In this document: piece after piece, positions 1 through 64,000 of the stretch | Numbering within the stretch: the first letter of the stretch is position 1 | How the letters are laid out: each line of letters opens with the position of its first letter | The notes under the pieces: generated by a model | The model's input: only the letters and a program-made list of their open reading frames with translations | What the model was told of the DNA's origin: nothing | The model's database searches: none | Source of the DNA: Hyphomicrobiales bacterium | GTDB lineage: Bacteria; Pseudomonadota; Alphaproteobacteria; Rhizobiales; Rhizobiaceae | Reading direction: 5' to 3' | DNA: 64,000 nucleotides | NCBI GenBank assembly: GCA_024244645.1 | Contig: JAAEOH010000065.1 | Location: 5,882-69,881 of the forward strand | Made by a program: the position numbers and the translations under genes

Positions 1-119
1 GTGGCTGCGCTTGGTGTCACCAGACCGGCAGACAACAGCAATGTTGTCCCCGCGGCTCCTGCCAGCGCCAACGGCACCACTGCAACCGTTGTCACCAATT
101 TCGTTTTATATCTCGCCAT
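1..119 (-). CDS. 5' part of a probably secreted protein (runs off the window)
   Basis: ATG at 119 after GGAG RBS; MARYKTKLVTTVAVVPLALAGAAGTTLLLSAGLV reads as a signal peptide. Confidence 0.55.
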   Translation of the reverse strand, partial: MARYKTKLVTTVAVVPLALAGAAGTTLLLSAGLVTPSAA

Positions 120-362
120 TGGTATCTCCTCCGCCTGACCGGCCAGCGCGCCGGTTGGGTATGTTTCTTGTCCACGAATCAATCTTATGATTTTGCTGGT
201 AACCTGCGTGTCACAATCGCTTGATCACACCGTCAACATTTTGAGAGGTGGACTTTACTTTTTGGGTACAACAATCCCGCCTCGGCAGCCGGCGCTCTCA
301 CGCCGCAGCTGACAAAATCCGTTAGCCGGAAGCGGTATTCGGTCGGGCTGACGCGCTTGTCC

Positions 363-1151
363 CTACCCTTTACGGGCTCGCCGGCGCGCCTTCTTTACTT
401 CGGAGATCTGCCGATCGATATTGATGTCGACGACCGACGTAATCTCGAGTTTTCGGTCTTCATAGACATCCGTGTCGGGATGCTGTTCGCTCCAGGCGGA
501 AAGCGTATCATCGCGCAACTTCAATAGCGCTACCACCTGCGGCCTGAACAACCGCATCAATGCCGAGATCGCCCGGTTGGTCGCCAGACACGGGTAGCTT
601 TGTTCAATGTCGAACCGGTCGACCATGCTGATCACGTCTTCCGAACGGTAGAAAGTCTCACCCGTTACCCATCGGTTTGTCGTGAACATGCCTATGGGCA
701 GACCCGGCTTGTTCATCGATATCGCCACGACGTGAGAAAGCGCATCCTTGCCTGATGGTCGGGACGCTTCTCCTGAATAAGGTGCCGGTTTGACCTTGCG
801 CGGCATGCCGGCAGAGCGAAGGAACGTGTGGAAATGACCGTGTTCCCCGCTTTCCGGACGATGCGCATGATAATAGTACTGCGCATGGGATTCGCTGTCG
901 TAAATGTCGCCCTTCGGGTAGTGCTCCTCCTCATAGAAAGTCCCCTGGTGGGCAAGGCACTGACCGACAAGATTCTGTCCGGACTTATTTAACAGGCGCA
1001 AATTTTCTTTGACCACGTCCCCCGCATTTGCCAGTTGTTCCAGCTCGTCCGATGAGAGCTCTGAAAGGGCGGCAGGCAGATCGAATTTCAGCGACGTACT
1101 GTCCATGAGGTTTAATTTCCGGTTTGGCTTTGGGCGAGGATCGTTCCGCAA
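363..1151 (-). CDS. Conserved hypothetical protein, DUF6969-like
   Basis: His-rich HYPKGD..QYYYHAH..EHGHFHTF and FTTNRWVTGET motifs recalled for this DUF. Confidence 0.6.
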   Translation of the reverse strand: MRNDPRPKPNRKLNLMDSTSLKFDLPAALSELSSDELEQLANAGDVVKENLRLLNKSGQNLVGQCLAHQGTFYEEEHYPKGDIYDSESHAQYYYHAHRPESGEHGHFHTFLRSAGMPRKVKPAPYSGEASRPSGKDALSHVVAISMNKPGLPIGMFTTNRWVTGETFYRSEDVISMVDRFDIEQSYPCLATNRAISALMRLFRPQVVALLKLRDDTLSAWSEQHPDTDVYEDRKLEITSVVDINIDRQISEVKKARRRARKG

Positions 1152-1225
1152 TTAGTCGCTTAGATAGGTGCTGCTTTTCAAGGGGCAAGCAATAACAAGG
1201 TGTTGATCACGTCGGAGCCGGCAGC

Positions 1226-2230
1226 TTATGCAACCAGTTCTTCCTGCAGCTGAACGGCGTCAAAGGCTTCTTCGATGATCTCCTGTCCGGCACCGCGCCG
1301 GCTGGCACCGTTTGACAGGATCTGCCGGTATCTGCGTGCGCCCCGCAGACCGTGGAACAGTCCCACCATGTGCCGCGTCACATGAACAAGCCGCCCGCCT
1401 TCGGCGACATGCCGCTCCGCATGCGCCATCATCGCATCGCGCACATCAAACCAGTCGATCGGATCGGCGGCACAACCGTAATAACGCCTGTCCACATCCG
1501 CCAGCAGTCCGGCATTGCGATACGCAGCGCGGCCAAGCATCGCGCCGTCGGTGTTCTCAAGCAGCTCCGATGCATGATTCAAATCTTCAATACCACCATT
1601 TATACCGATGAATTCATTGGGGTATTTCTGCTTTAACCGAAAGACGCGATCATAGTCGAGCGGCGGGATATCGCGGTTTTCCTTCGGGCTAAGCCCCTGC
1701 AGCCAGGCCTTGCGGGCATGCACCCACAGCGCATCGGTACCGACATCAAAAACCGCTTCGGCCATCGTGTCGAGCGCGACTTCAGGATCCTGATCGTCGA
1801 CACCGAGCCGGCACTTGACGGTCACCGGAACAGGCACCGCCTTTTTCATCGCCCCAACGCAGTTTGCGACCAGCTCCGGTTCACGCATCAGACAGGCGCC
1901 GAAACTGCCCGATTTGACCCGGTCGGAGGGGCAGCCGGCATTCAAATTGATCTCGTCATAGCCCATATCGGCGGCAATGATGGCGGCCTTGACAAGTTTT
2001 TCCGGTTCCGATCCACCAAGCTGGAGCGCCACGGAATGTTCCGCCGGATCAAATCCGATCAGCCGGTTCCGGTCTTCATGGATGACGGCATCCGCGACAA
2101 TCATCTCCGTATAGAGCAGCGCACGCTTCGTCAGAAGTCGGTGGAGAAACCGGCAATGACGATCCGTCCAATCCATCATCGGTGCGACGGCGAATATTTT
2201 TTCTTTATTTTTCAATGATTTATGATACAT
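1226..2230 (-). CDS. dusA: tRNA-dihydrouridine(20/20a) synthase DusA
   Basis: APMMDWTDRHCR, QLGGS, NLNAGCPSDRV, VHARKAWLQGLSPKENR motifs; probable start ATG 2230 (ORF track extends to 2329). Confidence 0.95.
   Translation of the reverse strand: MYHKSLKNKEKIFAVAPMMDWTDRHCRFLHRLLTKRALLYTEMIVADAVIHEDRNRLIGFDPAEHSVALQLGGSEPEKLVKAAIIAADMGYDEINLNAGCPSDRVKSGSFGACLMREPELVANCVGAMKKAVPVPVTVKCRLGVDDQDPEVALDTMAEAVFDVGTDALWVHARKAWLQGLSPKENRDIPPLDYDRVFRLKQKYPNEFIGINGGIEDLNHASELLENTDGAMLGRAAYRNAGLLADVDRRYYGCAADPIDWFDVRDAMMAHAERHVAEGGRLVHVTRHMVGLFHGLRGARRYRQILSNGASRRGAGQEIIEEAFDAVQLQEELVA
2168..2190 (+). repeat. att core inside dusA (CCAATCCATCATCGGTGCGACGG)
   Basis: 22/23 identical to 40249-40271. Confidence 0.9.
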
Positions 2231-2277
2231 TTCAATAAGTTCAAAATCGTGAACGCGTGCACTCAATTGGACGAAAT

Positions 2278-2345
2278 TGCACGCCCTTGTACCCCTTTTG
2301 ATCGCTGTGTGCACGCTATTTGCACGCACAAGGAAGAGTGCACGC
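2278..2345 (+). promoter_or_regulatory. Putative integrase arm-type sites (4x TGCACGC)
   Basis: TGCACGC at 2278, 2310, 2321 and 2339; related pair TGCACGG/CGCACGG at 40193/40204 with the same 11-bp spacing as 2310/2321. Confidence 0.5.
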
Positions 2346-2346
2346 T

Positions 2347-2861
2347 ATGGCCACAATTTTCAAAACGCGCAACGGGTGCTGGCGAGCTCAAGTTCGCCGC
2401 AAAGGCAAATACGTCTCCAGCACGTTCCTACTGAAATCACATGCCAGCGAGTGAGCATTGAAACCGAAAGGCAAATCGACGCCGGATCAGAGCCGGTAAA
2501 GAGTTACAAGGGAGCTCCGAAAACCATCTCTGATCTTGTCGACATTCATATCGATGACCTCAAAGAAGTGGGTAAGCCACTGCGGCGTTCTAAGCGGGCA
2601 GTTCTGGATGCACTAAAGCGCGATATCGATACTGTTCGTATTAAAAACCTGAACCGAGCTGAACTAATCAGATACGGGAAACTCCGCGCCAGACAAGGAG
2701 CCGGCCCTGTAACGTTGTCGGTCGATATGTCGTACTTGCGCACGGTTCTGACTCATGCAGCGGCAGTGCATGGCATCAGGGTTGATACTGAAAGTGTGCG
2801 ACTTGCCCGAACTGCCCTTGCCCGACTTGGTCTCATCGGCCGGACACAAGACCGCATCTGA
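2347..2861 (+). pseudogene. dusA-associated tyrosine integrase, N-terminal remnant
   Basis: ATG 2347 gives MATIFKTRNGCWRAQVRRKGKYVSSTF, then TGA at 2452 and a frameshift into IETERQIDAG..RTVLTHAAAVHG..LARLGLIG; ends before the catalytic domain. Confidence 0.85.
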
Positions 2862-2988
2862 CAAACTCCCGATCATATCAAAAAAGTCTTGCCAAGCAGG
2901 AGCCATCCACACAGGACAAAGCCGCCGCAAATTTCATGCATCTGTTTGGTTTGCGACAATCCGAGCGTGGCCGACAGGCACCATAAGG

Positions 2989-4269
2989 TTATTTCACCGC
3001 GCTCTTCTGACCGTCGGATTCGATGATCGCGACAGCACGCTCGACGCCATCTTCCTTCGCGATGGCGCTTGCCACCTCGTGGGCGCAGAGACGGTAGGAT
3101 TCCGTCCCAACCAATTCAATCAATCCTTCAGCGAATCGTCTCCGATGTAATCGCTTTATAGGTTGGGGTTTCGGGCCGCAGCCCAGTGAGAAGACACGGC
3201 GGCCCCAAAACGGTTGATCGACAGCTAGCGGGCATATCAATGTTGGCAATCCCGCCCGCAGACCGGCCGCCGTGGTGCCTGCCCCACCGTGATGGACAAC
3301 AGCAGATACATGCCTAAAGAGCGCGGCATGGGGAGCGCCTTTTATAACATGGATCGTCTCTGGCACATCGATGTCTGCGACCGCGCCCCAACCGGTGGCG
3401 AGAATGGCTCGCACCCCGGCGCGGCACACGCCATCGACAATGACTTGAGCAAGCGCACTAGGATCGCCGATGGTCATTGAACCGAACCCAATGTAAATCG
3501 GCGGACCACCGTCTTCGAGAAACGCGGACAGAGCCGGGTCGGGAAGCCAATCCTGCCCTTCATCGAGAAACCAATAACCTGTTGTTTGGATGTGCTCCAA
3601 CTCACTTGCGGGATAACCAGGTACGACGGTGGGCGAGACAGCACATAATTGTCCAGCTGGATCGGTTTTGGCCTCGCTCTCAGCTTGGAAAGGCGATAGC
3701 TTGCGCAGCCCCAGCACGTCTTTGCGCCAGCGATTGACGGTTGGCAGGAAAAACAGTCGGGGCAAACGCAGAAGTTTGTAGCTTGCTCGATTGAGCCTTG
3801 AGCCGTAATTACCGGAAAATACGAATAGCGGAAAGGCTGTGGTCGGGAACATGGGAAAGGGGGCGACATGAAAGAGAGCGGCCCCGGTCGCTTCGCCCAC
3901 ATCGGCGGCACCCACGGTTTTCGGATGGTACACGATGACTTGCGCGTCGCGGGCCGTCTTCCAAATCGCGTCAAGTGATCTTCGCGTCAACGGTACGATG
4001 GTTTTCGACCATATCCGCGCCATGGCGAACACATTGCCGCCCAGGACCTTGCGCCCCTCAGGCGACTGAAAGAACGCATGCATATCGACACCGATGGATC
4101 GATAGGCCAAGCCGTGGCCCTCGATCCAGGTTTTGAAATCGTCAGGCGCGCCGACCACGACATCGTGTCCGCGCGCCTTGAGCGATTTGCCCAAGGCGAT
4201 GAAGGGCTGGACATCTCCGCGCGTACCCAAGGTGATGAGTGCTATCCTCACAGGTTGTTCCTGACTCAA
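2989..4269 (-). CDS. GT1/GT28-type glycosyltransferase (sterol/lipid glucosyltransferase-like)
   Basis: GTRGDVQPFIAL N-terminal motif; HHGGAGTTAAGLRAG..DQPFW signature. Confidence 0.9.
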   Translation of the reverse strand: MSQEQPVRIALITLGTRGDVQPFIALGKSLKARGHDVVVGAPDDFKTWIEGHGLAYRSIGVDMHAFFQSPEGRKVLGGNVFAMARIWSKTIVPLTRRSLDAIWKTARDAQVIVYHPKTVGAADVGEATGAALFHVAPFPMFPTTAFPLFVFSGNYGSRLNRASYKLLRLPRLFFLPTVNRWRKDVLGLRKLSPFQAESEAKTDPAGQLCAVSPTVVPGYPASELEHIQTTGYWFLDEGQDWLPDPALSAFLEDGGPPIYIGFGSMTIGDPSALAQVIVDGVCRAGVRAILATGWGAVADIDVPETIHVIKGAPHAALFRHVSAVVHHGGAGTTAAGLRAGLPTLICPLAVDQPFWGRRVFSLGCGPKPQPIKRLHRRRFAEGLIELVGTESYRLCAHEVASAIAKEDGVERAVAIIESDGQKSAVK

Positions 4270-4694
4270 CCATCGTGGTGGCTGATGAGACTAATGAATT
4301 GGCTAATCCATGCCGATACTTTTGCCGGACTGTCATTGGGGCGCAATGATCAGGCTCAAACTCGAGAGTGGTTACAAAATGTCTAAGGGCGGCTGTTTTT
4401 GTGGTCGCTTTTCGTGATTGCGGCAGCGAGCAAGCCATTCAAAATGCGACAAAAGATAAATACCCGCGAAGGGCTCTTTGCGGTCGTTTAACGATATCCG
4501 CATGACTTCCGGCTATTATTTCGCTTCAAACGACCGCAGCGCGGACCAAGCGGACACAAAGGCTGCGGTGTACCTACTCCGATAGCGGACATGCACCAGC
4601 GGTCGCTACTGGAACAGGTTTCTAAGAGCAGTCCTCACGCTTTTGACCCCAAACTGACGTTTGCGTTGCCCGAACACGCATATGTTCCCTTGGG

Positions 4695-4708
4695 TTGACC
4701 TCAATCAA
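4695..4708. promoter_or_regulatory. FNR-like box, apparently orphan
   Basis: TTGAC-CTCA-ATCAA, one mismatch to TTGAT-N4-ATCAA; no obvious -10 at the expected spacing. Confidence 0.3.
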
Positions 4709-4715
4709 AAAAAGG

Positions 4716-4791
4716 GCGGAATTAGAGAACACATTGCGGAATTAGAGAACACATTGCGGAATTAGAGAACACATTGCGGAATTAGAGAACA
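4716..4791 (+). repeat. Tandem repeat, 20-bp unit GCGGAATTAGAGAACACATT x3.8
   Basis: Three perfect units plus a 16-bp partial unit, no spacers. Confidence 0.95.
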
Positions 4792-4954
4792 GAATAGGCT
4801 CGAAGCTGCCGACTATTGCACTGCGGAATTAGTAATGGATTGAACCATGAGATCTTGTCGCTTTCGGACCGGAGCGGACGTTCGTTGGTGACGCGGATAC
4901 TGCATCGCACAATGTAGAAAGCGGCCGTTCGGTCGTCCGAACTGCCCATAACAA

Positions 4955-5806
4955 TTATTGAACACGCTCCGGCGCGGTGCCCCAATCGGGTCCGGAAACG
5001 TTCAGTCCCATAACCTGCTCCAAGAGGGCTGTATATTCCGCAGACCGCACCACATAGGGAAAATGCCCACCATTCAGAAACCGGTAGGCGACGGAAGGTG
5101 ACAGGCGCGCGCGAACAGCCTGCCGCATTTCCATCGGAATAAGCGGGTCGTCATCGGCGTCGATAGTCACGATCCGGGTCGTTGGAAGAATTACCGGCGG
5201 CAATTCCGGTCCGTATTTCAGTGCTGCAAGACGAGCCCGCAACTCGGCCTCGAGAATACGGCCGCCTGCCTCCTGCAACAGCAGTTCGACCAGATCTGCC
5301 TGATCCGGATGGGCCTTTGCCCAGGCGGTAAGACCATTGCCGAAACCGGCGCGAAGATCGGCAATCGGAGCTGACGCCAGATCCAGCGAGTAAGGCGGGT
5401 GCTGGTCGAGGCCGGCGACGGAATGGAGCGTGTTGGCTGCAATCAGATGCGTCACGCGATCGGGTTGGGTAGCGGCAATATATTGCGCCAGATACCCGCC
5501 AAGCGAGGAGCCGAGAACGGCGGCACTTTCAATTCCGAGTCTGTCCAGCAGCGTCACCATGTCCGCGTTCCAGTCGGTCACGCCGCCGCGGGCCGGATAA
5601 CTGACGGCGACGAGACGCAACCGGCCGGACAGCGCGGTGATCTGATTCCAGAAAATATCGCCACGCCCGAGCGTACCGGGTATTAACAGGAGCGCGGGCC
5701 CCTCGCCCACATCAAGTATGCCCCAGTCACGGCCGTTCAGGTCTGTCCGAGCCTCGGGATGGGCATCTGCAAATGCGTTGCGGGCGGCAATCAGTGGATT
5801 GGTCAT
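4955..5806 (-). CDS. Alpha/beta hydrolase
   Basis: GSSLGG nucleophile elbow, DADDDP acid, GGHFPY His. Confidence 0.85.
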   Translation of the reverse strand: MTNPLIAARNAFADAHPEARTDLNGRDWGILDVGEGPALLLIPGTLGRGDIFWNQITALSGRLRLVAVSYPARGGVTDWNADMVTLLDRLGIESAAVLGSSLGGYLAQYIAATQPDRVTHLIAANTLHSVAGLDQHPPYSLDLASAPIADLRAGFGNGLTAWAKAHPDQADLVELLLQEAGGRILEAELRARLAALKYGPELPPVILPTTRIVTIDADDDPLIPMEMRQAVRARLSPSVAYRFLNGGHFPYVVRSAEYTALLEQVMGLNVSGPDWGTAPERVQ

Positions 5807-7254
5807 GCAAAAGGATCCTCAATTGCCGGCCAGTAATCGCTGGCGCGGCGGGTGTAGGGAATATTGGCAAAATCCGGTGTTATGGCGCCTGGCGTCGCCA
5901 CCGGAATCACTTTTGCCGCAATCGGGTTGAATCCTGCCTGGTAGTGGTTGGACGACTTGACGCAGACGATCTTGCGTTTTGACAGATCAATGCCAAGTTT
6001 TTCAAATGCGTCGGGGTGAAAGGTCTGGGTACGGGTATCGTTGATCACGATGTCGACGCCATCGGCTTCAACCCAGACAACTTCGCCCATCGGCGCCGAC
6101 AGTTTGCCGAAGCGCTGACTGATGCCGGAAGCGCATTTGCGGACCGTAACCAACAAATCAAGCGGATCTCCTGACATCGGGCCGCACTTGCCCCCCAGGC
6201 GCAAAGGCAGGGTCGCGCCCTCTCCTGCCTCACGGCAGATGCGCACCGCGACCGGATCCCAGAAAATTCCGGATGCAACCAAGGTCAGTTTACGGTTCAG
6301 TATTTCACGCAACAGGAACGTCGCATCCGATGGCGCACCGCCGCCTGCATTGTCGGACATGTCAGCCAACACTATCGGCCCGCCGGGTTCGGCTTCGGCG
6401 ATGTTGAGGGCTTCGTCTATATCCGCAATGTGGTTATGCAACTCGTGACGAAGCGCATAAAGGTTTTGCCCCAAATCGCGTGCCACGGCCTCCGCCTGCT
6501 CCGCATCGCCGTCGCATATCGCAAGCGCCCGCACGCCGGTACGCGGATGATCGCCCCAGGGAAATCCGTGCGCGATCGACAATGAAAGGATACCGTCGCT
6601 TCCCTCGCGGGCGGTCATCGCATCGACGAATTCGCGCATCGGACCAGCTGGCGTCGGCATGGCGATGATCATGCGGCAGTCGTAATCGCGCATGACCGGT
6701 TTGGTCTGCCCCTCGGCTGCCTCCGCAGCAAGGCGGAACAAATCTTCTGCCCGCTCGGGCACATCCACATGCGGATATTCCTTGAACGCCACAAGCAGCG
6801 AGGCATCGTCCAGCATCGCCTGCGTGAGATGGCAGTGCGGATCCAGAAGACCGCCAATCACCGCTTGCGGGGCGACAGCGCGGCACCGGGTGATCAGATC
6901 GCCTTCGCAATCCTCGTAGCCGTCGGCAATCATCGCGCCATGCAGCGCTAAAAGAATGACATCGACCGGCCCCCCTGCCTGCAGATCTGACAGTATCTCG
7001 TCGCGAAAACCTTCGTAGACCGCGCGCACTGTCGGCCCAGCCGGTTGCGCATGTGCAGAAAGCGATTCCACCACCTGCCAGCCGCGTGCCTGCGCCCGCT
7101 CGCGCCAGATATGCAGCGGTGCCGTCCAATACTGAATCTCATCCGCCGTGGCGTCGCCATAGTGGATCGATCCTTCCTCGAACCCCAGCATGCCGGTTGG
7201 CAGCGGAGAAAATGAATTGGTTTCGGTGCTCAGACCGGCGATGAAGACTTTCAT
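5803..7254 (-). CDS. M81 family metallopeptidase (MlrC-like)
   Basis: STETNSF, LALHGAM, DPHCH, KEYPHVD, DMSDNAGGG, VKSSNHY motifs. Confidence 0.9.
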   Translation of the reverse strand: MKVFIAGLSTETNSFSPLPTGMLGFEEGSIHYGDATADEIQYWTAPLHIWRERAQARGWQVVESLSAHAQPAGPTVRAVYEGFRDEILSDLQAGGPVDVILLALHGAMIADGYEDCEGDLITRCRAVAPQAVIGGLLDPHCHLTQAMLDDASLLVAFKEYPHVDVPERAEDLFRLAAEAAEGQTKPVMRDYDCRMIIAMPTPAGPMREFVDAMTAREGSDGILSLSIAHGFPWGDHPRTGVRALAICDGDAEQAEAVARDLGQNLYALRHELHNHIADIDEALNIAEAEPGGPIVLADMSDNAGGGAPSDATFLLREILNRKLTLVASGIFWDPVAVRICREAGEGATLPLRLGGKCGPMSGDPLDLLVTVRKCASGISQRFGKLSAPMGEVVWVEADGVDIVINDTRTQTFHPDAFEKLGIDLSKRKIVCVKSSNHYQAGFNPIAAKVIPVATPGAITPDFANIPYTRRASDYWPAIEDPFA

Positions 7255-7261
7255 GACATGC

Positions 7262-7801
7262 CTACTGTTCTTGAGGATTGCCCGGCTGGGTCTGATCGGT
7301 AAACTGCATCAGAAGTCCGGACAGCATGTGGATTATAATCAGCACGAATGCGACCGGAACCGCCGCGGTGAACCAGATCATCGGCAGCGCGATCATCTCG
7401 GCCTGACGGTCAAGGCTGCGGCCAAGGAAACCGCGGGCCATGTTCATATTGGCTCCAAAGAGCGAATACCAGATGACCGGAGTGGCAAACAAGACGACAC
7501 CGCCGGCGCGGATCAGGGCCAACAGGTTGCCGATCCGTCCGGTCAAATCCCGCATTTGCGGAAACAGTGTCGGATCGGCCTGCGCGCGGAATGCGCACGA
7601 GGCACCGAGCATCCCGGCCCATACCATGGCGCGCCGGGAGAGTTCCTCTGTCCACACCGGCGGCGCATCCAGGAGATAGCGGGCGATGACCTGCCAGGAG
7701 GCCGACATCGCCATGACCAGCACCGCCGCGACCGCGCACCAAAGCGTGATCCGGTTTAATACTGTGGAAACCCGGTCGAGCGATAAGGCCAGCGCCCGCA
7801 T
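7262..7801 (-). CDS. dctQ: TRAP transporter small permease
   Basis: WQVIARY..WTEELSR..MVW..MLGAS; 4 TM. Confidence 0.9.
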   Translation of the reverse strand: MRALALSLDRVSTVLNRITLWCAVAAVLVMAMSASWQVIARYLLDAPPVWTEELSRRAMVWAGMLGASCAFRAQADPTLFPQMRDLTGRIGNLLALIRAGGVVLFATPVIWYSLFGANMNMARGFLGRSLDRQAEMIALPMIWFTAAVPVAFVLIIIHMLSGLLMQFTDQTQPGNPQEQ

Positions 7802-7805
7802 TTTT

Positions 7806-8783
7806 TCAGTTCCCCTTCGCGGCTTCCCACTCGGCGATCTGCTCAGCTGAGATCAGGCCACTTTCATAGGCCGGGGCGGAAGCGGCACGGAACTCGTCAC
7901 GCGCAGCCTGATCCAGCCGCTCGATTGCCACGCCAGCAGCTTCGAGCTTTTCCAGAACCGCATCCTGAGTGCCCAGCCATTCGCGGTTGGCCTTGGTCGC
8001 GGCAGCTACGGCGGCGTCGACCGTTGCCCGGTCGGCATTACTCAGCCCCTGATACCAGTCTTCGGAAACGATGGTGATCCGAAGCGAGGGTGCGATGGCG
8101 GCTTCCGTGTAGAACTTGATGAAATCGGTGTGTCCGAAGAGCAACGGCACGAAGGCGGGATTTAGATACCCGTCGGCTACGCCGGTTTGCAGTGCGTTGG
8201 GCACTTCCGCCCAGCTGACGATTGTGCCCGCTGCACCCCATGCCTTGTACAGTTCGATCTGGCTTTCGTCGAGCGCGCGCATCCGCAATCCGGCCATGTC
8301 AGCCACTGATTTCACCGGCTTTTTCGTATTGAAGATGCCCGTGGCCTGTCCAACGTTGTTCACCGCAAGCACACGCACGCCGCTCTTGGTGGTCTCAGCG
8401 TTGATTTTCTCGAGCATTCCGCCCTCGAACAGGGCGCGGTCCACCTGGGCTTGATCCTCGAAGAAATAAGGCAGGCGCAATCCGTAGATCAGATTATCCA
8501 GCGAACCGACGATGTTCAGCGGTGACATGGAGACCTCAAGGAGACCCTGACTGACCTGATCGAACAGTTCGTCGTCGCCACCCAAAGCACCGCGCTGGAA
8601 CTCTTCGGCCTCGATGCCGTTTTCGTTGAGATACTTGCTGAATGTATTGGCCCAAACATAGCTGCCAGAGGCTTCGAGGTTCGGCGGGCTGTCTAGCGCG
8701 ATCTTGACCTGCGCCGAAGCAGCGCCCGCGAAAACAAGGCCCGCAGCCACAGCGGCGCTGTATAGAAACCTGAAATGTGTCAT
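7806..8783 (-). CDS. dctP: TRAP transporter substrate-binding protein
   Basis: Signal peptide, GLRMR, WAEVPNALQTGVADG; start ATG 8783 after GGGAGA. Confidence 0.9.
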   Translation of the reverse strand: MTHFRFLYSAAVAAGLVFAGAASAQVKIALDSPPNLEASGSYVWANTFSKYLNENGIEAEEFQRGALGGDDELFDQVSQGLLEVSMSPLNIVGSLDNLIYGLRLPYFFEDQAQVDRALFEGGMLEKINAETTKSGVRVLAVNNVGQATGIFNTKKPVKSVADMAGLRMRALDESQIELYKAWGAAGTIVSWAEVPNALQTGVADGYLNPAFVPLLFGHTDFIKFYTEAAIAPSLRITIVSEDWYQGLSNADRATVDAAVAAATKANREWLGTQDAVLEKLEAAGVAIERLDQAARDEFRAASAPAYESGLISAEQIAEWEAAKGN

Positions 8784-8838
8784 GACGTTTTCTCCCTTTT
8801 TGGATGCGTTGATATTCACTGGGTAATATTTTTGGCGC

Positions 8839-10128
8839 CTAACCCCCGCCGGCCAGACCAAATGCGCGCGGCAGCGCCAGGCTGATGGCCGGCACCTGGA
8901 TCAGCAGAATAAGAACTGCAATCTGCACCAGCACAAATGGCAACACCGCGCGCGCAAGCTTCCAATAATTGACGCCCGTAACCGCAGATACAACCAGCAG
9001 ACAGCCGCCCATCGGTGGCGACACCAGGCCAATGCAGAGATTGAAACACAGGATAATCCCAAGATGGACAGGCTCCACTCCCTGCTCCAGGGCAACCGGC
9101 GCCAGTAACGGCACGAGCAGAGCCAGCGCCACCGGGATATCCAGAACCATGCCCGCCAGCAAAAAGATCACATTCATGACAAGCATATAGCCGGCCGGAC
9201 CGAGCCCCAGAGAGGTGACAGCATCTGAAATCGCCTCAGGCACGCGCTCAAGCGCACCGAGATGACCGAGCGCGGACACCGCGCAGATGATGATGAAGAT
9301 CGAACCCGACAGCATCGCCGTGCGCCGAAGCCCTTCCAGAACCGATGGCCATGTCAGCCCTTCGTAAAGCCATCCGGCTGCCAGCGCTGCGAAGACCGCG
9401 GCAGCGGCAGCCTCCGTCGGTGTCATCCAGCCGAAAACGATGCCGCCGAGAATGATCACCGGCAATGACAGCGCCGGCAGTGATCGCGCCAACGTGCCGA
9501 AAAACGGCGGCATGTCATGTTTTTCGACCCTGGGGTGCCGTTGGCGCCACGCAAAAAATACGTTCAGCACAATCAGTGCCGAAGCCAGCACCAGACCCGG
9601 CACAATACCTGCCAGAAACAGGGCCGTTACAGACGTGCCCATCAGGGCGCCATAAAAAATCAGGATGATGGATGGTGGCACGATCGGCCCGATGATGGAG
9701 GACGCAGCCGTGATCGCGCTGGAATAGGTCAGGCTGTATCCATGCTTGCGCATCTCCGGAACCAGAGTGTTCGACAGCGCGGCGGCATCAGCGACAGCGG
9801 ATCCGGAGATACCGGCAAAAAACACGCTGGTAAGAATGTTCACATGACCCAGACCACCACGCAGTCGTCCGACCAGCGTCATTGACAGATCGATCAGCGC
9901 ACTTGTCACGCCGCCGCGGTTCATCAGTTCACCGGCAAGGATGAACAGCGGCATCGCCATCAACGCGAACACATCGATGCGCGAAAATATCTGCTGCGGC
10001 AGGATCGCCAGGTACCGCGTATTGTCGGTGATCAGAAAGGCAACAACGGCGGCCCCGCCGACAACGTAGGCAATCGCCAAGCCCGAAGCCAGCAGGATAA
10101 CAGCAATTACCGGAAGCAGGACGATCAT
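8839..10128 (-). CDS. dctM: TRAP transporter large permease
   Basis: MAMPLFILAGELM, GISGSAVADAAA, PIVPPS, GLVSPPMG. Confidence 0.95.
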   Translation of the reverse strand: MIVLLPVIAVILLASGLAIAYVVGGAAVVAFLITDNTRYLAILPQQIFSRIDVFALMAMPLFILAGELMNRGGVTSALIDLSMTLVGRLRGGLGHVNILTSVFFAGISGSAVADAAALSNTLVPEMRKHGYSLTYSSAITAASSIIGPIVPPSIILIFYGALMGTSVTALFLAGIVPGLVLASALIVLNVFFAWRQRHPRVEKHDMPPFFGTLARSLPALSLPVIILGGIVFGWMTPTEAAAAAVFAALAAGWLYEGLTWPSVLEGLRRTAMLSGSIFIIICAVSALGHLGALERVPEAISDAVTSLGLGPAGYMLVMNVIFLLAGMVLDIPVALALLVPLLAPVALEQGVEPVHLGIILCFNLCIGLVSPPMGGCLLVVSAVTGVNYWKLARAVLPFVLVQIAVLILLIQVPAISLALPRAFGLAGGG

Positions 10129-11261
10129 GCCGCAAGCCTCTCGCGGCGACTGGACAGGTCTGCCTCGTTCACGCCTTCATCGCGGATGTCTTTCGGGACC
10201 GCCCGGCCGAGCGCCAGAGCGGCCGCCATTCTGGCCAGTGCGGGGGCCGACTGGATGCCATAACCGCCCTGCCCCGCCAGCCAGAAAAATCCCGGTACAT
10301 CGCCATCGAATCCGACAACCGGACATCTGTCCGCCACGAAGCTGCGAAGCCCGGCCCATTTATGATCAATACGGCGCACCTGGAAATCGAACGCGGTTTC
10401 GATCCGGTCAACGCAGATGGCCACGTCCATCTCGTCGGGCTGTGCGTCACAGGGTGGCGACGGCGTTTCGTCGGCCGGAGAAATCAGCAACTTGCCCGCA
10501 TCGGGCTTCATGTAGAACCGCTCCTCGACATCCACCACCATCGGCCAGTGGCGAGTTTCACAATTTTCCGGTGGCGGCACCAGCAGTGCGGTACGGCGCT
10601 TTGGCACAAGCCCGACCGGCGCAACTCCGGCCATCTGTGCAACCACGTCGGCCCATGCCCCCGCCGCATTAACAACCACCGGCCCGCTGAACCGGCTCTG
10701 GCTGGTGTCAACCTGCCAGCATGACCCGTCATGGGTCAACGCGCCAACGCCGGATGCGGTTCGCATCTCGCCACCTGCGGCGCGAAACGTCTTGAGGTAG
10801 TGCTGATGCAATGCTGCGACATCGATGTCCGCTGCACTGTCATCGAGCAGCGCCTTCGCCACATATTCGCGCCTCAGCAGTGGCACCTGTTCCAGCGCGC
10901 CGTCTGCTGCTAACGGCAGTACAGCGTCGCCCAGTTCCTTTTGCAGGCTTGTGAGAGCGCCGGCCTGGTCGGCGCTCGATACGAACATTGCTCCCCTTTT
11001 TCGCAGCAGCGGATGATCCAGATATTCGCTTTGCGGATCGTTGAAAAACGTTTCGGATGCACGCGTCAGTGCTCGGATTGCCGGCGGACCGTAGGCCCGA
11101 GTGAAAAGTGCCGCGGATCGTCCTGTCGTGTGATATCCGGGTTGGCTTTCGGTCTCGACCAGCAGAACGCGCGCCTCGCGGGCGAACTCTGCGGCGGCCG
11201 ACGCACCGGCCATGCCTGCCCCAATCACGATGAAGTCGAAGGCTTCAGCCCGACCTGTCAC
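10125..11261 (-). CDS. FAD-dependent oxidoreductase, DAO/D-arginine dehydrogenase-like
   Basis: IGAGMAGAS, GYHTTGRSAA, WAGLRSF, GQGGYGIQSAP; GTG start at 11261 after GGGGAGGA. Confidence 0.88.
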   Translation of the reverse strand: MTGRAEAFDFIVIGAGMAGASAAAEFAREARVLLVETESQPGYHTTGRSAALFTRAYGPPAIRALTRASETFFNDPQSEYLDHPLLRKRGAMFVSSADQAGALTSLQKELGDAVLPLAADGALEQVPLLRREYVAKALLDDSAADIDVAALHQHYLKTFRAAGGEMRTASGVGALTHDGSCWQVDTSQSRFSGPVVVNAAGAWADVVAQMAGVAPVGLVPKRRTALLVPPPENCETRHWPMVVDVEERFYMKPDAGKLLISPADETPSPPCDAQPDEMDVAICVDRIETAFDFQVRRIDHKWAGLRSFVADRCPVVGFDGDVPGFFWLAGQGGYGIQSAPALARMAAALALGRAVPKDIRDEGVNEADLSSRRERLAA

Positions 11262-11377
11262 GGCGTCCTCCCCGGGATTTGAATTCAAGAACCGTAACAC
11301 CGATTTTCCAATAGGAAAAGTTTTTTCCGATTGGAAAATCCTTGGCGCGGGTCCCAATTGACCCTAAACTGCTGTTC

Positions 11378-11962
11378 ATGACGATGACCAAACCCGAAGA
11401 CAGTCAACGAACCCTGTTTGGCCGCCGCCTGCGCCATCTGCGCCTCGAAAACGGCTGGACGCTGGCCGAGACTGCCGAACGCGCGGGGCTGGCGATCTCT
11501 ACGATTTCCAAGGCAGAGCGCGGGATCATTGCGCTTACCTATGACCGACTGGCCCAGCTGGCCGCCGGTCTGGATGTGGATATGGCAGCATTCTTCGCCG
11601 CTGAAGGCAAGAACTTCACACCCGGCAGTTTTGCCGTGGCGCGCAAGGGCGAATTTCGTCGGCAGGAAACACCAAACTATGTCTACGAAATGCTGTTTCC
11701 CGAACTGTGGCACAAGGCGATGAGCCCAATGATGGGAACGTTAAAAGCACACGACGTGACAGATTTCGAAGAGTTCGTGCGCCATCCCGGACAGGAATTC
11801 CTCGTGGTGATGGAAGGCACCGTTACCGTGCATATCGATGGGCGTGATCCTGTTACGCTGAACAGAGGTGACAGCATCTATTTCGATAGCGCGCTCGGCC
11901 ATCTTTATGCCTCGGACGGTGACAACGATGCGCGCATTCTGGTGGTATGCGCTGCTTCTTAA
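11378..11962 (+). CDS. XRE-family HTH / cupin regulator
   Basis: LRHLRLENGWTLAETA..STISKAERG HTH; HPGQEF..GDSIYFDS..H cupin; divergent from the catabolic operon. Confidence 0.9.
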   Translation: MTMTKPEDSQRTLFGRRLRHLRLENGWTLAETAERAGLAISTISKAERGIIALTYDRLAQLAAGLDVDMAAFFAAEGKNFTPGSFAVARKGEFRRQETPNYVYEMLFPELWHKAMSPMMGTLKAHDVTDFEEFVRHPGQEFLVVMEGTVTVHIDGRDPVTLNRGDSIYFDSALGHLYASDGDNDARILVVCAAS

Positions 11963-12225
11963 ACATTTTTGGCCTTCGACAACATTTTTCGCTCAAAAGG
12001 CATATCGAATGATCGCGCAACTTGGGCTGGTACACATTACCTTTGGGCCAATGGTTGGAGTGTCGCTCTTTGAAACTTGTCCCGGCAGCGTCCCTGCGTG
12101 GACATCCGCTTTCAAGGATGACAAATCCAAACTGTGATGTCTGTAAAATCCGCGTACCCGTTGCATGACATCCACAAAATGAACGCCCCCTCTCCCCCTC
12201 AGACACCCGCATCATTTCGGCTTAA

Positions 12226-12462
12226 CATCTCGATACGCCTCCGACCAGTGAACGGGTAACCGAATACGATCGAGGACACTTCAAACTCTATCTGCAACTG
12301 CTTCGCGCATCTGCGGATAAAGTCGACTGGCGAGAGGTTGTCGCCGCACTGTTCGCGATCGATCCTGATCAGCAGTCACAACGCGCCCGAAAAATTTGTG
12401 ATGAGCAACTCGCGCGAGCGCGGTGGATGACCACCACCGGTTATCGTCAGCTTATTCGATAG
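12226..12462 (+). pseudogene. Start-less remnant of a small island-associated protein (DUF2285-like)
   Basis: Open frame VTEYDRGHFKLYLQLLRASADKVDWREVVAALFAIDP..QLARARWMTTTGYRQLIR*; TAA at 12223, no start codon; absent from the ORF track. Confidence 0.55.
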
Positions 12463-13037
12463 CCGTTCGAATTAGATTGGAAGCAATTGTGTGGTGGCAA
12501 TTCAAACAACGAAGTCAATTCGACTTTGGCTCCTGTTCCTGATGGGCTTCCCTGCCCAAGGCACCATCAATGGCGGGCAGTCAAGGTCGCGCGAAACGCG
12601 CGCCACGATAGTGGGCGCAGCACCTTGACGGGCCGTCATATCGGGCAAGATTGGGAAAGTCACAATCCAAGGGCGACCGGTCAGGATTTCAGTTGCAGAA
12701 AGAGGAAATCCGAATGGCACTGTTTTTTCACAATAAATTCAGCAAAATAGACGACATTTATCGCACCTAGGGTGCGGCTGGTACCAAACAATCCCAGCGA
12801 TATCATTCGGCTCGTTCGACCAGAGTGCCAGTCCTTTTATCTTGCACTCTTAAATGCACCCCCATCCTGTTGACAAACCAACTAGAATCCATCTCTATCC
12901 ATGATTTCCGGTGCTTTAAAAATGTGATCGGACAACCGCCCCAGCCACCCAATTCTGGCGTGATTTGGCATCGATCCGGACGTTTCATGCGTTCCTTCAG
13001 GCCCGGCGCGTCAACCAACCCAAACTGTCGGCCGCCT

Positions 13038-14015
13038 TTACCGTGCCGCACGGTTGCGCGGCACACTGTCGCCTTGCGCCGTATCAATCGGGTTCATCGG
13101 TGGGATGATTGTGTCGTCGGTAACCGTGCGAATCAGCCAGTCCCGTAGCGCCGACACCACCGGCCTTTTGGTGCTGCGTTGCGGTATTGTAAGGCAATAG
13201 GGCTGGCTCTGCGCGAGTGTCATCTCGCAGACTCGAACAAGGTGCCCCGATGCAATGTGCTGGCTAGCAAGAAGGCTTTGACACAGCGCAATGCCCAGCC
13301 CGGACATGGCGAAATTGACAGCCATGACCGAGGAATTCGCGACTATACCCCGAAGGTCGTTGCTTTCCTGCGCAAACTCCTGATTTTCAAGCCAGTTTCT
13401 CCAAACCGGAAAGGTCGCGGCAGCGGGGCCCCAATCGGTGTGGATCAGAGGCGCAGCGGCAATATCCCGTGCAGTATCGAGCGGACCGTATCGCGCCAGA
13501 AACTCAGGCGAACAAACCGGAATGACGGAATCGGTCAAGATTTCTTCTGTCGCGTGAGTCTGATAATGAAACCGGCCGTAGGAAAATCTCAGGTCGATCC
13601 GGTGACGTTCGAAATCAACCGGGTCGTTGTCTTCGCGCAGCGATATGTCGACGGCACCGGCCAAACCGGTGAATTCAGCAATGCGCAATGGCAGCCAGCC
13701 TGTCGCCACCGATGGGGGTGCCGAGATGGTCAGTCGCGACCGTAACGCAGATCCTGAAATACGGCGCGACACGGCCCGCAATTCTTCAAAGGCGGCGCTC
13801 AGTCGCGGTAGGGTTTCCAGCCCGGCCTCGGTCAGGGTGATGCCGCGGTTGATCCGATAGAACAGTTTGTGGCCCACCTGATCCTCAAGCGACCGCACAA
13901 GCTGAGACACTGCTGCAGGTGAGACCGAAAGCTCACGTGCCGCAGCAACAAAACTGCCGAGGCGCGCGGCTGCCTCAAGCGCTTGGAGACCTTTCAGGGA
14001 CGGAATATTGGGCAT
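13038..14015 (-). CDS. LysR-type regulator (GcvA-like)
   Basis: LKGLQALEAAARLGSFVAAARELSVSPAAVSQLVRSLE HTH and substrate-binding domain. Confidence 0.93.
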   Translation of the reverse strand: MPNIPSLKGLQALEAAARLGSFVAAARELSVSPAAVSQLVRSLEDQVGHKLFYRINRGITLTEAGLETLPRLSAAFEELRAVSRRISGSALRSRLTISAPPSVATGWLPLRIAEFTGLAGAVDISLREDNDPVDFERHRIDLRFSYGRFHYQTHATEEILTDSVIPVCSPEFLARYGPLDTARDIAAAPLIHTDWGPAAATFPVWRNWLENQEFAQESNDLRGIVANSSVMAVNFAMSGLGIALCQSLLASQHIASGHLVRVCEMTLAQSQPYCLTIPQRSTKRPVVSALRDWLIRTVTDDTIIPPMNPIDTAQGDSVPRNRAAR

Positions 14016-14134
14016 ATTAACAGTACTGGAAAGGTTTTCTTTCCTTAAGATCAGAAAATGTCGTTTTCTATATTGGTTTTCTTTTGCTACCGCAGCATTG
14101 ATCTATATCAAGCAGCGGTAGGTGATTCTCTTTC

Positions 14135-14644
14135 ATGGACACTCTTTCAGCCCCTCATCCAATACCGGTCCCCGATGGAACGGACACCGAGATTCGCCTC
14201 GAAGTCAATGGCCGGAAACATGTGGTGAATGTGGAGGCCGGCGACAGGCTCTCATCTGTGCTGCGCAGGCAATTGCGCCTGACCGGCGCCAAGGAGGGAT
14301 GTCTGGAGGGCGAGTGCGGTTCCTGTACCGTGCTGGTCGACGACATGCCGGTGAATTCTTGCCTGATGCTGGCCATTCAGGCCGAGGGGCGCAGGATCAC
14401 TACGGTCGAAGGCCTGTCCGGACCCGACGGGGAACTGTCTTCGCTGCAACAGGCTTTTGTCGACTCTGGTGCGATCCAATGCGGCTATTGCACGCCGGGC
14501 ATGGTGATGGCGGCGCAAGGATTGCTGCTGCACAATCCAAATCCGGACGAGCCCGAAATCCGTTATGCGCTGGCCGGTAACCTGTGCCGTTGCACCGGCT
14601 TCCAGACTATTGTCGAAGCAGTCAAGGCCGAGACGGCGCGATGA
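14135..14644 (+). CDS. Xanthine dehydrogenase family 2Fe-2S subunit
   Basis: GAKEGCLEGECGSCTV..SC; QCGYCTPG..GNLCRCTG. Confidence 0.95.
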   Translation: MDTLSAPHPIPVPDGTDTEIRLEVNGRKHVVNVEAGDRLSSVLRRQLRLTGAKEGCLEGECGSCTVLVDDMPVNSCLMLAIQAEGRRITTVEGLSGPDGELSSLQQAFVDSGAIQCGYCTPGMVMAAQGLLLHNPNPDEPEIRYALAGNLCRCTGFQTIVEAVKAETAR

Positions 14645-15531
14645 GGGCCTTGCGCGCACCTGATCTTGAGGCGCTGATCGCATTGATGCGCCGGTCCGAC
14701 GGGCGCATCGATTACCTCGCTGGCGGGACCGACCTGATCATGGCGCGGCAAGACAATTCCTGGGCCGATCTGATCGTGGATATATCGCAGACCGCCGGTC
14801 TCGATGTAATCGACATTTCCGGTGACATGCTGAGGATCGGTGCCGGGGTGACCATGACAACGCTGACCACCCATCCGGTCATCCGGCGGACCGCGCCGAT
14901 GCTTGCCATGGCAGCGCGGCATGTAGGGTCGGTGCAGATTCGCAATCGCGCTACCCTCGGCGGCAATATCGCCAGCGCCATGCCCGCGGCGGACCTGCTG
15001 CCGGTGTTGAAGTGCCATGCAGCAAGGGTTGAGGTTCAACGGCGCACTGGGCGACTGGAAATACTCGAATTCGACGAAGTTGTGCTGGGCCGGGGGCAGA
15101 CCTGTCTTGGCAATGGCGATCTTATCGTCGCGGTGCGCCTGCCGCTGGCACTTGCATCTGGCCGGATTAGCGCCTTTGCCAAGCTAGGTCCACGCGAGGT
15201 TCTCACCATCTCCCGGCTAAACGTCGCCGCGCTGGCCGACTACGATCCGGTAAAGAACCGTCTTTCGCAGATACGGATCGTTGCCGGGGCTCTGGGACCT
15301 GCGCCGCTGCGTCTGAAAACGGTCGAGATAGTGGTTGGAAACCGTACGGTGGACCAAAGCCTTGCCGATGATTTTCTCTTCGCCTTGAGCCAAGCCGTGG
15401 ACCGCACCATTCCGGGGCGCGCCACGCGACCCTATAAACGACGGGCCATCCTTGGTCTGGGGCTTGATCTTTTGCGCGATCTGTTCGTGTACGAATTCGA
15501 CTGCACGGCGCTGCCGGAGCAACGGGTATGA
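14641..15531 (+). CDS. Xanthine dehydrogenase family FAD subunit
   Basis: LAGGTDL, IGAGVT, QIRNRATLGGNI..ADLLP; ATG 14641 overlaps the previous stop. Confidence 0.92.
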   Translation: MRALRAPDLEALIALMRRSDGRIDYLAGGTDLIMARQDNSWADLIVDISQTAGLDVIDISGDMLRIGAGVTMTTLTTHPVIRRTAPMLAMAARHVGSVQIRNRATLGGNIASAMPAADLLPVLKCHAARVEVQRRTGRLEILEFDEVVLGRGQTCLGNGDLIVAVRLPLALASGRISAFAKLGPREVLTISRLNVAALADYDPVKNRLSQIRIVAGALGPAPLRLKTVEIVVGNRTVDQSLADDFLFALSQAVDRTIPGRATRPYKRRAILGLGLDLLRDLFVYEFDCTALPEQRV

Positions 15532-17765
15532 AGCATATCTCTCAGCCACATCCCATCCTTGACGGGGTTGAGAAAGTCAGCGGCAGGCTGGACTATCTGG
15601 ATGACATGCAGATCGGCGGCATGCTGCACACCAAGCTGGTCTTTTCCACTGTACCGCATGGCCGGATTCTGCACCTCGAAACCGAGGCTGCACGACAGGT
15701 CGCCGGCGTTGCGTATATCTTCCATCACGGCAACACCCCCGCCAACACCTATAACAGCACCGTCTGGTATGAGGATCAGGACGAGCCGGAGGATGAGCGC
15801 ATGTTTCCCATGACCGTGCGCCATGTGGGCGATCGCGTGGCTGCCGTGGTCGCGGAGACGCCCGAAGCGGCCCGCAAGGCAGCGGCACTTATCAAGGTTA
15901 CCTATGAAGAACTGCCTGCCTTTTTGACCTGCCACAGCGCTCTGGATCACGATGACAGGCCGAGGCAAGAGGGTGGCATGCATCTGGCCGAGGAATTGCG
16001 GTTCGATTACGGCCGCACTGACGCGGATTTCGCGCAGGCCGAACTGGTCGTCACAAGCACCATCACAACCCCCAGAACGCATCATTGTGCGCTTGAAAAC
16101 CACGCCTGTGTCGCGATGCCTGAAAGCGATGGGCGCATTCTGATCCTGTCGCCCTGTCAGAGCATTTTCTCGGTACAGATGGTGACGGCCCGCGCCCTGG
16201 GTGTTCCGGCGGCGCAGATCCGGGTGATCAAAACCGCCATCGGCGGGTCGTTCGGCGGCAAAGCCGAGCCGGTACTGGACCCGCTTTGCGCCCATTTCGC
16301 CCATGTGCTGCAGCGTCCGGTGGGGATCACCCTTGATCGCACCGAGACCTTTACCGCCACGCGCACCAGATCCGGGGCCACGGGTCGCATTCGCACGGCG
16401 GTGAGCCGCGACGGACGGATCCTGGCCCGTGACACCGATGTGCGGATCGATATCGGCGCCTATCAGACCGGCGGTGGCTTCCTTCCCGGGGCGATGTCGC
16501 AACGGCTCTGCCGCCTCTATGACGTCCCGAGCCAGCGCTATCGTGGCCGGGCGGTATTGACCAATACCGTGCCGAGCGGTGCGTACCGGGGCTATGGCTC
16601 GCCCCAGATTCACGCCATTTCGGAAATCAACATCGACCACACGGCCCGCGCGCTTGGCATGGACCCGGTGGCATTCCGGCTGAAAAACCTGATCGAACCC
16701 GGTGCGTGCGATCCCCTGACCGGCATCCATGTCGGCAACGCCCGCATTCGCAACTGCGTGGAGCAAGGGGCAGAGTGCTTCGACTGGCAGGCCAGGCGGG
16801 TGCCATCGGACCCCAGCGCACGTTTTCGGCGGGGTGTCGGCATGGCATGTGCCACTCATATCAATGGCTGCTATCCCGATTTTCACGAAGCCACCACTGC
16901 CAGGCTGAGCCTGCGCCCGGACGGGCGATTGGATCTGACCTGCGCATTGCACGATCTTGGCTGCGGGTCGAATACCGTACTGGCCCAGATTATTGCCGAG
17001 GTTCTGGATGTCGTCCCAACCGACATCGTGTTCAGCGAGGTCGACAGCGACATCTGTTCCTACGATCTTGGCACCCGCGCAAGCCGCATGACCTATATCG
17101 TGGGCGAGGCGGTTCGGCGCACAACTGAAAAGCTGAAATCGCGCTTGCTGGAAATTGCTTCTCTGGCACTCAACCATGCTGCAGTTGACGTCATTCTAGA
17201 GGGCGGCATGTTCCGCACCTCAGGAGATAGCACGCAGGCAATATCACTGGCCGAATTGTTCCGGTGGGCAGACAGCCACGGCACTGCGTTGGAGGCTATC
17301 GAATCTTACCGCGCAACGGCCAATCCGGGATCATATGCCGCCCATTTCGCCGAGGTTGAAGTGGATGTGCTGACCGGCAGCGTGAAGGTGCTGGACTATC
17401 TGGCTGTGCATGATCTGGGCCGCGCTCTCAATCGCCGGCTTGTTGAAGGCCAGATTCAGGGCGGCGTTCAAATGGGGATCGGCTACGCCCTGCTGGAGGA
17501 TATCAGTATCGATCCGGCAACGGGCGCGATGAAAGGTGACCGTTTCAGCCGCTATCACCTTGTCAACGCGCCACAAATGCCTGCCGTACGCACCCTGCTT
17601 GTCGAAAGAGGCGAGCCCACCGGCCCTTATGGCGCCAAGGCGGTCGGTGAAATCGCCACAATCCCCCCTGCCCCGGCGATTGTGAACGCAGTCAGCCATG
17701 CGCTGAAACGAGAGCTGACAAAGCTGCCGATTACGCAGGATCGCATCGTTGCCTCGATGCGTTGA
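15528..17765 (+). CDS. Xanthine dehydrogenase family molybdopterin subunit
   Basis: GGSFGGK, AYRGYG, DLGCGS, GAKAVGE (catalytic Glu). Confidence 0.95.
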   Translation: MKHISQPHPILDGVEKVSGRLDYLDDMQIGGMLHTKLVFSTVPHGRILHLETEAARQVAGVAYIFHHGNTPANTYNSTVWYEDQDEPEDERMFPMTVRHVGDRVAAVVAETPEAARKAAALIKVTYEELPAFLTCHSALDHDDRPRQEGGMHLAEELRFDYGRTDADFAQAELVVTSTITTPRTHHCALENHACVAMPESDGRILILSPCQSIFSVQMVTARALGVPAAQIRVIKTAIGGSFGGKAEPVLDPLCAHFAHVLQRPVGITLDRTETFTATRTRSGATGRIRTAVSRDGRILARDTDVRIDIGAYQTGGGFLPGAMSQRLCRLYDVPSQRYRGRAVLTNTVPSGAYRGYGSPQIHAISEINIDHTARALGMDPVAFRLKNLIEPGACDPLTGIHVGNARIRNCVEQGAECFDWQARRVPSDPSARFRRGVGMACATHINGCYPDFHEATTARLSLRPDGRLDLTCALHDLGCGSNTVLAQIIAEVLDVVPTDIVFSEVDSDICSYDLGTRASRMTYIVGEAVRRTTEKLKSRLLEIASLALNHAAVDVILEGGMFRTSGDSTQAISLAELFRWADSHGTALEAIESYRATANPGSYAAHFAEVEVDVLTGSVKVLDYLAVHDLGRALNRRLVEGQIQGGVQMGIGYALLEDISIDPATGAMKGDRFSRYHLVNAPQMPAVRTLLVERGEPTGPYGAKAVGEIATIPPAPAIVNAVSHALKRELTKLPITQDRIVASMR

Positions 17766-17798
17766 AAGGTAAGACAACCGCATCTGCGAACCGGTGAC

Positions 17799-18075
17799 GG
17801 CCTTGTCACATCAACACAGGCAAACCAGGCAAGTCGACGCAATCCAGGATTAAGCCGACACAATCTCACACATTTCAGCGATTGCAGAGGTGTGCGTTTG
17901 TTTCGGCAAGATTGTGCCAGAACTCTTCGGGGTCTGGTGTTGGCAGCAATCGCCGGGCCGAATGTCAACCCATCGGCGGATCGTTTCATAGCTGACATCG
18001 ATCCCCCGTTTGGCAAGCATTTCCTCAACGCCCGAAAACTCAATGGAAAACGATAATAGAGCCAGACAGCCCCAT
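17799..18075 (-). mobile_element. IS6-family remnant (frameshifted, internally deleted)
   Basis: AVWLYYRFPLSFR/VEEMLAKRGIDVSYETIRRW/FGPAIAAN pieces joined to a C-terminal stub; end GGCCTTGTCACATCAA at 17799. Confidence 0.8.
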
Positions 18076-18242
18076 AGATTATTGCCGGTGGAAATTGGGG
18101 GCAGGTCAGGCCTTTGGTCCATTGGGATCATGGTCTCAGGGTCGCTTAGCAGAAATGCCGACCCGGATTTCAGGCCGCCAATACGATGGGCTGCAAAGTG
18201 GAATTATTCAATTCGACTTCGGCACTTGAGTGTCCGGTCTTC

Positions 18243-18905
18243 CTATTTGACTTTGGTAAGGGCCTCTTGGATGTTGATGAAATGCCTTATCCGGTCGACT
18301 ATTTCCTCAACCGCCATGGTGGCCATGTTGTAGGGGAAGACCGCCAGTCCCTTGCCGTCAGTGCCAACCAGATAGAACGAGGCCGTGTGGTCCATCCAGT
18401 AATCTCCGTCGTCTTCGCCCCCATTATTGTTCAGCTCTGACCTGTTGTAGTAGACACGAAAACCCTCAGCGGCCTCGGCGATCTGCTGCGGCGTTCCAGT
18501 AAGGCCGATCAACTTGGGATGGAAATAGGCCACATACTCCTTCAACACTTCGGGCGTATCGCGCTCAGGATCAATGGTCACGAAGATCGGCTGCACCCAG
18601 TCGGCTTGTTCACCCAACAAGGCCATTGTCTCGCTCATGGTCTGCAGACTGGTCGGGCACACATCCGGACAATATGTGTAGCCGAAATTGATGAGCATGA
18701 ACTTGCCACGGTAATCCTCGTCGGTGACCATCTTGCCGGTATGATCGGTAAGCGTGAACGGAGCCGCAGGCGGGAACATGGTTATGGGATCGACATTCTC
18801 CGCCTTCCCGATCTGCTCATCGGTGTACAGGAGATAGCCTACGGCTCCGCCGGTGAGGCAGAGGCCCACTATGATGATAAGGATGGCGAAGCGGAATTTT
18901 CTAAT
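18243..18905 (-). CDS. SCO/SenC copper chaperone
   Basis: FGYTYCPDVCP (CxxxC) and MDHT; N-terminal anchor; start is either ATT 18905 or GTG 18869. Confidence 0.92.
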   Translation of the reverse strand: MRKFRFAILIIIVGLCLTGGAVGYLLYTDEQIGKAENVDPITMFPPAAPFTLTDHTGKMVTDEDYRGKFMLINFGYTYCPDVCPTSLQTMSETMALLGEQADWVQPIFVTIDPERDTPEVLKEYVAYFHPKLIGLTGTPQQIAEAAEGFRVYYNRSELNNNGGEDDGDYWMDHTASFYLVGTDGKGLAVFPYNMATMAVEEIVDRIRHFINIQEALTKVK

Positions 18906-18937
18906 CCGTTAATCCTCCCTTTTACCAGCTCTGAGCG

Positions 18938-19465
18938 TTAGAGCAGCTTGTCCAGCTCATATTTCAGGAGCGGCTCGTTGACGGCGCCGGCGTGGATGTA
19001 AGTGATGAAGCCTTTCCGATCGACGAAGAACGTGAAGGGCAGACCGCGAATGCCGTAGTCTTTCTTTATTGTTCCTGTCACATCGAGGCCGGTGGGATAG
19101 GTAATCCCGTATTTTTTCATATATTGCAATGCTTTGGTCTCCGTGTCGTCGACCCCAACACCGACGAACATTACGTTTCTGCCGGCAAACTCCTGATAGA
19201 CCTTTTCAAGATCGCTTACCTCGACCCCGCATGTGGTGCACCAAGAGGCGAAGAAATTGATCACAACGGGATTTCCCTTGTGATCGCTCAGCCGAAAACT
19301 GCCGCCGTTGTCAAACCTCGTCAGTGTGAAATCGGGCGCCAGACTTTTGGCGCCGCCCTCCTCTTCGCGACAACCGTAAACGAGGAGCATAATGCAAAGA
19401 AGAAGGATGAGCCGCTGTAATAATATTCGCGACGGAACCAGCATTGAGTCAATCACCTCTGCCAA
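18938..19465 (-). CDS. TlpA/ResA-like thiol-disulfide oxidoreductase
   Basis: NFFASWCTTC, GLPFTFFVD; lipoprotein-like N-terminus. Confidence 0.9.
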   Translation of the reverse strand: MAEVIDSMLVPSRILLQRLILLLCIMLLVYGCREEEGGAKSLAPDFTLTRFDNGGSFRLSDHKGNPVVINFFASWCTTCGVEVSDLEKVYQEFAGRNVMFVGVGVDDTETKALQYMKKYGITYPTGLDVTGTIKKDYGIRGLPFTFFVDRKGFITYIHAGAVNEPLLKYELDKLL

Positions 19466-19565
19466 TACACCTCGTCAGGTTCTCAGGATGAATTCCACAA
19501 CGATCAGGTCAGAATTCCTCACAAATATCAGCACAATAAACTACCAACACAGATCGCTGCTGTCT

Positions 19566-19579
19566 TTGATATACATCAA
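19566..19579. promoter_or_regulatory. Perfect FNR/FixK/DNR/NnrR-type box
   Basis: TTGAT-ATAC-ATCAA between divergent operons; TAGATT at 19602-19607 fits class II (-41.5) geometry. Confidence 0.8.
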
Positions 19580-19643
19580 GTGCGGCGTCCATGATTCAGG
19601 CTAGATTAAGGCCCGATTGGAGTTTGAATGGACGGTACCGTGC

Positions 19644-20066
19644 ATGAGCTCAATTAATTGCAATTTGCTCGCCGCAATGATTGTGGCAGTTGGAGTGTTC
19701 ACCGTAAACCCGGCGAGCGCTGAGGAGAAATCCGACCCGACAAGTGCCACCGCGTGGAGCGCCGGAAACGTATCCGGGGCCGGCAATTTCATGAGCTACT
19801 GCTTGCCTTGCCATGGTCCAGAGGGAAAAGGTGACGGCGTGCTGTCCGAAAGCCTTGATGTGAAACCCAGGGACCTTTCGAACGCTGGTTTCTTGGCGCC
19901 GAAGCCAGACGAATATCTATTCAAGGTCGTTAAGACTGGTGGCGCCGCAGTGGGCCTGACAGAGAACATGCCTCCCTTCGTGGACCAGTTGAGCGACGAG
20001 GAGATTGTCAACATCGTTGCCTACCTTAGAAAGGAGGTTTGCAAGTGTGAGTTCAAGAAGAACTAG
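19644..20066 (+). CDS. Periplasmic monoheme cytochrome c
   Basis: Signal peptide, CLPCH, distal Met in MPPF. Confidence 0.9.
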   Translation: MSSINCNLLAAMIVAVGVFTVNPASAEEKSDPTSATAWSAGNVSGAGNFMSYCLPCHGPEGKGDGVLSESLDVKPRDLSNAGFLAPKPDEYLFKVVKTGGAAVGLTENMPPFVDQLSDEEIVNIVAYLRKEVCKCEFKKN

Positions 20067-20100
20067 AGCATATGCCTTGATTGCGGACGGTTTTTGGTGA

Positions 20101-20892
20101 ATGTGGAAATTTGCCATGCGATCAAAGGTTGTGATATCCGGGCTTGTCCTGGCCTTACTGATGTTACCTCCATTGCTGGTGGAAGCGCGGGCAGACAACG
20201 GTCTGTCGATCGGCCGGATGCGGGTCATGATATGGCCCGAATACGACGATCCAAGCGTCCTGGTGGTTTATGACGGCCGCTTTACCGACGATTCGAAATT
20301 CCCCACCACCACTGATTTTCTTATCCCCAAAGGTGCGATCATCAACGATGTCTGCAGCCTGACGCCGGGTGGCCAACATATCTGCCAGCTTTACGATATC
20401 AGTGAGGGTGACGACCATGATACGGTGCACCTGTCTCTGCCGTTCTCGAATTTTTACGTCAGCTTTCATCTTGCCCCCGTCGACCTCGAAACCGCGAAAA
20501 GACAATTAAGATACGCAATTAGGGCCAATCATCCGATCGATAATATGGAGGTGGATATCCAGCAGCCTCTGCGTTCGACAGAATTTAGCGTTTCTCCTGC
20601 CGGCGGTGAGGCATCGAAACAAAAAGACTTCTATCACCTCACTTACGCCCTCGAGGACATCGAAAAGGGCGAGGACCGGGTTTTCAAGATCGACTATGTA
20701 AAGGAAACCAGGGAACCGTCGGTCGACGTCAAGTTTGCCTCCATGACCGGCCGCCGAGTCTGGGGCTCACCCTATGCGACCCAACGGAAAGTCAAGACCA
20801 TAGTCTACATCATCTTTGCAACCGGTGTCTTGATGGTATCGGCCGCCGCGCTCTGGATCATGATGGGAAGGCGAAGGAAAGGACCGGCGTGA
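20101..20892 (+). CDS. Exported, C-terminally anchored hypothetical protein
   Basis: Signal peptide, WPEYDDPSVLVVY, CSLTPGGQHIC, C-terminal TM helix. Confidence 0.75.
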   Translation: MWKFAMRSKVVISGLVLALLMLPPLLVEARADNGLSIGRMRVMIWPEYDDPSVLVVYDGRFTDDSKFPTTTDFLIPKGAIINDVCSLTPGGQHICQLYDISEGDDHDTVHLSLPFSNFYVSFHLAPVDLETAKRQLRYAIRANHPIDNMEVDIQQPLRSTEFSVSPAGGEASKQKDFYHLTYALEDIEKGEDRVFKIDYVKETREPSVDVKFASMTGRRVWGSPYATQRKVKTIVYIIFATGVLMVSAAALWIMMGRRRKGPA

Positions 20893-21326
20893 TGGCCGTG
20901 GTCATGGTTGAACCATTCAAGACACGGTACAGCCTTTTCGCGGCGCTGCTACTGACGGTTATGGTTCTTTTGCCCGATCGCGCTTTCGCGCTTACGGTCG
21001 GCGAGGTGGCGAGGGACCTCGCCTGCCCCTGCGAATGCCCGCTGATACTGGAAGACTGCAACATGACCTGTGGTCTCGATTGGAAGGAGGAAATCGGCGA
21101 AATGGTCAAGGCAGGCAAGTCCAAGGAGGAGATCATGACCTACTTCATCGCAACATATGGCGAAGAAGCGCGCCTCACCACACTGCAAAAGATCGATGGC
21201 AAGATTTTCCAGTACACCAGAGGGTTTGACACCACTGATTGGGCGATGTTGTGGACCGGTGTCGCATTCTGGGCGCTCACTATCATGGGTGGCATCTATT
21301 ATGGCGTCAGAAGATATTTCGCCTGA
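20889..21326 (+). CDS. CcmH/NrfF-like cytochrome c maturation protein
   Basis: EVARDLACPCECPLILEDCNMTC..IGEMVKAGKSKEEIMTYFIATYGE; TM helix. Confidence 0.7.
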   Translation: MMAVVMVEPFKTRYSLFAALLLTVMVLLPDRAFALTVGEVARDLACPCECPLILEDCNMTCGLDWKEEIGEMVKAGKSKEEIMTYFIATYGEEARLTTLQKIDGKIFQYTRGFDTTDWAMLWTGVAFWALTIMGGIYYGVRRYFA

Positions 21327-22182
21327 GTTCCCGTCTATAGCGAGACGGCTCTTACTGAGTTTCGCCATATTTGCGCTCATCTTGGGAATGGTCGCGTTTG
21401 TGGCCTTCGTCTACATGATCGAACCCGGCAACCGGCGGCAATATCTGGCGACCTCGGGCAAACTGCTGTTGCACAGATACAATCTTATTGACAAGCTTTC
21501 CGAAGCTGAAACCCGGCAACTTTATCTTTCCACCTGCACCAGGAAGTGCCACAGCAGGGACGTAGTCGAATTGACTCCCCGCACAGCACTGGAATGGGAG
21601 CAGATCGTCGCTCGCATGAAGAAGCAGGCGAAGGCCAACATTACCGGAACCCAGGCCCAGACGATTATCGAATATCTGCAAAGAATGTATCTTTCCAACG
21701 TGCCAACGATCTTGCCTGAGGCGACCATGCGTTTCGTTAAAAAGCATTTGTGGCGGCTGGATTTCGGTGAGAGCGATCTCTATTTCGACATCATCTATCT
21801 GCCCCAGGCGTACCGCCACCTGATGCCGTATTTGGCGTTCAGGAGCAAACCGCGGCACAGCGACGAGGCTTTGTTCATCGTCTACGTCAATACCCACACC
21901 GGCATCCTCCCGCGCTGGAACCTTGCCGACATCGCCACCATCAGGGTTGATGGAGACCGAGCAGCGAATGCCGCTTCCTGGCAGGTCCTTTATGAGGATG
22001 GGCAACAACACCACAAGCAGGGGATTTTGACCTTTCCGGCCGTCGAAGTCAGAGACGGCGAACCGGTCGATTCTCTGGAAATCGTAATCAAGCCACCGGC
22101 CATGCGGGAGCGGATTTTTCACTGGAATCTGCCGGTCCCGGAACACCCGCTGGCGGCCAGTACATCCGAAGAAAGGGGCTAG
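21301..22182 (+). CDS. Membrane-anchored putative cytochrome c (CX3CH) with a C-terminal extra domain
   Basis: TM helix, CTRKCH..WEQIVARM; probable start ATG 21301 (ORF track 21157). Confidence 0.6.
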   Translation: MASEDISPEFPSIARRLLLSFAIFALILGMVAFVAFVYMIEPGNRRQYLATSGKLLLHRYNLIDKLSEAETRQLYLSTCTRKCHSRDVVELTPRTALEWEQIVARMKKQAKANITGTQAQTIIEYLQRMYLSNVPTILPEATMRFVKKHLWRLDFGESDLYFDIIYLPQAYRHLMPYLAFRSKPRHSDEALFIVYVNTHTGILPRWNLADIATIRVDGDRAANAASWQVLYEDGQQHHKQGILTFPAVEVRDGEPVDSLEIVIKPPAMRERIFHWNLPVPEHPLAASTSEERG

Positions 22183-22185
22183 ACC

Positions 22186-22671
22186 GTGAATAAGCGTGCA
22201 CTGATCCGCTTACTTCTCATGCTTTTGTTGCCGTTGGCCCATGGCTGCGATGAAGAGATCAAGAAGGAATTTGCCGCAGACTTCACCCTGCAATTATTCG
22301 ATGGCCGGACATTCACCTTGAGCAAACACAAGGGTGAAGCTGTGGTCGTCAACTTCTTCGCGTCGTGGTGCATTCCATGTAGGGCCGAGGCGTCGGCGCT
22401 GGAGGCGGTCCATAGGGAATATTTCGAAAAGAAGGTGATCTTTCTGGGTATCGCTATCAAGGATACAGACACCGGCGCCCGGGGCTTTGTTAAAAAATAT
22501 GCGCTGAGCTTTCCCACGGGGCTCGATAAGGAACAAAAGCTCGGGCGCATCTTTGGCGTATATGGGCTTCCTACGACCGTCTTCATCGATGCAACTGGCT
22601 TTATCAACTACACCCACTCAGGGGCAGTGACAGGGGAACTGATCAAACATGAATTGGACAAATTACTTTAG
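22186..22671 (+). CDS. TlpA-like thiol-disulfide oxidoreductase
   Basis: NFFASWCIPC, GLPTTVFID; paralog of 18938-19465. Confidence 0.9.
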   Translation: MNKRALIRLLLMLLLPLAHGCDEEIKKEFAADFTLQLFDGRTFTLSKHKGEAVVVNFFASWCIPCRAEASALEAVHREYFEKKVIFLGIAIKDTDTGARGFVKKYALSFPTGLDKEQKLGRIFGVYGLPTTVFIDATGFINYTHSGAVTGELIKHELDKLL

Positions 22672-23170
22672 CTTTCCGGCTGCGGTAGTTTTCCTCACCC
22701 TATTGTTGACGGGGTGTTTGGAGGAAAACACGCTCCCGCTCAAGATTGGTGCAAAGGCTCCGCCCTCAACGTTGACCCTGCTCAACGGCGAGACCAGGGA
22801 AGTTCCGGATGATCTCGGGCAAGCTCAGGTCATCACCTTCATGTCCTCTTGGTGCCCATGTTCGAACCAATCCATTCCGCTCATGAAGGAGGCATTCGAA
22901 CAGTACAACAGCGGGCCGCAAAGCAAGATCGCATTCTTGATGATCGGCTTCCAGAGCCCGCGGAGCAAGTTCGAGGACATCGCCAGCAAGTGGCAGGTTC
23001 CATTTCCTGTGGGGTACGATGATGGCGACAAGATCGCTCGCGCGTACGGTATTACGGCGCCGCCAACAACCGTTTTCATCGATACGGAAGGCAATGTAAT
23101 AAGAGTTTTCTATGGCAATATCAAAGACATAGAGGAGGAATTCCTCCAGTGGGTGGGCGAGCTGTTGTGA
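22649..23170 (+). CDS. TlpA-like lipoprotein
   Basis: LLTGC lipobox, FMSSWCPCS (CxC variant), APPTTVFID. Confidence 0.8.
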   Translation: MNWTNYFSFPAAVVFLTLLLTGCLEENTLPLKIGAKAPPSTLTLLNGETREVPDDLGQAQVITFMSSWCPCSNQSIPLMKEAFEQYNSGPQSKIAFLMIGFQSPRSKFEDIASKWQVPFPVGYDDGDKIARAYGITAPPTTVFIDTEGNVIRVFYGNIKDIEEEFLQWVGELL

Positions 23171-23871
23171 TTGGGAACATCAACGCGGTGGGCAGCGGTT
23201 TTTCGTCCTTCTTTTCGATCTGGCAGGTCTGTATCCTGCAAATCTCGCCCTTTTTCCTAGCCTATGTTGTCGGTCTTTATTTTGCCGCAGATTCGCTGAA
23301 CGCCGAAGTCAGCCTTGGTGGCCGGGTGGTTCTTCCGGCGTTCTGGTTCACCCCTGGATTTGCCGTTGTGTATGCGTTGCTGACCATGACCGGACTGCCG
23401 ATTGGTCGCACGCTCGTTTTCAACCTTGGCACACTCGGGTTCATCGCCGGTACCTATATCCTTCTCGCCAGTCTGTTGATCGTGCTCCCGGGCCGGGTCG
23501 ATGTTGCCGGATTGTTGCGTCGGCCGCTTGCGCTGGCGGTCGTCTCACTGGTGCTTGGCAGCGCTTTTGCCCTCATCTACTCGCCATGCATCACACCCGC
23601 GCTATCGGAAATTATGGGCATGGCCGGCCGGCCCGAAACGGCGGTACGCGGCGGCACACTTGCCTTTTTTTACGCATTTGGCATCTGCTTGGGCCTAACG
23701 GTCACGGGTACCACTCTGGTTTTTCTACTTGCAAGGGTCGGTGTCGTGGAGCGCCATCCCGGGATCATCAAAATCGCCTCCAGTCTTGTCCTCGCCATTC
23801 TTGCCGCGCTCAACCTCAGTGGGACGATGATTTACTATAAAGCATTCTTTCTGGGTTTTCTGGTCGGATGA
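23149..23871 (+). CDS. ccdA: CcdA-type transmembrane electron transporter
   Basis: ISP..C near the N-terminus, YSPCITPAL, multiple TM helices. Confidence 0.75.
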   Translation: MGGRAVVIGNINAVGSGFSSFFSIWQVCILQISPFFLAYVVGLYFAADSLNAEVSLGGRVVLPAFWFTPGFAVVYALLTMTGLPIGRTLVFNLGTLGFIAGTYILLASLLIVLPGRVDVAGLLRRPLALAVVSLVLGSAFALIYSPCITPALSEIMGMAGRPETAVRGGTLAFFYAFGICLGLTVTGTTLVFLLARVGVVERHPGIIKIASSLVLAILAALNLSGTMIYYKAFFLGFLVG

Positions 23872-24083
23872 GCAGGCGCGCGAACAAGCTTCCGCCTGGT
23901 TTCAAAAAACAAGCATTCGGCGTTGTCCTCGCCGTCCTCGGTATCATCGATACCGTTATGAACCTCATAACCGGCATCACGCTGGACGGCTTTTTCCTGT
24001 TTCTGATTGGCGCCGGCATTGTGCTTTTCGTTGTCGGGACCATACAACGGCGAAAGCACCGCTACCAGGCCACCTGCGGATAG
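23868..24083 (+). CDS. Small two-TM hypothetical protein
   Basis: ATGA coupling to ccdA; two hydrophobic helices. Confidence 0.6.
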   Translation: MSRRANKLPPGFKKQAFGVVLAVLGIIDTVMNLITGITLDGFFLFLIGAGIVLFVVGTIQRRKHRYQATCG

Positions 24084-25222
24084 AACCAGTGCTCGACCAT
24101 CCACTGGCTATCGTCCACCAGGGGTGTGGTATTCCGATCCTTGAAGGCCTTCGGAGGTGTACCCATTCGGGCTCCCATTGAGACGTTGTGGCATGAGTTG
24201 CAGCCCAGGGTCGGGGATTCGCGAGTTTCCACGTAAAGCAGGCCGAAGGGCATGGCGGCAACGAAGACGATCACGAAGGAAACCACCACACCGGCCAGCT
24301 TTATCTTACCGTGTTTTCTACCAGGTCGCGACAGGAGGCTGCTATATGGCCAGCTGCCGATTTCGGCGTCCCCCCTCCTTTTATTGCTGCCTCTGAAAAA
24401 GAAGGGCAGCAAGATCAGTATGATCAGCACGGTCAGCGGCAGACCGATACCAAGGAACGCCGCCATGGGGGCTTCGAAACTCATGAAAGGGCGCAGCAAG
24501 AACAGAATATACCATTCAGGTGCCGGTAAATATGTACCCTCGAGCGGCATCGGGATAACGTCTGGATCTTCTGTCGGCATGGGAATGTAAATCGCCAGCG
24601 CGGCGATAGCGACGAAGAAGGGCACACTTATCACGGCGTGCTTTGCAATGTATTTGCCGATACCGGCCTTTCTCTTGCGCAACACCGCAAGGATGTGGAA
24701 GTCGATGAGGATGTAAGTGATCACCGGCAGGATCACCGCGTGGGCGACAAAATTCCGACTAAGCGTAAATGCGTCAATCAGGAACGCTTTCAATACCGGT
24801 CCGGCGAGCGGCACGCTGCCCAGATAGTTGGGCACCATCTCCATGAACCAATAGGCCTTCCATTCCCAGGGCAGGATGAAACCGGTAACCAGCAGAGCCA
24901 AGATTGGCGGTATCAGTAGCCCGCCGGTGAGCCAGGAAATTCTGCACTGATAGTTCAGGAAGTCCTTTCTGAACAGACTTCTTGCGACGTGCACGACAAT
25001 CGCGGCGAAAATAAAAAATGCCAGCCAGCGGTGACTATCCCTAATCCAGGCACCAATGTTTAAGCCGCGATAAAGGCTTTGGACGCTGGCATATGCCTGC
25101 TGCAAATCGGGCTGATAGAACAGGGCCAAAAAAATGCCGGTCAGAAATTGCAGGATGAGCAGAATAACCGCGACACCGCCAAAATAGTGACGCCAGTGAT
25201 AGCGCTCTATTTTTGTTTTCAT
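24062..25222 (-). CDS. Fused cytochrome b (b6 + subunit IV-like) with a C-terminal c-heme
   Basis: Four heme-b His (DSHRW, VHVAR, AHAVILP, DFHIL), PEWY, CNSCH. Confidence 0.85.
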   Translation of the reverse strand: MKTKIERYHWRHYFGGVAVILLILQFLTGIFLALFYQPDLQQAYASVQSLYRGLNIGAWIRDSHRWLAFFIFAAIVVHVARSLFRKDFLNYQCRISWLTGGLLIPPILALLVTGFILPWEWKAYWFMEMVPNYLGSVPLAGPVLKAFLIDAFTLSRNFVAHAVILPVITYILIDFHILAVLRKRKAGIGKYIAKHAVISVPFFVAIAALAIYIPMPTEDPDVIPMPLEGTYLPAPEWYILFLLRPFMSFEAPMAAFLGIGLPLTVLIILILLPFFFRGSNKRRGDAEIGSWPYSSLLSRPGRKHGKIKLAGVVVSFVIVFVAAMPFGLLYVETRESPTLGCNSCHNVSMGARMGTPPKAFKDRNTTPLVDDSQWMVEHWFYPQVAW

Positions 25223-25225
25223 CGA

Positions 25226-26530
25226 TTACTCTCCATCTTTTTGCAGCAACACAAAACCTTCACCCATTTGATCCCCTTCAACGCGATAGAGATGCGCACG
25301 TTTGATCGGTGTTCCGTTTGCTGCCCAGCGACTCACGCCGGTTACCCCTTCGACTTCTTTCAGATTGACCAGAGCATCTCTAACCGTCTGGCTTTGCAGC
25401 GAGTCGGTAGCCTCAAGCGCCCGGGAAAGAAGGCCGAAGGCGTCATAAGCCAGGGCTGTAAATCTGTCGGGAACGGCGTCATTTCTGGCTATTTGCTCCG
25501 CCACGAAATCCTGCACCAGACGTGAGGGGCGATCGGGCGCGAAAGTGGTGTACAGCAAAGTGCCACGCGTAGCTTGCCCGCCCTGCTTGAGGAATTGTTC
25601 ACTGAACAGGTCTTCGCCGCCGATCAGGGGCAGCATGAGACCGTCATCCCTGGCGGCCTGTGCCAGTTGCGCAGCCTCCTGGGCCTCGCCCGTGAAGATG
25701 ATGGCCTGCAACCCCTCCGACCCGGCCTTCAGAGCCGTCACGACCTTGCCAATGTCTGTTTTCCCCGAAAACGTTTCATATGTGTCGGCCTCGACCAGAA
25801 TCTTGCCGCCGTGCCTTGGCACTGCTTTTTTGAACTCCGAAGCGATGCTCAGCGAGTAGTCGTAAGACGATGAGGTGACCAGGGCGAAATTCCTGTAACC
25901 CAGCTCGTTGGCAGCGTAACCGAGCATTTCGTCAATGGCGATTTCGTCAGGCAGGGAAAAGTGAAAGATGTAGCTGCCGCTTCTGCTGATTTTTCGTCTC
26001 GTCCCGATGGATATGAATACAGTTTGCGATTGGCTGGCCAGGTGGGTCGGCACGAATGTCGACCAGCCGGTCGGAGAAGAAAATATCGCCACGACGTTCT
26101 TTTCGATCAGCGCCGAGGCGATATCGGCGGTTTGTCCGGACCCGCCGCTGTTGTCGTGGTGAATGACTTCGATCTTCTGGCCACGCAAACCGCCCTGGGC
26201 ATTAAAATGGTCGGCCGCCATGACAATACCGGCAAGTACGGCCAGACCAAATTTGGCCTCAGCGCCGGTTTCCGGGCCGATCACCCCGACGATCAGCGCC
26301 CGTTCCTTTTCTTTTTCTTTCCTGCGCAATGACTTTGCTGCCGTGCCTTGTGGAGTGGCCTGGGTGGAGGCCAGCCATTCTGGATTGCCGGCCTTTAGCG
26401 GAGGAGGCTCCCCGCTGCGATTGCTCAGGGTCTCGAAGAAGACAACGGCAAAGACACCTGCGATGCCAATCAGGGAAATCAGAACTAGCTTGAAACGCAT
26501 CTGGCGAAACACTGGACCGCTAGCCTCCAT
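25226..26530 (-). CDS. Membrane-anchored branched-chain amino acid-type binding protein (LivK/Peripla_BP_6 fold)
   Basis: VGVIGPETG..GIVMAADHFNAQGGLRGQKIEV; AYDAF; EGVTG. Confidence 0.85.
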   Translation of the reverse strand: MEASGPVFRQMRFKLVLISLIGIAGVFAVVFFETLSNRSGEPPPLKAGNPEWLASTQATPQGTAAKSLRRKEKEKERALIVGVIGPETGAEAKFGLAVLAGIVMAADHFNAQGGLRGQKIEVIHHDNSGGSGQTADIASALIEKNVVAIFSSPTGWSTFVPTHLASQSQTVFISIGTRRKISRSGSYIFHFSLPDEIAIDEMLGYAANELGYRNFALVTSSSYDYSLSIASEFKKAVPRHGGKILVEADTYETFSGKTDIGKVVTALKAGSEGLQAIIFTGEAQEAAQLAQAARDDGLMLPLIGGEDLFSEQFLKQGGQATRGTLLYTTFAPDRPSRLVQDFVAEQIARNDAVPDRFTALAYDAFGLLSRALEATDSLQSQTVRDALVNLKEVEGVTGVSRWAANGTPIKRAHLYRVEGDQMGEGFVLLQKDGE

Positions 26531-27470
26531 CCTTCCACCGGTCCTTGCCGGCGAGGAGGTTCTTGACCAGTTTCTCCTCGAGCAGAATGACGTTTTGAGC
26601 CCGGTTGCTTTTGGCGAAGTAGCCCCGCCGCTTCCTGTCCCTGCTACCGATGCGCAGAACCTGGGCTTCTTTCTTCCCTTTTTCCTCGACGGTTACGGTG
26701 ACGAAGGGAGCTTCCAGGCCGTAACGGGTTAATTCCGCAGGACCTTCATCGATGAATGCCTTCACCGGTGTGTCCTTGATTGCATAAAGGGTCTCCAGCA
26801 CAGAGGCTTGATCGGCCTGCACCTGCTCCGGCTGAAGCATGTCCCAACGGCCGCGCTCGTGCACGATCACCACTTTGTCCCCGGTCCGTCGTGCAATCTC
26901 AATACGGCTCAGTTTGAGCGGATCGTAGGCCAGTGTTGACTTGTCCCGAAGGGCATAGACGCTAGCATCAGCCTCCCTGCGGACATCCGAATGGATGCGG
27001 TAGACCGCCGCCTCGCCCTTGAACTTGCCATAGGTCACATTGAGGGTTGGTCCCTTGTTGCCGAATTGCAGCGTTGTGACGTCATTACCAGTTCTAAAGG
27101 TGATTTCGAGTTCCGGTTCGGCCAACCCCAGTTCCACCAGCTTTGCCGAATCTGGATTGTTGAACAAAACCGCGTCCTTGCGCGATTTGACGATGTTTTT
27201 CAGCATCTTGGCGATGCCCTCGTCGTCGCCTCTTGCCAGCAGGGGTTGGTTCAGCCACCAACCTTCCTCGTTCCTGGTGACGCGCACCCGTATTCCGTTC
27301 TTATCTGTCCTGATCCAGAATTCCGCCACGTCGTCGATCTCGAAAGGTAACAGTTTAAGGTTTGCTTCCGCGATCTGTTCGTGTTCCCCGACCCTGTCTT
27401 CGATCAGCAGAAAGGCGCCAAACAGCCCGGCCAGGGCGATAAACCAAAAAATGGTTTTCTTGAACAGCAT
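26520..27470 (-). CDS. DUF4340-like periplasmic protein
   Basis: N-terminal TM, duplicated W-x-P..YGL..P..TV repeat; follows the GldG-like gene; start ATG 27470. Confidence 0.7.
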   Translation of the reverse strand: MLFKKTIFWFIALAGLFGAFLLIEDRVGEHEQIAEANLKLLPFEIDDVAEFWIRTDKNGIRVRVTRNEEGWWLNQPLLARGDDEGIAKMLKNIVKSRKDAVLFNNPDSAKLVELGLAEPELEITFRTGNDVTTLQFGNKGPTLNVTYGKFKGEAAVYRIHSDVRREADASVYALRDKSTLAYDPLKLSRIEIARRTGDKVVIVHERGRWDMLQPEQVQADQASVLETLYAIKDTPVKAFIDEGPAELTRYGLEAPFVTVTVEEKGKKEAQVLRIGSRDRKRRGYFAKSNRAQNVILLEEKLVKNLLAGKDRWKDGG

Positions 27471-29089
27471 CAAGACCTCCACCTTCGACGTCCGACCACG
27501 CCGACGCCGATCGCCAGAATCAGGGTCGGTGCAAGGATCACACAAAGCCAGAAAACGAAATTGCTTTGCGTATCGGTCAACGTCAGCGGTGTCAGTTCGG
27601 TTGGCTTCTTGCGCACCGAGACCAAGGCTGTCTCCTCGGCCAGCCAGCCGAACAGGTTGAGAAAGAAGTCCTTATTGCCCATCAGGTTGAGATAGGCGTT
27701 ACCGGCGAAGTCTGAATCACCGACCACGATAATTCGGCCCCAGCGGTTGACGCCTTCCTCGAGGTCGGCCTCCGGGGTCGGCATGCCTATTTCGTTCTGA
27801 TCGTTGGTCCTGGTAAGCGGTAGATCTCCGTCGGCCTTGACCTTGATGACGCTGACAGCGGCCAGGTTGATCGGCCCTCGCTGGTCCTCGGCCGGATTGA
27901 ACTCGATCTCCTCTTCGTCAAGCGTGCCTTTGTTCTTTGCCCAACTGCTGGACCCGGTTTTAGCCAGATTGTACTTGCCCTCAGCGGGCTCTTCCTGAAC
28001 TTCGATGGAGCGGGCAACCGGAAAGAAAGTAACGTAACTGAAGTCTCGACCGATCATATGTTTCTGGTTGTATTCCATGACCACCGACGTCAGGTAGTTG
28101 GCGCCAAGCATTTTGCTTTGCTTATCGATGATGATGTCGTTGTTGACCTTGAATCCGTAACCCTGCAGATGTTTGGAAATCTCGGGCGCCAGCAGCGGGT
28201 CGAGCAGAAACAGGACACTGCCGCCGCCGTCGACGTAGCGCCTGATCTTTTCCAGCTCGACCGGCAGGATGTCCTTTTGGGGCCCGGCAATAACAAGAAT
28301 GGCAGCATCTTCTGGCACGCGCTCCTCATTGACGAGCAGGAGTTCGCGAACTTTGTAGGTCTCCTTTTCAATCGCTTCTCTGGCCAATTTGTAGCCCGCC
28401 TTCTGTTCGTCCTGGAGACCCTTTTCACCGTGGCCCTTGAGGAAATATACGGTCTTGACCTCATCGCTTAAGACCTTGAGCAAGGCATTGGTAACCTTTT
28501 CCTCTGACTCGAAACCGACAGCCTCCTGATTGTCACCGGAACGGATCAAGGTCGTCCTATAGGAAGTGACACCGTACTTTGCGGTCTCGATAGGGCGTTT
28601 GTCGGGATCGACGAACCAAAAATTGAACTTCGGGGTGTGGTAGGAATACTCCTTGAGGAGATCGTGCATCGCCTGTCTGGATCTTTCGTCGCTTCTGTAA
28701 AAGGCAACGGCCTCGACACCGTTTTCCAAAGACTTCAAAATCTTCACGGTCTGCTGAGAGAGTGAATATCTACCGGTCTCGGTCAGGTCGACCCGCGCCT
28801 TGTAACGGACCGACATTACGCCGATCAAGCTGATGATGACCACGAATATGGCAATCATCACCGTGACGTTAGCGCCGTGCCTGGTCGACCGTTTGGAGAT
28901 GAAAGCTCCAATTTCAGAGAAATTGACATAGAAGAATATCAGCAGCGACAACAGGCCGCCCCACACCAATGAAAGCGGAATGACGCTGAATTCGCGCGAA
29001 ATGGCGTAAACGACGACTCCGGCGGCGACACTCGCCATGCCGACCAGCCCGAGGATAAAGAGTAATCTCCTGCCTGTCATCACCGCCAC
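27470..29089 (-). CDS. GldG-like ABC auxiliary membrane protein
   Basis: DLTETGRYSLSQQT, VYFLKGHGEK, GRIIVVGDSDF, N- and C-terminal TM helices. Confidence 0.85.
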   Translation of the reverse strand: MAVMTGRRLLFILGLVGMASVAAGVVVYAISREFSVIPLSLVWGGLLSLLIFFYVNFSEIGAFISKRSTRHGANVTVMIAIFVVIISLIGVMSVRYKARVDLTETGRYSLSQQTVKILKSLENGVEAVAFYRSDERSRQAMHDLLKEYSYHTPKFNFWFVDPDKRPIETAKYGVTSYRTTLIRSGDNQEAVGFESEEKVTNALLKVLSDEVKTVYFLKGHGEKGLQDEQKAGYKLAREAIEKETYKVRELLLVNEERVPEDAAILVIAGPQKDILPVELEKIRRYVDGGGSVLFLLDPLLAPEISKHLQGYGFKVNNDIIIDKQSKMLGANYLTSVVMEYNQKHMIGRDFSYVTFFPVARSIEVQEEPAEGKYNLAKTGSSSWAKNKGTLDEEEIEFNPAEDQRGPINLAAVSVIKVKADGDLPLTRTNDQNEIGMPTPEADLEEGVNRWGRIIVVGDSDFAGNAYLNLMGNKDFFLNLFGWLAEETALVSVRKKPTELTPLTLTDTQSNFVFWLCVILAPTLILAIGVGVVGRRRWRS

Positions 29090-29862
29090 CTTTTGGATTC
29101 AAGCGACCGCAGGGTCAGGAACAGGAACAGGACGGTAAAAATGACGAAGTAGATGATGTCTTCGGTATCGACAACGCCCTTGGCCAGGCTTTCGAGATGT
29201 TCGTTGATGGCGAGGTAAGAGATTATCTGGCCGAACGCGGCCGAAACAAACATCGTCGAATAGCTCATCAGCCAGAAGAAGAAGAGGATACTGATCGAAA
29301 GCGAGCCGGCGATAATCTGGTTCTCGGTCAGTGACGAGGTGAAGATGCCCAGTGAAATGAACGCCGCCCCCAACAAAAACAACCCGGCATACCCGGTAAG
29401 AATCGGCACAACTTCCGGCTCCCCCAAATTGATGAGCAGAAGCGGATAACTGATTGTAGAAAGCAGCATCGCTACAAACACCGTATAACAAGCCAGAAAC
29501 TTGCCAATAACGACCTCCGCGTCTCTTACCGGATACGTAAGAAGCAGTTCCATCGTGCCCGACTTCTTTTCATCGGCCAGCAGCTTCATTGTCAACAGTG
29601 GCAGCATCAGCAGCATGACGATACTGATATTTCCGAATAGCGGTCGCACAACGGTTTCGTTGACGTTCAGCAGGTTGTATTGCTTGGCAACCATGGGATT
29701 GGCCTGGGCCTGGAAACTCAGGATCGAAAAGCTTGCCAGTAGGTTGAAAAAGAGATAACCCGTCGCCGCCATAAAGATGGCGATGACCGCGTAGGCGATA
29801 AAAGAGCCAAAATAGGATTTGACGTCTTTCTTGAACACCAGCCCTATGTTCCTCAGATTCAC
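29080..29862 (-). CDS. ABC-2 permease (GldF-like)
   Basis: LTMKLLADEKKSGTMELLLTYP..GKFLA; SSLTENQIIA. Confidence 0.9.
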   Translation of the reverse strand: MNLRNIGLVFKKDVKSYFGSFIAYAVIAIFMAATGYLFFNLLASFSILSFQAQANPMVAKQYNLLNVNETVVRPLFGNISIVMLLMLPLLTMKLLADEKKSGTMELLLTYPVRDAEVVIGKFLACYTVFVAMLLSTISYPLLLINLGEPEVVPILTGYAGLFLLGAAFISLGIFTSSLTENQIIAGSLSISILFFFWLMSYSTMFVSAAFGQIISYLAINEHLESLAKGVVDTEDIIYFVIFTVLFLFLTLRSLESKRWR

Positions 29863-30800
29863 GCGCTGTCCTCTTCCGTCACGAGTTGAATGAAGACATC
29901 CTCCAAACTGGTTTCCACGGCACGCATCTCATTCAGTTGCCAGTTGTTGCTCACGACGACGGGCAGGATGCTTTGTTCGCCATCCGCCCCCCTCGCCATC
30001 TCAACGACAAATTCGTTGCAGCCGTTGGCCGCCGGTGTCGACTCGACTTTTCTTACCCCCTTGATCTCGCCGAGCGCCTTGGCGATCTGATCCAGATCAC
30101 CGGTGATCCGAAGAAAGAGCCTCGACGAGTCGCGCAGGTTGGCGGTCAAGTTGTCAGGCTTGTCCACCACAACCAGCTTGCCTTTGTTGATAATGACCAC
30201 CCGTTCGCACACCATGCTCACTTCGGGCAGGATATGAGTGCTGAGCACGATAGTGCGCTGCCCCGCCAGCTCGGTGATCAATTTGCGAATCTCCTTGATC
30301 TGCCTGGGATCGAGGCCGTTGGTGGGTTCGTCGAGAATAAGGATCTCTGGGTCGTTGACCAACGCTTGCGCCAATCCCACCCGCTGCCTGTAGCCCTTGG
30401 AAAGTTCGCCGATCGGCCGGCCGACAACCGCATCGAGGCCGCAATCGCCCATCGTTCTGGTCACGGTTTGCTTGACCGCCTTACTCTCCACGCCCTTTAC
30501 GCCGGCAACAAAGGCCAGGTAATCGTCGACAACCATGTCCCTGTAAAGAGGCACGCTTTCAGGCAGATAGCCGATCCGTTTGCGGACTTCGAAGGAATTC
30601 TCAAAGCAGTCGTAGCCAGCGACAACGGCCTTTCCAGAAGTGGCAGGAAAGAAACAGGTGAGGATGCGCATGGTGGTGGTTTTTCCAGCGCCGTTGGGGC
30701 CGAGAAACCCGATGGTCTCGCCTTTTTGCGCCGAAAAGGTTATGCCGTCGATGCCAAGATGCGAACCGTAGCTCTTGGTCAGGTTTTCTACTTCGATCAT
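29859..30800 (-). CDS. ABC ATPase (GldA-like)
   Basis: GPNGAGKTT, LSKGYRQR, ILDEPT. Confidence 0.93.
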   Translation of the reverse strand: MIEVENLTKSYGSHLGIDGITFSAQKGETIGFLGPNGAGKTTTMRILTCFFPATSGKAVVAGYDCFENSFEVRKRIGYLPESVPLYRDMVVDDYLAFVAGVKGVESKAVKQTVTRTMGDCGLDAVVGRPIGELSKGYRQRVGLAQALVNDPEILILDEPTNGLDPRQIKEIRKLITELAGQRTIVLSTHILPEVSMVCERVVIINKGKLVVVDKPDNLTANLRDSSRLFLRITGDLDQIAKALGEIKGVRKVESTPAANGCNEFVVEMARGADGEQSILPVVVSNNWQLNEMRAVETSLEDVFIQLVTEEDSA

Positions 30801-31342
30801 GATCGCTTGTCACTCGTTCCGAGATCGTAGCGTCTGTAGGAGCCCGGTGCGCGCGTGTTCTTGAGCGCGTCTTCGATCGGTCTCTGTTCAACCGGCGTCG
30901 CCAGCAGATCGATCAGTGCCTGATCCCTGTTGAGAAGCTTTCGCAGATCTTCTTCCGGCCAATCGCTCTCCCAATTGCCGATCAAAGCGTTCCAGGCTTG
31001 GGTAATGGCAACGATTTCCGCATCGCTGAACTGCCGAAGATTGAGGTCCTTGTTCCGGGCGTTGGTAATTTCCGTATACTTTTTCATAAAGTGCGTCACG
31101 ACAATAAAAGGCGGACCGCAGCGTGAACAGTACTTGAGCATTTTTTCTTCGCTGTGACAGGTCGAGCATCGTTCATAGGCGAGCGCAACCGCCTCGTCCG
31201 GGGTATAGACGATATATCCCAACGCCTTGGCTTCCTTGATGAATTCCCTGCCAACGGGATTGGGAACCAAGAAAATCAAGGCAAGGACGCCCAGAAAGAC
31301 AACAGGCGATGCCGCCGTGATAATCCAGCACTTCCTCATCAC
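30797..31342 (-). CDS. Membrane-anchored cytochrome c
   Basis: N-terminal TM, CSTCH followed by CSRC. Confidence 0.75.
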   Translation of the reverse strand: MMRKCWIITAASPVVFLGVLALIFLVPNPVGREFIKEAKALGYIVYTPDEAVALAYERCSTCHSEEKMLKYCSRCGPPFIVVTHFMKKYTEITNARNKDLNLRQFSDAEIVAITQAWNALIGNWESDWPEEDLRKLLNRDQALIDLLATPVEQRPIEDALKNTRAPGSYRRYDLGTSDKRS

Positions 31343-31485
31343 CTGATACCTTCAGCTTGTACAAAGAGATGGTCAGTCGCGCTGCAGCTTCTGGTTCCCT
31401 TTTTTGCCTGTCGCACTCCAATGGCTGCTGCGAGCATGCACCCTTTCTCCTGCCGAAACTTCCGGCAGCGATCAGTTTCCCGGTT

Positions 31486-32430
31486 TCAAAATCCCTTCTT
31501 GACCTTTGCATCGACTTCTTCAGGCTGCTTGCGCAAGCCGCCTCTAACGTAACCACCGCCCTTAAGCGCGCCTTCGCCACGCCCGGCTAGCGATAATTCG
31601 GTTTCCTCCTGGGCATCGTTGAAGTCGTCACTCTGGTTCGCCGTCAATGCATCAATATCGCCGGCAATCGGTTTGAAAGTCGTTTTCGGGTTCAGATATT
31701 CCTCGACTGTCTTCGGCGGTTTGGTGTCCGCCATCATCCGAATCCAGGCGACGACGTTCCAAATGTCCTGATCCTGCAGCAAATTGCCCCAAGCCGGCAT
31801 CGACGAAGACAGGTAGACTTCTTCACCACCGCCTTTGATCACTGTGAACAGCTGCAGATTAGACTTCTTGTTCATGTAGTCACCGTCGGTCAGGATACGC
31901 GGACGCGGCTCGATCTCCGAAGCGCTCGGCCCATCACCCTGCAAGCCCCAGCCGTGGCAGGCGATGCAATAGACGTAGTACCACTGTTTACCTTCATTGG
32001 GATCCGCACCCGGGACCAAGGTGGTTTTGAACGCCGGGGACCAATTGTTGGTCCATTGGTTGTAGACCGATTCACCCTCAGCCGGTTTTTCGACACGGTC
32101 CCACAATTCGGTTTTGCCGCCCTTACCTCCGTAGCCACTATCGCCCCGCGAGGGGGTGGTACCCTCGGTCCTTTTGCCGACGCCGGTCAAATAGTCGAAA
32201 GGAGCGACGCCATAGGTACTACCGGACACGCCCGAACTCATCAGCTCGGCTTCATCATCATAGGCCGCCGCGGCCGCTTCCAGTTCTGCTTCGGTGCGAA
32301 CCGGGCACACCACTTTGGTGCCGTCATAAAGCCTGCACCTTTCGGTCTCCGCGAACGATCCCGAATATGTCGACGCCGCAATTGCGGCACCCAACGCCAC
32401 CGCCCATTTGATCCTATTTTTTTGCTGCAT
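31486..32430 (-). CDS. Periplasmic monoheme cytochrome c with a long N-terminal extension
   Basis: CIACH, MPAWG; first 29 aa identical to the NosZ-like protein. Confidence 0.88.
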   Translation of the reverse strand: MQQKNRIKWAVALGAAIAASTYSGSFAETERCRLYDGTKVVCPVRTEAELEAAAAAYDDEAELMSSGVSGSTYGVAPFDYLTGVGKRTEGTTPSRGDSGYGGKGGKTELWDRVEKPAEGESVYNQWTNNWSPAFKTTLVPGADPNEGKQWYYVYCIACHGWGLQGDGPSASEIEPRPRILTDGDYMNKKSNLQLFTVIKGGGEEVYLSSSMPAWGNLLQDQDIWNVVAWIRMMADTKPPKTVEEYLNPKTTFKPIAGDIDALTANQSDDFNDAQEETELSLAGRGEGALKGGGYVRGGLRKQPEEVDAKVKKGF

Positions 32431-32672
32431 TCTTTAGTTCTCCCTGTATATCACGATCAGCTTCCAGAATTGGTCAGCTGGCTCGCCGTTTGGCTAATCA
32501 AGGGCAGCGGGATTTGGTGCATGGACGCACTTCCCACTATAGCTAGAACGATTGTCAGCATAATTCTGTTTTCAGCCGAGCAACTTGACTTAAATCAATC
32601 CACGCCTCACGCGTGCTCTCGCGCGACGCTATGTCGCATGGACCACGGTCATCCGCGATACCAACGAGCAGC
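32345..32672 (-). repeat. Direct repeat copy 1 (promoter + RBS + signal-peptide codons)
   Basis: 328 bp, 3 mismatches seen versus 38827-39154. Confidence 0.95.
32585..32598. promoter_or_regulatory. FNR-type box
   Basis: TTGAC-TTAA-ATCAA; TATGCT -10 on the minus strand (32562-32557) at class II spacing. Confidence 0.7.
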
Positions 32673-32764
32673 GCTATAAAGAGTAGGCACGGCAAGACAA
32701 CTTCACGATTTACGTTAGCTTATCGCAGGCCCATTGGACTTCGCGGGTGATCAGGACGCGAGAC

Positions 32765-33781
32765 CTATTTCAGCCACAGCTCCAGAATATCTTCGCCATG
32801 CAGTTTGTTGAGTGTGTTCTGCGAAATATCAGTGAACCAGATGTCGCCATTACAACCTACCGCGATGTCGTTTGGCTCTGTTTTTCCCAGCGCAACCTTT
32901 ACCTCCAGGAGTCTCCTGGAAACCGGGTTCATGGCTCCAAGCTTGCCTACATGGCCTAGCGTAAACAGGACATTTCCAAGCTGATCGATGTCCAATCCCT
33001 CGACGACACCCCGGACGGGGAGAACAAAGCCCTCAAATTGCCGCTTCGAAGGGTTGAACATCATCAATTTGGCGTTTCTGCGGCCGCCAAACCAGATCAG
33101 CCCGTTGCGATCGATAACAATATCCTTGGGCACCAGGAACGGTTCCGGGAAGTCAAACTCCTCGAATTTTCCGCTGAACGAATCGAACGAAGCCAATTTA
33201 TTCCCTTGGGATTCGATGAACCATATGATGCCCTTAGGGCTGACCGCGAGACCTGTCGGTTGGCTGTTGGACGTGGGGATTGGATATTCCAAGAAGCTCT
33301 CGGTCAGGGGATCAAATCTTCCGAGATTGTTGCCGAAGAACTCAGTGAACCAGATAACACCGTTATTATCGCTGCCGATCCGGCGTGGAACGCTGTCGAT
33401 GGTCGGGACTTCATACTCCTTGAAAGATTTGTCGGCCGGATCGAAGCGGCCTAATTGATTGGCGTCCTGCTCGAGGAACCAAACCACACCGGCGCTGTCT
33501 ATGGTGAGGTCGGAGGGGAAGCTCCTGTGAGTCGGGATGCCGTGTTCAGTGAAGGCCTTTTTGTCTGGGTCGAATTTAGTCAGTTGGTTTGCGTTGGCTT
33601 CCAGGACCCAGATAATGCAGTTTGGGCCGATGGTGATCCTGGACGGCAACGCGTTGGGCGTCGGCACCTCATAGGTTTCGACGTTCCAGCCAAGCTCGCT
33701 GGCAGCCCCAAACGTGAAAGCAAGCAGGCTGGCGAGGGCCGCGTGAGCGATAGCTTTGCTCCTCATTGCCCGGTCCGCCAC
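32765..33781 (-). CDS. Exported Vgb (virginiamycin B lyase)-fold beta-propeller
   Basis: Signal peptide; repeated P..I....G.IWF.E...N.LGRFDP....F.EY.IP blades. Confidence 0.85.
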   Translation of the reverse strand: MADRAMRSKAIAHAALASLLAFTFGAASELGWNVETYEVPTPNALPSRITIGPNCIIWVLEANANQLTKFDPDKKAFTEHGIPTHRSFPSDLTIDSAGVVWFLEQDANQLGRFDPADKSFKEYEVPTIDSVPRRIGSDNNGVIWFTEFFGNNLGRFDPLTESFLEYPIPTSNSQPTGLAVSPKGIIWFIESQGNKLASFDSFSGKFEEFDFPEPFLVPKDIVIDRNGLIWFGGRRNAKLMMFNPSKRQFEGFVLPVRGVVEGLDIDQLGNVLFTLGHVGKLGAMNPVSRRLLEVKVALGKTEPNDIAVGCNGDIWFTDISQNTLNKLHGEDILELWLK

Positions 33782-35052
33782 CGCCGGAATATGAACAGTA
33801 CCGCAAAGAGTGATGCGCCGGAGACGATCAGTAGGGCCGCAACGGCGTAGCCTGTGAGAGAAGTCGAATATTCCTCCGGAATAGAGTCTGAAGCGGCGGT
33901 CGTTTTTACATCGACTGTGGCTGCGGCCATGGCTGCTCGTGCCTTGGTCATGGAAAGCACCCCCAACCTTTTTGCCTCGGTGCCGGTTTCAGAAAACCAA
34001 AGGCGATCACGTTTATCGTCGATTGCCATGTCTCCAGGCAGACTGGCATAGGTCGGGATGTCGAATTCCTTGAACTGCGCCGAAGCGGGATCGAAGATGC
34101 CGACTTTGTTGCCCATATACTCCAGAAACCAGATTTCGCCGCTACCACTGGCCGCGATGGCATTAGGAAGGCCTCCGGCGGTCGGAATCAATGCCTCATA
34201 AAACCTTTCCCCTTTGGGATAAAACACGCTGAGACGGTTGGTTCGCAGCTCGACAAACCAGACCCTGCCCGCTCCATCCACGGTCAGCGTTTCCGGATTA
34301 GCAAAGCGTGTTGGAATTTCATATTCGCTGAATGCGGTGCTGGCAGGAACAAACTTGCCGATCTTATTGGCGTTGGCCTCGGCAAACCAGATGGCATCGC
34401 TGCCGTCGATAGCAATCCCCTTGGGATAGCTGTGCAGCGTGGGAATCGGGTATCCTTGCAAACCGGACCCACCTGGCTCGAAGCTGTAGATCTTGTTTTC
34501 TTTAGGAGACAGAAACCAAACCAGCCCCTTTCGGTCGACTACCAGGTCATCCGGCGAAACATTTCCCTGGTTCGCACCGATCTCGCGAACCGCGTCCATA
34601 TCTGCAAGGAGATATCTCTTAAATGAGCCGGTGGCCGGGTCGAACTGACCGAGGAATCCGGTACCATCATCGGAATTGGCCCATCGACGAACACTGAACC
34701 AGACGCTTCCGCCGGGCGCAAGGGTGATGCGTGATGGCCCAACGTTGCCCCAGTCGGAAGGCAGGGGGTGAGCCTCGAACGTCTTTCTCTCGGGGTCGAA
34801 CATGACGATATTCTTCCCGACTTTCTCGGCAAACCAGACGTTTCCGCTGGGGCCCACCGCTATGGAGTGCGGGGAACTGATTGCGTCTGGGACCACGAAT
34901 TCCTGGATCACCGGATCTGTCGTCTGGGCGTCAGCCTGGCCCCCTAACGGCCCTGCGAGCAGTAAAATGCAGAAAAGCAAACCTGCCGCCCAGGGCCCCG
35001 GATCGGTCCGTGCCGCAAAAAAATGCCTCCGAAGGATGCGACAGATTCGCAT
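33763..35052 (-). CDS. Exported Vgb-fold beta-propeller with a C-terminal TM anchor
   Basis: Same blade repeats; signal peptide from ATG 35052; C-terminal hydrophobic helix followed by RRWR. Confidence 0.85.
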   Translation of the reverse strand: MRICRILRRHFFAARTDPGPWAAGLLFCILLLAGPLGGQADAQTTDPVIQEFVVPDAISSPHSIAVGPSGNVWFAEKVGKNIVMFDPERKTFEAHPLPSDWGNVGPSRITLAPGGSVWFSVRRWANSDDGTGFLGQFDPATGSFKRYLLADMDAVREIGANQGNVSPDDLVVDRKGLVWFLSPKENKIYSFEPGGSGLQGYPIPTLHSYPKGIAIDGSDAIWFAEANANKIGKFVPASTAFSEYEIPTRFANPETLTVDGAGRVWFVELRTNRLSVFYPKGERFYEALIPTAGGLPNAIAASGSGEIWFLEYMGNKVGIFDPASAQFKEFDIPTYASLPGDMAIDDKRDRLWFSETGTEAKRLGVLSMTKARAAMAAATVDVKTTAASDSIPEEYSTSLTGYAVAALLIVSGASLFAVLFIFRRWRTGQ

Positions 35053-35057
35053 GGGAT

Positions 35058-35735
35058 CTACCACGTCATCGTCGGTTCGTAGTAATGCCTCAATTGCCAG
35101 TTCGCGTCCTTGTACGATTGCGCTCCATCCGTCGCGCCGGCCCGGTAACCGCCGACGTTGATCTGTAACTGCCGGGATCCCAGATAGTATTCGGCCATAT
35201 CGGCAGGCGGCAACGCCTGCCTTACTCCCATCATCGGGTTGTGGCATGAAGCGCAACCGGTGGTCTTGGCTGGATAGCCAGTGCCGATCACGCTGGCCGT
35301 CATGCTCACCCAAATTGCCAGGGCGCCGATACCCATCAGCAACTTCACTCCAGTCGACAATCTTTTGCCGGCGGTCTTCTTGCGGCCGAAGACAAACGGC
35401 ATAGCGAGCCCCGCCAGAAGAATGCCGACAGGGGCCCAGAAAGTTCCCAGCTGCCGCCATATGGAGGCCTCGCCGGTCAGGTACCAGAACGGCTGGAAGA
35501 CGAAGATAAGGTACCACTCAGGGGCTGGAACATACTCCCCTTCGGTGGGAAGCGGCGGCATGTTGACGTCCGTCGGTACGCGATAAAAATAAGCCAAACC
35601 GATAACCAGGGCGATGGTGATGGTGCTGACGGCTACGGTCTTTAGCGCGTGGCGCGGCCAGAATCGGTGGAATTCCTGCGGATACGGTGGATCGTATTTT
35701 GGATCACGAATGAGGTCCGGTTGCTCGTCGGTCAT
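35058..35735 (-). CDS. Cytochrome b subunit IV (PetD/QcrC-like) fused to a c-heme
   Basis: FWPRH, PAPEWY, CASCH. Confidence 0.85.
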   Translation of the reverse strand: MTDEQPDLIRDPKYDPPYPQEFHRFWPRHALKTVAVSTITIALVIGLAYFYRVPTDVNMPPLPTEGEYVPAPEWYLIFVFQPFWYLTGEASIWRQLGTFWAPVGILLAGLAMPFVFGRKKTAGKRLSTGVKLLMGIGALAIWVSMTASVIGTGYPAKTTGCASCHNPMMGVRQALPPADMAEYYLGSRQLQINVGGYRAGATDGAQSYKDANWQLRHYYEPTMTW

Positions 35736-35756
35736 GCCTTGCTCTCCACACCGTTC

Positions 35757-36389
35757 CTATAATGGTTCGGATATGCCGTGCTTTTTCACCATCTTGAAAT
35801 GGAAACTGAGGAGCACGAATAGTATCAGCGGCAAAATCACGATATGCGTTATGAAGCTCCGGTAGATGGTAAAGGTGTTGAGCACGAAACGTTCCATGTA
35901 CTCGCCGATAAGTGGCCAGGTAGCGACATAGTCGACCCAGATTGCATAGGACCAATAGGCACGCCAGTCCCAGGGCAGGACAATGCCGCTGAGTACAAAC
36001 AGGAAAACCACCAGGAACTGGAGCACGCCGGAAATCCAGTTGAGTTCCCGGGGATTGTGGTACGCCTTGCGATAAAACACAGTGACCAGGTGGGTGAAAA
36101 CCGCGGCCAGTAACAGTGTCGCGCCCCACCTGTGCATGTTCCTGGCCAGCCAGCCGAGTGGGACCTCGTTGCTCATTAGATCGATACTGTTGAGGGCCTC
36201 TTTGGGATCCGGCGTATAGAAGAACAGCATGAAGACGCCAGTGATCACCTGAAGTATGATGATCAGCAGGGAAATGCCACCAAAACAGTAGAAGAAAGAA
36301 TGCGCCGGCACCGCTTGTGCCTTCTTTGCGTCAGTCCATTGCCTGATGCCGGTTCTTGCGTCCAACCAGTCATAGATTTTCGCTATCAT
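35757..36389 (-). CDS. Cytochrome b6-like (PetB/QcrB) subunit
   Basis: FYCFGG (heme ci Cys), NMHRW, THL, THIVILP, SFHF. Confidence 0.9.
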   Translation of the reverse strand: MIAKIYDWLDARTGIRQWTDAKKAQAVPAHSFFYCFGGISLLIIILQVITGVFMLFFYTPDPKEALNSIDLMSNEVPLGWLARNMHRWGATLLLAAVFTHLVTVFYRKAYHNPRELNWISGVLQFLVVFLFVLSGIVLPWDWRAYWSYAIWVDYVATWPLIGEYMERFVLNTFTIYRSFITHIVILPLILFVLLSFHFKMVKKHGISEPL

Positions 36390-36991
36390 TGGCTTTTGGC
36401 TTTACTGTTGCTCCCACCGGAAGCAGTATCCAAGATTTCCAGCTGGTTGGTTTTCGCGATGCTTTCGCGATCCTGATCGTCCGTGTCGCCCCTGAAATCG
36501 AGTTTCCAGGTATTTCTTTCCTGGTCCAGGTTCAGGTGAACCGGGGTGCGCACGGCGTAAATGCCGCCGAAACTGGATGGCATTTTATATTCAATCGTGA
36601 CGATCGCATGTTTGTCCTGGACCCTACTCTCGATGATCTCTGCCTTGAAACCGGGGGGATACCTGTTGACGATCCCGAGGAATAGGGCCTGGTCGGTTCG
36701 CGATTGGTCGCCGCTCGTTAGCTTGTAGGCTTCGTTGATCAACAGGTTACCGCCCCTGATCTTCGCCTCGGAGACATATTCGTAGAATCTCTCAACCACC
36801 GAGACAGCAGTTTCTTCGGGTAGTGGTGTTTCCTGATACCCAAAATTGATAGCAGCGAAGCCGGCACCGGCCAGCAGCAAAGCCGTGAACAAACCAAAAA
36901 AAAGAGCCTTCATGCGCAAATCTTGCAACATCTCTCGTCCGGATTTCCGCACAGTCCAAAATTCCTTGTCCTGCGGCGGTACTGCGCCCAA
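36386..36991 (-). CDS. Membrane-anchored periplasmic hypothetical protein
   Basis: Single TM helix (start may be ATG 36913); no Cys; ATGA-coupled to cytochrome b6. Confidence 0.7.
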   Translation of the reverse strand: MGAVPPQDKEFWTVRKSGREMLQDLRMKALFFGLFTALLLAGAGFAAINFGYQETPLPEETAVSVVERFYEYVSEAKIRGGNLLINEAYKLTSGDQSRTDQALFLGIVNRYPPGFKAEIIESRVQDKHAIVTIEYKMPSSFGGIYAVRTPVHLNLDQERNTWKLDFRGDTDDQDRESIAKTNQLEILDTASGGSNSKAKSQ

Positions 36992-37098
36992 GCCGGGTGC
37001 CGAGCTTGCCGCTGTCGTTTCGTTCTCCGGTGCTGGCCGGTAACGCTTAAGCCTTGCAGCGGTGAAGCGCCCCTACCGGATCTACTAGCCGTGTCGCG

Positions 37099-37120
37099 CC
37101 TCCCGTTTTGCAACGGGAGG
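37099..37120. terminator. Hairpin downstream of the nosZ-like gene
   Basis: CCTCCCGTT-TTGC-AACGGGAGG; no U-tract, so it may be a stabiliser rather than a terminator. Confidence 0.5.
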
Positions 37121-37160
37121 ATGGGACGCAGCAAGCCGTTCACGCGAGATCTCCGGCAGA

Positions 37161-38912
37161 CTAGAGTCCCTTTGCTCGCGGTGCGATCTCAAGCTCGTCG
37201 GGAGAGACAAGACCAGGCAGAGTTTGCGCCTTGTCATACTCGCCCACGGATAGATTCGAGGCCTCGCCCTGAGGATCGTCGACGAAGAACGACCCACGCA
37301 TTTCCAGGTGCAAAGGACCGCAGAAATGCTGGCAAAATATTGCGTACTCGCCTGCGATGTCCGCTACGAACTCGGCTACTGCCGTCACCCCGCGCGGTGC
37401 GTCCAGGTTAGTCCGCAGACCATAGGGCCCGTAAATCACGAAACCCATGGTGACATCCGGATTCTTGGTAATGCCCGCTGCTCGGTCGATGTTGGTAACG
37501 AAGATGCGTACCTTGTCGCCCTTGTTGACGCGGATTTGTCGTGGGATATAGCCGTAACTAAAGGCTTTGACATGGATTTCCTTGACCCCGTCCTTCGTCC
37601 GGATACCTGGCTTCTCGTTGGATTTAGGCAGCAGATAGACCTTGGCCTTGGCTCTATGGGCGGGACGAATGTCGATGGCGGCTTCAGTAATCAGGCCGCC
37701 TTTCTCAGCCTGGCCCATGTTCCAGCGTTTTATCTGTGAGGCGTAGATCGACTTGGCGTTGTGAGGCTCGCCGTCCACCGGGACGATCTTCAGCGTCTTA
37801 CCGTAGGTCGGGCTCTCTTCCCGGGCATCCCACAGTTCGAAGTTAACCGGATAGACCAGGCCGGTCGGATTGAACAGTCCAGTCGAAAATTTGTTCAGCG
37901 AGATAACATAGTCGTTGTTGGCGCTGATCGCGATGTGGCCGGTCCGGTAATGGGTCGGAATCTCATCCACCACCTCGAGTTTCTTCAGATCGATCTTCAC
38001 GTTGGAATCCGAGACGAAGCAACTTTCGTACGCGTATTTGGAAGTCAGGCCTTCCGGGCTATCCTTGCCTGGTTCGTAAGTACCGCCGTCTTTGTCGTAG
38101 ACATCCATCACCGAGTGCAATGGACCGGCGCAGGTTGGGATAACCTTTTTTACCGCCAGTTTTTCGACGTCGATCACGGTCATTGTTGCCGACAGTTTGT
38201 CGCTGACCAGAACCAAGGTGCTCTCGGGAATGACATCGGTGCCGTGTGGGTTCTTGCCGACCGGAATTTCCTTGATGAACTTGAACGGGTTGGTCGAGAA
38301 CACGCCTACCGTGGAGTGGTAATAATTACCTGAAAAGACGTAGCGGCCTTTTTTGTCGACATCAAGGTAATCAGGGGCGCTGGGCGCGGGACCCCAATCG
38401 ATAATTTCGGTCTTGCCGGTGGCAATCTCGGTTTTCGACATCTTGCCGGAATATTCCCCGGTGCCGTAGAGGAACTTACCGGTATCGTCCAGCGCAATGT
38501 GGTGAACACCAAACGGAAACGGCAGTGAAATCAGACGTTCGAGGAAACCGGTCTGCAGGTTGATAACGCCGATTGTATTGGCACCCTTGTCGTTGACGTA
38601 CAGATATTTGCCGTCCGGAGTGAGATTCTTATTGCCGGCGTTGGTGCCGCTGAATACCGGCTCGTGCAGATCGACGCCAACGTCGATGTGACGGTACGTC
38701 CGCAGGCTGGGAAGCCCGATGATTGCAACCCTGCCATCAAGGCCGCCGGCGTTGTACAGTAACATCGGGTCCTTTGTCGGATGATCTGTTGCTTCTACTT
38801 CAACGTTCTGCCAATCAGGTAAATCCGTCTCCGCGAACGATCCCGAATATGTCGACGCCGCAATTGCGGCACCCAACGCCACCGCCCATTTGATCCTATT
38901 TTTTTGCTGCAT
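37161..38912 (-). CDS. nosZ: Divergent nitrous-oxide reductase-like multicopper protein (beta-propeller + cupredoxin), Sec signal
   Basis: AGGLDGRVAIIGLPSLR, DGKYLYVNDK, KNPHG, GPLH, HYRTGH, LNKFS, EPH, CQHFCGPLHLEM; ligand substitutions described in findings, so activity is not established. Confidence 0.85.
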   Translation of the reverse strand: MQQKNRIKWAVALGAAIAASTYSGSFAETDLPDWQNVEVEATDHPTKDPMLLYNAGGLDGRVAIIGLPSLRTYRHIDVGVDLHEPVFSGTNAGNKNLTPDGKYLYVNDKGANTIGVINLQTGFLERLISLPFPFGVHHIALDDTGKFLYGTGEYSGKMSKTEIATGKTEIIDWGPAPSAPDYLDVDKKGRYVFSGNYYHSTVGVFSTNPFKFIKEIPVGKNPHGTDVIPESTLVLVSDKLSATMTVIDVEKLAVKKVIPTCAGPLHSVMDVYDKDGGTYEPGKDSPEGLTSKYAYESCFVSDSNVKIDLKKLEVVDEIPTHYRTGHIAISANNDYVISLNKFSTGLFNPTGLVYPVNFELWDAREESPTYGKTLKIVPVDGEPHNAKSIYASQIKRWNMGQAEKGGLITEAAIDIRPAHRAKAKVYLLPKSNEKPGIRTKDGVKEIHVKAFSYGYIPRQIRVNKGDKVRIFVTNIDRAAGITKNPDVTMGFVIYGPYGLRTNLDAPRGVTAVAEFVADIAGEYAIFCQHFCGPLHLEMRGSFFVDDPQGEASNLSVGEYDKAQTLPGLVSPDELEIAPRAKGL

Positions 38913-39154
38913 TCTTTAGTTCTCCCTGTATATCACGATCAGCTTCCAGAATTGGTCAGCCGGCTCGCCGTTTGGCTAATCAAGGGCAGCGGGATTTGGT
39001 GCATGGACGCACTTCCCACTATAGCTAGAACGATTGTCAGCATAATTCTGTTTTCAGCCGAGCAACTTGACCTAAATCAATCCACGCCTCACGCGTGCTC
39101 TCGCGCGACGCTATGTCGCATGGACCACGGTCATCCGCGATACCAACGGGCAGC
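38827..39154 (-). repeat. Direct repeat copy 2 (promoter + RBS + signal-peptide codons)
   Basis: Matches 32345-32672; ends 24 bp from the IS6 end. Confidence 0.95.
39067..39080. promoter_or_regulatory. FNR-type box upstream of the nosZ-like gene
   Basis: TTGAC-CTAA-ATCAA, same geometry as copy 1. Confidence 0.7.
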
Positions 39155-39177
39155 ATTGACAAGTTAACTCCCTAGAT

Positions 39178-39781
39178 GGTGGTGTCAGACCAATTCGAAC
39201 TGGCCTCAGCCAGGCTGGCATCACTGTCCCCTAAGCCGCGCAGAGACCGCGCCACTCAGTCAGAGCGGCAGTACGGTTCAGCTTGAAATGAATTCGTTTT
39301 GAAAGGCTGCGCTCGAGGTTGAAGTGGTTGTAGACAGAAGAATGGACCGCAGCGAATTTCTGCAAACTTTGCATACTACGATAGCGCTGCATGGCTCGTT
39401 CTCTTCGCCGAAACGGCAGGTGAGAATTCTCGGCCCGGGTGTGCCGCTCACCGTTGATCTTCACGAAAACTTCGTCCGGATGCCACTGCCACTGCGAACA
39501 GCTACGAAGTTGTTGAACCCGCTTCCGACGGATCTGCGACGCGAAGAACGGCCCGAACCTTTTCACCGGAACCGAATGGTTTCGTGGCTGACATCGGTCC
39601 CACGTTCATGAAGTAGATCTTCGACATTTCGCAGCGAAAGTGGAAAACGAACATACATCATCACCCCCAATTGGATAATCTCGGGGCTGGTTTTGAAGTA
39701 TCGAAAGAGTGAGCGTTTTGTCATGGTAGGACGCTACGATACCGCCCTACCCTTCACAACTGAGTTTCCTCTGAAAGAACC
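39178..39781 (-). mobile_element. IS6-family remnant with internal deletion and frameshift
   Basis: MTKRSLFRYFKTSPEII..FPLSLRNVEDLLHERG; WHPDEVFVKINGERH joined to AENSHLPFRRRERAM; imperfect IRs GGTGGTGTCAGA / GGTTCTTTCAGA. Confidence 0.88.
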
Positions 39782-39784
39782 CTT

Positions 39785-40117
39785 ATGCGTGATCTGTGCA
39801 TCAGTGCCGGCATACCGATGACCATCGAGGACACCTGGGGCGGCGATATCACCACAGCCACCATTGCTCATCTCGCACGCTCAACGCCTGAGGAATTCTG
39901 CTTTTCCGCAACCGATTTCAATAGCTATGGAACTGCTAAAATCGCCGAGGGTGCACGGCAACGTGTCTACCGAAAAATGACCGCGCCAGACAGGCCCGGT
40001 TTGGGTATCACCCCTGATTTCGGCATCTTGGGTGATGCTCTACTTGCAATCGAATTACGAGGAGGCGTCGCCTTCGCATTCAAACACTCGCAAACCCGGT
40101 CAGGGCGCTCAGGCTGA
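39785..40117 (+). pseudogene. C-terminal fragment of a mandelate racemase/MLE-family enzyme
   Basis: [28 protein letters not shown]; 5' part cut by IS6. Confidence 0.75.
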
Positions 40118-40248
40118 CGTCATACTGGTGTGCGGCCCAGATGGCGAAAACACGATCAATAGCAATAGCGTGAATCAATTTTGAATCCTTAGTGCACGGA
40201 AATCGCACGGACGTCGCCGTTACCATTTGATTTTACAACAAATTCTTC

Positions 40249-40271
40249 CCAATCCATCATCGGCGCGACGG
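40249..40271 (+). repeat. Second att core (displaced dusA 5' fragment)
   Basis: CCAATCCATCATCGGCGCGACGG; minus strand reads KTLKNNKKMLSVAPMMDW and then diverges from dusA. Confidence 0.9.
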
Positions 40272-40548
40272 AGAGCATTTTCTTGTTGTTTTTCAGTGTT
40301 TTGCTGATCGCTCGTATTGTCAAAACCATAGAAGGAACCTGGCGCGCGCCTCAAGACTTTGCGGCAGACGCATGCGAAACAGTCTCTGGTTGGACCCCGT
40401 TTAACAAACCTGCAACACTCCGAAGTGAGAGTGAAAAGCAAACGCAGATCACCGCTGCCGGGAGGATGACCTCAGGCTGGATCGGCAAATCAAAAAGAGC
40501 CGCATTTCCTCATCACAAGACCAAGGAGGCCGGTACCGTGCAATCCAG

Positions 40549-41421
40549 TCAGGCCGTTTTTTTGGCGCGTTCCGAAATTTCATCCAGCCCATCGGACAGC
40601 GTCGGACGCTCGCTGCTAAAATAGACCCCTATCTGGCGATGATCTGTGACCTGGGCGGCAATCATCGCTGCTGAAAGATCCGATGCATCGTGATCGTCCG
40701 GCAGCGGATGTACACTCATGTCCAGATTCTTATAGGTCATCGATGTCTTGTCGAACGTGACGCATGGCGAAAGCACATGCAGATATGAAAACCCTCGGTG
40801 ATCGATGGCGGCCTTGATCATTTCGGTCAGATGATGCGGTTCACCTGCATAGGCCTGGGCAACCCAGCTTGCGCCGTACGACAGCAGCATCATCAGCGGA
40901 TTCAACGGCTGATCGAAATTGAGATACGGTGTCGTCGTCGTCTTGAAGCCGAGAATCGAAGTCGGTGAAGTTTGCCCCTTGGTCAGGCCGTAAACGCCAT
41001 TGTCGAAAAGGATATAGGTGATATCGACGTTGCGCCGGGCGGCGTGCGGTATATGCCCGCCACCAATGGCAAAAGCATCGCCGTCGCCGCCGACAACCAC
41101 GACTGTCAGGTCTTCGTTGGCTACCTTGATTCCGGTTGCCACCGGCAGCGCTCGCCCGTGCAGCGAGTGAAAGCCATAGGTATTCATGAAAAACGGGAAG
41201 CGCGAGGCGCATCCGATTCCCGATACGCACACCGTATCCTTCTGATCGAGACCAAGCTCCGTCATGGCCTTGCCGACACCTTCGGAAATCGAGAAGTAAC
41301 CGCATCCCGGACACCATGTCGGCAGTGTGCCGGAGCGGTATTCCAGCTTTCCGCTTCTCTCCACTTCCTCCAGTTTGTCTTCCAGGTAGACAGGTGCGCT
41401 AATGTTCATCATGGCTTGCAT
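40549..41421 (-). CDS. korB: 2-oxoacid:ferredoxin oxidoreductase beta subunit
   Basis: WCPGCG, SGIGC, GGDGD TPP motif, NGVYGLTKGQ, SPCVTF. Confidence 0.9.
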   Translation of the reverse strand: MQAMMNISAPVYLEDKLEEVERSGKLEYRSGTLPTWCPGCGYFSISEGVGKAMTELGLDQKDTVCVSGIGCASRFPFFMNTYGFHSLHGRALPVATGIKVANEDLTVVVVGGDGDAFAIGGGHIPHAARRNVDITYILFDNGVYGLTKGQTSPTSILGFKTTTTPYLNFDQPLNPLMMLLSYGASWVAQAYAGEPHHLTEMIKAAIDHRGFSYLHVLSPCVTFDKTSMTYKNLDMSVHPLPDDHDASDLSAAMIAAQVTDHRQIGVYFSSERPTLSDGLDEISERAKKTA

Positions 41422-41433
41422 CCCGTTTGACCG

Positions 41434-43242
41434 CTATTCGGCGGCAATTTTTCCACTGTGACCGACGAGCTGGCGGATTTGGTCGAGAATCTCGCCCACG
41501 CTCATCGGTGTTCCTCTCACCCGGTTCAGCCTGTGGACCGGGCGGCCTGTCGCTCCGGTCACCAGCGAGGCGAACTGGGCTTCATAATTGAGTTCGGGTA
41601 CAAGCACTTCGTTGCAGTCGTCCAGGAAGGCTTTTACGGGCCCGACCGGCAGCGGCGACAGCATGACGACTTTCATGGCCGAGCAACGAATACCCTCCTT
41701 GCGGGCCTCGATCATAGCTTCCAGAATCTCGCCAAACGTTGATCCCCAGCCAAGAACACCGACATCGACCACCCCCTTGTCTCCGAAGCGCTTCGAGATG
41801 GTGACGCCGGGGTGCTTGAGTGCCGGCAGCAGCTTTTGATGGCGCTTGACGCTCATGGCCTCGTGTATGCGCGGTTGATCGCTCGGCCGTCCACGCTCAT
41901 CATGCTCCAGCCCTGTAACGGTGTGCATGCGCCCCGTCTCGCCCGGGATCGCGCGTGGGCTGACACCGTCGCTGGTGAGCTTGTAGCGGTTGTATTCGGC
42001 CGGGCTCGCATTTTTTCGCGGCGTCTTCGAGCAATTTTCCGCGAACGGATTTTTCGACGGCAGTTGCACGGCTTCGTAGCGGTTGGAGAGATAAAGATCG
42101 AGTAGAACGATAACGGGCGTCTGGAAAGCCTCCGCCATCTCGAACGCCTTACCAGCGCATTTGTAGCAGCCTTCCACATTGGTGGGTGCCAGGACGATGC
42201 GTTGGCCGTCACCCGCAACACCGAATACGGCCAGATTGAGATCCGACTGCTCGGTTTTTGTCGGCATGCCGGTGCTCGGTCCCCCACGCTGGGAAACAAA
42301 TGCCACCGCAGGCACCTCGGCCATAGCGCCGAGCCCCATCATTTCCGTCATCAGAGCAAGACCGGGACCGGAGGTGGCCGTGGCTGCCCTCGCGCCTGTA
42401 TAGCCGGCGCCAATGGTTGCCGCGATGGCCGAAATCTCATCTTCGGTCTGCAACAGGCGGCCGCTGTGTTTTGGCATTTCGCGCGCCAGCATTTCCATGA
42501 TCGTGGTGGCCGGCGTGATGGGATAGCCGAAGAATGCGTCAATGCCCGCATCCAGGCACCCCCGGACCACGGCGGCGTTGCCACTCATCATAACAAGATC
42601 GGTCTGTTTGCCTTTACCGCCGGAGGCACCGATGCGGTCGAAATGCAGACGAAAGGTGTCCACGCCGGTCTGAAAACCCGCATCGAACGCAGCGCCAACC
42701 GAATCTGCCAATTCTTTGGATTTGCCCGCGAATTTGCCGCTGATCACCTCATGGAAGACCTCGGCCGGCATGTCATACAGGCCGGCAAGATAGCCGACCG
42801 CAACGATGTTGCGCGATCGTGCGCTGCTGGTGATACGTTCGGAAATTTCGCGAAACGCCACGCCATAGGGCAGATGTGCCGGTGAGAGATGCGATGAAAC
42901 ATGCGCACCTTCGCCTACCGTGGAAACCGGCGTGTCCTCATAGATCACTGTGCCGAACTTGCAGACCTCCGAGACATGCGGAATGGCATGGCTGTCATTG
43001 AGCGAGATCAGGCAATCGGATTCCGATTTCAGCGAATAGACCTGTTCGGATGTAATCCGCGCCCGCGCGATACATTTGCCGAAACCGCGAATTTCCGGCG
43101 GGTATACGTCAAACGCGATCACATTATAGCCGGCTTTGGCCATGGCCTGTTTGAGAATGTCGCCTGCCGCGATGGTACCGTCGCCCGCCGAACCGCAAAT
43201 GGCTATCTGGATATCAGTTCTTTGTTTGGCCGTTCTTGCCAT
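41434..43242 (-). CDS. korA: 2-oxoacid:ferredoxin oxidoreductase alpha subunit (gamma-fused)
   Basis: GSAGDG, GYPITPAT, EDEISA, TSGPGLALM, QRGGPSTGMPTKTEQSD; start ATG 43242. Confidence 0.92.
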   Translation of the reverse strand: MARTAKQRTDIQIAICGSAGDGTIAAGDILKQAMAKAGYNVIAFDVYPPEIRGFGKCIARARITSEQVYSLKSESDCLISLNDSHAIPHVSEVCKFGTVIYEDTPVSTVGEGAHVSSHLSPAHLPYGVAFREISERITSSARSRNIVAVGYLAGLYDMPAEVFHEVISGKFAGKSKELADSVGAAFDAGFQTGVDTFRLHFDRIGASGGKGKQTDLVMMSGNAAVVRGCLDAGIDAFFGYPITPATTIMEMLAREMPKHSGRLLQTEDEISAIAATIGAGYTGARAATATSGPGLALMTEMMGLGAMAEVPAVAFVSQRGGPSTGMPTKTEQSDLNLAVFGVAGDGQRIVLAPTNVEGCYKCAGKAFEMAEAFQTPVIVLLDLYLSNRYEAVQLPSKNPFAENCSKTPRKNASPAEYNRYKLTSDGVSPRAIPGETGRMHTVTGLEHDERGRPSDQPRIHEAMSVKRHQKLLPALKHPGVTISKRFGDKGVVDVGVLGWGSTFGEILEAMIEARKEGIRCSAMKVVMLSPLPVGPVKAFLDDCNEVLVPELNYEAQFASLVTGATGRPVHRLNRVRGTPMSVGEILDQIRQLVGHSGKIAAE

Positions 43243-43267
43243 TTCGCGTGCCTTCAGATTTGTCTTT

Positions 43268-44308
43268 CTAGCCGTATTGCCAAAATGGGGAATCGATCTC
43301 GCCACTCTTGGTCGTGACCAGCTTCTCATTTTGAACTGTGTCGATCGATTCATCCGCTCCCGTCATATTGAACGCAGCGATCCTGCCCATCTTTTTGACG
43401 TTCTTCCAGCCGTAGTAGAACCGGTACTGGTTTTCCTCGGGTGACCAGATCTGGCAAACGTCGCCCGCTGCCCAGATATTCTTGTCCGTCGATCGCAATT
43501 GCGGGTTGACCAGAACGCCGCGTTCGATGTCGACGCCTGCACCGGCCATGAACGCCAGTGACGGCATCAGGCCGCAAAACGACAGGATAACATCGGCGTC
43601 GATGACCTCGTTATTGTCGAGGATGATGCGCCGGTCAGGCCTGTTGCGGTCGCCGCGTTGGATCGACGTAATGGCAACATCGGTCCTCACACATATGCCC
43701 ATATCCTGCAATACAGCGACGAATTTTTGCCGTTGCTCAGCTTCAACGCGATGCGGCCAGAACAAATGATCCTCACCGATCACCGTTACCTTGTAGCCGT
43801 TTCTGACCAGCGAGCGGGCCAGATCAAGGCCGATCATGTCACCGCCGAGCATGACCATGTGACCGCGCCTCGGCAGAGCGTCACACACGGATTTGGCTTC
43901 CTCATAAGTTCCGAATTTGGCAATCAGATTTTTGAATTGATTGAGGCTTTCAGGGATATATCTGCCCCCTCCGCTGGCAATCAGAAGCTTGCTATATGAC
44001 AATGGTTCACGGTGGTGCAGCATCAGTAGTTTGTTGGTCGGGTCGACATGACTGACCCATGTATTGCGACGGACGGAGATTTTCTGTTCGTCGTAATACT
44101 CAGGCGGGTGAAGCAGGAAGTCGCGCCAGTCTGCCGACGAGCTGAAGATTTTGGGCAGTTCGTAGCGGTTGATCGACAGCAGCTTGCCGGCGCTCACCAT
44201 TGTGATGCGGCTGTCACTGTCACGCTGGCGAAGATGTCGGGCCGCCTCGCTGCCGGCGACGCCGTTTCCGATTACCACGTAATGTTCAGTATTTGCCATT
44301 GTCATCAC
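43268..44308 (-). CDS. FAD-dependent pyridine nucleotide-disulfide oxidoreductase-like protein
   Basis: VIGNGVAG, IASGG, WAAGDV; degenerate second Rossmann motif GGDMIGLD. Confidence 0.85.
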   Translation of the reverse strand: MMTMANTEHYVVIGNGVAGSEAARHLRQRDSDSRITMVSAGKLLSINRYELPKIFSSSADWRDFLLHPPEYYDEQKISVRRNTWVSHVDPTNKLLMLHHREPLSYSKLLIASGGGRYIPESLNQFKNLIAKFGTYEEAKSVCDALPRRGHMVMLGGDMIGLDLARSLVRNGYKVTVIGEDHLFWPHRVEAEQRQKFVAVLQDMGICVRTDVAITSIQRGDRNRPDRRIILDNNEVIDADVILSFCGLMPSLAFMAGAGVDIERGVLVNPQLRSTDKNIWAAGDVCQIWSPEENQYRFYYGWKNVKKMGRIAAFNMTGADESIDTVQNEKLVTTKSGEIDSPFWQYG

Positions 44309-44326
44309 GCCGGTTGCCCGTTCCCG

Positions 44327-46171
44327 TCAGATATCCTGGTAGAACATTTCGTTCTTGGTGATCGAAATGCATTTGGTCGGGCAAACCATGTAACAGGCTC
44401 CGCATCGTATACACTGATTGTTGTCGATCCATATGGCCCCGACGTGATCCCATTCGCTGGATTCTTGCAGATCGCCGTATGTACCGTCTCCCTTAATCTC
44501 AACGCCCTCGACCAATTTGATGCAGTCACGCGGGGCCACTTCAATGCAGGCACGGCAGTAGATGCAGTTATCCACATCGATGCTGTAGCGGTGGTAACAC
44601 AGGTAGCATCGTTTGGCTTCCTCGTAAGCCGTGTCGAGCTCCATTCCCTGCTCCACCTCTTCGGTAAGGCCCGTGAAGCGATTTCTGACATCCTCAGTGG
44701 GCATTTCCTGCCGCGGAATGAAATCGAAAGCCCGTTCGCGCAGGGGCTCTTCCACGGGTTCGATTTTAACCACGAGTTTGCGCCGCTCGCGACCCATCAG
44801 CCAGGTGTCTATGTCAATGGCGATGCGCCGGCCGTGACCCACCGCCTCGATCACGGTCGTCGGGCCGTACACGAAATCGCCGGCAGCAAATACGCCTTCT
44901 TTCGACGTCATACCGTTGTCGCCGATCGCCACGCTGCCCCAGCGGTCCAGCTCCAGTTCCAAATCCACATAGTCATTGACCGTTCGCTGGCCGATCGCGA
45001 CCAGAAGTGTGTCGCACTCTTCTTCAAATTCCGAACCGTCGATGGCAATGGCGGCGCGGCGGCCGTTGTCCCGCCAGCCGCCAAGCCGGTTCTGCACGAA
45101 CCTGACCCCCTTGAATTTGCCATCCTCATCGGTCAACAACGCCGATGGTGTGCGCAGGCCCCGGATCACTACGCCCTCACGTTTGGCCTCAAAGATCTCG
45201 TCCTTTCCGACCGGGATGTACTCCTCGGTGGTGCGCAGATGAATTGTAACTTCCTCGGCCCCGAGCCGCTTGGCCACGCGGGCACAATCGAGAGCGGTAA
45301 ATCCAGCGCCGACGACGAAGACCCGCTTGCCGACTTTCTTGGTTTCACCGCGGTGCAGTTCGACAAGAAAATCCAGCCCGTATTCGACATTGTCCAGAAG
45401 ACGAACCGGATCCTTCTCGCTGTTATCGAGATCCTGCAGCGGCAATGGTGTCGCCTCCATCGAGCCCGTTGCCAGGAGGACAGCGTCATATTCCTTGTGC
45501 AGGTCTGACAGCCGCACCTGTCCCTCGCCGATGCCGACCTCGGTCCCGATGCGCTGTTCGACCCCCAGGCGCATTGCGTTCTGCAGCTCCACGTCAAGAA
45601 TTTCCCGCGGCAGCCGAAACTCCGGAATTCCGTAGTTGAGCATGCCGCCCGGACGTTCCTCGCGATCGAAGATGGTGACGTTGTGGCCGAGGGTGGAAAG
45701 GTCGTGTGCAGCCGCCACGCCGGCCGGACCTGCTCCGACGACGGCGATACGCTTGCCGGTTGGCGTAAACAGGCTTTCATTGATGCGATGACCGGAGGAT
45801 TTGAAATCGCCTGCGAGCCGTTTGAGGTGGCAAATCGCAACGGGCTCCCCGTTGCCGGGCCAACCGTGCCGGCACTTGGCCTCGCACGGGCGCGAACAAA
45901 TCCGTCCCAAAGTACCCGGCAAAACATTCGCCATCCGGTTCAACTCATACGAACGGCCGAAGCGCTGTTCGGTGATCATGCGGATATAAGCCGGAATGTT
46001 GGTGAGCGCCGGGCAGGCAGACTGGCAGGGGACGTTTTCCTCGACCCAGCCTATGTCACGCGGGTCAGTTGAATAACGAACCGGCGTTACGACCCTTTTT
46101 CCGTACGATTGAGGGTCGGAGAAATCCTCGTCCTCCCTCAGATAGATCTTGCGACTTTCCTGCGGGTTCAT
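44327..46171 (-). CDS. GltD/NfnB/DsrL-like iron-sulfur flavoprotein
   Basis: CQSACP..GRICSRPCEAKC, VGAGPAG, GMLNYGIPEFRL, EAKRCYLC, C-terminal ferredoxin CIRCGACYMVCP. Confidence 0.9.
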   Translation of the reverse strand: MNPQESRKIYLREDEDFSDPQSYGKRVVTPVRYSTDPRDIGWVEENVPCQSACPALTNIPAYIRMITEQRFGRSYELNRMANVLPGTLGRICSRPCEAKCRHGWPGNGEPVAICHLKRLAGDFKSSGHRINESLFTPTGKRIAVVGAGPAGVAAAHDLSTLGHNVTIFDREERPGGMLNYGIPEFRLPREILDVELQNAMRLGVEQRIGTEVGIGEGQVRLSDLHKEYDAVLLATGSMEATPLPLQDLDNSEKDPVRLLDNVEYGLDFLVELHRGETKKVGKRVFVVGAGFTALDCARVAKRLGAEEVTIHLRTTEEYIPVGKDEIFEAKREGVVIRGLRTPSALLTDEDGKFKGVRFVQNRLGGWRDNGRRAAIAIDGSEFEEECDTLLVAIGQRTVNDYVDLELELDRWGSVAIGDNGMTSKEGVFAAGDFVYGPTTVIEAVGHGRRIAIDIDTWLMGRERRKLVVKIEPVEEPLRERAFDFIPRQEMPTEDVRNRFTGLTEEVEQGMELDTAYEEAKRCYLCYHRYSIDVDNCIYCRACIEVAPRDCIKLVEGVEIKGDGTYGDLQESSEWDHVGAIWIDNNQCIRCGACYMVCPTKCISITKNEMFYQDI

Positions 46172-46473
46172 GTCAGGCGCATCCCAATAATTCCTTTTGA
46201 GTCTACGATGCGCCTAAAATCCAGCGGAGGCAATGGCTTGTGCGCAAAACCACAGTGGCACGAATGCAGCATGAATGTGACCGGTCCACGGATAGCGCAA
46301 TAAAGCCGGGGTCCGGACCTGGAGAGCACGGGTTCGCAGAACACGCTCGTTGACCGCCGACCACCTCATTGTGACCTTCGACAAACTGCGCGATCAGATC
46401 CGCAGACATGAAGAGATCGTTGTCTGGGGCAATTGAATTGGCCCGCAATGCCGAAACAGGCTCCCGGGCTTCC

Positions 46474-46610
46474 CTATTTCTTGTCCTTATTATCGCCCTT
46501 TTCAGCGCGTTCGTCCTTGACCTGCTTCAGGCCGTCGCCGATCGACAGGCCCAGCTCATCGCCGAGCGTCTTGAGCGCCGGCAACTGCACGGCCATGCCG
46601 AGAATGGAAA
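46474..46610 (-). pseudogene. C-terminal fragment resembling an SPFH/flotillin-family protein
   Basis: GMAVQLPALKTLGDELGLSIGDGLKQV..* with no upstream body. Confidence 0.35.
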
Positions 46611-46621
46611 CAAGAGCCTGA

Positions 46622-46870
46622 TTGACCGGTGTCAGCCCCGTTCCGGTCGAGCCGCCACTTTGTCCCAGAATTGGGAGTTTATGGGAGATGTCCCGCGAGT
46701 ACCGACATATCTACACACTGGCGGTTCCGATACGCAACCGTCGTGGCCGCTGTATCGCCGCGCTGAACATATGCGGTCACAGTTCGCAAACGTCCCTGGA
46801 AAACCTCAAATCGAAGCACCTTGGGGATGCATTGGACGTCGTGCGCAAGCTGGAAAGTGCAATTCCGTAA
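46622..46870 (+). pseudogene. IclR effector-domain fragment
   Basis: TLAVPIRNRRGRCIAALNI; no HTH. Confidence 0.55.
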
Positions 46871-46905
46871 GGAAGGGCAAATTGTCCTTTCTTGACCACT
46901 TGCCG

Positions 46906-48372
46906 CTAGCACAGCCCCTTCATTGCGGCCCCGGCACCATTTTCAAACAGCGCGCGCAGATTGCTCAGGACAGCGGCACGGAATGGCCGGTCGGCTGTAA
47001 GATCTTCGCCAAATATTGTCTGAAGATCGAGAACGCTGTTCCCGAAGGCATCGATATCCGGAAGCGTTTCGCCTGCAATCGCCGCTAGAGACCCGGCCAT
47101 CGGATCTTCAATGGAATAGTCGCTGCCATCTGGCCGCGATCCGCTCAAATGCCTGATCCATGCCGCGACGGCGAGCGTTAGCCTGTCATGCGGCGCGCCC
47201 GCCGTCTTTCGATCTCGAATGGTGCCGAGAAGCCGCTGCGGAATTTTCTGCGACCCGTCCATGGCGATCTGCAACGTCTTGTGTTTCAGCGCCGTATTGG
47301 AAAATCGTTCGAGCAGCGACTTCACATAGTCATTAAGATCAGCGCCAGGCACATCGACGGTCGGCATGATCTCGATGCGCATCATCGCGTCAAGATATGC
47401 GGCAAGGACGGGATCTGAAACGGCATCAGCAACTGTTTCATGACCGGCCGCAACGCCGAGATAGGCGAGCGCCGAGTGGCTTCCGTTGAGGAGTCGCAGC
47501 TTCATGATCTCATACGGTTCGACATTGTCGGCCATGATCACGCCGACCTGCTCCAGCGGTGGGCGACCCGCCGCAAACCGGTCCTCGACCACCCACTGAC
47601 TGAAAGGCTCAGTGACCACCGGCCAGGCATCTTCGTAACCGGTCAGTGCCGATATATCCGCGCGGTCCTCATCAGTGGTGCCAGGAACAATGCGGTCAAC
47701 CATCGTGCACGGAAATGCAATGTTCTGCTCAATCCAGTCGGCAAGGCCAGGATCAACCATCGCGGCAAACTGCGAGACGACGTTCGCCAGCGTGGTGCCA
47801 TTGGCCGGCAAATTATCGCAGCTGACAATCGAAATCGGCGGCAAATCCCGTTTGCGGCGCTGCGCCAGCGCCGCCACAAGCAGGCCGGGAACGGAGCGCG
47901 CGCCCTTTATTGCCTCCAGATCCGCTCTGATATCGCCATGCTCGGGATCCAGGTCGCCCGTCGCCGGATTGCGGCAATAGGCTTTCTCCGTGACCGTCAG
48001 CGTCACGATACGGGTATCGTCGGCGGCGATCGCGGCGATCACCGGTTCATTGTCGGGCGGCGCGTACAATATACCGGCTACGGAACCGATGATCCGCGTG
48101 CGGACGTCGTTGTCGTGTCGGACTGCGAGCGTATAGAGGAAATCCTGCGGGGCCAGCGCATCATGTGTATCGCCGCGCCGCAGGCTGGCGCCTGCAATCG
48201 CCCAGTTCGGATCGATCGCCAGACAATCGTCCAGATAGACGGCCTGGTGTGCCCGGTGAAATGCACCGATCCCGAGATGAACGATTGCCGGCCTGACACG
48301 TGCCTGGTCATAGGCCGGCCGAATTGCCGGACCTTCATAGTCTTCGAGTATTTGTTTGGACAGACGGCTCAA
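46906..48372 (-). CDS. uxuB: D-mannonate oxidoreductase (mannitol dehydrogenase family)
   Basis: HLGIGAFHRAHQA, TLTVTEK, SCDNLP, MVDRIVP, KLRLLNGSH, MDGSQK. Confidence 0.9.
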   Translation of the reverse strand: MSRLSKQILEDYEGPAIRPAYDQARVRPAIVHLGIGAFHRAHQAVYLDDCLAIDPNWAIAGASLRRGDTHDALAPQDFLYTLAVRHDNDVRTRIIGSVAGILYAPPDNEPVIAAIAADDTRIVTLTVTEKAYCRNPATGDLDPEHGDIRADLEAIKGARSVPGLLVAALAQRRKRDLPPISIVSCDNLPANGTTLANVVSQFAAMVDPGLADWIEQNIAFPCTMVDRIVPGTTDEDRADISALTGYEDAWPVVTEPFSQWVVEDRFAAGRPPLEQVGVIMADNVEPYEIMKLRLLNGSHSALAYLGVAAGHETVADAVSDPVLAAYLDAMMRIEIMPTVDVPGADLNDYVKSLLERFSNTALKHKTLQIAMDGSQKIPQRLLGTIRDRKTAGAPHDRLTLAVAAWIRHLSGSRPDGSDYSIEDPMAGSLAAIAGETLPDIDAFGNSVLDLQTIFGEDLTADRPFRAAVLSNLRALFENGAGAAMKGLC

Positions 48373-48404
48373 CTACAATCTCCTTTACCGCGTCGGCGGC
48401 GATG

Positions 48405-49820
48405 TCAGCCGAAACGGTATGCCTTTTTCGCCAGCGCGTATGCAAGGTCACGGGCGATCTCGTGCGCCTCGTCTTCACGCAGCCGATGATCGCACACCCG
48501 TTCGGCGAGAAATGCGCAATCGATGCGCCGGGCCATGTCGTGACGCGCGGGAATGGACGGGAACGCACGCGTGTCGTCGTTAAAGCCTACTGTGTTGTAA
48601 AAACCCGCCGTTTCGGTTGTCATTTCTCGAAACCGCTTCATGCCGTCTGGACTGTCGAAAAACCACCAGGCCGGCCCGAGCTTCAGGACGGGATAGGCAC
48701 CGGCAAGCGGCGCAAGTTCGCGCCCGTATGCGGTTTCATCCAGTGTGAAGACAATCAGCGTCAAACGCTGGTCCATGCCGACCGCGTTGAGCAATGGCCT
48801 GAGCGCCTCGACATAGTCTGTGCGGCGCGGAATATCAAAGCCCTTGTCGCGCCCGAACCTTGCATGCACAGCCTTGTTGTGATTGCGCATGGAACCGGGA
48901 TGGATCTGCATGACCATGCCGTCTTCGATGCTCATCTTGGCCATCTCGGTCAGAAATTGCGCACGAAACAGCTCGTGTTCGCCGGCATCGGCCTTTCCCG
49001 AAAGCACACTGTCGAAGAGCGCCTCGCATTCGTTTCGCGAAAGATCGGCGGTCCTCGCACTGGCAAAACCGTGATCGGTCGCGGTCGCCCCGTGCGACCG
49101 AAAAAAGGCGCGGCGCGCGCGATGCGCCTCCAGATAGCCCTCCCAGCGTTCAACATCGCAACCGGTGATCTGACCGAGCGTTTCAAGATCCCGCCGGAAA
49201 TCCGCATGATCGGGATCAGCGACGGTATCCGGCCGATATGTCGTGACTACCCGTCCCGACCAGTCGCTGTCGGCAATCTCGCCGTGATGAATAAGATCGT
49301 CGATCGCGCTCTCGGTCGTCGCCAGAACCTCAATGTTGAAACGGTCATAAAGCGCCCGCGGACGATAGTCCTCATGCCCAAGGCAGTCGCTGATCTGCCG
49401 GTAATAGGCGCTGGCAGTGTCCGGACCCAACGGTTCTTGCAGATCGAACAGCGTCTCGAATGTGTGGTCGAGCCAAAGCCGTGTCGGCGTGCCGGCAAAC
49501 AGATGATAATTGTCGGCAAAGCACTGCCACACGGCTTCCCCGTCAAACGCGACTGAGGCGCTTTCAGGCATCGGCACACCCATTTCTTCAAGCGTAATCC
49601 CCTGGCTGACCAGCATGCGCAGTACATAATGATCCGGAACAACCAACAGCGTGGCCGGGTCGGAAAACCGGTCATTTGCGGCAAACCATTGCGGATCGGT
49701 GTGTCCGTGCGGGCTGACAATCGGCAGGTCCTTCACACCGTCATAGAGCGCACGCGCTACATTCCGAACTGTCTTGTCGGGCGGAAAAAAGCGGTCGGGA
49801 TGGTTGAGTCCTCTGGTCAT
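48405..49820 (-). CDS. uxaC: Glucuronate isomerase
   Basis: SPHGHTDP, DHYVLRML, MQIHPG, LGPAWWFFD, GFNDDTRAF. Confidence 0.95.
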   Translation of the reverse strand: MTRGLNHPDRFFPPDKTVRNVARALYDGVKDLPIVSPHGHTDPQWFAANDRFSDPATLLVVPDHYVLRMLVSQGITLEEMGVPMPESASVAFDGEAVWQCFADNYHLFAGTPTRLWLDHTFETLFDLQEPLGPDTASAYYRQISDCLGHEDYRPRALYDRFNIEVLATTESAIDDLIHHGEIADSDWSGRVVTTYRPDTVADPDHADFRRDLETLGQITGCDVERWEGYLEAHRARRAFFRSHGATATDHGFASARTADLSRNECEALFDSVLSGKADAGEHELFRAQFLTEMAKMSIEDGMVMQIHPGSMRNHNKAVHARFGRDKGFDIPRRTDYVEALRPLLNAVGMDQRLTLIVFTLDETAYGRELAPLAGAYPVLKLGPAWWFFDSPDGMKRFREMTTETAGFYNTVGFNDDTRAFPSIPARHDMARRIDCAFLAERVCDHRLREDEAHEIARDLAYALAKKAYRFG

Positions 49821-50902
49821 TGCGCTTGCCCCGATCCCGGCGTCCAGTCGCTGCAGATCGGCAGCGCACGGTCGAGCGGCAGCGCCATGCGATCACCGGT
49901 CCGCGCCGCCTGATAGATGGCAGCAACGAGTTCGATCGAGCGGACACCATCGTCGACTGTGACCATCTCCGCCTCCCCGCCGTCGAGATGTTTCGAAATC
50001 TCCAGGAACTGCCCGGCATACCCGCCAGGTCGATCGATGATCTGGCTGTCGATCTCGATGAGCGCCGCGTCGATTGCGCCCTGGTTTTCCGGGTCACGCC
50101 CCGCAAACCGCCACGCATCGGCACCCGGCGCATAGGGATTGCGCCCGCTTTCCGCCGTCAGCGCACTGAAGACAAGACGAAGGCGCGACGTATCGCCCGC
50201 CCCGCCAAGCGTCACTGAAGATGTAACCAGTCCGCCGGACTCCGTATTCATGGAAATGGCCGCGCAATCCTCCAATTCGACCGCGTTAACCCTTGTGTCG
50301 AGCAACGCTGTAACCTGCGTCACCGGCCCGAAAAACAGCGTCACCAGGTCGTGGATGTGAATGGCATGACCAAGCACTGCACCGCCACGTTCACTCTCCC
50401 AGCGCCCGCGCCAGGCAACCGAATAGTAACCGGCACCGCGGTTCCAGTGGGTTTCAAGCGTCGCAACCAGCGGCGTGCCCGCAAGTCCTCGCTGTTGCAG
50501 GCCGGCAAGCTGATAAATCCCGTGGCCATAGCGATACTGGAAGATTGGCGCGAACAGGCAGCTGGCCGCATCTGCCGCCTTCCGCAGTTCATCGGCTTCC
50601 AAAACGCTGCCGGCCAGTGGCTTCTCGCAGATCACGTGTTTGCCGGCGGCAAACGCTTTCAACGCGACAGGTCCATGCAGATGCGGCGGCAGACAGATAT
50701 CGATAATGTCTATGTTGGGATCATCAATAACCACATCGATATCGGCGACTGCCTTGCATCCTGATGCAGTGGCCGCCAGATTCTGCGCTTTGGCCGTATC
50801 TGTGTCGCAGACCGCCTTAACCTCGTAAATGTCCCTGAGGGCAAGGAACCCATCCATATGCTGGGTGCCGATCCCGGCGCCGAGGATTGCGACCGTGCGC
50901 AT
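49817..50902 (-). CDS. Gfo/Idh/MocA oxidoreductase
   Basis: GAGIG, CEKP, HAIHIHD; start ATG 50902. Confidence 0.9.
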   Translation of the reverse strand: MRTVAILGAGIGTQHMDGFLALRDIYEVKAVCDTDTAKAQNLAATASGCKAVADIDVVIDDPNIDIIDICLPPHLHGPVALKAFAAGKHVICEKPLAGSVLEADELRKAADAASCLFAPIFQYRYGHGIYQLAGLQQRGLAGTPLVATLETHWNRGAGYYSVAWRGRWESERGGAVLGHAIHIHDLVTLFFGPVTQVTALLDTRVNAVELEDCAAISMNTESGGLVTSSVTLGGAGDTSRLRLVFSALTAESGRNPYAPGADAWRFAGRDPENQGAIDAALIEIDSQIIDRPGGYAGQFLEISKHLDGGEAEMVTVDDGVRSIELVAAIYQAARTGDRMALPLDRALPICSDWTPGSGQAQ

Positions 50903-51930
50903 CAGCCGGATGCTCCAAGGTGACCAAGCCGCGCAGCCGCGTTTTGTGCCTTGATTGCAACTTCCATCACCTTGAAGCAATGGTCCTGTGACATGGCGGT
51001 CTCCGTGCGGTCGCGGATGTCGGCGGCGAGATTTTCAAAATAGCGCAGCGGCGCTGACGACGCGTCGATATATTCGCAGCGCGATCCGTTGACAAGATAA
51101 AGGTGGTCGGTGCCTGGCCGTCCGGCGATATCGACATATTTGCGCAGTTCGATATAGCCTTCAGTGCCGAGAATGGTCAGCCGGCCGTCGCCCCAGGTGG
51201 GAAGGCCGTCCGGTGTATACCAGTCGACACGGATATAGCCCTGCCCGGTGTCGCCGCGCAGCACGATTTCACCGAAATCCTCGAAGCCCGGATTGTCCGG
51301 ATTGGCAAAATTACCGACACTTGACGAAACGATCTCGGCATCCTTGGAGCCGGTAAAAAACAGGAACTGGTCAACCTGGTGCGAGGCAATGTCACACAAT
51401 ATTCCGCCAAACTGATCGGGCTCGAAAAACCAGTCGGGCCGCATTGCGCGATTGAGCCGGTGCGGACCCAGCCCGACGGTCTGCACGACCTGGCCGATTG
51501 CGCCCTGTTCTACAAGTTCCGCAGCCTTCGACACGGCGGGAACTTCATACCGTTCGGAAAAATCGATCGACCAGATCCGGCCCGTCTCGGCCACGGTCTT
51601 TCTGATGTCCTCGAGCTGAGTCATCGTGGTACAGCCCGGTTTATCGGTCATCACATCCTTGCCGGTCCGCATCGCCTCGATTGCCCGGTCTGCGCGGCGC
51701 GCCGGAATATCAGCGATCAGCACGAGGTCGATCTCCGGATCGTCGATCAGCACCTGCCGGTCGGCAACCCTTTCGACATCCGGAAAACGCTCGACAAAAC
51801 CGGCCACCGGCTGCGGGTCGCCCTCGGTCCACCAGCCCTTGCATGTGCAGCCGAGCGCCAGCATGCCCTCCAGCTGCCCGTAAATATGGCGATGATCGAC
51901 ACCAATGACCGCAACTTTCAAATCAAACAT
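50902..51930 (-). CDS. Gfo/Idh/MocA oxidoreductase
   Basis: IGVDHRHI, TDKPG, DIASHQVD. Confidence 0.88.
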   Translation of the reverse strand: MFDLKVAVIGVDHRHIYGQLEGMLALGCTCKGWWTEGDPQPVAGFVERFPDVERVADRQVLIDDPEIDLVLIADIPARRADRAIEAMRTGKDVMTDKPGCTTMTQLEDIRKTVAETGRIWSIDFSERYEVPAVSKAAELVEQGAIGQVVQTVGLGPHRLNRAMRPDWFFEPDQFGGILCDIASHQVDQFLFFTGSKDAEIVSSSVGNFANPDNPGFEDFGEIVLRGDTGQGYIRVDWYTPDGLPTWGDGRLTILGTEGYIELRKYVDIAGRPGTDHLYLVNGSRCEYIDASSAPLRYFENLAADIRDRTETAMSQDHCFKVMEVAIKAQNAAARLGHLGASG

Positions 51931-51949
51931 GGATACCCTTCAGCCCTGG

Positions 51950-52981
51950 TTAGTTGTTGAGTTTTACGCCGCGGCGCGTGCGCGAAGACTCGATCAGTGC
52001 CTCGATCAGGCGATGCACCTGAAGCGCCTCGCGGCCCGATGCGATCGGCCGGCGCCCGGCTTTGACGGCTTCGACAAACGCACAGATGAGATCGCGATGC
52101 CAGTCATGGGGAAAGGCCATCGGGTCTGCACCGCCCCCCGTGCCAGCCGGCTCGCCGACCGTTTCCGTTTGGCCGTCGCGCCACGCTATCGTCAATGTGC
52201 CGGACTGCAGATGCGCGCTTGCCTTTTCGCAATCGATTGTGATCGATTCAGCACTTCCTGGAAAGGATGCTGTTGTCGCCATCACCGCCCCGGACGCACC
52301 GTTTTCAAAGCGCAGCCCGCCGGCGACAAAATCTTCGGATTCCATTTTATGAAACGGTGTCGTTGCCGCGACCGCCTGAACTTCGGATACAGGGCCAGCA
52401 ATGCTGAGCATGAGATCAAGCGTATGGATCGCCTGGCTGATCAACACGCCGCCGCCGTCACGGGCATAGGTGCCGCGGCCCGGCTCGTCATAATAGGATT
52501 GCTCGCGCCACCAGGGAACGCTGACCCGGACAAGTCCGATAGCGCCCAGCGTGCCGCTTTCGACGCGGTCCTTCAGGGCCATTGAAGCCTCGCGGAAACG
52601 ATGCTGGAAGACAGTTCCAAGCTGGACATTGCTATCCGCGCAGATTGCGACGATTTCCTCAGCCGCGTCGGCGGTTCGTTCCAGCGGCTTTTCTGTCAGA
52701 ATGTGCTTTCCAGCTTCCGCGAACCGCCGCACCAGAGCCACCCGCTCATTGGGCGGTGTGATGATGATGACGGCATCCAGGTCGGTATCATCAGCTAGCG
52801 CATCGATGGATACAGCCGAGGGAAAACCGAAACGTTTTGCAAACACGGAGCGCTTATGCGCATCGCGGGAAAATACGCCACGCACTGTCAACGATCCGGC
52901 AAGATCCTGCAGTGCTTTGGCATGAGGCGTCGCCGCCATGCCGGTACCGACGACGCCGATACCGAATGTGCCGTTGCTCAT
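51950..52981 (-). CDS. Gfo/Idh/MocA oxidoreductase
   Basis: VGTGM, TEKPL, QAIHTLD. Confidence 0.9.
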   Translation of the reverse strand: MSNGTFGIGVVGTGMAATPHAKALQDLAGSLTVRGVFSRDAHKRSVFAKRFGFPSAVSIDALADDTDLDAVIIITPPNERVALVRRFAEAGKHILTEKPLERTADAAEEIVAICADSNVQLGTVFQHRFREASMALKDRVESGTLGAIGLVRVSVPWWREQSYYDEPGRGTYARDGGGVLISQAIHTLDLMLSIAGPVSEVQAVAATTPFHKMESEDFVAGGLRFENGASGAVMATTASFPGSAESITIDCEKASAHLQSGTLTIAWRDGQTETVGEPAGTGGGADPMAFPHDWHRDLICAFVEAVKAGRRPIASGREALQVHRLIEALIESSRTRRGVKLNN

Positions 52982-54066
52982 TGCCCGACCCCGTTCGCGA
53001 TCACCTGTCCCGATGAATCGAACAGATGCATGGAGCTGCGGTTGAAGCGCAGATTAATCTGCTGACCCCGTTCGACGGGCAATTGGCCGAGTTGGTGGAC
53101 CGTCATTTGCGGCATGCCCTCCGGGGTGCAGTAAAGGTAGGTTTCACCGCCGAGCTGCTCCGACAGATCAACGGTTGCAACAATGTCGCCATCGCCGTCG
53201 CTGACGATCTCGATGTGTTCGGGACGGCCGCCGAAGGTCACATTCTGCCCTGCGGCAAGGCCGTCCACGGCTGGAAGGGAAATGCGCTGCAGACCGGCGA
53301 CGAGATCAATTCCGCCATTCGCCTGTTCGGTGGTTGCTTCCACTAGGTTCATGCGCGGCGAGCCGATAAATCCGGCAACAAAAGTGTTCTGCGGATGATT
53401 GTAGAGATCGAGCGGCGCGCCGACCTGTTCAATGCGGCCTGAATTGAGGACGACGATCGTATTGGCAAGGGTCATCGCCTCAACCTGATCGTGGGTCACA
53501 TAGATCATCGTGCCGCCGAGCTTTGCGTGCAGCGCCGCCAGTTCCTTGCGCATTGTCACACGCAATTCGGCGTCAAGATTGGAGAGCGGCTCATCGAACA
53601 GAAAGGCTTTTGGATCGCGGACAATGGCCCGCCCGATTGCAACGCGTTGGCGCTGCCCTCCGGAAAGAGCCCTAGGCCGGCGCTTGAGATACGGCGTGAT
53701 CTGCAGCATCGCCGCCGCGTCATTGACGCGCTGCTCTATTTCCTCCCGCGGCATTTTGGAGTTTTCAAGCCCGAAGGCCATGTTCTTGTACACGCTCATA
53801 TGCGGGTAGAGCGCATAGGACTGGAACACCATCGCAAGACCGCGCTCCGATGCAGGTTCCGAATTGACCACATCACCGTCGATAACCACGTCACCGGAGG
53901 TCACGCCCTCAAGGCCGGCGATGATCCGCAGCAGGGTCGATTTTCCGCATCCGGACGGTCCGACAAAAACGACGAATTTGCCACTTTCAATGTTGAGATC
54001 GACGCCGTGAATGACCTCGACCGGACCGTAGGCCTTGCGCACGTCCTTGAGAACAATTTCAGTCAC
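52978..54066 (-). CDS. Carbohydrate ABC ATPase (MalK/UgpC type)
   Basis: GPSGCGKST, LSGGQRQRVA, DEPLSNLD. Confidence 0.95.
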   Translation of the reverse strand: MTEIVLKDVRKAYGPVEVIHGVDLNIESGKFVVFVGPSGCGKSTLLRIIAGLEGVTSGDVVIDGDVVNSEPASERGLAMVFQSYALYPHMSVYKNMAFGLENSKMPREEIEQRVNDAAAMLQITPYLKRRPRALSGGQRQRVAIGRAIVRDPKAFLFDEPLSNLDAELRVTMRKELAALHAKLGGTMIYVTHDQVEAMTLANTIVVLNSGRIEQVGAPLDLYNHPQNTFVAGFIGSPRMNLVEATTEQANGGIDLVAGLQRISLPAVDGLAAGQNVTFGGRPEHIEIVSDGDGDIVATVDLSEQLGGETYLYCTPEGMPQMTVHQLGQLPVERGQQINLRFNRSSMHLFDSSGQVIANGVGQ

Positions 54067-54087
54067 TCTTGTGCCTTTCCATCCCCA

Positions 54088-55104
54088 CTAGCGGCTTCGC
54101 GCCATTGCCGCCTGGCGCGGGTCGGCCCGCTGCAGGCGCAAGGGCGGCAGCCCGCGCAGGATCTGTTTCACGTCGTCGAGCATCATATCGCGGATGCGTG
54201 CATAGGACGCTTCCATGCCACCCGCCAGGTGCGCCGAATATAGAATGTTGTCCGCTCCGCGCACCGGATCGTGTGCCGCCACAGGCTCTTGCGGAAACAC
54301 GTCTATCGCCGAGCAAAACTGTCCGGAAGACGCCAAGTCGACAAACGCGCTGAAATCCACCACTTCGGCGCGCGAGGCGAGGATCACACTGGCATCCTGC
54401 CCGATCAGCTCCAGCTTTGATCTGTCCAGAAACCCTTCGTTCTCGCTGGTCACACCAGCGAGGATAAACAGGAACCGGCTTTCGGAGAGAACCGCTTCCA
54501 GGCTCGCGGGCCTCACGTTCTTGGTCTGGAGATAGCGATCGGACAGCCACGGATCATGCACCATGATACGGCGCGTGAAGGGCCGCAACAGAGGCACAAG
54601 CGCCCGGCCGAGATTGCCGAAACCAATCAATCCCGCGGGCGCATCATAAAGGCTGTAGGCGCTGCCGTTGCCGGCAATGCCGTAATGTTCTTCACCGGTT
54701 CTAAACAAGGCATCCGCCGCCGGAAGACCACGAGACAACGCGATCGCCTGACCAATGCAATATTCCGCGACAGCCGGCGCCATGGCCGGTGCGACGGACA
54801 GAACGTGGATGCCGCGTCGTTGCGCCGCGGCATAGTCGATGTTCGGCTCCCAGTTTGCCTTCACATTGATGATTGCCTTCAGCTTTTGCGCCTGTTCGAG
54901 CCGCTCCTTCGGCATCGACGTCTGACCGATGATGATCTCCACATCTTCCAACAGGCTCTCGACCAGATCATCGGGTGCACGGGAGCCGAAATGGGTGACC
55001 ACCCGCGCCTCTTGCTCAAGCGCCCCGGCGACGTCCGGGGTATAAACCATCGCTTCGGTTCTCGGATGCGGATCGAACAGAATGAGCGGCTTTTCCGGGG
55101 TCAT
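54088..55104 (-). CDS. D-2-hydroxyacid dehydrogenase family protein
   Basis: GFGNLG, ASRAEVV, DVFPQEP, SAHLAG; start ATG 55104. Confidence 0.88.
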   Translation of the reverse strand: MTPEKPLILFDPHPRTEAMVYTPDVAGALEQEARVVTHFGSRAPDDLVESLLEDVEIIIGQTSMPKERLEQAQKLKAIINVKANWEPNIDYAAAQRRGIHVLSVAPAMAPAVAEYCIGQAIALSRGLPAADALFRTGEEHYGIAGNGSAYSLYDAPAGLIGFGNLGRALVPLLRPFTRRIMVHDPWLSDRYLQTKNVRPASLEAVLSESRFLFILAGVTSENEGFLDRSKLELIGQDASVILASRAEVVDFSAFVDLASSGQFCSAIDVFPQEPVAAHDPVRGADNILYSAHLAGGMEASYARIRDMMLDDVKQILRGLPPLRLQRADPRQAAMARSR

Positions 55105-56186
55105 TTCATCCCCGTCGAGGCAATGCCCGTTGTGATGAAGCGCTGCAGGAAGGCAAAGACCAGGGCCACCGGAATAAGTGTGACAACGGTCATTGCAAGC
55201 ACGTAGTGCCATTGCACATCGAGTTCACCCTGGAATGCGTTGAGACCGATCTGCAATGTGTAGACTTCACTGCGATTGAGCACCACGAGCGGCCATAAAA
55301 AGTCATTCCATCGCCACATGACCGAAAAGATCGCCAGCACCGCGATGGCCGGCAATGAAAGGGGCAGCACGATACGCCAGTAGATCGCCCATTCACTTGC
55401 CTTGTCCATGCGCGCCGCCTCGATGAGATCGCGCGGCAATGTCAGCATATATTGGCGAAGCAGAAAAACACCAGTGGGTGTCGCCGCGCCCGGCAGGATC
55501 ACCGCCCACAGCGTATTGACCATGTTGAGCTGTGTGACCACGAGATAGGCCGGCACCAGAATGATGGTGATCGGGATCATCAAGGTGCCGATCACGAACA
55601 GCATGACGGCATTGCGGCCTTTGAATTCGTATATGGCCAGGCCGAAGGCCGCCATCGAGTTGATCAGCAGCGTAACGATCGTCGCGACCACGGTCACGAT
55701 GACGGAATTGTTAAGGTAATTCAGGAAATTGAACCGTTCGAGCGGTTTGGTGTAGTTCTCCCACGCGACGCGAAACTCGCGGATGGGTTCGCGGCTGGCG
55801 ATCGGTACCTTTATGCTTGTTTCCGGATCAGCGGGATCGACCATCTGGGCAATGATGCCGATGCGGCGAACCTGCGCCAGTTCACGAACGCTCCCGTCCT
55901 CCATCGTCACCTTGTAGAGCGGCAACGGTTTTTCGTAACCATCGACCTGAATCTCGATCTGGCCGAGCGGCAACAGTGTCGGCGGGAATTCCTGAAGACC
56001 CGCCGGCGTCTTGAAGGAAGACAGCGCCAGCCAAAGCACCGGCCCGAACATCAGGCAAACGCCAAGCGTCAGATAGACATAGGTGAAAATATCGGTCCAG
56101 TGCCAGGACGCGCCGCCGCGTCGCGCTGTCAGCATACCACCGATGCCACGGCCGGAGACTGTTTGGGTGTCTGCCATATCAGCCAT
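55101..56186 (-). CDS. Carbohydrate ABC permease
   Basis: LIEAARMDKAS EAA motif, WNDFLWP. Confidence 0.93.
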   Translation of the reverse strand: MADMADTQTVSGRGIGGMLTARRGGASWHWTDIFTYVYLTLGVCLMFGPVLWLALSSFKTPAGLQEFPPTLLPLGQIEIQVDGYEKPLPLYKVTMEDGSVRELAQVRRIGIIAQMVDPADPETSIKVPIASREPIREFRVAWENYTKPLERFNFLNYLNNSVIVTVVATIVTLLINSMAAFGLAIYEFKGRNAVMLFVIGTLMIPITIILVPAYLVVTQLNMVNTLWAVILPGAATPTGVFLLRQYMLTLPRDLIEAARMDKASEWAIYWRIVLPLSLPAIAVLAIFSVMWRWNDFLWPLVVLNRSEVYTLQIGLNAFQGELDVQWHYVLAMTVVTLIPVALVFAFLQRFITTGIASTGMK

Positions 56187-57210
56187 CCTCCTTGCGCCGC
56201 GAGGCGGCCAACTGGACCAGCGTCAGGACGAAGAGCACAACACCGAGAACCACGGAAGCCGCTGCCGCCAGTCCGAAATTCTGAACCTGATTGGCAAATC
56301 CGGTCGTGTAGATGTACTGAACGATGAACTGCGTGGCCGTGCCCGGTCCGCCGCCAGTCAGGACAAAAACCTCATCAAAAATCTGCACCGCCTTGATGAG
56401 TGCAAGCACCACCACCACCAGGAGATTTGGCCACAGCAGCGGCAGGGTTATGCGCCAGAAGACACGCTCGCGGCGTGTACCGTCCATCTCCGCCGCCTCG
56501 TAGAGATCGGGCGGGATCGCCTGCAGGCCGGCCAGCAGGATCAGCGTATAGAAGCCCATATGGGCCCAGATCGAGACGAAGATAGCCCAGAACATCGACC
56601 ACGTCGGATCGACGAAGAACAGGATGCGGTCGAGACCAATCGAGGTCAGACCCGCATTGAGCACTCCGTCGCGCAGCAGGATCCATTTCCAGATCAGCGC
56701 GACGACGACGGGCGACAGGAGAACCGGAAAAAAGAACGCCGCGCGGAAGAAGCCGCGTCCGCGGATTTCGCGGTTGAGGATCAGCGCAGTCACCAGCGAG
56801 AACAACACCATGAAGGCGACCTGGAAGAAGACGAAGACAACCGTGTTGTAGATGCCGCGCCAGAAGCGATCCTCCCGGCAGCTCTGCGGATCGAGATAAC
56901 TGCCGCAATCCGCGAGATAGGAATATTGCTCGCCGCCCACATAGGGGCGTTCGGACAAGAAAAGCTCATCACCGCCAGTGACAGAAAATGCAAAATTGAT
57001 GATCAGCGGCACGATTACGAAAATGCCGAAAAAAGCAAGGTTCGGCAGCAGGAAGATGTAAGGCATGCGGCCGATGCCGAGCAGGCGCTGAAGCGCTCTG
57101 AACGGCGTATCGAGCAGTCCGAACAGGACACGCACCGGCCAGGCTGCAACGGCATTGAGCCGGTCCCCCAGACTGAGATCATCCGAATGTACTGGTGTTT
57201 CGTGCGCCAT
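56179..57210 (-). CDS. Carbohydrate ABC permease
   Basis: GLQAIPPDLYEAAEMDG, TGGGPG. Confidence 0.93.
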   Translation of the reverse strand: MAHETPVHSDDLSLGDRLNAVAAWPVRVLFGLLDTPFRALQRLLGIGRMPYIFLLPNLAFFGIFVIVPLIINFAFSVTGGDELFLSERPYVGGEQYSYLADCGSYLDPQSCREDRFWRGIYNTVVFVFFQVAFMVLFSLVTALILNREIRGRGFFRAAFFFPVLLSPVVVALIWKWILLRDGVLNAGLTSIGLDRILFFVDPTWSMFWAIFVSIWAHMGFYTLILLAGLQAIPPDLYEAAEMDGTRRERVFWRITLPLLWPNLLVVVVLALIKAVQIFDEVFVLTGGGPGTATQFIVQYIYTTGFANQVQNFGLAAAASVVLGVVLFVLTLVQLAASRRKEDG

Positions 57211-57244
57211 GGAAATCGATCAGACGACAGAGTTTAATTTGTCT

Positions 57245-57274
57245 CTCCGGGCGCAAGGGAGACCACGCCCGGAG
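57245..57274. terminator. Stem-loop between the binding-protein and permease genes
   Basis: CTCCGGGCG...CGCCCGGAG. Confidence 0.5.
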
Positions 57275-57303
57275 TGCTGCCATTGATCACGTATGAAGCG
57301 TGA

Positions 57304-58590
57304 TCAGTCGCCGCGTTTCTTTTCGGCAATCTGCTGCTCGATGTCCTGCGTCATGCGGTCATAGGCCTCATCCAGCGTCAATTCGCCGACGATCGCCTCG
57401 CCGAGCCGCGAGATCAGCGCGTTGAACATCACCCGGTTGTAGACGTAGCCCTGCAGATCGAAGGCGGTGGGTGAAATGCCCGGAACAGCCGCGGCAAAGG
57501 TCTCAAGCGCATGCTTGGCGCGCGGATCGTCCGTCTGGAATTCCACACCGTTTGCCGCCAGCCCAAGGTGACCTGGAATGAACAGTGTCTTGCCATAGAA
57601 CTCGTTGAGGACCTCTTCGCTTGAAAGATAGTCCATCAGCTTGCCGACTTCCTCCGGATGCTCCGATGTCTTCAGCGCAACGAGCGCAGCACCACCGGGC
57701 ATGCCGGTACAGGCAGCCGGACCACATGGCGCGGGCACTGCCCACCAGTCGAAGGCATCGCCGATCTTGTCGGCGAACTGCGGGATCTGCCACGAGCCGC
57801 TCATATACATGGCGACGTTGGCGTTGGCGAAGTCCTCATTGGCGCCGAGATATTGCGAGCCGGAAACCGAGCCCCAGAGTTCCTTCGGCATCGTGCCGTC
57901 CTGGTGCCAGTCGTAAAGCTTGCCGGCCATCGCTTTCAGCCCGTCATCAACCAGCGCCGGATCGCCATTGGCGTCGAACATTTTGGCGCCCATGGAAATG
58001 GCAGGACCCGAAACCCGGTGACCGGAACGGTCCCAGGCCATGGGAATCGGGATATCCAGTTTAGTGGATACTTCCCGCACGGCTTTTGCCCAGTCGTCCC
58101 ATGTTGCGCCCTCGCCCGGCAATGCCACGCCGGCCTGCTCGAACAGTGTTTTGTTGACATAGGGACCGGTGACCGTGAGCTGCGTCATGAAGCCGGATAT
58201 GCCCTTGTCATCACCGGAACCGCGCAGCCATTTCAGGAACGGGCCAAAATTGGTTTCCCAATAGGCCGGATCGGAAATGTGCGGCGTCAGGTCCATATAA
58301 TGCTCGGACAGACCGCCGAGGTCGGTCACACGGGCAAGGTCCGGGCCTTCGCCCGCGGCAAGCTGCACCGGAAGGCTTTCAAGGATTGCCTTGTAGGGCA
58401 CCACGTCGAGCGTGACCTTGACGTCGGGATTTGCCGCTTCGTAGCGATCGAGGATCCCGCGCATGACTTCGCCCTCATTGCCGTCATTGTACCAGGTTAT
58501 CCGCAATTCGGTCTCGGCCAATGCACTGCCAGCCATCATTCCGATGGCAGCGGCACCAAGAACCAGCACTCTGCAAAGTCTGTTTTTCAT
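57304..58590 (-). CDS. Carbohydrate ABC substrate-binding protein
   Basis: Signal peptide, AGEGPDL, TWDDW, AMYMSGSWQ. Confidence 0.92.
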   Translation of the reverse strand: MKNRLCRVLVLGAAAIGMMAGSALAETELRITWYNDGNEGEVMRGILDRYEAANPDVKVTLDVVPYKAILESLPVQLAAGEGPDLARVTDLGGLSEHYMDLTPHISDPAYWETNFGPFLKWLRGSGDDKGISGFMTQLTVTGPYVNKTLFEQAGVALPGEGATWDDWAKAVREVSTKLDIPIPMAWDRSGHRVSGPAISMGAKMFDANGDPALVDDGLKAMAGKLYDWHQDGTMPKELWGSVSGSQYLGANEDFANANVAMYMSGSWQIPQFADKIGDAFDWWAVPAPCGPAACTGMPGGAALVALKTSEHPEEVGKLMDYLSSEEVLNEFYGKTLFIPGHLGLAANGVEFQTDDPRAKHALETFAAAVPGISPTAFDLQGYVYNRVMFNALISRLGEAIVGELTLDEAYDRMTQDIEQQIAEKKRGD

Positions 58591-58608
58591 GATGTATTCC
58601 TCCCGTTT

Positions 58609-58626
58609 GCTACTTGTATACTAGTA
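58609..58626 (+). promoter_or_regulatory. GntR/FadR-type operator
   Basis: GCTACTTGTATACTAGTA, identical in reverse complement at 60654-60671. Confidence 0.75.
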
Positions 58627-58666
58627 CACATAGTTTATTGTAGCAAGGCGCATAAGGCCCTGCTGA

Positions 58667-59371
58667 TCAGCCCTTCAAACCTGTCTGGACATTCTCGAGC
58701 GCCGAATTGATGTGATCGCGCATCACCGCTGCCGCACCACTGGCATCGCCGTTGCGAATGCAATCCAGGAGGCGAACGTGATCCTCGAAAGCACGAAGCG
58801 ACCGGCCGGATATCGACGACATGAGACGCAGGCGCTGGCGGTCGATATGAGCCTTGATCGATTGCACCATCTGCCAGGCATGCGGAACATCGGCCATTTG
58901 CGCCAGCAATTGGTGAAATTCCTCGTCATACCGAAAGAATGTCCTGTAATCGTCGCGCTTGGCGGCGACTTCCTGCGCGGCAAGGATGGGTGCCAGGGCC
59001 GCCTCGTCGATGCCCCGCTCGGCGAGCCTGCGGGCAATGGCCGCTTCAATTGCGGCACGTATGAAAATCGCTTCTCGCACCCGCGCCTCGTTTTGTGGGG
59101 CGACGACCGACCCGACCTGCGGTTTGACGATAATCAACCCATCGCCTGCGAGATCCTGGATGGCAGCACGCAGCGGCGTGCGGCTGACGTCGCATATTCT
59201 GGCGACTTCCGTCTCGCTCAGTGCCGTGCCCGGTGGGAAACGGTTGTCGATAATGCGGGTGCGCAGCTCCCGGTAGATTTGCGGAGCGATCGAGCGCGAC
59301 CGGTCGATGGCGACACCCTCAAGCGCCGCATGCATGTCAAAGGCCGCGGCCTCAGGCGTCAGACGCGGCAT
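58667..59371 (-). CDS. GntR (FadR/FCD) regulator
   Basis: PPGTALSE..VSRTPLRAAI HTH; DEEFH..EDH FCD domain. Confidence 0.92.
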   Translation of the reverse strand: MPRLTPEAAAFDMHAALEGVAIDRSRSIAPQIYRELRTRIIDNRFPPGTALSETEVARICDVSRTPLRAAIQDLAGDGLIIVKPQVGSVVAPQNEARVREAIFIRAAIEAAIARRLAERGIDEAALAPILAAQEVAAKRDDYRTFFRYDEEFHQLLAQMADVPHAWQMVQSIKAHIDRQRLRLMSSISGRSLRAFEDHVRLLDCIRNGDASGAAAVMRDHINSALENVQTGLKG

Positions 59372-60629
59372 GACGCATCTCCTGTGGTGCGGCCCCGCCG
59401 GCGTGTTCGCCCAGCGCGGCCTGTTGCCGGGTTTGAGTAGTCAGCGCATGCATGACGCCACGCAACTCGGCAAGGCCCTTCAGGCGGCCGATCGCCGGAT
59501 ATCCCGGCTGCGCTCCGCGCTGAAGATCGCTCAAAATGTCCTGACCGTGATCGGGACGCATCGGAATTTCATGGTCCGCACACCCTTCCTCCCTGCGTCG
59601 GCTCTCCTCGGCAAGCAGGGCGGAAAGCACCGCCACCATGTCCGTGTCGCCCTCAAGGTGCTCATCCTCAAAAAAAGAACACTGCACGCCCTCGGTCTGG
59701 CGCGTCACGTTGCGCAAATGTACAAAGTGGATGCGCGGGGCAAACTCCGTGACCATGGCAGGGATGTCGTTGTCGGGCCTCGCACCGAGAGATCCCGTGC
59801 AAAGGGTCAGGCCGGCCGACGGGCTGTCCACGGCAGATAATACAGTACAGAAATCCTCTGACGTGGACATCGTCCTCGGCAGCCCCAGAAGCGGGAACGG
59901 CGGATCGTCCGGATGACAGCACATGCGTATATTCAGCTGCTCCGCATACGGCACCACCTCAGACAGAAAATCGATATGGTTTTGCCGCATGCGCGTCGCG
60001 TCGATGTGCTGGTAGTCGGAAAGTTTTTCACGCAGCGTCGCAATGGTCCAGTGCTCGGCGGCCCCCGGCAGCCCGGCGACAATGTTGGACGTCAGACGCC
60101 CTATTTGCGCATCGCTCATGGCATCGGCGCGCTTATTCGCCTCGTCCTGAACGTGCTTCGGGTAATCATCCAGCGCCGATGGACGGGCAAGAACGTGGAT
60201 ATCAAATGCCGCAAAGTCATAAATATCGAAACGCATGGACGTGCCGCCATGCTGCATCGGCGCAGCAAGGTCCGTTCGCGTCCAGTCCAGCACCGGCATA
60301 AAGTTGTAGCAGACCGTTTCTATTTTGGATCTTGCAATGTGGGTGAGGCTTTTCTTGTATCGCTCGATGTCGCCGCGCCAATCGGCGGACTGGGTCTTGA
60401 TCGCTTCGGAAACCGGCAGGCTTTCAACCACATCCCAGCGTAATCCGCTGGGTGATCCGTCAGGCAGAACGGAAACTTCCGCCTGACGCTGTACTATTTC
60501 TTCGATTGGCCATTCGTCGCCCGTGGGAATATGATGCAGCGCCGTCACGATCGCTTCAGCGCCGGCCTGACGCGCATCGGCAACCGTCACCTTGTCGACC
60601 GGCCCGAACCAGCGCCACGTTTGTCTCAT
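59352..60629 (-). CDS. uxuA: Mannonate dehydratase
   Basis: MRQTWRWFGP, CYNFMPVLDWTRTD, HPDDPP, HFVHLRNV, RPDHG, GRLKGLAELRG. Confidence 0.95.
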   Translation of the reverse strand: MRQTWRWFGPVDKVTVADARQAGAEAIVTALHHIPTGDEWPIEEIVQRQAEVSVLPDGSPSGLRWDVVESLPVSEAIKTQSADWRGDIERYKKSLTHIARSKIETVCYNFMPVLDWTRTDLAAPMQHGGTSMRFDIYDFAAFDIHVLARPSALDDYPKHVQDEANKRADAMSDAQIGRLTSNIVAGLPGAAEHWTIATLREKLSDYQHIDATRMRQNHIDFLSEVVPYAEQLNIRMCCHPDDPPFPLLGLPRTMSTSEDFCTVLSAVDSPSAGLTLCTGSLGARPDNDIPAMVTEFAPRIHFVHLRNVTRQTEGVQCSFFEDEHLEGDTDMVAVLSALLAEESRRREEGCADHEIPMRPDHGQDILSDLQRGAQPGYPAIGRLKGLAELRGVMHALTTQTRQQAALGEHAGGAAPQEMRHAASDA

Positions 60630-60653
60630 TTCATTCTCCTGCTGCCATATATA

Positions 60654-60671
60654 TACTAGTATACAAGTAGC
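60654..60671 (-). promoter_or_regulatory. GntR/FadR-type operator
   Basis: Second identical 18-mer, between uxuA and the divergent hydrolase. Confidence 0.75.
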
Positions 60672-60701
60672 GCAGCAACCCCTGCCTGACAGCACGAAAG
60701 G

Positions 60702-61643
60702 ATGAAAACGGGGCCAATGAGCAGATTTCACCGCAGGGATTTGTGGCTGAAACTAGGCTATCGCGATGGTCCGTCTCCTGGAAAAGGAGGCAGCGTTCAG
60801 GACGTGTGCACCGAACCGGAGTGCGTGATCGAAGAACTCGAAATTAACACCAACTCGGGCATCGTGCCGGCGACGCTTCTGCGTCCCGAAAACAATGCCG
60901 TTCGCCATCCTGCGATGCTGTACTGCCATGCCCATGGAGACCGTTACGACATCGGAAGGAGCGAACTGCTAGACGGGCGCCCTGCCCTTCATTCGCCCCA
61001 TGGCCGGCTCCTGGCCTCACGCGGTTTTGTCGTGCTGTGTGCCGATATGCCCGGATTTGGCAGCCGCCAACACGAAGGCAGTGAACCTGCCCTGGCGAAG
61101 GCTGCGTTGTGGAATGGCGGCACGCTGATGGGGCAGATGCTGTCCAATCTTCGGGCGGCGGTTGATTACCTTGCGGCACGCGAAGATGTGGATGCCGAAC
61201 GCATTGCAACGCTCGGTTTGTCGATGGGCGCAACCCATGCTTACTGGCTTGCGGCACTCGACGAGCGCATATCAGCCGCGGCCCATCTTTGTGCCTTTGC
61301 CAATATGCGCCCGCTCATCGAATCCGGTGCACATGATCTCCACGGACCCTATATGACCGTGCCAGGGCTCTTGGAGGAACACGACATGGCCGATATCGCC
61401 GCGATGATCGCACCGCGCCCGCAACTCGTCGCCTATGGCGTCCTCGATCCGCTGACACCGCCAGAAGCGGTCGATCCCGCAATTGCCACGCTGCGTCAGG
61501 CATACGAGCGAACGAACGCTTCTGAAAACCTGACGGTCATACGATCGGAGTTAACAGGTCACGTCGAGACAGAAGATATGCGCGAGGCGGTGCTGCGGTT
61601 TTTCGAATGCACAATCCAGAACAATTCCGAAACCGGGTCTTGA
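60702..61643 (+). CDS. Dienelactone hydrolase/esterase-family alpha/beta hydrolase
   Basis: CHAHG, GLSMGA nucleophile elbow, DPL, GHVE. Confidence 0.8.
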   Translation: MKTGPMSRFHRRDLWLKLGYRDGPSPGKGGSVQDVCTEPECVIEELEINTNSGIVPATLLRPENNAVRHPAMLYCHAHGDRYDIGRSELLDGRPALHSPHGRLLASRGFVVLCADMPGFGSRQHEGSEPALAKAALWNGGTLMGQMLSNLRAAVDYLAAREDVDAERIATLGLSMGATHAYWLAALDERISAAAHLCAFANMRPLIESGAHDLHGPYMTVPGLLEEHDMADIAAMIAPRPQLVAYGVLDPLTPPEAVDPAIATLRQAYERTNASENLTVIRSELTGHVETEDMREAVLRFFECTIQNNSETGS

Positions 61644-61748
61644 TCCGTCAACAGGGCCATCGGCCATAGTTGGTTTCCAATCTGCCGGCCCGGGAGTTTT
61701 GGCAGAAAAGGTGGGGTCTTTGTCATTGATGCCAAAATTACTTCCGCT

Positions 61749-62697
61749 ATGCTTTTCGTGGAGGAGAAAATTGGTATCGAAACAAAACTGGTTCTGATGG
61801 TCGCGTTTGATGGCGCGAGCGCCCTCGACATCGTCGGCCCGGTCACCACGTCGCCGGGCGGGCTGGTCATCATGAGCGAGCCGTTGGAAAGTTTCAGCGA
61901 CACAAAGATAGATTCGCTGATGGTGTCCGGCGGTCTGGACGTGGCGTCTGCCAGACAGGACGGAACACTGATCGACTGGATTGCCCAAAATGCCCCAGGG
62001 CACGAAGAACAGCATCCGTATGCACCGGTGCGTTTCTGCTCGCCGAGGCGGGACTGCTGGACGGTAAATCGGCGACCACCCATTGGTATTGGGCCGACGA
62101 GTTTGCCGCCTCCTTCCCCGAAGTAAAGACCGAGCCTGACGCCATCTTCCTCAAGGATGGCGACATCTATACGTCGGCCGGGATCACCACCGGCATGGAT
62201 ATGGCACTGGCACTCGTCGAGGAGGATCACGGCCGGGAAGTCGCACTCGACATTGCAAGAAACTGGGTGATGTTTCTCAAGCGCACCGGGGGCCAGTCGC
62301 AGTTCAGTTCGTACTTGCCGAGACAGCAAAGCGGCAATCGCTCGATAACCGAGTTGCAAAACTGGATGATGGACAATCTGGGCGAAGATTTGTGCGTCGA
62401 GCGCTGGCCGAGCGCATGTGCATGAGCAGCCGCAACTTCGCCCGCCTGTTCGTCTCCGAAGTCGGCATCTCGCCTGGCAGGTATGTTGAAGAGCTCCGGC
62501 TTCACGCTGCCAAAAAACATCTCGAAAGCACGTCGATACCGATCGACGCGATCACCGAGGCCAGCGGCTTTGGCAATGCCGAGCGAATGCGCCGCACCTT
62601 CGTTCGCCGGCTTAAGGTCAATCCGCAGCAGTTCCGCAGCCGCTTCCAACGATCGGCCGGCGATTATCCGCCGCCTCTTACAGATACGCTGCAATAG
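61749..62697 (+). pseudogene. GlxA-family AraC regulator, multiply frameshifted
   Basis: ALDIVGP; SVCTGAFLLAEAGLLDGKSATTHW; TSAGITTGMDMAL; RTGGQSQFS; AraC HTH spread over three frames. Confidence 0.88.
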
Positions 62698-62761
62698 CGA
62701 AGGCGGTCGACAGGCGGCCGCCGCAATTCAAAACATCGTTCAACCTCGAAAGGAGCTTAAG

Positions 62762-63438
62762 ATGAGTAAGCTGAAGGTGGGAATCTATCTGTTTCCCCAC
62801 ATGACCATGATGGACGCATACGCGCCCTTGCAGATGTTCTCGTTTGTCGATGCTTTCGAGACATTCACCTTTGCCAAGACCGACGAAGCCTTCCCATCTG
62901 ATGCCGGCGCACTGATGACGCCCCAATACGGCTTCGACGACTGCCCCGAAATCGACGTGCTCGTCATGCCGGGCGGCGGCAACACGCTTGCGCAGATGAA
63001 GGATCCCGAGGTCATCGATTTTATCCGCGAGGCCGGCGAGAAGGCCCGCTACGTCACGTCGGTGTGCACCGGCACGCTGATCCTGGCGGAAGCCGGACTG
63101 CTCGACGGTTATGAAGCCGCGACCCACTGGGCTTACCGCGACGTTCTGGAATCCTAAGACAAGGTCACGCTCGCCGACAAACGCGTGGCGATTGACCGCA
63201 ACAGGATCACCGGTGGCGGCATTACCGCCGGTCTCGACTTCGCGCTGACGGTCATCGCCGAACTCACGATGAGCCGACCGCCCATGTCATGCAGCTTCTG
63301 TTCGAATACCGGCCCCAGCCGCCGTTCAATTCAGGCGGTCCGGAAACCGCTCCGCCGGAAGTCGTTGACGCGGTGCGCGGCAAGGTCGGCGAAATCGCCG
63401 CAGATCTGCACAGCTATGCAAATGAGAGGAGAGCGTGA
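62762..63438 (+). pseudogene. DJ-1/PfpI family (isonitrile hydratase-like), premature stop plus frameshift
   Basis: SVCTGTL..ATHWA, in-frame TAA at 63155, then DRNRITGGGITAGLDF; frameshift into QLLFEYRPQPPFNSGGPE. Confidence 0.85.
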
Positions 63439-63439
63439 C

Positions 63440-63835
63440 ATGACAAATGCACGGGCCAGATCAGCCATTGATCAAAACAACACCACAATGATGGTGGCTT
63501 TCTTCGCCGGTGACCTCGAAGCGTTGGGCGCACTCTATACGGACGATGCACGCTTCATGCTGCCTAATTCAGTACCGGCAACCGGCAGATCGCAGATCAA
63601 GGCCGCCTTCGACGGCATGATCACCGCCGGATTGAAGGGACTTGAACTGCAAACCGACGAACTTGTCTCGAATGAAGATACAATCGTCGAAATGGGCAGT
63701 TATACGCTTCGGGCCGACGGCAATGCCGAGGCCGATAAAGGCAGCTACATAGTGTTGTGGACGTCCCGGAATGGCCAATGGCTGATCGACCGCGACATCG
63801 TCTGCAGCAGCGTGGCGCCGGACCCACAGCAATAG
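63440..63835 (+). CDS. SnoaL/DUF4440 NTF2-fold protein
   Basis: GDLEALGALYTDDA..GRSQI..GSYIVLW..W.IDRD. Confidence 0.85.
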   Translation: MTNARARSAIDQNNTTMMVAFFAGDLEALGALYTDDARFMLPNSVPATGRSQIKAAFDGMITAGLKGLELQTDELVSNEDTIVEMGSYTLRADGNAEADKGSYIVLWTSRNGQWLIDRDIVCSSVAPDPQQ

Positions 63836-63854
63836 GACGGAATTAACAGTCCGA

Positions 63855-63880
63855 CGGCATCCCGACCATTCGGGATGCCG
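63855..63880 (+). terminator. Hairpin after the DUF4440 gene
   Basis: CGGCATCCCGA-CCAT-TCGGGATGCCG, perfect 11-bp stem. Confidence 0.6.
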
Positions 63881-64000
63881 CAATCGCAGCAATCAGTCTT
63901 TGAAATTTTGACGTATCAAAGCCTTGCGCGTGGTGCTGCACATACTGCGCCATGTGAAATTGACCCGGCTTGGAGATCAGGCCCCAATCGACGGAATTGT

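Follow-up and report, generated by a model that had tools for sequence, protein, structure and literature searches.

The segment at 18243–38912 of the window, by which we mean the whole stretch of 64,000 nucleotides that was analysed, carries 23 genes, all with intact reading frames. An earlier reading made from the letters alone (the sequence-only reading) had listed about 24; almost every item on its list lies where it had been placed, and the count is corrected here. L-nosZ (37161–38912, minus strand) encodes a 583-aa protein with a Sec-type signal peptide that lacks a twin arginine, a seven-bladed propeller and a cupredoxin domain (Pfam matches Lactonase/YNCE, nos_propeller and Cupredoxin_1). 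It scores 803.6 bits on NCBIfam NF052460, the curated NCBI equivalog model for "L-NosZ, clade III lactonase-type nitrous-oxide reductase" (cut-off 700 bits), against 171 and 121 bits on the canonical clade II and clade I models (both cut-offs 625). The clade III motif set is complete, with five of five motifs present (GVHH137-138, PHG223, GPLH266, EPH384 and C527xxFCxxxHxEM538); these motifs serve to assign proteins to the clade in papers that cite He et al. (Nature 2025). When its AF2 model (pLDDT 80.8, pTM 0.83) was used for a fold search of the PDB, the best 50 matches were all NosZ (E ~1e-31), and in the tree the protein lies deep within the L-type clade, which a branch of length 1.53 (SH-aLRT 100) separates from canonical NosZ. 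Based on its sequence, we conclude that the protein is a lactonase-type clade III NosZ. The sequence-only reading had described a NosZ system that is not canonical and has accessory genes of its own, which the sequence and models bear out, and had mentioned a "lactonase-type" clade, to which the protein indeed belongs; the HMM and phylogeny comparison that it proposed places the protein outside the standard NosZ clades. Its suggestion of an unrecognised N2O reductase lineage has to be withdrawn, since the score and motifs are those of clade III. This lactonase-type (clade III) family was published by He et al. in Nature in 2025 (646:152) and, given that and the curated NCBI model, the cluster is a further member of a family already known.

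Compared with canonical NosZ of clades I and II, the likeness comprises the seven-bladed propeller and cupredoxin, the CuA Cys/His/Met loop, which aligns, and six of the seven CuZ histidines. On the other hand, identity is about 20%, there is no Tat signal, the canonical DxHH reads DLHE, with the second histidine apparently contributed by GVHH, and a methionine (M489) takes the place of the first CuA histidine (P. stutzeri H583). This methionine is invariant throughout the subclade of the window protein, and the substitution, as read from the aligned residues, appears to go beyond what the open literature describes. Also invariant in the subclade are the CuZ-related GxHH, PHG, GPLH, PGH and EPH motifs, the CuA loop C-x2-F-C-x3-H-x-E-M, and an extra histidine found specifically there, H199. 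The clade III relative with the top NF052460 score (P0123, encoded at locus L177), which is 46% identical to the window protein, has kept the CuA histidine.

The minus strand encodes two cytochrome b modules, both of which contain a CxxCH motif. The split module consists of a b6-like N-terminal half (35757–36389; Pfam Cytochrome_B 125.6 bits), with four conserved histidines (H86, H100, H182 and H197) and ExtP and b6 NCBIfam scores below cut-off, and of a subunit IV-like C-terminal membrane part followed by a periplasmic mono-haem c domain, C161xxCH (35058–35735). The latter product is homologous to a 191-aa gene of L177 and to the C-terminal part of the second module, a fused cytochrome b that unites N- and C-terminal parts and carries a C-terminal haem c, C341xxCH (24062–25222); no Rieske partner for this fused protein was found in the cluster. 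Together with further c-type cytochromes, these modules agree with the self-contained quinol-to-periplasm electron chain put forward in the sequence-only reading. The first of these, a 314-aa mono-haem cytochrome c (31486–32430, minus strand; C155xxCH; Pfam Cytochrome_CBB3), is found in 61 of the 80 related loci that we surveyed for accessory genes, shares an identical 29-aa signal peptide with L-NosZ, and is probably its direct electron donor. The others are a small membrane-anchored protein of 181 aa, whose conserved CxxCH is accompanied by another CxxC, YCSRCGPPF (30797–31342, minus strand; 26/80 loci), a mono-haem cytochrome c with a CxxCH motif (19617–20066, plus strand), whose translation probably begins at the ATG at 19644, and a membrane-anchored protein that weakly matches the SorB-type cytochrome c family and has an HH pair as well as a conserved CX3CH, CTRKCH (21340–22182, plus strand).

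Directly downstream of L-nosZ, in a fixed position, lies a gene for a membrane-anchored protein of about 176–201 aa (36386–36991, minus strand), present in 38 of the 80 loci with a dN/dS of 0.13–0.18; Pfam and NCBIfam searches with this protein gave no match. The minus strand also encodes two Vgb_lyase-family beta-propellers, each in 40 of the 80 loci, one that has a signal peptide and is anchored in the membrane at its C terminus (about 33763–35052; Pfam PF24684 144.9 bits; Vgb(A)/(B) NCBIfam 106–113 bits against a cut-off of 600) and one periplasmic (32765–33781; PF24684 152.4 bits); no conserved metal-binding residues were found in either. Matching the gliding-motility transporter GldAFG of Bacteroidota in domain set, an ABC ATPase (GldA/DrrA/NosF-like; 29859–30800; TIGR03522 315.6 bits against 402.6), a GldF-like ABC-2 permease (29080–29862; Pfam ABC2_membrane_2/3; TIGR03518 161.5 bits against 288.5), a GldG-like auxiliary protein (ABC_transp_aux and DUF7088; 27470–29089) and a DUF4340 protein, of a kind that usually accompanies GldG-type ABC systems (26520–27473; Pfam PF14238 111 bits), follow one another on the minus strand. 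However, these equivalog scores and the third one, 82.4 against 389.85, lie well below cut-off, the context is respiratory and the host is a non-gliding alphaproteobacterium. The ATPase resembles NosF (7o0y_B, E 4e-34), a match that is not specific because the PDB contains further ABC ATPases with much better scores. For the permease profile, NosY was the sole near-significant PDB match (E 0.0032, 20 bits; next matches E > 0.5), and this weak match suggests a distant NosY homologue. The statement in the sequence-only reading that none of nosR/D/F/Y/L/X is recognisable therefore holds for nosR, nosD, nosL and nosX, but was slightly too strong for F and Y. Compared with canonical clusters (NosRDFYLX or NosBGHC), the one described here lacks the NosD beta-helix, NosL, NosR and NosX, and electrons would be supplied by Rieske-less cytochrome b/c modules. 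A membrane-anchored periplasmic binding protein without a cognate permease (Peripla_BP_6; 25226–26530, minus strand) is syntenic in Magnetococcales, Nitrospirota and Nitrospinota.

Of the remaining genes, those on the minus strand encode an SCO1/SenC copper chaperone with a CPDVCP motif (18243–18869; Pfam PF02630 179.5 bits) and a TlpA-like thiol-disulfide oxidoreductase with WCTTC (18938–19465). The plus strand encodes an uncharacterised beta-sandwich protein of the periplasm that ends in a membrane helix and has conserved C85, H93 and C95 (20101–20892), a Cys-rich CcmH-like protein, ACPCECP...DCNMxCG (20889–21326; Pfam CcmH 35.5 bits; conserved C46, C48, C50, C57, M59 and C61), a TlpA/ResA-like oxidoreductase with WCIPC (22186–22671), a TlpA/ResA-like lipoprotein whose conserved active site, WCPCS, is unusual in that CPC (CxC) replaces CxxC (22649–23170), and a CcdA/DsbD-type (DsbD_TM) transmembrane thiol-reductant transporter with conserved C28 and C147 (23149–23871). 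In the CuA maturation pathway of Bradyrhizobium, TlpA reduces the CuA cysteines of CoxB as well as ScoI. The window likewise encodes SCO, TlpA-like thioredoxins and a CcdA channel beside a CuA protein, but here the set is syntenic with, and would be dedicated to, an N2O reductase, and it includes three TlpA paralogues (one CxC), a CcmH-like protein and two uncharacterised proteins.

The neighbourhood survey that the sequence-only reading had called for showed that the accessory genes co-occur with L-nosZ homologues, being syntenic in Alpha-, Gamma- and Zetaproteobacteria, Magnetococcales, Desulfobacterota, Nitrospirota and Nitrospinota. The order L-nosZ, 201-aa gene, cytochrome b, cytochrome b/c, two Vgb propellers, cytochrome c, 181-aa haem protein, ABC ATPase, permease, GldG and DUF4340 is kept from Alphaproteobacteria to Desulfobacterota and Nitrospirota, and the TlpA/CcdA/CcmH-like block adjoins it in Zetaproteobacteria, Chromatiales, Desulfobacterota and Nitrospirota. 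When 11 genes were set against their counterparts in two relatives, dN/dS was 0.05–0.18; judged by these ratios, the accessory genes are under purifying selection. Clade III clusters lack nosDFYL and contain b-type cytochromes and ABC parts (PMC13685413; PMC13477213). The window cluster shares with this clade a NosZ-fold, Sec-type protein that exceeds the NF052460 cut-off and has the five motifs, b-type cytochromes and ABC parts, the absence of nosR/D/L/X nearby, and close relatives in Nitrospinota, Nitrospirota, Desulfobacterota and Pseudomonadota, in agreement with the reported taxa. Locus L177, in contrast, has MacB/FtsX-type ABC transporters, a BNR/Sortilin-type propeller, a FixH/YtkA-like protein and a NapC/NirT cytochrome; beyond L-NosZ, the cytochrome b parts and a generic likeness of ABC ATPases and cytochromes c, it has nothing in common with the window cluster. 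The subclade of the window protein differs from it by the CuA methionine, the ABC-2/GldG/DUF4340 transporter, the two Vgb-like propellers, the binding protein and the TlpA/CcdA/SCO/CcmH-like block. The other clade III type, covered by a review, has MacB-type transporters; the combination of a NosFY-like ABC-2 transporter, its GldG and DUF4340 parts and two Vgb-like propellers appears to go beyond what the open literature describes.

FNR-type boxes, searched with the consensus TTGAT-N4-ATCAA, occur in all three promoter regions, as the sequence-only reading had noted: a perfect FNR/FixK-type box, TTGATATACATCAA, between the divergently oriented genes (19566–19579, no strand assigned), and one-mismatch boxes in the L-nosZ promoter region and 5' UTR (38913–39123, minus strand; TTGATTTAGGTCAA at 39080–39067) and in the promoter region of a second transcription unit (32431–32641, minus strand; box at 32598–32585). 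The window holds 10 boxes with at most one mismatch, against 2.1 +/- 1.5 in shuffled sequence, and the host cbb3 oxidase gene ccoN has the identical box consensus upstream. The last two regions belong to a 300-nt repeat (32342–32641 and 38824–39123), whose promoter and signal-peptide copies, of the 314-aa cytochrome c and L-nosZ, are 99% identical.

The host genome (6.3 Mb, 99% complete) contains no canonical nosZ, nosL, nirS, nirK or norB, and the search for a canonical nos cluster elsewhere in it, also suggested earlier, was thus negative. Its three haem-copper oxidases are of the aa3, bo3-like and cbb3 types, so that none is a NorB. Based on one marker, DusA, which is nearest to Hoeflea, the host appears to be a Hoeflea-like member of the Rhizobiaceae, a family in which L-NosZ exceeded the cut-off in one of 61 sampled genera, that of the host itself. 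The nearest L-NosZ sequences (90–92% identity), on the other hand, come from genomes labelled Rhodospirillaceae. The GC content of the cluster is 54.6%, against 58.1% and 58.7% in the flanks; an IS6/IS240-family transposase remnant (39231–39724, minus strand; Pfam DDE_Tnp_IS240) lies on one flank and a second short IS6 remnant (about 17977–18072, minus strand) on the other, and a tblastx comparison between the flanks gave 44% identity over 32 aa (E 1e-6). The GC content, IS6 remnants, family distribution and differing affinities of L-NosZ and DusA together indicate that the segment was acquired horizontally.

We consider it likely, with a probability of roughly 0.85, that the cluster is a complete predicted L-NosZ set on an IS6-flanked acquired segment in a Hoeflea-like Rhizobiaceae lacking canonical nos, nirS, nirK and norB. 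In such a system, the Rieske-less cytochrome b modules would oxidise quinol and, through their own c-haem, pass electrons to mono-haem cytochromes c, of which the 314-aa protein, sharing promoter and signal peptide with L-NosZ, would be the likely direct donor. Electrons would then reach the CuA-type centre and, after it, a CuZ-type centre with seven histidine ligands, at which N2O would be reduced to N2. L-NosZ would be exported unfolded via Sec, and CcdA, the three TlpA-like thioredoxins and SCO would load copper and hold the CuA cysteines reduced in the periplasm, probably also aiding maturation of the cluster's own c-cytochromes. The NosFY-like transporter with its GldG-like and DUF4340 partners would fill the canonical role of NosDFYL in CuZ maturation, possibly joined by the two propellers; the roles given to the ABC-2/GldG/DUF4340 set, propellers, binding protein and uncharacterised proteins are those that gene context suggests. 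The three FNR/FixK-type boxes would couple expression to the low-oxygen regulon of the host.

It is quite improbable that the subclade uses the NosZ fold for another substrate or redox role and that the cluster is a respiratory module for a purpose other than N2O. This idea, also named in the sequence-only reading, stems from the subclade-wide His-to-Met change in CuA; H199, an accessory set unlike the MacB-type cluster of L177, and a weak match of the cytochrome b genes to the ExtP model (selenite/tellurite reduction) could be added. However, the CuZ-related motifs and CuA loop are all invariant, L-NosZ exceeds the curated equivalog cut-off, the below-cut-off ExtP scores reflect general cytochrome b similarity and, to our knowledge, no NosZ-type enzyme has another substrate. 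Still less credible, and in our view very unlikely, is that the cluster is a passenger carried along by a mobile island, silent or in decay and unused by the host. The IS6 remnants and gene fragments at the flanks, the lower GC and a host without N2O-producing enzymes would fit a passenger, and three RNA runs from samples in which this DNA is present yielded no contigs on the cluster, although that result is uninformative. Against it stand the 23 intact frames, the low dN/dS, the box shared with ccoN and the near-identity of the two promoter/signal-peptide copies, and N2O reduction without denitrification is a familiar trait of organisms with a clade II or clade III enzyme (PMC13477213).

A predicted L-NosZ set remains the preferred reading, within which the GldAFG-like genes, binding protein and propellers could yet be mere neighbours that serve some other purpose, for instance export of polysaccharides or envelope components. 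Although their best scores are to gliding-motility Gld and streptogramin lyase models and the propellers lack conserved metal-binding residues, we regard this as unlikely: the Gld and Vgb equivalog scores are all far below cut-off, the promoter is shared with the cytochrome c that bears the L-NosZ signal peptide, the permease profile points to NosY, and the gene order beside L-nosZ is constant in at least six classes or phyla.

The 583-aa protein encoded at 37161-38912(-) belongs to the clade III, lactonase-type nitrous-oxide reductases (L-NosZ). It matched NCBIfam model NF052460.1 over its full length (803.6 bits, E 4.8e-242, model positions 1-480 of 480); this is an equivalog model entitled 'L-NosZ, clade III lactonase-type nitrous-oxide reductase', with a curated cut-off of 700 bits, and we regard the score above that cut-off as the decisive sequence evidence for clade III identity. 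When the protein was compared with the models of the three NosZ clades, no other cut-off was passed: clade I (TIGR04244, 121.5 bits) and clade II (TIGR04246, 171.5 bits) were rejected against cut-offs of 625, and the twin-arginine (RR) signal expected of clade I is absent from the N-terminus (MQQKNRIKWAVALG...). Moreover, all motifs of the five-motif filter for clade III, which bioRxiv 10.64898/2026.07.10.737647 quotes from the discovery study, are present (C527QHFCGPLHLEM538, G135VHH138, P222HG, G263PLH266 and E382PH384). A maximum-likelihood tree, in which NF052460-positive sequences serve as the clade III anchor instead of the 96 reference sequences of He et al., placed the protein within clade III, separate from clades I and II. 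In this tree, the branch between nine canonical and 28 L-type sequences has a length of 1.53 substitutions per site, with an SH-aLRT support of 100, and the neighbour of the window protein is an alphaproteobacterial MAG from an oxygen-minimum zone. The AlphaFold2 model, computed with 31 family members as input (pLDDT 80.8, pTM 0.83), combines a propeller with a cupredoxin domain, and its 50 best Foldseek matches in the PDB are nitrous-oxide reductases only (E ~1e-31), with a whole-chain TM-score of only ~0.49 and an rmsd of ~16 Å over the alignment. No clade III NosZ structure was present among the PDB entries searched.

The sequence-only reading had proposed either an unrecognised N2O reductase lineage or a NosZ-fold enzyme with another substrate, and had mentioned a recently reported 'lactonase-type' clade. 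That clade is exactly the family of the window protein, and the interpretation is right in kind. The lineage itself is already recognised: a 2025 publication describes it, NCBI maintains a curated model for it and surveys already use it, and the cluster adds no new enzyme family. According to the papers that cite it, in which the family goes by the names clade III or L-NosZ, the study describing clade III, which was recognised only in 2025, is He et al. (Nature 2025;646:152; doi 10.1038/s41586-025-09401-4), and the clade III features that we treat as already described are taken from those citing papers. The L-NosZ-type family is large and compact, forming >240 clusters at 90% identity among 8,000 scored candidates, with relatives in at least 123 GTDB species; canonical NosZ sequences in the representative library reached only ~118 bits. 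Its members are usually named 'beta-propeller fold lactonase family protein' by NCBI and 'nitrous oxide reductase' by JGI.

In a canonical CuA centre, as found in NosZ and COX2, the copper ions are ligated by two Cys, two His, one Met and a backbone carbonyl, and His583 of P. stutzeri NosZ is the gating histidine of this site. The metal sites were mapped on two alignments, one made with HMMER against P. stutzeri NosZ and one made with MAFFT that included canonical and divergent sequences. Of the seven CuZ histidines, six aligned directly, H129, H178, H326, H382, H433 and H494 of P. stutzeri corresponding to H83, H137, H223, H266, H326 and H384 of the window protein. The second histidine of the DxHH pair, H130, is replaced by Glu (DLHE), but GVHH stands at the GxHG position, so that the window protein still has seven histidines. 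The same DxHE/GxHH pattern is found in the relative P0123, which is the best scorer on NF052460 (914 bits) and has 46% identity with the window protein, and it appears from the alignments to be general in clade III. At the CuA site, the loop ligands C527, C531, H535 and M538 are conserved. However, the canonical ligand set is incomplete, as the first His ligand, equivalent to P. stutzeri H583, is Met489 (codon at 37446-37448). This methionine is invariant in all 31 aligned sequences of the window subclade, including members from Nitrospinota and Desulfobacterota, whereas His occupies the position in the clade III relatives P0123, P0128, P0130 and P0136 and in all canonical NosZ aligned. The His-to-Met replacement is therefore a trait of the subclade and not of clade III as a whole. 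H199 (NYYH) is another residue specific to the subclade. Many mutant structures of P. stutzeri H583 have reportedly been made, and M489 offers a natural CuA His-to-Met variant at this much-studied position.

A six-frame ORF listing combined with Pfam and NCBIfam scans identified 23 intact genes in three blocks between 18243 and 38912, in agreement with the earlier inventory of this region. Block A (38912 down to 32765, - strand) runs from the L-nosZ end to the second of two propellers. The gene for the 583-aa protein is followed by one for a membrane-anchored protein of 176-201 aa (hereafter the 201-aa gene), by a split cytochrome b, consisting of a b6-like N-terminal half and a subunit-IV-like half ending in a CxxCH haem domain, and finally by two beta-propellers of the Vgb_lyase family. 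Block B (32430 down to 24062, - strand) starts with genes for a mono-haem cytochrome c of 314 aa and for a protein of 181 aa that has a CxxCH and a second CxxC motif. The ABC set comes next (ATPase, ABC-2 permease, GldG-like auxiliary protein and DUF4340 protein), followed by an orphan binding protein of the Peripla_BP_6 family and a fused cytochrome b carrying a CxxCH in its C-terminal part. In block C the genes diverge around 19466-19616: a TlpA-like thioredoxin and an SCO1/SenC protein are encoded on the - strand, and a cytochrome c, a 263-aa protein, a CcmH-like protein rich in Cys, a protein containing a conserved CX3CH, two further TlpA-like proteins, of which one has a CxC site, and CcdA on the + strand.

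Haem and thiol motifs were read off the translations and their conservation was checked among orthologues. Three unusual motifs are each conserved in 14-15 orthologues: CX3CH (CTRKCH) in place of the expected CxxCH in the protein at 21340-22182(+), WCPCS (CxC) in the TlpA-like protein at 22649-23170(+), and ACPCECP...DCNMxCG in the CcmH-like protein at 20889-21326(+). Two assignments suggested by domain names were rejected on score and context. The ABC set is not a true gliding GldAFG system (GldA 315.6 vs 402.6, GldF 161.5 vs 288.5 and GldG 82.4 vs 389.85 bits), and the propellers are not streptogramin B lyases, since they reach 106-129 bits on the NCBIfam models for Vgb(A)/Vgb(B) against a cut-off of 600 and satisfy only the broad Pfam family PF24684. 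The model of the 263-aa protein (pLDDT 81) is a generic beta-sandwich with a membrane helix, and its fold matches are generic beta-sandwich domains only (OST1/ribophorin and the N-terminal domains of M1 aminopeptidases), so that no function follows. The NCBIfam scans of the accessory genes returned no dedicated L-nos accessory models.

The absence of recognisable nosR, nosD, nosL and nosX was borne out, as no NosD, NosL, NosR or NosX domain was found by Pfam and NCBIfam in any of the 23 genes. The NosD-Pfam matches in the genome are generic beta-helix proteins located outside the cluster. A cluster that lacks nosDFYL and nosR and contains b-type cytochromes and ABC transporter parts corresponds to the description of clade III clusters given in a review (PMC13685413), which leaves open how clade III builds CuZ without NosDFYL. 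For sequence comparisons with NosF and NosY, PDB sequences were used. A profile built from ten orthologues of the ABC-2 permease had a single near-significant match in the PDB, P. stutzeri NosY (7o0y_D; E 0.0032, 20.3 bits), the next match having E > 0.5; NosY was also the sole match of the single permease sequence (E 0.079). The ATPase matches NosF (E 4e-34), but ABCA-type ATPases score higher. These results agree with a 2026 lake-sediment study that mentions 'NosF/NosY-like homologues' some distance from clade III nosZ, without NosD or NosL (PMC13477213). Our reading is that the permease/ATPase pair may be a distant relative of NosFY. Judging from the gene context, its periplasmic partner would then be the GldG-like and DUF4340 proteins instead of NosD, and possibly the two propellers as well. 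A literature search returned no relevant report joining DUF4340 or GldG to nosZ or nitrous oxide.

If the accessory genes did not co-occur with homologues of L-nosZ, the sequence-only reading would be refuted. They do co-occur. The 22 accessory proteins were compared by tblastn with 80 loci bearing an L-NosZ relative, covering at most 10 kb on each side, with many loci ended by contig ends. Within these limits, the 314-aa cytochrome c had a match in 61 of the 80 loci, each Vgb-like propeller in 40, the 201-aa gene in 38, the N-terminal half of the cytochrome b in 35, the cytochrome b/c half in 32 and the 181-aa haem protein in 26. Matches to the transporter set were found in 22 (ATPase), 17 (permease), 14 (GldG-like) and 12 loci (DUF4340), to the binding protein in 11, to the genes of the TlpA/CcmH-like/CcdA block in 12-14 and to SCO in 10. 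The order is conserved too (L-nosZ, 201-aa gene, cytochrome b, cytochrome b/c, two propellers, cytochrome c, 181-aa gene, ATPase, permease, GldG-like, DUF4340); it recurs in Alphaproteobacteria, Gammaproteobacteria and Desulfobacterota, and is shortened or rearranged in loci of Magnetococcales, Nitrospirota and Nitrospinota. The block encoding the 263-aa protein, the CcmH-like protein, the CX3CH protein, two TlpA-like proteins and CcdA adjoins L-nosZ in Zetaproteobacteria, Chromatiales, Desulfobacterota and Nitrospirota. For eleven genes, comparison with two relatives yielded dN/dS values of 0.05-0.18, L-nosZ being the most constrained; as dS is near saturation, these ratios are approximate. 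The cluster offers a clearly delimited set of 22 conserved candidates for accessory genes, and it matters to the question of CuZ assembly without NosDFYL that review PMC13685413 describes as open.

The neighbourhood of P0123, which lies outside the window subclade, is unlike the window cluster. In this locus (L177; Logan SRR18683126 contig, 10001-21541), L-nosZ is accompanied by genes for a cytochrome b, a 191-aa protein and a FixH/YtkA-like protein, by an ABC set of three MacB_PCD/FtsX permeases and two ATPases, and by genes for a BNR/Sortilin-type propeller, a cytochrome c, a NapC/NirT-type cytochrome and a DUF4418 protein. L-NosZ and two cytochrome b parts are common to both clusters; the similarity is otherwise that of generic ABC ATPases and, weakly, of cytochromes c. 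With so little in common, the window cluster is a second type of clade III cluster. At least two accessory architectures accordingly exist in clade III, an ABC-2/GldG/Vgb and a MacB/BNR type, between which the cluster provides a clear split. A more far-reaching reading is that the window represents an uncharacterised second clade III architecture, as judged from the papers citing He et al., in which a CuA Met takes the place of the gating His and CuZ is matured by the ABC-2/GldG/DUF4340 set, two Vgb propellers and a TlpA/CcdA/SCO/CcmH-like module, not by NosDFYL or the MacB set, and that this architecture is held by a large subclade in Alpha-, Gamma- and Zetaproteobacteria, Magnetococcales, Gallionellaceae, Desulfobacterota, Nitrospirota and Nitrospinota. 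We hold this reading tentatively, with a probability of roughly 0.35 for all its parts together. The CuA Met subclade and the ABC-2/GldG/Vgb/TlpA architecture are two features that could be new, if they are not covered by He et al. P0121 (1139 aa) is an L-NosZ-like protein with a long C-terminal extension, in which the CuA cysteines and several of the CuZ motifs (GVNN, DPN) have been lost; it is probably a non-catalytic paralogue. Two L-nosZ contigs (L040 and L078), encoding proteins 68-75% identical to the window protein, are binned as Candidatus Moraniibacteriota and Patescibacteria; L040 also resembles Gallionella-type loci in gene content, and the placement of both contigs in those MAGs is probably due to mis-binning.

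To our knowledge, N2O reductase is the only biological sink for N2O, and reduction of N2O to N2 is the predicted activity of the window L-NosZ. Family membership, fold and motifs, the absence of canonical nos, nirS, nirK and norB, synteny, purifying selection and the FNR-type boxes are computed results; the following scheme is proposed alongside them. Electrons would flow from quinol via cytochrome b/c and cytochrome c to CuA and on to CuZ. The enzyme would be exported by Sec and loaded with copper in the periplasm by SCO, TlpA and CcdA, for which the TlpA-ScoI-CoxB pathway is the model, while CuZ would be assembled by the NosFY-like ABC-2/GldG/DUF4340 set together with the propellers. Induction would take place at low oxygen.

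The assembly (6.29 Mb, 436 contigs, 99% complete) was searched for canonical nos genes outside the cluster, and neither a canonical NosZ nor a NosL was found in it. It also contains no nirK. A nirS candidate on contig C371 was rejected, this single hit of 26 bits being a haem-less YncE-like propeller. The three haem-copper oxidases read as aa3, bo3-like and cbb3, so there is no NorB. The host therefore looks, from its gene content, like a non-denitrifying N2O reducer. DusA, encoded on the same contig, is closest to that of Hoeflea (75% identity), followed by other Rhizobiaceae and Mesorhizobium. An IS-flanked system in a Hoeflea-like, non-denitrifying alphaproteobacterium has a practical side: an organism of this kind may prove easier to cultivate and to handle experimentally than the carriers among Nitrospinota and Desulfobacterota, which are uncultured.

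Several features bear on how the host obtained the cluster, and horizontal acquisition is their simplest reading. Among 61 genera of the same GTDB family, each represented by one genome, this genome alone passed the L-NosZ cut-off, and canonical-type NosZ matches were found in 13 other genera. The closest relatives of the enzyme (90-92% identity) come from MAGs that bear the label Rhodospirillaceae or Alphaproteobacteria, several of which originate in oxygen-minimum zones, and the GC content of the cluster is 54.6% versus 58.1% and 58.7% in its flanks. Remnants of IS6/IS240 transposases lie on both sides in the same orientation (~17977-18072(-) and 39231-39724(-)), the right-hand one adjoining a truncated C-terminal fragment of an enolase-superfamily gene (39785-40117, +), and an IS6 composite element may have carried the cluster. 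A 54-nt direct repeat (81% identity) joins the 5' end of dusA (2168-2221; dusA at 1226-2329, -) to 40249-40302; it resembles the att sites of dusA-targeting islands and would span ~38 kb. This repeat is consistent with a larger island; no integrase was found among the ORFs scanned, and the lowered GC is confined to the 18-40 kb part of the putative island.

The sequence TTGAT-N4-ATCAA, with at most one mismatch, occurs ten times in the window, compared with 2.1 +/- 1.5 times in shuffled sequences, and seven of the ten lie within 18243-39123. Three of these FNR-type boxes are in promoter regions: a perfect one at 19566-19579, and two with one mismatch at 32585-32598 and, upstream of L-nosZ, at 39067-39080. 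Read from the sequence, TAGATT and TATGCT begin 22 nt past the first box and past the box upstream of L-nosZ, respectively, and this spacing to plausible -10 elements would fit class II activation. As there are only 26 perfect boxes in the whole genome and one of them lies just upstream of ccoN, a gene of the cbb3 oxidase (C176:218375), the cluster seems to be wired into the FNR/FixK low-oxygen regulon of the host. A scan for sigma-70 promoters and terminators gave counts at or below the shuffle expectation. Three RNA runs, from samples in which the DNA is present, had 0 contigs on the cluster; being small and available as assembler contigs only, they say nothing on silence. A 300-nt direct repeat with 99% identity, comprising promoter, FNR box, leader and 29-aa signal peptide, is shared by the 314-aa cytochrome c gene (32342-32641) and L-nosZ (38824-39123). 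In two related loci (L009 and L010), L-nosZ and the cytochrome c gene share such a stretch as well, each locus with its own sequence (235 nt at 93.6% identity in L010). The same sharing with different sequences points to concerted evolution, which suggests that the repeat is maintained to keep enzyme and donor co-expressed, rather than being the product of a one-off recent duplication. Outside the cluster, a perfect FNR/FixK box is located at 14098-14111, between a gene for a LysR regulator (13038-14015, -) and a CoxSML-like molybdenum hydroxylase operon (14135-17765, +).

Follow-up and report, generated by a model that had tools for sequence, protein, structure and literature searches.

Two cytochrome b paralogues without a linked Rieske gene in a clade III nitrous-oxide reductase gene cluster

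Introduction

How might a nitrous-oxide reductase be coupled to the membrane quinol pool when the cytochromes b encoded beside it retain a quinol-oxidation motif, and no Rieske protein is encoded with them? To our knowledge, nitrous-oxide (N2O) reductase is the sole known biological sink of N2O, a gas with a strong greenhouse effect. Recognition of the clade III enzymes reportedly dates only from 2025, and we know of no electron supply or maturation route for them. We analyzed this question in a stretch of 64,000 nucleotides (the window) and in related loci and genomes.

Results

Gene cluster of the lactonase-type nitrous-oxide reductase

The cluster has the following layout, with positions given in the window.

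37161..38912, minus strand: L-NosZ, clade III lactonase-type nitrous-oxide reductase with CuA motif CQHFCGPLHLEM (NCBIfam NF052460, Pfam)
36386..36931 (open reading frame up to 36991), minus strand: NTF2-fold periplasmic small protein in the "Rieske slot"
35757..36389, minus strand: cytochrome b6-like subunit with four haem-b His and haem-ci Cys35 (PF00033)
35058..35735, minus strand: subunit IV-like protein with three TM helices, PEWY Qo motif, and C-terminal haem-c domain
33763..35052, minus strand: exported Vgb-lyase-fold beta-propeller with C-terminal TM anchor (PF24684, E 3e-42)
32765..33781, minus strand: second exported Vgb-lyase-fold beta-propeller (PF24684, E 1.5e-44)
31486..32430, minus strand: periplasmic monohaem class I cytochrome c (CIACH, Met211; PF13442, PF00034)
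30797..31342, minus strand: membrane-anchored 181-aa protein with CxxCH and CxxC (30 orthologues)
26520..30800, minus strand: ABC ATPase, ABC-2 permease, GldG-like auxiliary, and DUF4340-like protein (Pfam, conserved synteny)
25226..26530, minus strand: anchored Peripla_BP_6 binding protein (PF13458, E 1.8e-47)
24062..25222, minus strand: fused paralogue of cytochrome b, subunit IV, and mini haem-c, without haem-ci Cys (PF00033)

L-NosZ scores 803.6 bits against the NF052460 equivalog cut-off of 700, and its Pfam matches are Lactonase, YNCE, nos_propeller, and Cupredoxin_1. This context of the b units had no place in their original description. The enzyme and its setting agree with the clade III L-nosZ clusters of He et al. 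(Nature 2025;646:152), which, in the available parts of two reviews (PMC13477213, PMC13685413), lack nosR and nosDFYL, 'encode b-type cytochromes', and have ABC transporter genes beside nosZ. Pfam scans of all genes in the present cluster likewise found no nosR or nosDFYL; the genome has weak NosD matches, all on contigs other than that of the cluster. A motif scan of the cluster found no 4Fe-4S motif. The available text of the same reviews says only 'b-type cytochromes', and describes neither the b6/subunit IV–haem c architecture, nor a missing Rieske protein, two paralogues, or an NTF2-fold partner.

The L-nosZ gene lies ~230 bp upstream of the operon for the slot protein, b6, and subunit IV. 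The first propeller starts with the ATG at 35052, 6 nt past the subunit IV stop, and a gap of 3 nt separates the Peripla_BP_6 gene from the fused cytochrome b gene downstream of it. Neither propeller has a conserved His, Cys, or Met (32 orthologues of the first and 39 of the second compared). The cytochrome c, which is kept in 43 loci and immediately follows L-nosZ in loci of the beta/zeta type, is the likely electron donor to L-NosZ. The 181-aa protein has no Pfam match, and its C59, C62, H63, C72, and C75 are kept in 30 orthologues.

Split cytochrome b6/subunit IV–haem c pair

The b6-like protein is 210 amino acids in length (PF00033, E 2.7e-36) and aligns over its full length with the cyanobacterial cytochrome b6 2zt9_A (E 1.9e-41), its YCFGG falling on the YCLGG that bears the haem-ci Cys. 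The haem ligands H86, H100, H182, and H197, the four His of helices B and D for two bis-His haem-b sites, occur in 34 of 34 sequences, and C35 in 33 of 33. In subunit IV, PAPEWY, the Qo motif of the ef loop, occupies residues 70–75 and CASCH residues 161–165. C161, C164, and H165 are present in 33 of 33 sequences, and E73 and H217 each in 32 of 33; one alignment has P70, P72, W74, C161, C164, H165, and H217 invariant. These motifs and their conservation bear out the original observation of a split pair, with a haem-ci Cys in CFGG of b6 and with PEWY and CASCH in subunit IV.

With the Bacillus-type menaquinol:cytochrome c reductase b6c (QcrA/QcrB/QcrC) and the cyanobacterial and chloroplast b6f complexes, the module shares a split b6 and subunit IV, PEWY, a haem-ci Cys in YC(F/L)GG, a 14-residue spacing of the helix-D His pair, and a C-terminal KxGISxPL motif. 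In QcrC, as in the protein described here, a c haem follows at the C-terminus of subunit IV. Unlike b6c and b6f, however, the module has no Rieske subunit, and its b6 reaches only 190 bits in the NCBIfam cytochrome b6 model (PRK03735, cut-off 325). The second-best NCBIfam match, also below its cut-off, is ExtP, the cytochrome b of the Geobacter selenite/tellurite operon (185 bits, cut-off 290).

Subunit IV–haem c has no Pfam or PDB sequence match, and its C-terminal haem-c domain fits no known cytochrome c family. In contrast to class I His/Met cytochromes c and cytochrome f, this is a mini-domain of ~65 residues with a conserved second His, His217, as candidate distal ligand. Relatives form 272 protein clusters in a set of 5.8 billion proteins, under the names 'hypothetical' or 'quinol-cytochrome oxidoreductase complex cytochrome b subunit'. 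In three loci of Burkholderiales type, subunit IV–haem c occurs without a b6 gene directly upstream.

Fused paralogue

The fused form (386 amino acids; PF00033 at the N-terminus, E 1.1e-28) contains PAPEWY, has CNSCH at 341–345, and carries HYFGG where the ci Cys would be. As noted from the window alone, it has four haem-b His, PEWY, and CNSCH and no ci Cys: H64, H78, H161, H176, E236, W237, CNSCH, and H378 are present in all 14 sequences. It is 34% identical to b6 and 25% identical to subunit IV, the c domain included. Its match to ExtP (NF040969) is 119.5 bits, as compared with 185.2 bits for the split form and a cut-off of 290. AF2 modeled the fused form poorly: the mean pLDDT is 61.8, and values in the c domain are mostly <50.

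In the tree, both b paralogues fall in one clade (support 100/98), which is separate from cyanobacterial b6 and has all sampled Rieske-linked cytochromes b outside it. The two units descend from a single Rieske-less lineage through a duplication whose products are the split form, with its haem-ci Cys, and the fused form, which lacks that Cys. Ligands and motifs are conserved far beyond chance in both units, which are intact and evolve under selection.

Protein in the Rieske slot

The open reading frame directly upstream of b6 (36386–36991) had been described as a Cys-free membrane-anchored protein, and it is indeed free of Cys and has an N-terminal hydrophobic anchor. Translation likely starts at the ATG at 36931, and there is a 4-nt overlap between the stop and the start of b6. 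The protein has no Pfam or NCBIfam match. The core of its AF2 model has pLDDT >90, and the top Foldseek matches are NTF2/ketosteroid-isomerase-like (3hx8, E 2.6e-4). Membrane-anchored here, it is a lipoprotein with an LAGC lipobox in most homologues. No Cys, His, or Met is conserved in 26 homologues, so this is not a redox subunit. The NTF2-fold protein may instead be a structural or a lipid/quinone-facing subunit.

Absence of a Rieske protein

Neither a motif scan nor a purpose-built Rieske HMM detected a Rieske protein in the window, and a six-frame search of the genome with PF00355 gave nine matches, none on the contig of the window (C65). The absence at the module had been noted from the window alone, along with the possibility that homologous clusters normally include a Rieske gene and that its loss here is decay. 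In 157 related loci (2.08 Mb), the purpose-built HMM found zero bc-type Rieske genes while recovering five of five spiked controls. The closest PF00355 match is at least 38 kb from the module in 21 genomes. All carriers of the module are metagenome-assembled genomes (MAGs), and seven of the 21 (G003, G004, G009, G010, G014, G015, and G017) lack any bc-type Rieske protein, a count weakened by MAG incompleteness; one of these, G010, has a 1.1-Mb contig. The Rieske proteins of these seven genomes are mostly NirD-like and otherwise other small soluble ones.

Together, these results refute decay and make borrowing of a Rieske protein from elsewhere in the cell unlikely. That the Rieske gene was recently lost here, leaving decaying remnants of cytochrome b genes, is suggested by its absence alone and has a negligible probability, since reading frames are intact, ligands are invariant in 14–34 orthologues from several phyla, and synteny is conserved in >100 loci. 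The data support the absence as a stable, selected property. Borrowing was among the mechanisms originally put forward: the complex would use the bc1 Rieske protein encoded on contig C292, where the genome has its one canonical Rieske/cytochrome b pair, in an ordinary Q cycle. In favor of this, the module still has PEWY and its two b haems. This reading is disfavored by the seven genomes with only small soluble Rieske proteins, by the lack of bc-type Rieske genes in the 157 loci, and by the position of the module clade apart from every sampled Rieske-linked cytochrome b, and we regard it as highly improbable.

Cytochromes b without a Rieske protein have precedents. SoxC of Sulfolobus SoxABCD is a cytochrome b homologue whose operon is not known to encode a Rieske protein. 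Operons of Geobacter ExtP (NF040969) and of the actinobacterial 'PDWF-FeS' branch (PMC4122944) likewise lack one. In these systems, the partners of cytochrome b are Fe-S proteins, multihaem cytochromes, or an oxidase, whereas the module has no Fe-S protein and its outlet would be the one c haem in the fused domain of subunit IV.

Distribution and synteny

The b units are tightly linked to L-nosZ, always without a linked Rieske gene. All 21 genomes tested that have the module also carry L-NosZ. Of 401 genomes sampled evenly across the class, two carry L-NosZ, and both of these have the module and the fused paralogue. The order L-nosZ, anchored slot protein, b6, subunit IV, two propellers, cytochrome c, ABC genes, and fused b recurs in Alpha-, Gamma-, and Deltaproteobacteria, Magnetococcales, Nitrospirota, and Nitrospinota. 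Beta- and Zetaproteobacteria have a rearranged order, with fused b, slot protein, b6, and subunit IV in succession, and L-nosZ usually lies on the same contig at a distance of 11–25 kb, or of 78 kb in one genome. Locus L023 of the survey belongs to the groundwater MAG nzgw271, in which the L-nosZ-like gene was transcribed (PMC11033732).

Two genomes without L-NosZ have a b6/subunit IV–haem c pair of the same clade adjoining HAO-like and HaoB genes. This occurrence suggests that the pair is a portable quinone-coupling module. Electrons in the HAO context are expected to run in the opposite direction, into the quinone pool.

As also put forward originally, the split and fused units may form a heterodimer; it would be asymmetric, with haem ci on one monomer and not on the other, and would stand in for two separate homodimeric complexes. 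Both paralogues occur together in 19 of the 21 genomes and have parallel branching orders in their trees, and their genes adjoin in one operon with that of the slot protein in beta/zeta-type loci; within the sample of the class, only the two L-NosZ genomes have the fused form, and the two HAO-context ones do not. Those two HAO-context genomes, however, have the split pair without a fused paralogue, so that the pair presumably forms a complex alone, and in the window the paralogues are 10 kb apart in different translationally coupled gene groups. We consider a heterodimer rather unlikely.

Discussion

In our view, the two b units likely serve the clade III L-NosZ cluster as its module for electron transfer in the membrane, and are Rieske-independent relatives of the b6f and bc complexes. 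Judging from their sequences and gene neighbors, they probably carry electrons from membrane quinol to L-NosZ. Oxidation of quinol would take place toward the periplasm, in the Qo-like pocket with its conserved PEWY, and may follow a Q cycle or, as originally suggested, a non-Q-cycle route. The c haem, predicted at the periplasmic end of subunit IV helix G and probably bis-His (His165/His217), would be the electron outlet in place of both the Rieske cluster and cytochrome f/c1, and electrons may then pass to the cytochrome c (31486–32430) and on to CuA of L-NosZ. The low-potential chain is probably still used, for Q-cycle-like recycling or transmembrane electron transfer, because neither the b haems nor the ci site has been given up in any strict sense of conservation. 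The pair found with an HAO-like octahaem protein and HaoB in genomes without L-NosZ suggests that the module may be reversible or portable.

A different role would be maturation or reductive activation of L-NosZ in the manner of NosR, or mainly cytochrome c:quinone reduction, without provision of catalytic electrons. NosR, NosD, and NosL are absent from the cluster (Pfam; PMC13685413), the module is always found with an ABC system and two non-redox propellers in L-nosZ clusters, and for the HAO-like/HaoB coupling in two genomes electron flow into quinone is expected. Yet L-nosZ clusters contain no other quinol dehydrogenase, though the enzyme needs one, and a dedicated cytochrome c is conserved beside L-nosZ. 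Such a role appears distinctly unlikely.

A bis-His c haem is usually low-potential, and thus an odd stand-in for a Rieske centre at +300 mV. A bifurcating Q cycle without Rieske, in which the membrane-tethered bis-His c haem of subunit IV would accept the first electron at Qo in a split/fused asymmetric heterodimer, is a scheme we rate as quite unlikely. If true, it would be a second, independent solution to electron bifurcation at the Qo site, and HAO and other periplasmic enzymes could be coupled to quinone by the same portable module.

In clade II nos systems, a dedicated membrane quinol dehydrogenase and c-type cytochromes are likewise encoded with nosZ, as with NosGH-C1-C2 and the Rieske/cytochrome bc complex of Wolinella (Hein et al. 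2017, cited in PMC13685413). In contrast to the module, NosGH are NapGH-type Fe-S proteins without sequence kinship to it, and the Wolinella bc complex has a Rieske protein.

The module is the only candidate quinol dehydrogenase found in the cluster and in the surveyed related loci, and the energy gained from clade III N2O respiration depends on how it works. A b6-type cytochrome with the Qo motif, both b haems, and the haem-ci site is Rieske-free in at least six bacterial phyla or classes, and offers a natural test of whether quinol oxidation and bifurcation at a Qo site need a Rieske centre. Its HAO-like/HaoB neighborhood suggests an overlooked portable alternative to the NapC/NrfH-type and bc-type quinone-coupling modules.

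The cytochrome b units lie in a clade III L-nosZ cluster

Searches of Pfam and NCBIfam identified 14 co-oriented genes on the minus strand (24062–38912), and this cluster is of the clade III L-nosZ type, named for the lactonase-type nitrous-oxide reductase (L-NosZ).

Genes of the cluster, with positions in the window
37161–38912, minus strand: propeller-plus-cupredoxin protein, the clade III lactonase-type N2O reductase (equivalog NF052460, 803.6 bits, cut-off 700)
36386–36931, minus strand: small protein in the Rieske slot (anch), without a family match in Pfam or NCBIfam
35757–36389, minus strand: cytochrome b6-like protein (b6; Pfam/NCBIfam)
35058–35735, minus strand: subunit IV-like protein with CASCH at its end (suIV)
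33763–35052, minus strand: exported Vgb-lyase-fold propeller 1
32765–33781, minus strand: exported Vgb-lyase-fold propeller 2
31486–32430, minus strand: monohaem cytochrome c
30797–31342, minus strand: anchored protein of 181 amino acids with CxxCH and CxxC (p181)
26520–30800, minus strand: set of ABC ATPase, ABC-2 permease, GldG-like and DUF4340-like proteins
25226–26530, minus strand: anchored Peripla_BP_6 protein (PBP)
24062–25222, minus strand: fused cytochrome b, subunit IV and CNSCH protein (fused b)

Start/stop overlaps or very short gaps couple the genes from anch through b6 and suIV to the two propellers, and likewise those of a second group running from p181 and the ABC set to PBP and fused b. 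The propellers are ruled out as metal or redox sites, as none of their His, Cys or Met residues is conserved. In p181, which belongs to no known family, the conserved CxxCH is followed eight residues on by a conserved CxxC (YCxRCGPPF), and together these motifs may form a haem plus a thiol or metal site.

L-NosZ (38826–38912) and the 314-amino acid cytochrome c (32344–32430) have an identical 29-residue N-terminal signal peptide (MQQKNRIKWAVALGAAIAASTYSGSFAET). The cluster border is marked by an IS240-type DDE transposase fragment directly upstream of L-nosZ (39231–39566), which hints at horizontal acquisition. At the other end, divergent from the adjoining fused b gene, the plus strand encodes two TlpA/ResA-like thioredoxin-fold proteins and a CcdA/DsbD-like membrane protein (22186–23871) that may serve in haem-c or Cu-site maturation.

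The order nosZ, anch, b6, suIV, propeller, propeller, cytochrome c, p181, ABC, PBP, fused b recurs in many lineages. Beta- and Zetaproteobacteria have the order fused b, anch, b6, suIV, propellers, p181, and their L-nosZ shares the contig at a distance of usually 11–25 kb (78 kb in one genome). All 21 tested genomes with the module encode L-NosZ. Across an even sample of the window's class, L-NosZ occurs in 2 of 401 genomes, both of which carry the module and the fused paralogue. Only metagenome-assembled genomes (MAGs) were found when a cultured carrier was sought among the best 80 of 98 relatives. The roles of the genes neighboring clade III nosZ are described as untested (PMC13477213), and literature other than He et al. 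(Nature 2025) yielded nothing on the b module beyond the phrase "b-type cytochromes".

Some loci in other genomes depart from this order. In seven Nitrospirota and Delta-type loci (L018, L020, L021, L023, L035, L039 and L044), b6 and subunit IV are separated by an additional gene for a monohaem cytochrome c; in L018 (10521–11951) this cytochrome is fused to an N-terminal domain of ~350 residues with parallel beta-helix (NosD-like) repeats. A Pfam search for NosD in the window's own genome gave weak generic beta-helix matches only, all on other contigs. Three Burkholderiales-type loci (L146, 5848–6690; L157; L163) have suIV-haem c and propellers with no b6 directly upstream, that slot being held by unrelated opposite-strand genes.

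Sequence features of the cytochrome b units

The original prediction had listed a split b6/subunit IV pair, a fused paralogue, their haem motifs and the lack of a Rieske gene, and all of these were found in the window. Over its whole length, the split b6 can be aligned with the cytochrome b6 of cyanobacteria (E 1.9e-41). The YCFGG motif of the split protein matches the haem-ci-binding YCLGG, its C-terminal KKHGISEPL matches RKQGISGPL, and its helix-D His pair, read from the sequence, is separated by 14 residues, as is typical of b6-type proteins. Identity to the fused paralogue is 34% for b6 and 25% for subunit IV, and the second of these matches takes in an unusual C-terminal domain present in both proteins (G-C-x-S-C-H-N...G...PP...W...H-x-(Y/F)-x-P...W).

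The orthologues compared span Alpha-, Beta-, Gamma-, Delta- and Zetaproteobacteria, Magnetococcales, Nitrospirota and Nitrospinota. They show little or no variation in the four His that bind the b haems, in the PEWY Glu and Trp, in CxxCH and in a second His close to the C-terminus (H217 of subunit IV; H378 of the fused protein), or, for the split form only, in the ci Cys. This second His is the sole candidate distal ligand conserved in both paralogues, and thus the c haem is probably bis-His. The pattern of hydrophobic stretches and charged loops in subunit IV, compared with the b6f topology, places the c haem on the periplasmic face, just past helix G. In the PDB, neither sequence nor profile searches with subunit IV-haem c gave a significant match, and the AF2 model of the fused paralogue (mean pLDDT 61.8, c domain mostly <50) was unusable for placing the c haem.

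The absence of a Rieske protein is conserved

We examined whether a Rieske gene is a usual member of homologous clusters, the condition set in the original prediction for its own refutation. A custom Rieske HMM, built from 22 positive sequences and recovering five of five spiked controls, detected no bc-type Rieske protein in the window or in any of 157 related loci (2.08 Mb). Its single match in these loci was an unrelated soluble Rieske ferredoxin in the suf operon of L146. A six-frame PF00355 search of the window's own genome (99% complete) gave nine matches, none on the window's contig; the genome has one canonical Rieske/cytochrome b pair, on contig C292. In 21 other module-carrying genomes, the PF00355 match nearest to the module is on a different contig or no less than 38 kb off, and seven of these genomes have small soluble Rieske proteins only (NirD-like in six) and no CTHLGC...CPCH protein. 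With no bc-type Rieske protein encoded on the window's contig, in the 157 loci, around the module in 21 genomes or anywhere in seven of these, the absence is a conserved property.

The six-frame search, a motif scan and the custom HMM rule out that a Rieske domain lies unrecognized in a different reading frame or forms part of another cluster gene, and conservation and synteny exclude decay or recent loss. A partner with 4Fe-4S centres, of the kind found in Geobacter Cbc or NosGH, is likewise rejected, as no 4Fe-4S motif occurs anywhere in the cluster. Borrowing of a host Rieske protein, suggested in the original prediction, would require supply in trans; the seven genomes without a bc-type Rieske make this unlikely, not absolutely so, since all are MAGs.

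Five Gallionella-type MAGs with the module (G009, G010, G014, G015 and G017; loci L047–L050 and L055) each have one NirD-like Rieske protein, and a canonical Rieske/cytochrome b pair is absent from all of them. These five may be without any bc1 complex.

The protein in the Rieske slot

In most loci, anch is conserved immediately upstream of b6, and most homologues are lipoproteins with an L-A-G-C lipobox. The lipobox Cys has been lost in the window and its closest relatives, leaving an uncleaved anchor. The core, predicted at pLDDT >90, consists of three helices followed by a four-stranded sheet, and its best structural matches are NTF2/ketosteroid-isomerase-like proteins. Cys, His and Met are absent from its invariant residues, which together with the NTF2 fold excludes anch as a redox substitute for a Rieske protein. 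Speculatively, its role might be structural or lipid/quinone-facing.

Evolution of the split and fused forms

Using the four-helix b domain, we constructed a maximum-likelihood tree that included 34 split b6 proteins, 14 fused paralogues and 14 Rieske-adjacent cytochromes b, the last including cyanobacterial b6, the bc1 of the window's genome and split Rieske-linked b6 types of Nitrospinota and Nitrospirota. The split proteins form one clade (support 99/94), as do the fused ones (100/100), and the two join in a clade (100/98) that leaves all 14 sampled Rieske-adjacent cytochromes b outside. The tree is most simply read as descent from one Rieske-less ancestor, through duplication and a gene fission or fusion. 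Branching order is similar within the split and fused clades, which suggests that the paralogues were inherited together.

Many L-NosZ genomes (L114–L120) also encode long cytochrome b homologues (460–750 amino acids, no CxxCH), in two copies ~4 kb apart in about ten of 21 genomes. These form a deep separate clade (100/100) and are absent from the window's own genome.

Comparison with known systems and proposed mechanism

In architecture the module comes closest to the b6f/Bacillus b6c type, with which it shares a split b6, haem ci and a subunit IV with a c haem; the Rieske subunit that defines this type is missing from the module. Module scores fall below the NCBIfam cut-offs of both the cytochrome b6 and ExtP families. 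SoxC of Sulfolobus is a Rieske-less cytochrome b homologue, and ExtP/Cbc of Geobacter is another, in a different form. So too is the PDWF-FeS actinobacterial branch (PMC4122944). Rieske-less cytochromes b are already known in other forms, and the cluster type that houses the module was published in 2025.

The sites for two b haems, haem ci (in the split form) and one c haem are conserved, as is the Qo motif. In the mechanism we propose, quinol would be oxidized at a Qo-like pocket, and the tethered c haem, as a candidate replacement for the Rieske centre, would hand the electrons to the cluster's cytochrome c, from which they would reach CuA of L-NosZ. The low-potential chain would serve in Q-cycle-like recycling or transmembrane transfer; its retention as a whole argues for its use.

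The module outside L-nosZ clusters

Two alphaproteobacterial genomes, from another family of the window's class, have the b6/subunit IV-haem c pair (L101, 9347–13526; L124, 6986–11076) and no L-NosZ, fused paralogue, NTF2 protein or propellers. Their proteins are 67–68% (b6) and 54–55% (subunit IV-haem c) identical to those of the window. The pair is followed by a 600-amino acid HAO-family multihaem protein and a HaoB equivalog (285 bits, cut-off 200), and the one HAO-context b6 of the two that was included in the tree falls within the clade of the L-NosZ modules. The pair occupies the position of cycA/cycB in nitrifiers.

A Gallionella MAG (L028, 9992–14192) has b6 and subunit IV-haem c alone, with hydrogenase-4 subunit B (equivalog, 928 bits) and a NuoH/HyfC-like gene 135 nt downstream of the pair; this adjacency may be coincidence.

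The occurrence of the pair apart from L-NosZ, fused b, the NTF2 protein and the propellers suggests that b6 and subunit IV-haem c constitute a self-sufficient, portable quinone-coupling unit.

Follow-up and report, generated by a model that had tools for sequence, protein, structure and literature searches.

Clade III nitrous-oxide reductases have been reported as abundant environmental sinks of N2O. To our knowledge, the NosDFYL genes are essential for assembly of the CuZ centre in all of the enzymes studied, and clade III does without them. The Gld system, another ABC system akin to the genes described here, has no known substrate. ABC components of clade III clusters have already been suggested to stand in for NosDFY (PMC13685413; PMC13477213), and a MacB/FtsX-type ABC of these clusters has been proposed as a NosDFY analogue (He et al. 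2025, in the account given by PMC13685413). Here we describe a four-gene ABC module of a different type, found inside a clade III nosZ gene cluster in the window (the whole 64,000-nucleotide stretch of DNA that was analysed), which is probably a dedicated helper that replaces the classical NosDFY copper-insertion system.

Positions 26520-30800 of the window hold, on the minus strand, four translationally coupled genes that are single-copy in the window's genome:

29859..30800, minus strand: ABC ATPase, GldA-like/DrrA-like, 313 aa, with a C-terminal DrrA-type domain (PF00005, 96 bits)
29080..29862, minus strand: ABC-2 permease of the NosY/GldF class, six-TM, 260 aa (PF12698 and PF12679)
27470..29089, minus strand: GldG-like auxiliary protein, 539 aa (PF09822 ABC_transp_aux, 98.7 bits; PF23357 DUF7088, 46.9 bits)
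26520..27470, minus strand: DUF4340 protein, 316 aa when read from the ATG at 27470 (PF14238, 111.1 bits against a gathering threshold of 25)

The ORF coordinates agree with those of a preliminary description of this DNA, and its account of four coupled genes is borne out by the ORFs, the Pfam matches and the overlaps at the junctions. These read GTGA between the ATPase and permease genes and TGATG between the GldG-like and DUF4340 genes, while the permease and GldG-like genes overlap by 10 nt (TGATG if an alternative start is used). Coupling extends to the neighbours on either side, with an ATGA overlap between the upstream gene, u181, and the ATPase gene, and an 11-nt overlap between DUF4340 and the downstream gene (Peripla_BP_6). 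We placed the start of DUF4340 at the ATG at 27470, not at 27545, because its orthologues align only from residue ~25 and because the junction reads GGAGG-N5-TGATG.

The Walker A, signature, Walker B and H-loop motifs of the ATPase are all intact (GPNGAGKT, LSKGYRQR, ILILDEP and TH), and both domains of the GldG-like protein score above threshold (34.7 for PF09822 and 27.8 for PF23357). The earlier label of GldA/F/G holds as a likeness and fails as an identity, since all three proteins fall below the equivalog cut-offs: the ATPase reaches 315.6 bits against 402.6 for GldA (TIGR03522, its best NCBIfam match), the permease 161.5 against 288.5 for GldF (TIGR03518), and the GldG-like protein 82.4, far below 389.85, for GldG (TIGR03521). 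On these scores we reject a true GldAFG system. The permease exceeds the cut-off of PF12679, the family of NosY (40.3 bits, cut-off 27.2), and its sole sequence match in the PDB was NosY (7o0y_D), a weak one (E 0.079) with the motif E..GT.ELLLTYP in common. Judged from sequence, its kinship with NosY appears to lie at the level of the family and not of orthology. Across 17 orthologues, 104 positions of the permease are near-invariant.

The module belongs to a co-oriented run whose upstream end is a gene for a cytochrome c of 314 aa; on the downstream side the run takes in genes for a cytochrome b and, before it, a periplasmic-binding protein. The module thus lies in one run with the cytochrome genes, as had been described. 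The surrounding features are:

37161..38912, minus strand: L-NosZ, the clade III lactonase-type nitrous-oxide reductase and presumed client (NF052460, 803.6 bits, cut-off 700)
32765..35052, minus strand: two Vgb-lyase-fold beta-propeller proteins, core L-NosZ partners (PF24684, 152 and 145 bits)
32342..32641, minus strand: 300-nt copy of the nosZ promoter/leader/signal-peptide cassette, a direct repeat 99% identical to a second copy at 38824-39123
31486..32430, minus strand: cytochrome c, 314 aa, first gene of the ABC-containing transcription unit (PF13442, PF00034)
30797..31342, minus strand: u181, membrane-anchored protein of 181 aa with CxxCH and CxxCGPP, its gene overlapping that of the ATPase
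25226..26530, minus strand: Peripla_BP_6 protein, membrane-anchored, overlapping the DUF4340 stop (PF13458, 163 bits)
24062..25222, minus strand: cytochrome b, 386 aa, with a C-terminal CxxCH (CNSCH), last gene of the run (PF00033)
18243..18869, minus strand: SCO1/SenC copper chaperone, encoded where the island ends (PF02630, 179.5 bits)

What had been called a NosZ-like protein is clade III L-NosZ, with a CuA-type motif, CQHFCGPLHLEM. The same 300-nt promoter/leader cassette precedes both nosZ and the ABC-containing unit, and the 314-aa cytochrome c has a 29-residue signal peptide in common with L-NosZ; promoter and terminator scans gave counts not above those in shuffled sequence. The first propeller gene most likely starts at 35052 rather than 35517. 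No Pfam family matched u181, a protein found in most clusters that hold the ABC module and in which C59, C62, H63, C72, C75 and M86 are invariant across 22 orthologues. The Peripla_BP_6 gene is kept downstream of DUF4340 at loci L054, L056-L059, L061 and L063. SCO1/SenC is a possible copper donor, and its homologues adjoin L-nosZ or the ABC module at L010, L011, L013, L024, L046, L059 and L063. A CcmH/thioredoxin/CcdA set is also conserved close to L-nosZ clusters.

The window's genome is without NosD, NosL and a canonical (clade I/II) NosZ. Its best match to NosD (TIGR04247) reached 34 bits against a cut-off of 300, with weak PF05048 matches elsewhere only, and we found no PF05573 match for NosL anywhere in the genome. 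From the scores and these missing partners, we judge a true NosFY orthologue improbable.

The preliminary description had named co-occurrence of this ABC subfamily with the NosZ-like protein as one check on its proposal, and absence from most homologous clusters as one refutation. Among 46 genomes with an L-NosZ of 67-95% identity, we found orthologues of the subfamily in 40, and in 24 of these genomes no more than 18 kb of one contig separates the orthologue from L-nosZ. The orthologues are sharply delimited: GldG-like matches were bimodal (orthologues at 48-84% identity and >440 bits, paralogues at 24-31% and <200 bits), and the DUF4340 orthologues form a closed group of 117 at identities of at least 43%, followed by a gap down to 30%. 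When 401 genomes of the same order were sampled, just 2 had L-NosZ, and these 2 alone had an orthologue (Fisher 1.2e-5). In a phylum-wide sample of 401 an orthologue was present in 10 of the 11 genomes with L-NosZ and in none of the 390 without it (Fisher 4e-19, with no correction for phylogeny). All metagenome contigs that reach far enough upstream show nos-type genes, and the distances among L-NosZ and among GldG-like proteins co-vary (Mantel r 0.86, with 0 of 5000 permutations as high). A dedicated accessory role for this L-NosZ branch is well supported. Five L-NosZ MAGs had no orthologue (G004, G007, G018, G033 and G034) and one genome (G042) had just a 38% match; incompleteness may account for the missing orthologues in those MAGs. 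Canonical NosD was present in only 6 of 48 L-NosZ genomes. Two of the module-less MAGs have NosD, a weak complementary pattern to which we give no weight, since their L-nosZ contigs, just 1.5-3.8 kb long, may be mis-binned.

More than 20 loci share the gene order L-NosZ, a 201-aa protein, split cytochrome b, the propeller pair, cytochrome c, u181, ATPase, permease, GldG-like and DUF4340. They come from Alpha- and Gammaproteobacteria and from Magnetococcales, as well as from a 'Delta' MAG and from metagenome contigs, with the nearest loci belonging to Rhodospirillaceae-like MAGs. At a Nitrospiria locus (L041) the entire unit from cytochrome c to the periplasmic-binding protein lies upstream of L-nosZ, and in several genomes the module is unlinked from nosZ (G022, G029, G030 and G041). 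This variety bears on whether the module is a functionless passenger, picked up a single time by a mobile nos island and passed on with it since, as might be supposed from the composition of the cluster (a lower-GC stretch, 0.52-0.57 vs 0.58-0.61, adjoining a transposase fragment) and from the patchy, HGT-like distribution of L-NosZ. However, the order has been reshuffled many times (same or opposite strand, upstream, 7 to 17 kb off, other contigs), and despite this the module is kept in about 87% of carriers and was never seen without L-NosZ. Conservation among its orthologues is also good (142 positions of the GldG-like protein are near-invariant), and we regard a mere passenger as very improbable.

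Linkage of the module to L-nosZ does not extend across L-NosZ as a whole. The module was absent within 10 kb of L-nosZ in every one of the more distant branches sampled (three branches), suggesting that it is not a universal requirement of L-NosZ; it appears, from these comparisons, to be specific to one branch. The proposal that the module takes the place of NosDFY is supported in part: the window's own genome lacks NosD and NosL, and the permease falls in the Pfam family of NosY. The proposed co-occurrence holds for the module's own branch (40/46, 2/2 and 10/11), the one branch of those sampled that has the module within 10 kb of L-nosZ. A sister branch (42-46% identical) has at the same place a propeller and an ABC of the MacB/FtsX type, which also has a periplasmic domain; this hints that L-NosZ clusters repeatedly need some periplasmic helper driven by ATP. 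A further branch (52-55%) keeps the two propellers and, within 10 kb, not the ABC module.

The latter branch also keeps a split cytochrome b with no ABC module nearby, which argues against the module serving, by assembly, haem insertion or stabilisation, the quinol-oxidising cytochrome b/c units together with the CxxCH/CxxC protein instead of the copper enzyme. Such a service would fit the position of the module between u181 and the pair formed by the periplasmic-binding protein and cytochrome b, to both of which it is coupled. It would also fit the Magnetococcales and Chromatiales, where the ABC genes travel with cytochrome b genes, at times away from nosZ, and the conserved CcmH/thioredoxin/CcdA set. 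Against this, clusters of the Burkholderiales type have the ABC genes apart from u181 and without the pair. We consider a service to the cytochromes improbable, though far less so than a passenger.

A search of the two periplasmic subunits for conserved Cys, His or Met ligands turned up nothing convincing. Neither the GldG-like nor the DUF4340 orthologues have a conserved Cys or Met-/His-rich motif; the only near-invariant Met and His residues are M141, H220 and H344 in the former and H185 in the latter. The GldG-like protein is laid out (TM scan) as three N-terminal TM helices, periplasmic Cys-free thioredoxin-like and GIFT/ABC_transp_aux domains and a C-terminal TM helix. Its AF2 model is of moderate to low confidence (pLDDT 62.5), and only domain-level matches were used; Foldseek matched these to IFT52 (E 1.6e-10), OST48-like and ThuA-like proteins and thioredoxins. 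The modelled fold looks like a non-catalytic scaffold (IFT52/OST48) and not a metal carrier. The DUF4340 protein consists of an N-terminal TM helix and two repeated alpha/beta periplasmic domains, and its model (pLDDT 91.4) found no fold match in the PDB (best E 0.013, TM below 0.17). The metal-centre assembly machine that had been suggested is therefore a putative role.

One alternative is a true exporter, with no mechanical platform, that would move across or out of the inner membrane a small molecule or polymer needed by the L-NosZ respiratory module. The cargo might be a sulfur species that supplies the sulfide of CuZ, or else a lipid or glycan of the envelope to which the periplasmic complex is anchored. 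GIFT, OST48 and ThuA-like folds are connected with glycan handling, and ABC-2 systems akin to DrrA/ABCA are mostly exporters; the ATPase is nearest to ABCA NBDs (217-220 bits, against 121 for NosF, which many others also outscore). The supply of sulfur to CuZ is unexplained even for NosDFY (PMC13685413). Moreover, the same four-gene architecture occurs in unrelated contexts (e.g. the operon around P0238), indicating that nothing inherent in the family links it to copper. Yet no cluster seen has lipid, glycan or sulfur-carrier biosynthetic genes beside the module, and strict restriction to L-NosZ is hard to square with general envelope export. We consider an exporter unlikely, if somewhat more plausible than a service to the cytochromes.

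The reading we favour, at about even confidence, is that the module is a dedicated accessory of L-NosZ that acts like NosDFY in copper-centre loading. The four proteins would form one membrane complex with L-NosZ as its client and copper or sulfide insertion as the step served. In this complex, a cytoplasmic ATPase dimer and the NosY/GldF-class ABC-2 permease with its six helices would be joined by the GldG-like subunit, with a large periplasmic scaffold domain held at both ends by TM helices, and by the periplasmic, N-terminally anchored DUF4340 subunit. The subfamily would serve that branch of clade III L-NosZ whose enzymes are 'long', at about 585 aa, and would be transcribed from the copy of the nosZ promoter along with cytochrome c and the small CxxCH/CxxC membrane protein. 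It would be unlikely to carry a solute; as in NosDFY, cytoplasmic ATP binding and hydrolysis would move a periplasmic platform, which may keep the apo-enzyme in place or pass it on while the copper centres are loaded, or may do so with partners of the enzyme, the propellers and copper chaperones (e.g. the neighbouring SCO1). The analysis shows the identities and coupling of the genes, their exclusive co-occurrence and synteny with L-NosZ, a genome without NosD, NosL and canonical NosZ, and a scaffold-type fold for the GldG-like subunit; the single complex, its client and the insertion step are inferred.

Compared with NosDFY(L) of clades I and II (Pseudomonas stutzeri, PDB 7O0Y series), the module is likewise of the ABC-2 type, likewise lies in a nosZ cluster and likewise sets a large periplasmic partner on an ABC motor; the genome has no other NosDFY, and the module's permease shares PF12679 and the motif E..GT..LLLTYP with NosY. 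In place of the NosD beta-helix and NosL it has the GldG-like protein (thioredoxin-like and GIFT scaffold) and DUF4340; its ATPase is not specifically NosF-like, and it has no recognisable copper site. Of all named families, GldA, GldF and GldG of the gliding-motility ABC transporter of Flavobacterium johnsoniae give three of the four proteins their highest scores, and GldG has the same domain set (ABC_transp_aux), but the window's organism is a proteobacterium and not a member of the Bacteroidota, there is an extra DUF4340 gene, and the context is respiratory and not that of motility or T9SS. The MacB/FtsX ABC with a BNR/Sortilin propeller, from Desulfovibrio-type L-nosZ clusters, occupies the same place after the cytochrome b genes and also has a periplasmic domain and beta-propeller partners, whereas its permease fold is unrelated (FtsX/MacB_PCD vs ABC-2) and it lacks GldG-like and DUF4340 proteins. 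That ABCs near L-nosZ are non-homologous or absent from one branch to the next bears on heterologous expression and on genome-based prediction of N2O reduction.

Generic ABC/ABC-2/GldG-like/DUF4340 operons are identical to the module in gene order and domain content, but are at most about 30% identical to the L-NosZ-linked subfamily and lie in unrelated contexts. Among these subfamilies, only the L-NosZ-linked one appears, by genomic association, to be tied to one identifiable periplasmic enzyme. Tentatively, and with more doubt than confidence, we suggest that such modules are, as a class, periplasmic assembly platforms driven by ATP, with one client enzyme per subfamily, of which L-NosZ would be the first identifiable client, and that the module would be, with NosDFY and the MacB type, a third independent ABC recruitment for nitrous-oxide-reductase maturation. 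Because the module was never seen without this L-NosZ branch and has a permease of the NosY class, it is a definite candidate, open to genetic tests, for the step that NosDFYL performs elsewhere, and would be the first functional handle on a widespread orphan GldG/DUF4340 ABC family.

The window's NosZ-like protein matches NF052460, the NCBIfam model for clade III lactonase-type nitrous-oxide reductase, at 803.6 bits (cut-off 700), and scores far under the cut-offs set for NosZ models of clades I and II; we refer to it as L-NosZ. Its gene opens a single long co-oriented run on the window's minus strand that continues to a cytochrome b gene with a C-terminal CxxCH and contains the four-gene ABC module:

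37161-38912 (-), L-NosZ
36386-36991 (-), 201-aa membrane protein
35757-36389 and 35058-35735 (-), split cytochrome b, CxxCH in the second part
33763-35517 (probable true start 35052) and 32765-33781 (-), two Vgb-lyase-fold propellers
31486-32430 (-), 314-aa cytochrome c
30797-31342 (-), u181, a 181-aa protein
26520-30800 (-), ABC module: ATPase, permease, GldG-like and DUF4340 proteins
25226-26530 (-), anchored Peripla_BP_6 protein
24062-25222 (-), cytochrome b, C-terminal CxxCH

The long open reading frame for the first propeller shares sequence, in a different frame, with the gene before it; the protein probably begins at the Met at 35052, directly ahead of a signal-anchor-like segment. From u181 through to the last cytochrome b, neighbouring genes all either overlap or lie 3 nt apart. 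A 300-nt direct repeat (99% identical) lies before L-nosZ (38824-39123) and before the cytochrome c gene (32342-32641), so that L-nosZ and the ABC-containing unit, whose first gene is this cytochrome c, have the same promoter/leader/signal-peptide cassette in front; L-NosZ and the cytochrome c share an identical signal peptide of 29 residues, MQQKNRIKWAVALGAAIAASTYSGSFAET. One rival to the copper-loading mechanism favoured below is that the module helps the cytochrome b/c units.

The nos-type island (~18000-40000) has a lower G+C content (0.52-0.57) than its flanks (0.58-0.61) and ends next to a DDE transposase fragment (39231-39566), which together suggest that the cluster was acquired as an island. 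Directly past this fragment, on the minus strand, lie genes for a 2-oxoacid:ferredoxin oxidoreductase alpha/beta pair and two pyridine-nucleotide-disulfide oxidoreductase-type flavoproteins (40549-46171).

The preliminary description of the module as an ABC-2 system with GldG-like and DUF4340 proteins is borne out by domain matches, motifs and coupled junctions. The ATPase (29859-30800) retains its Walker A, Walker B, signature and H-loop motifs intact, and the permease (29080-29862) matches two ABC-2 families, PF12698 and PF12679. ABC_transp_aux and DUF7088 are recognised in the 539-aa protein, and DUF4340 in the last one. In NCBIfam the best-scoring names are GldA, GldF and GldG; since none of the three proteins reaches its equivalog cut-off, "Gld-like" is the correct term. 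The DUF4340 gene starts, by comparison with orthologues, at the ATG at 27470, overlapping the GldG-like stop (GGAGG-N5-TGATG); orthologues ruled out an upstream TTG at 27545. The GldG-like protein has three N-terminal hydrophobic segments and one C-terminal, and its model, of moderate confidence only (pLDDT 62.5), predicts a periplasmic part with a cysteine-free thioredoxin-like domain and a GIFT domain resembling non-catalytic scaffolds: IFT52, the OST48-type oligosaccharyltransferase subunit and ThuA-like proteins. The DUF4340 model, of high confidence (pLDDT 91.4), comprises a membrane helix and two repeated alpha/beta domains, for which we found no counterpart among solved structures. Across orthologues, neither protein has a conserved cysteine or a Met/His cluster. 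A second rival reading is that the module is a true exporter.

On contigs of sufficient reach, the gene order seen in the window is found again, with variants, among 48 loci from 46 genomes (one genome per species) encoding L-NosZ at 67-95% identity and spanning Alpha-, Beta-, Gamma- and Zetaproteobacteria, Magnetococcales, a "Delta" MAG and Nitrospiria. Magnetococcales have a Peripla_BP_6 protein and cytochrome b inserted ahead of u181; in Burkholderiales the module lies 7-8 kb off on the opposite strand, and in Gallionellales and Zetaproteobacteria it is 14-17 kb away. Whole-genome matches to the GldG-like protein are bimodal, with orthologues at 48-84% identity (>440 bits) and paralogues at 24-31% (<200 bits). 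Orthologues are present in 40 of the 46 genomes, sharing a contig with L-nosZ at a distance of <18 kb in 24; most of the others are on short contigs, and four (G022, G029, G030 and G041) are clearly unlinked. In a same-order sample of 401 genomes, two have the orthologue, and precisely these two have L-NosZ; in a phylum sample of 401, the orthologue is found in 10 of 11 genomes with L-NosZ and in none of the 390 others (Fisher 4e-19), counts drawn from genomes that are not phylogenetically independent but cover at least five families. Among 5.8 billion proteins, the DUF4340 protein has 117 relatives at ≥43% identity, after which identity drops to 30%, and all metagenome contigs retrieved with the GldG-like protein that extend far enough carry nos-type neighbours. 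Distance matrices of L-NosZ and the GldG-like protein co-vary (r 0.86), to which shared species history contributes. That the module is a passenger with no functional link to L-NosZ is unlikely, because the linkage has been retained despite reshuffling. We consider it very probable that the module is a dedicated accessory of the L-NosZ system.

The expected co-occurrence with the NosZ-like protein, although strong in this branch, does not extend to the L-nosZ neighbourhoods of more distant L-NosZ loci, drawn from a representative library and from a further search for homologues. Three loci at 52-55% identity to the window's L-NosZ (one titled Nitrospinae) keep the 201-aa-like protein, the split cytochrome b and both propellers, with no ABC module within 10 kb of L-nosZ. 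Where the window has cytochrome c and the ABC module, the second propeller is followed by a 637-aa protein whose sole hit is a faint one to MFS_1 (L070, 14896-16809) or a translationally coupled ~960-aa protein with spermine-synthase-like and TPR regions (L072, 16211-19108; L073, 16154-19039). Two Desulfovibrio-type loci at 42-46% identity (L067, 6686-11343; L069, 12988-17656) encode a MacB_PCD/FtsX permease, an ABC ATPase, a 134-aa protein, a BNR/Sortilin propeller and a second FtsX permease, an ABC-plus-propeller theme like the window's but built of unrelated parts. No ABC genes follow L-nosZ at three loci at 35-38% identity (Nitrospirota and others), where cytochromes c and a cytochrome-bd-like subunit do, or at the one locus of a Chloroflexi fusion protein (42%). 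The module thus marks out one L-NosZ branch and is no general feature of L-NosZ, since distant loci show a MacB/FtsX ABC system or none nearby. Separately, the 1139-aa protein P0240 is 58% identical to the window's L-NosZ over its first 550 residues and is a fusion of an L-NosZ with a long, unassigned C-terminal part.

The proposal that the module stands in the place of NosDFY agrees with the content of the window's genome (completeness 99%), which lacks NosD (none above 34 bits, cut-off 300), NosL and clade I/II NosZ, and holds a single copy of the ABC-2/GldG-like/DUF4340 set. Canonical NosD occurs in only 6 of 48 genomes with this L-NosZ type. Protein u181 is N-terminally anchored, has no Pfam family, and keeps CxxCH, CxxCGPP and one Met invariant across 22 orthologues; its gene is coupled to that of the ATPase in the window and follows the propellers in Burkholderiales-type clusters. 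The island is flanked by genes for SCO1, TlpA-like thioredoxins, CcmH and CcdA, which also turn up near L-nosZ elsewhere. Their set (18243-23871) encodes SCO1/SenC, a TlpA-like thioredoxin, a small cytochrome c, a 263-aa unknown, a CcmH-like protein, a 341-aa protein, two more thioredoxin-like proteins and CcdA; most of it adjoins L-nosZ at nine loci (L015, L016, L021, L036, L044, L045, L047, L056 and L059), and in gammaproteobacterial loci SCO1 is often directly upstream of L-nosZ.

The L-nosZ cluster type is already published, and NosF/NosY-like pairs have been noted in clade III MAGs (PMC13477213). In the accessible literature we found neither identification of the full GldG-like/DUF4340 module, nor its confinement to one L-NosZ branch, nor its replacement by non-homologous systems in others. 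The "MacB-type transporter" of He et al. 2025, as far as it is given in PMC13685413, matches the Desulfovibrio-type arrangement. NosY is the permease's sole PDB sequence match (E 0.079), through a common E..GT..LLLTYP motif; the ATPase is nearer to ABCA-type domains than to NosF. The mechanism we favour, at about even odds, is that the module would be a NosDFY-like mechanical device for copper-centre loading: ATP turnover in the cytoplasm would move a periplasmic scaffold, which would present the apo-enzyme, or the propeller and chaperone partners, for loading. As the propellers persist at loci with no ABC module nearby, they may be the more fundamental substitutes for NosD and NosL, with the ABC motor an addition of this branch.
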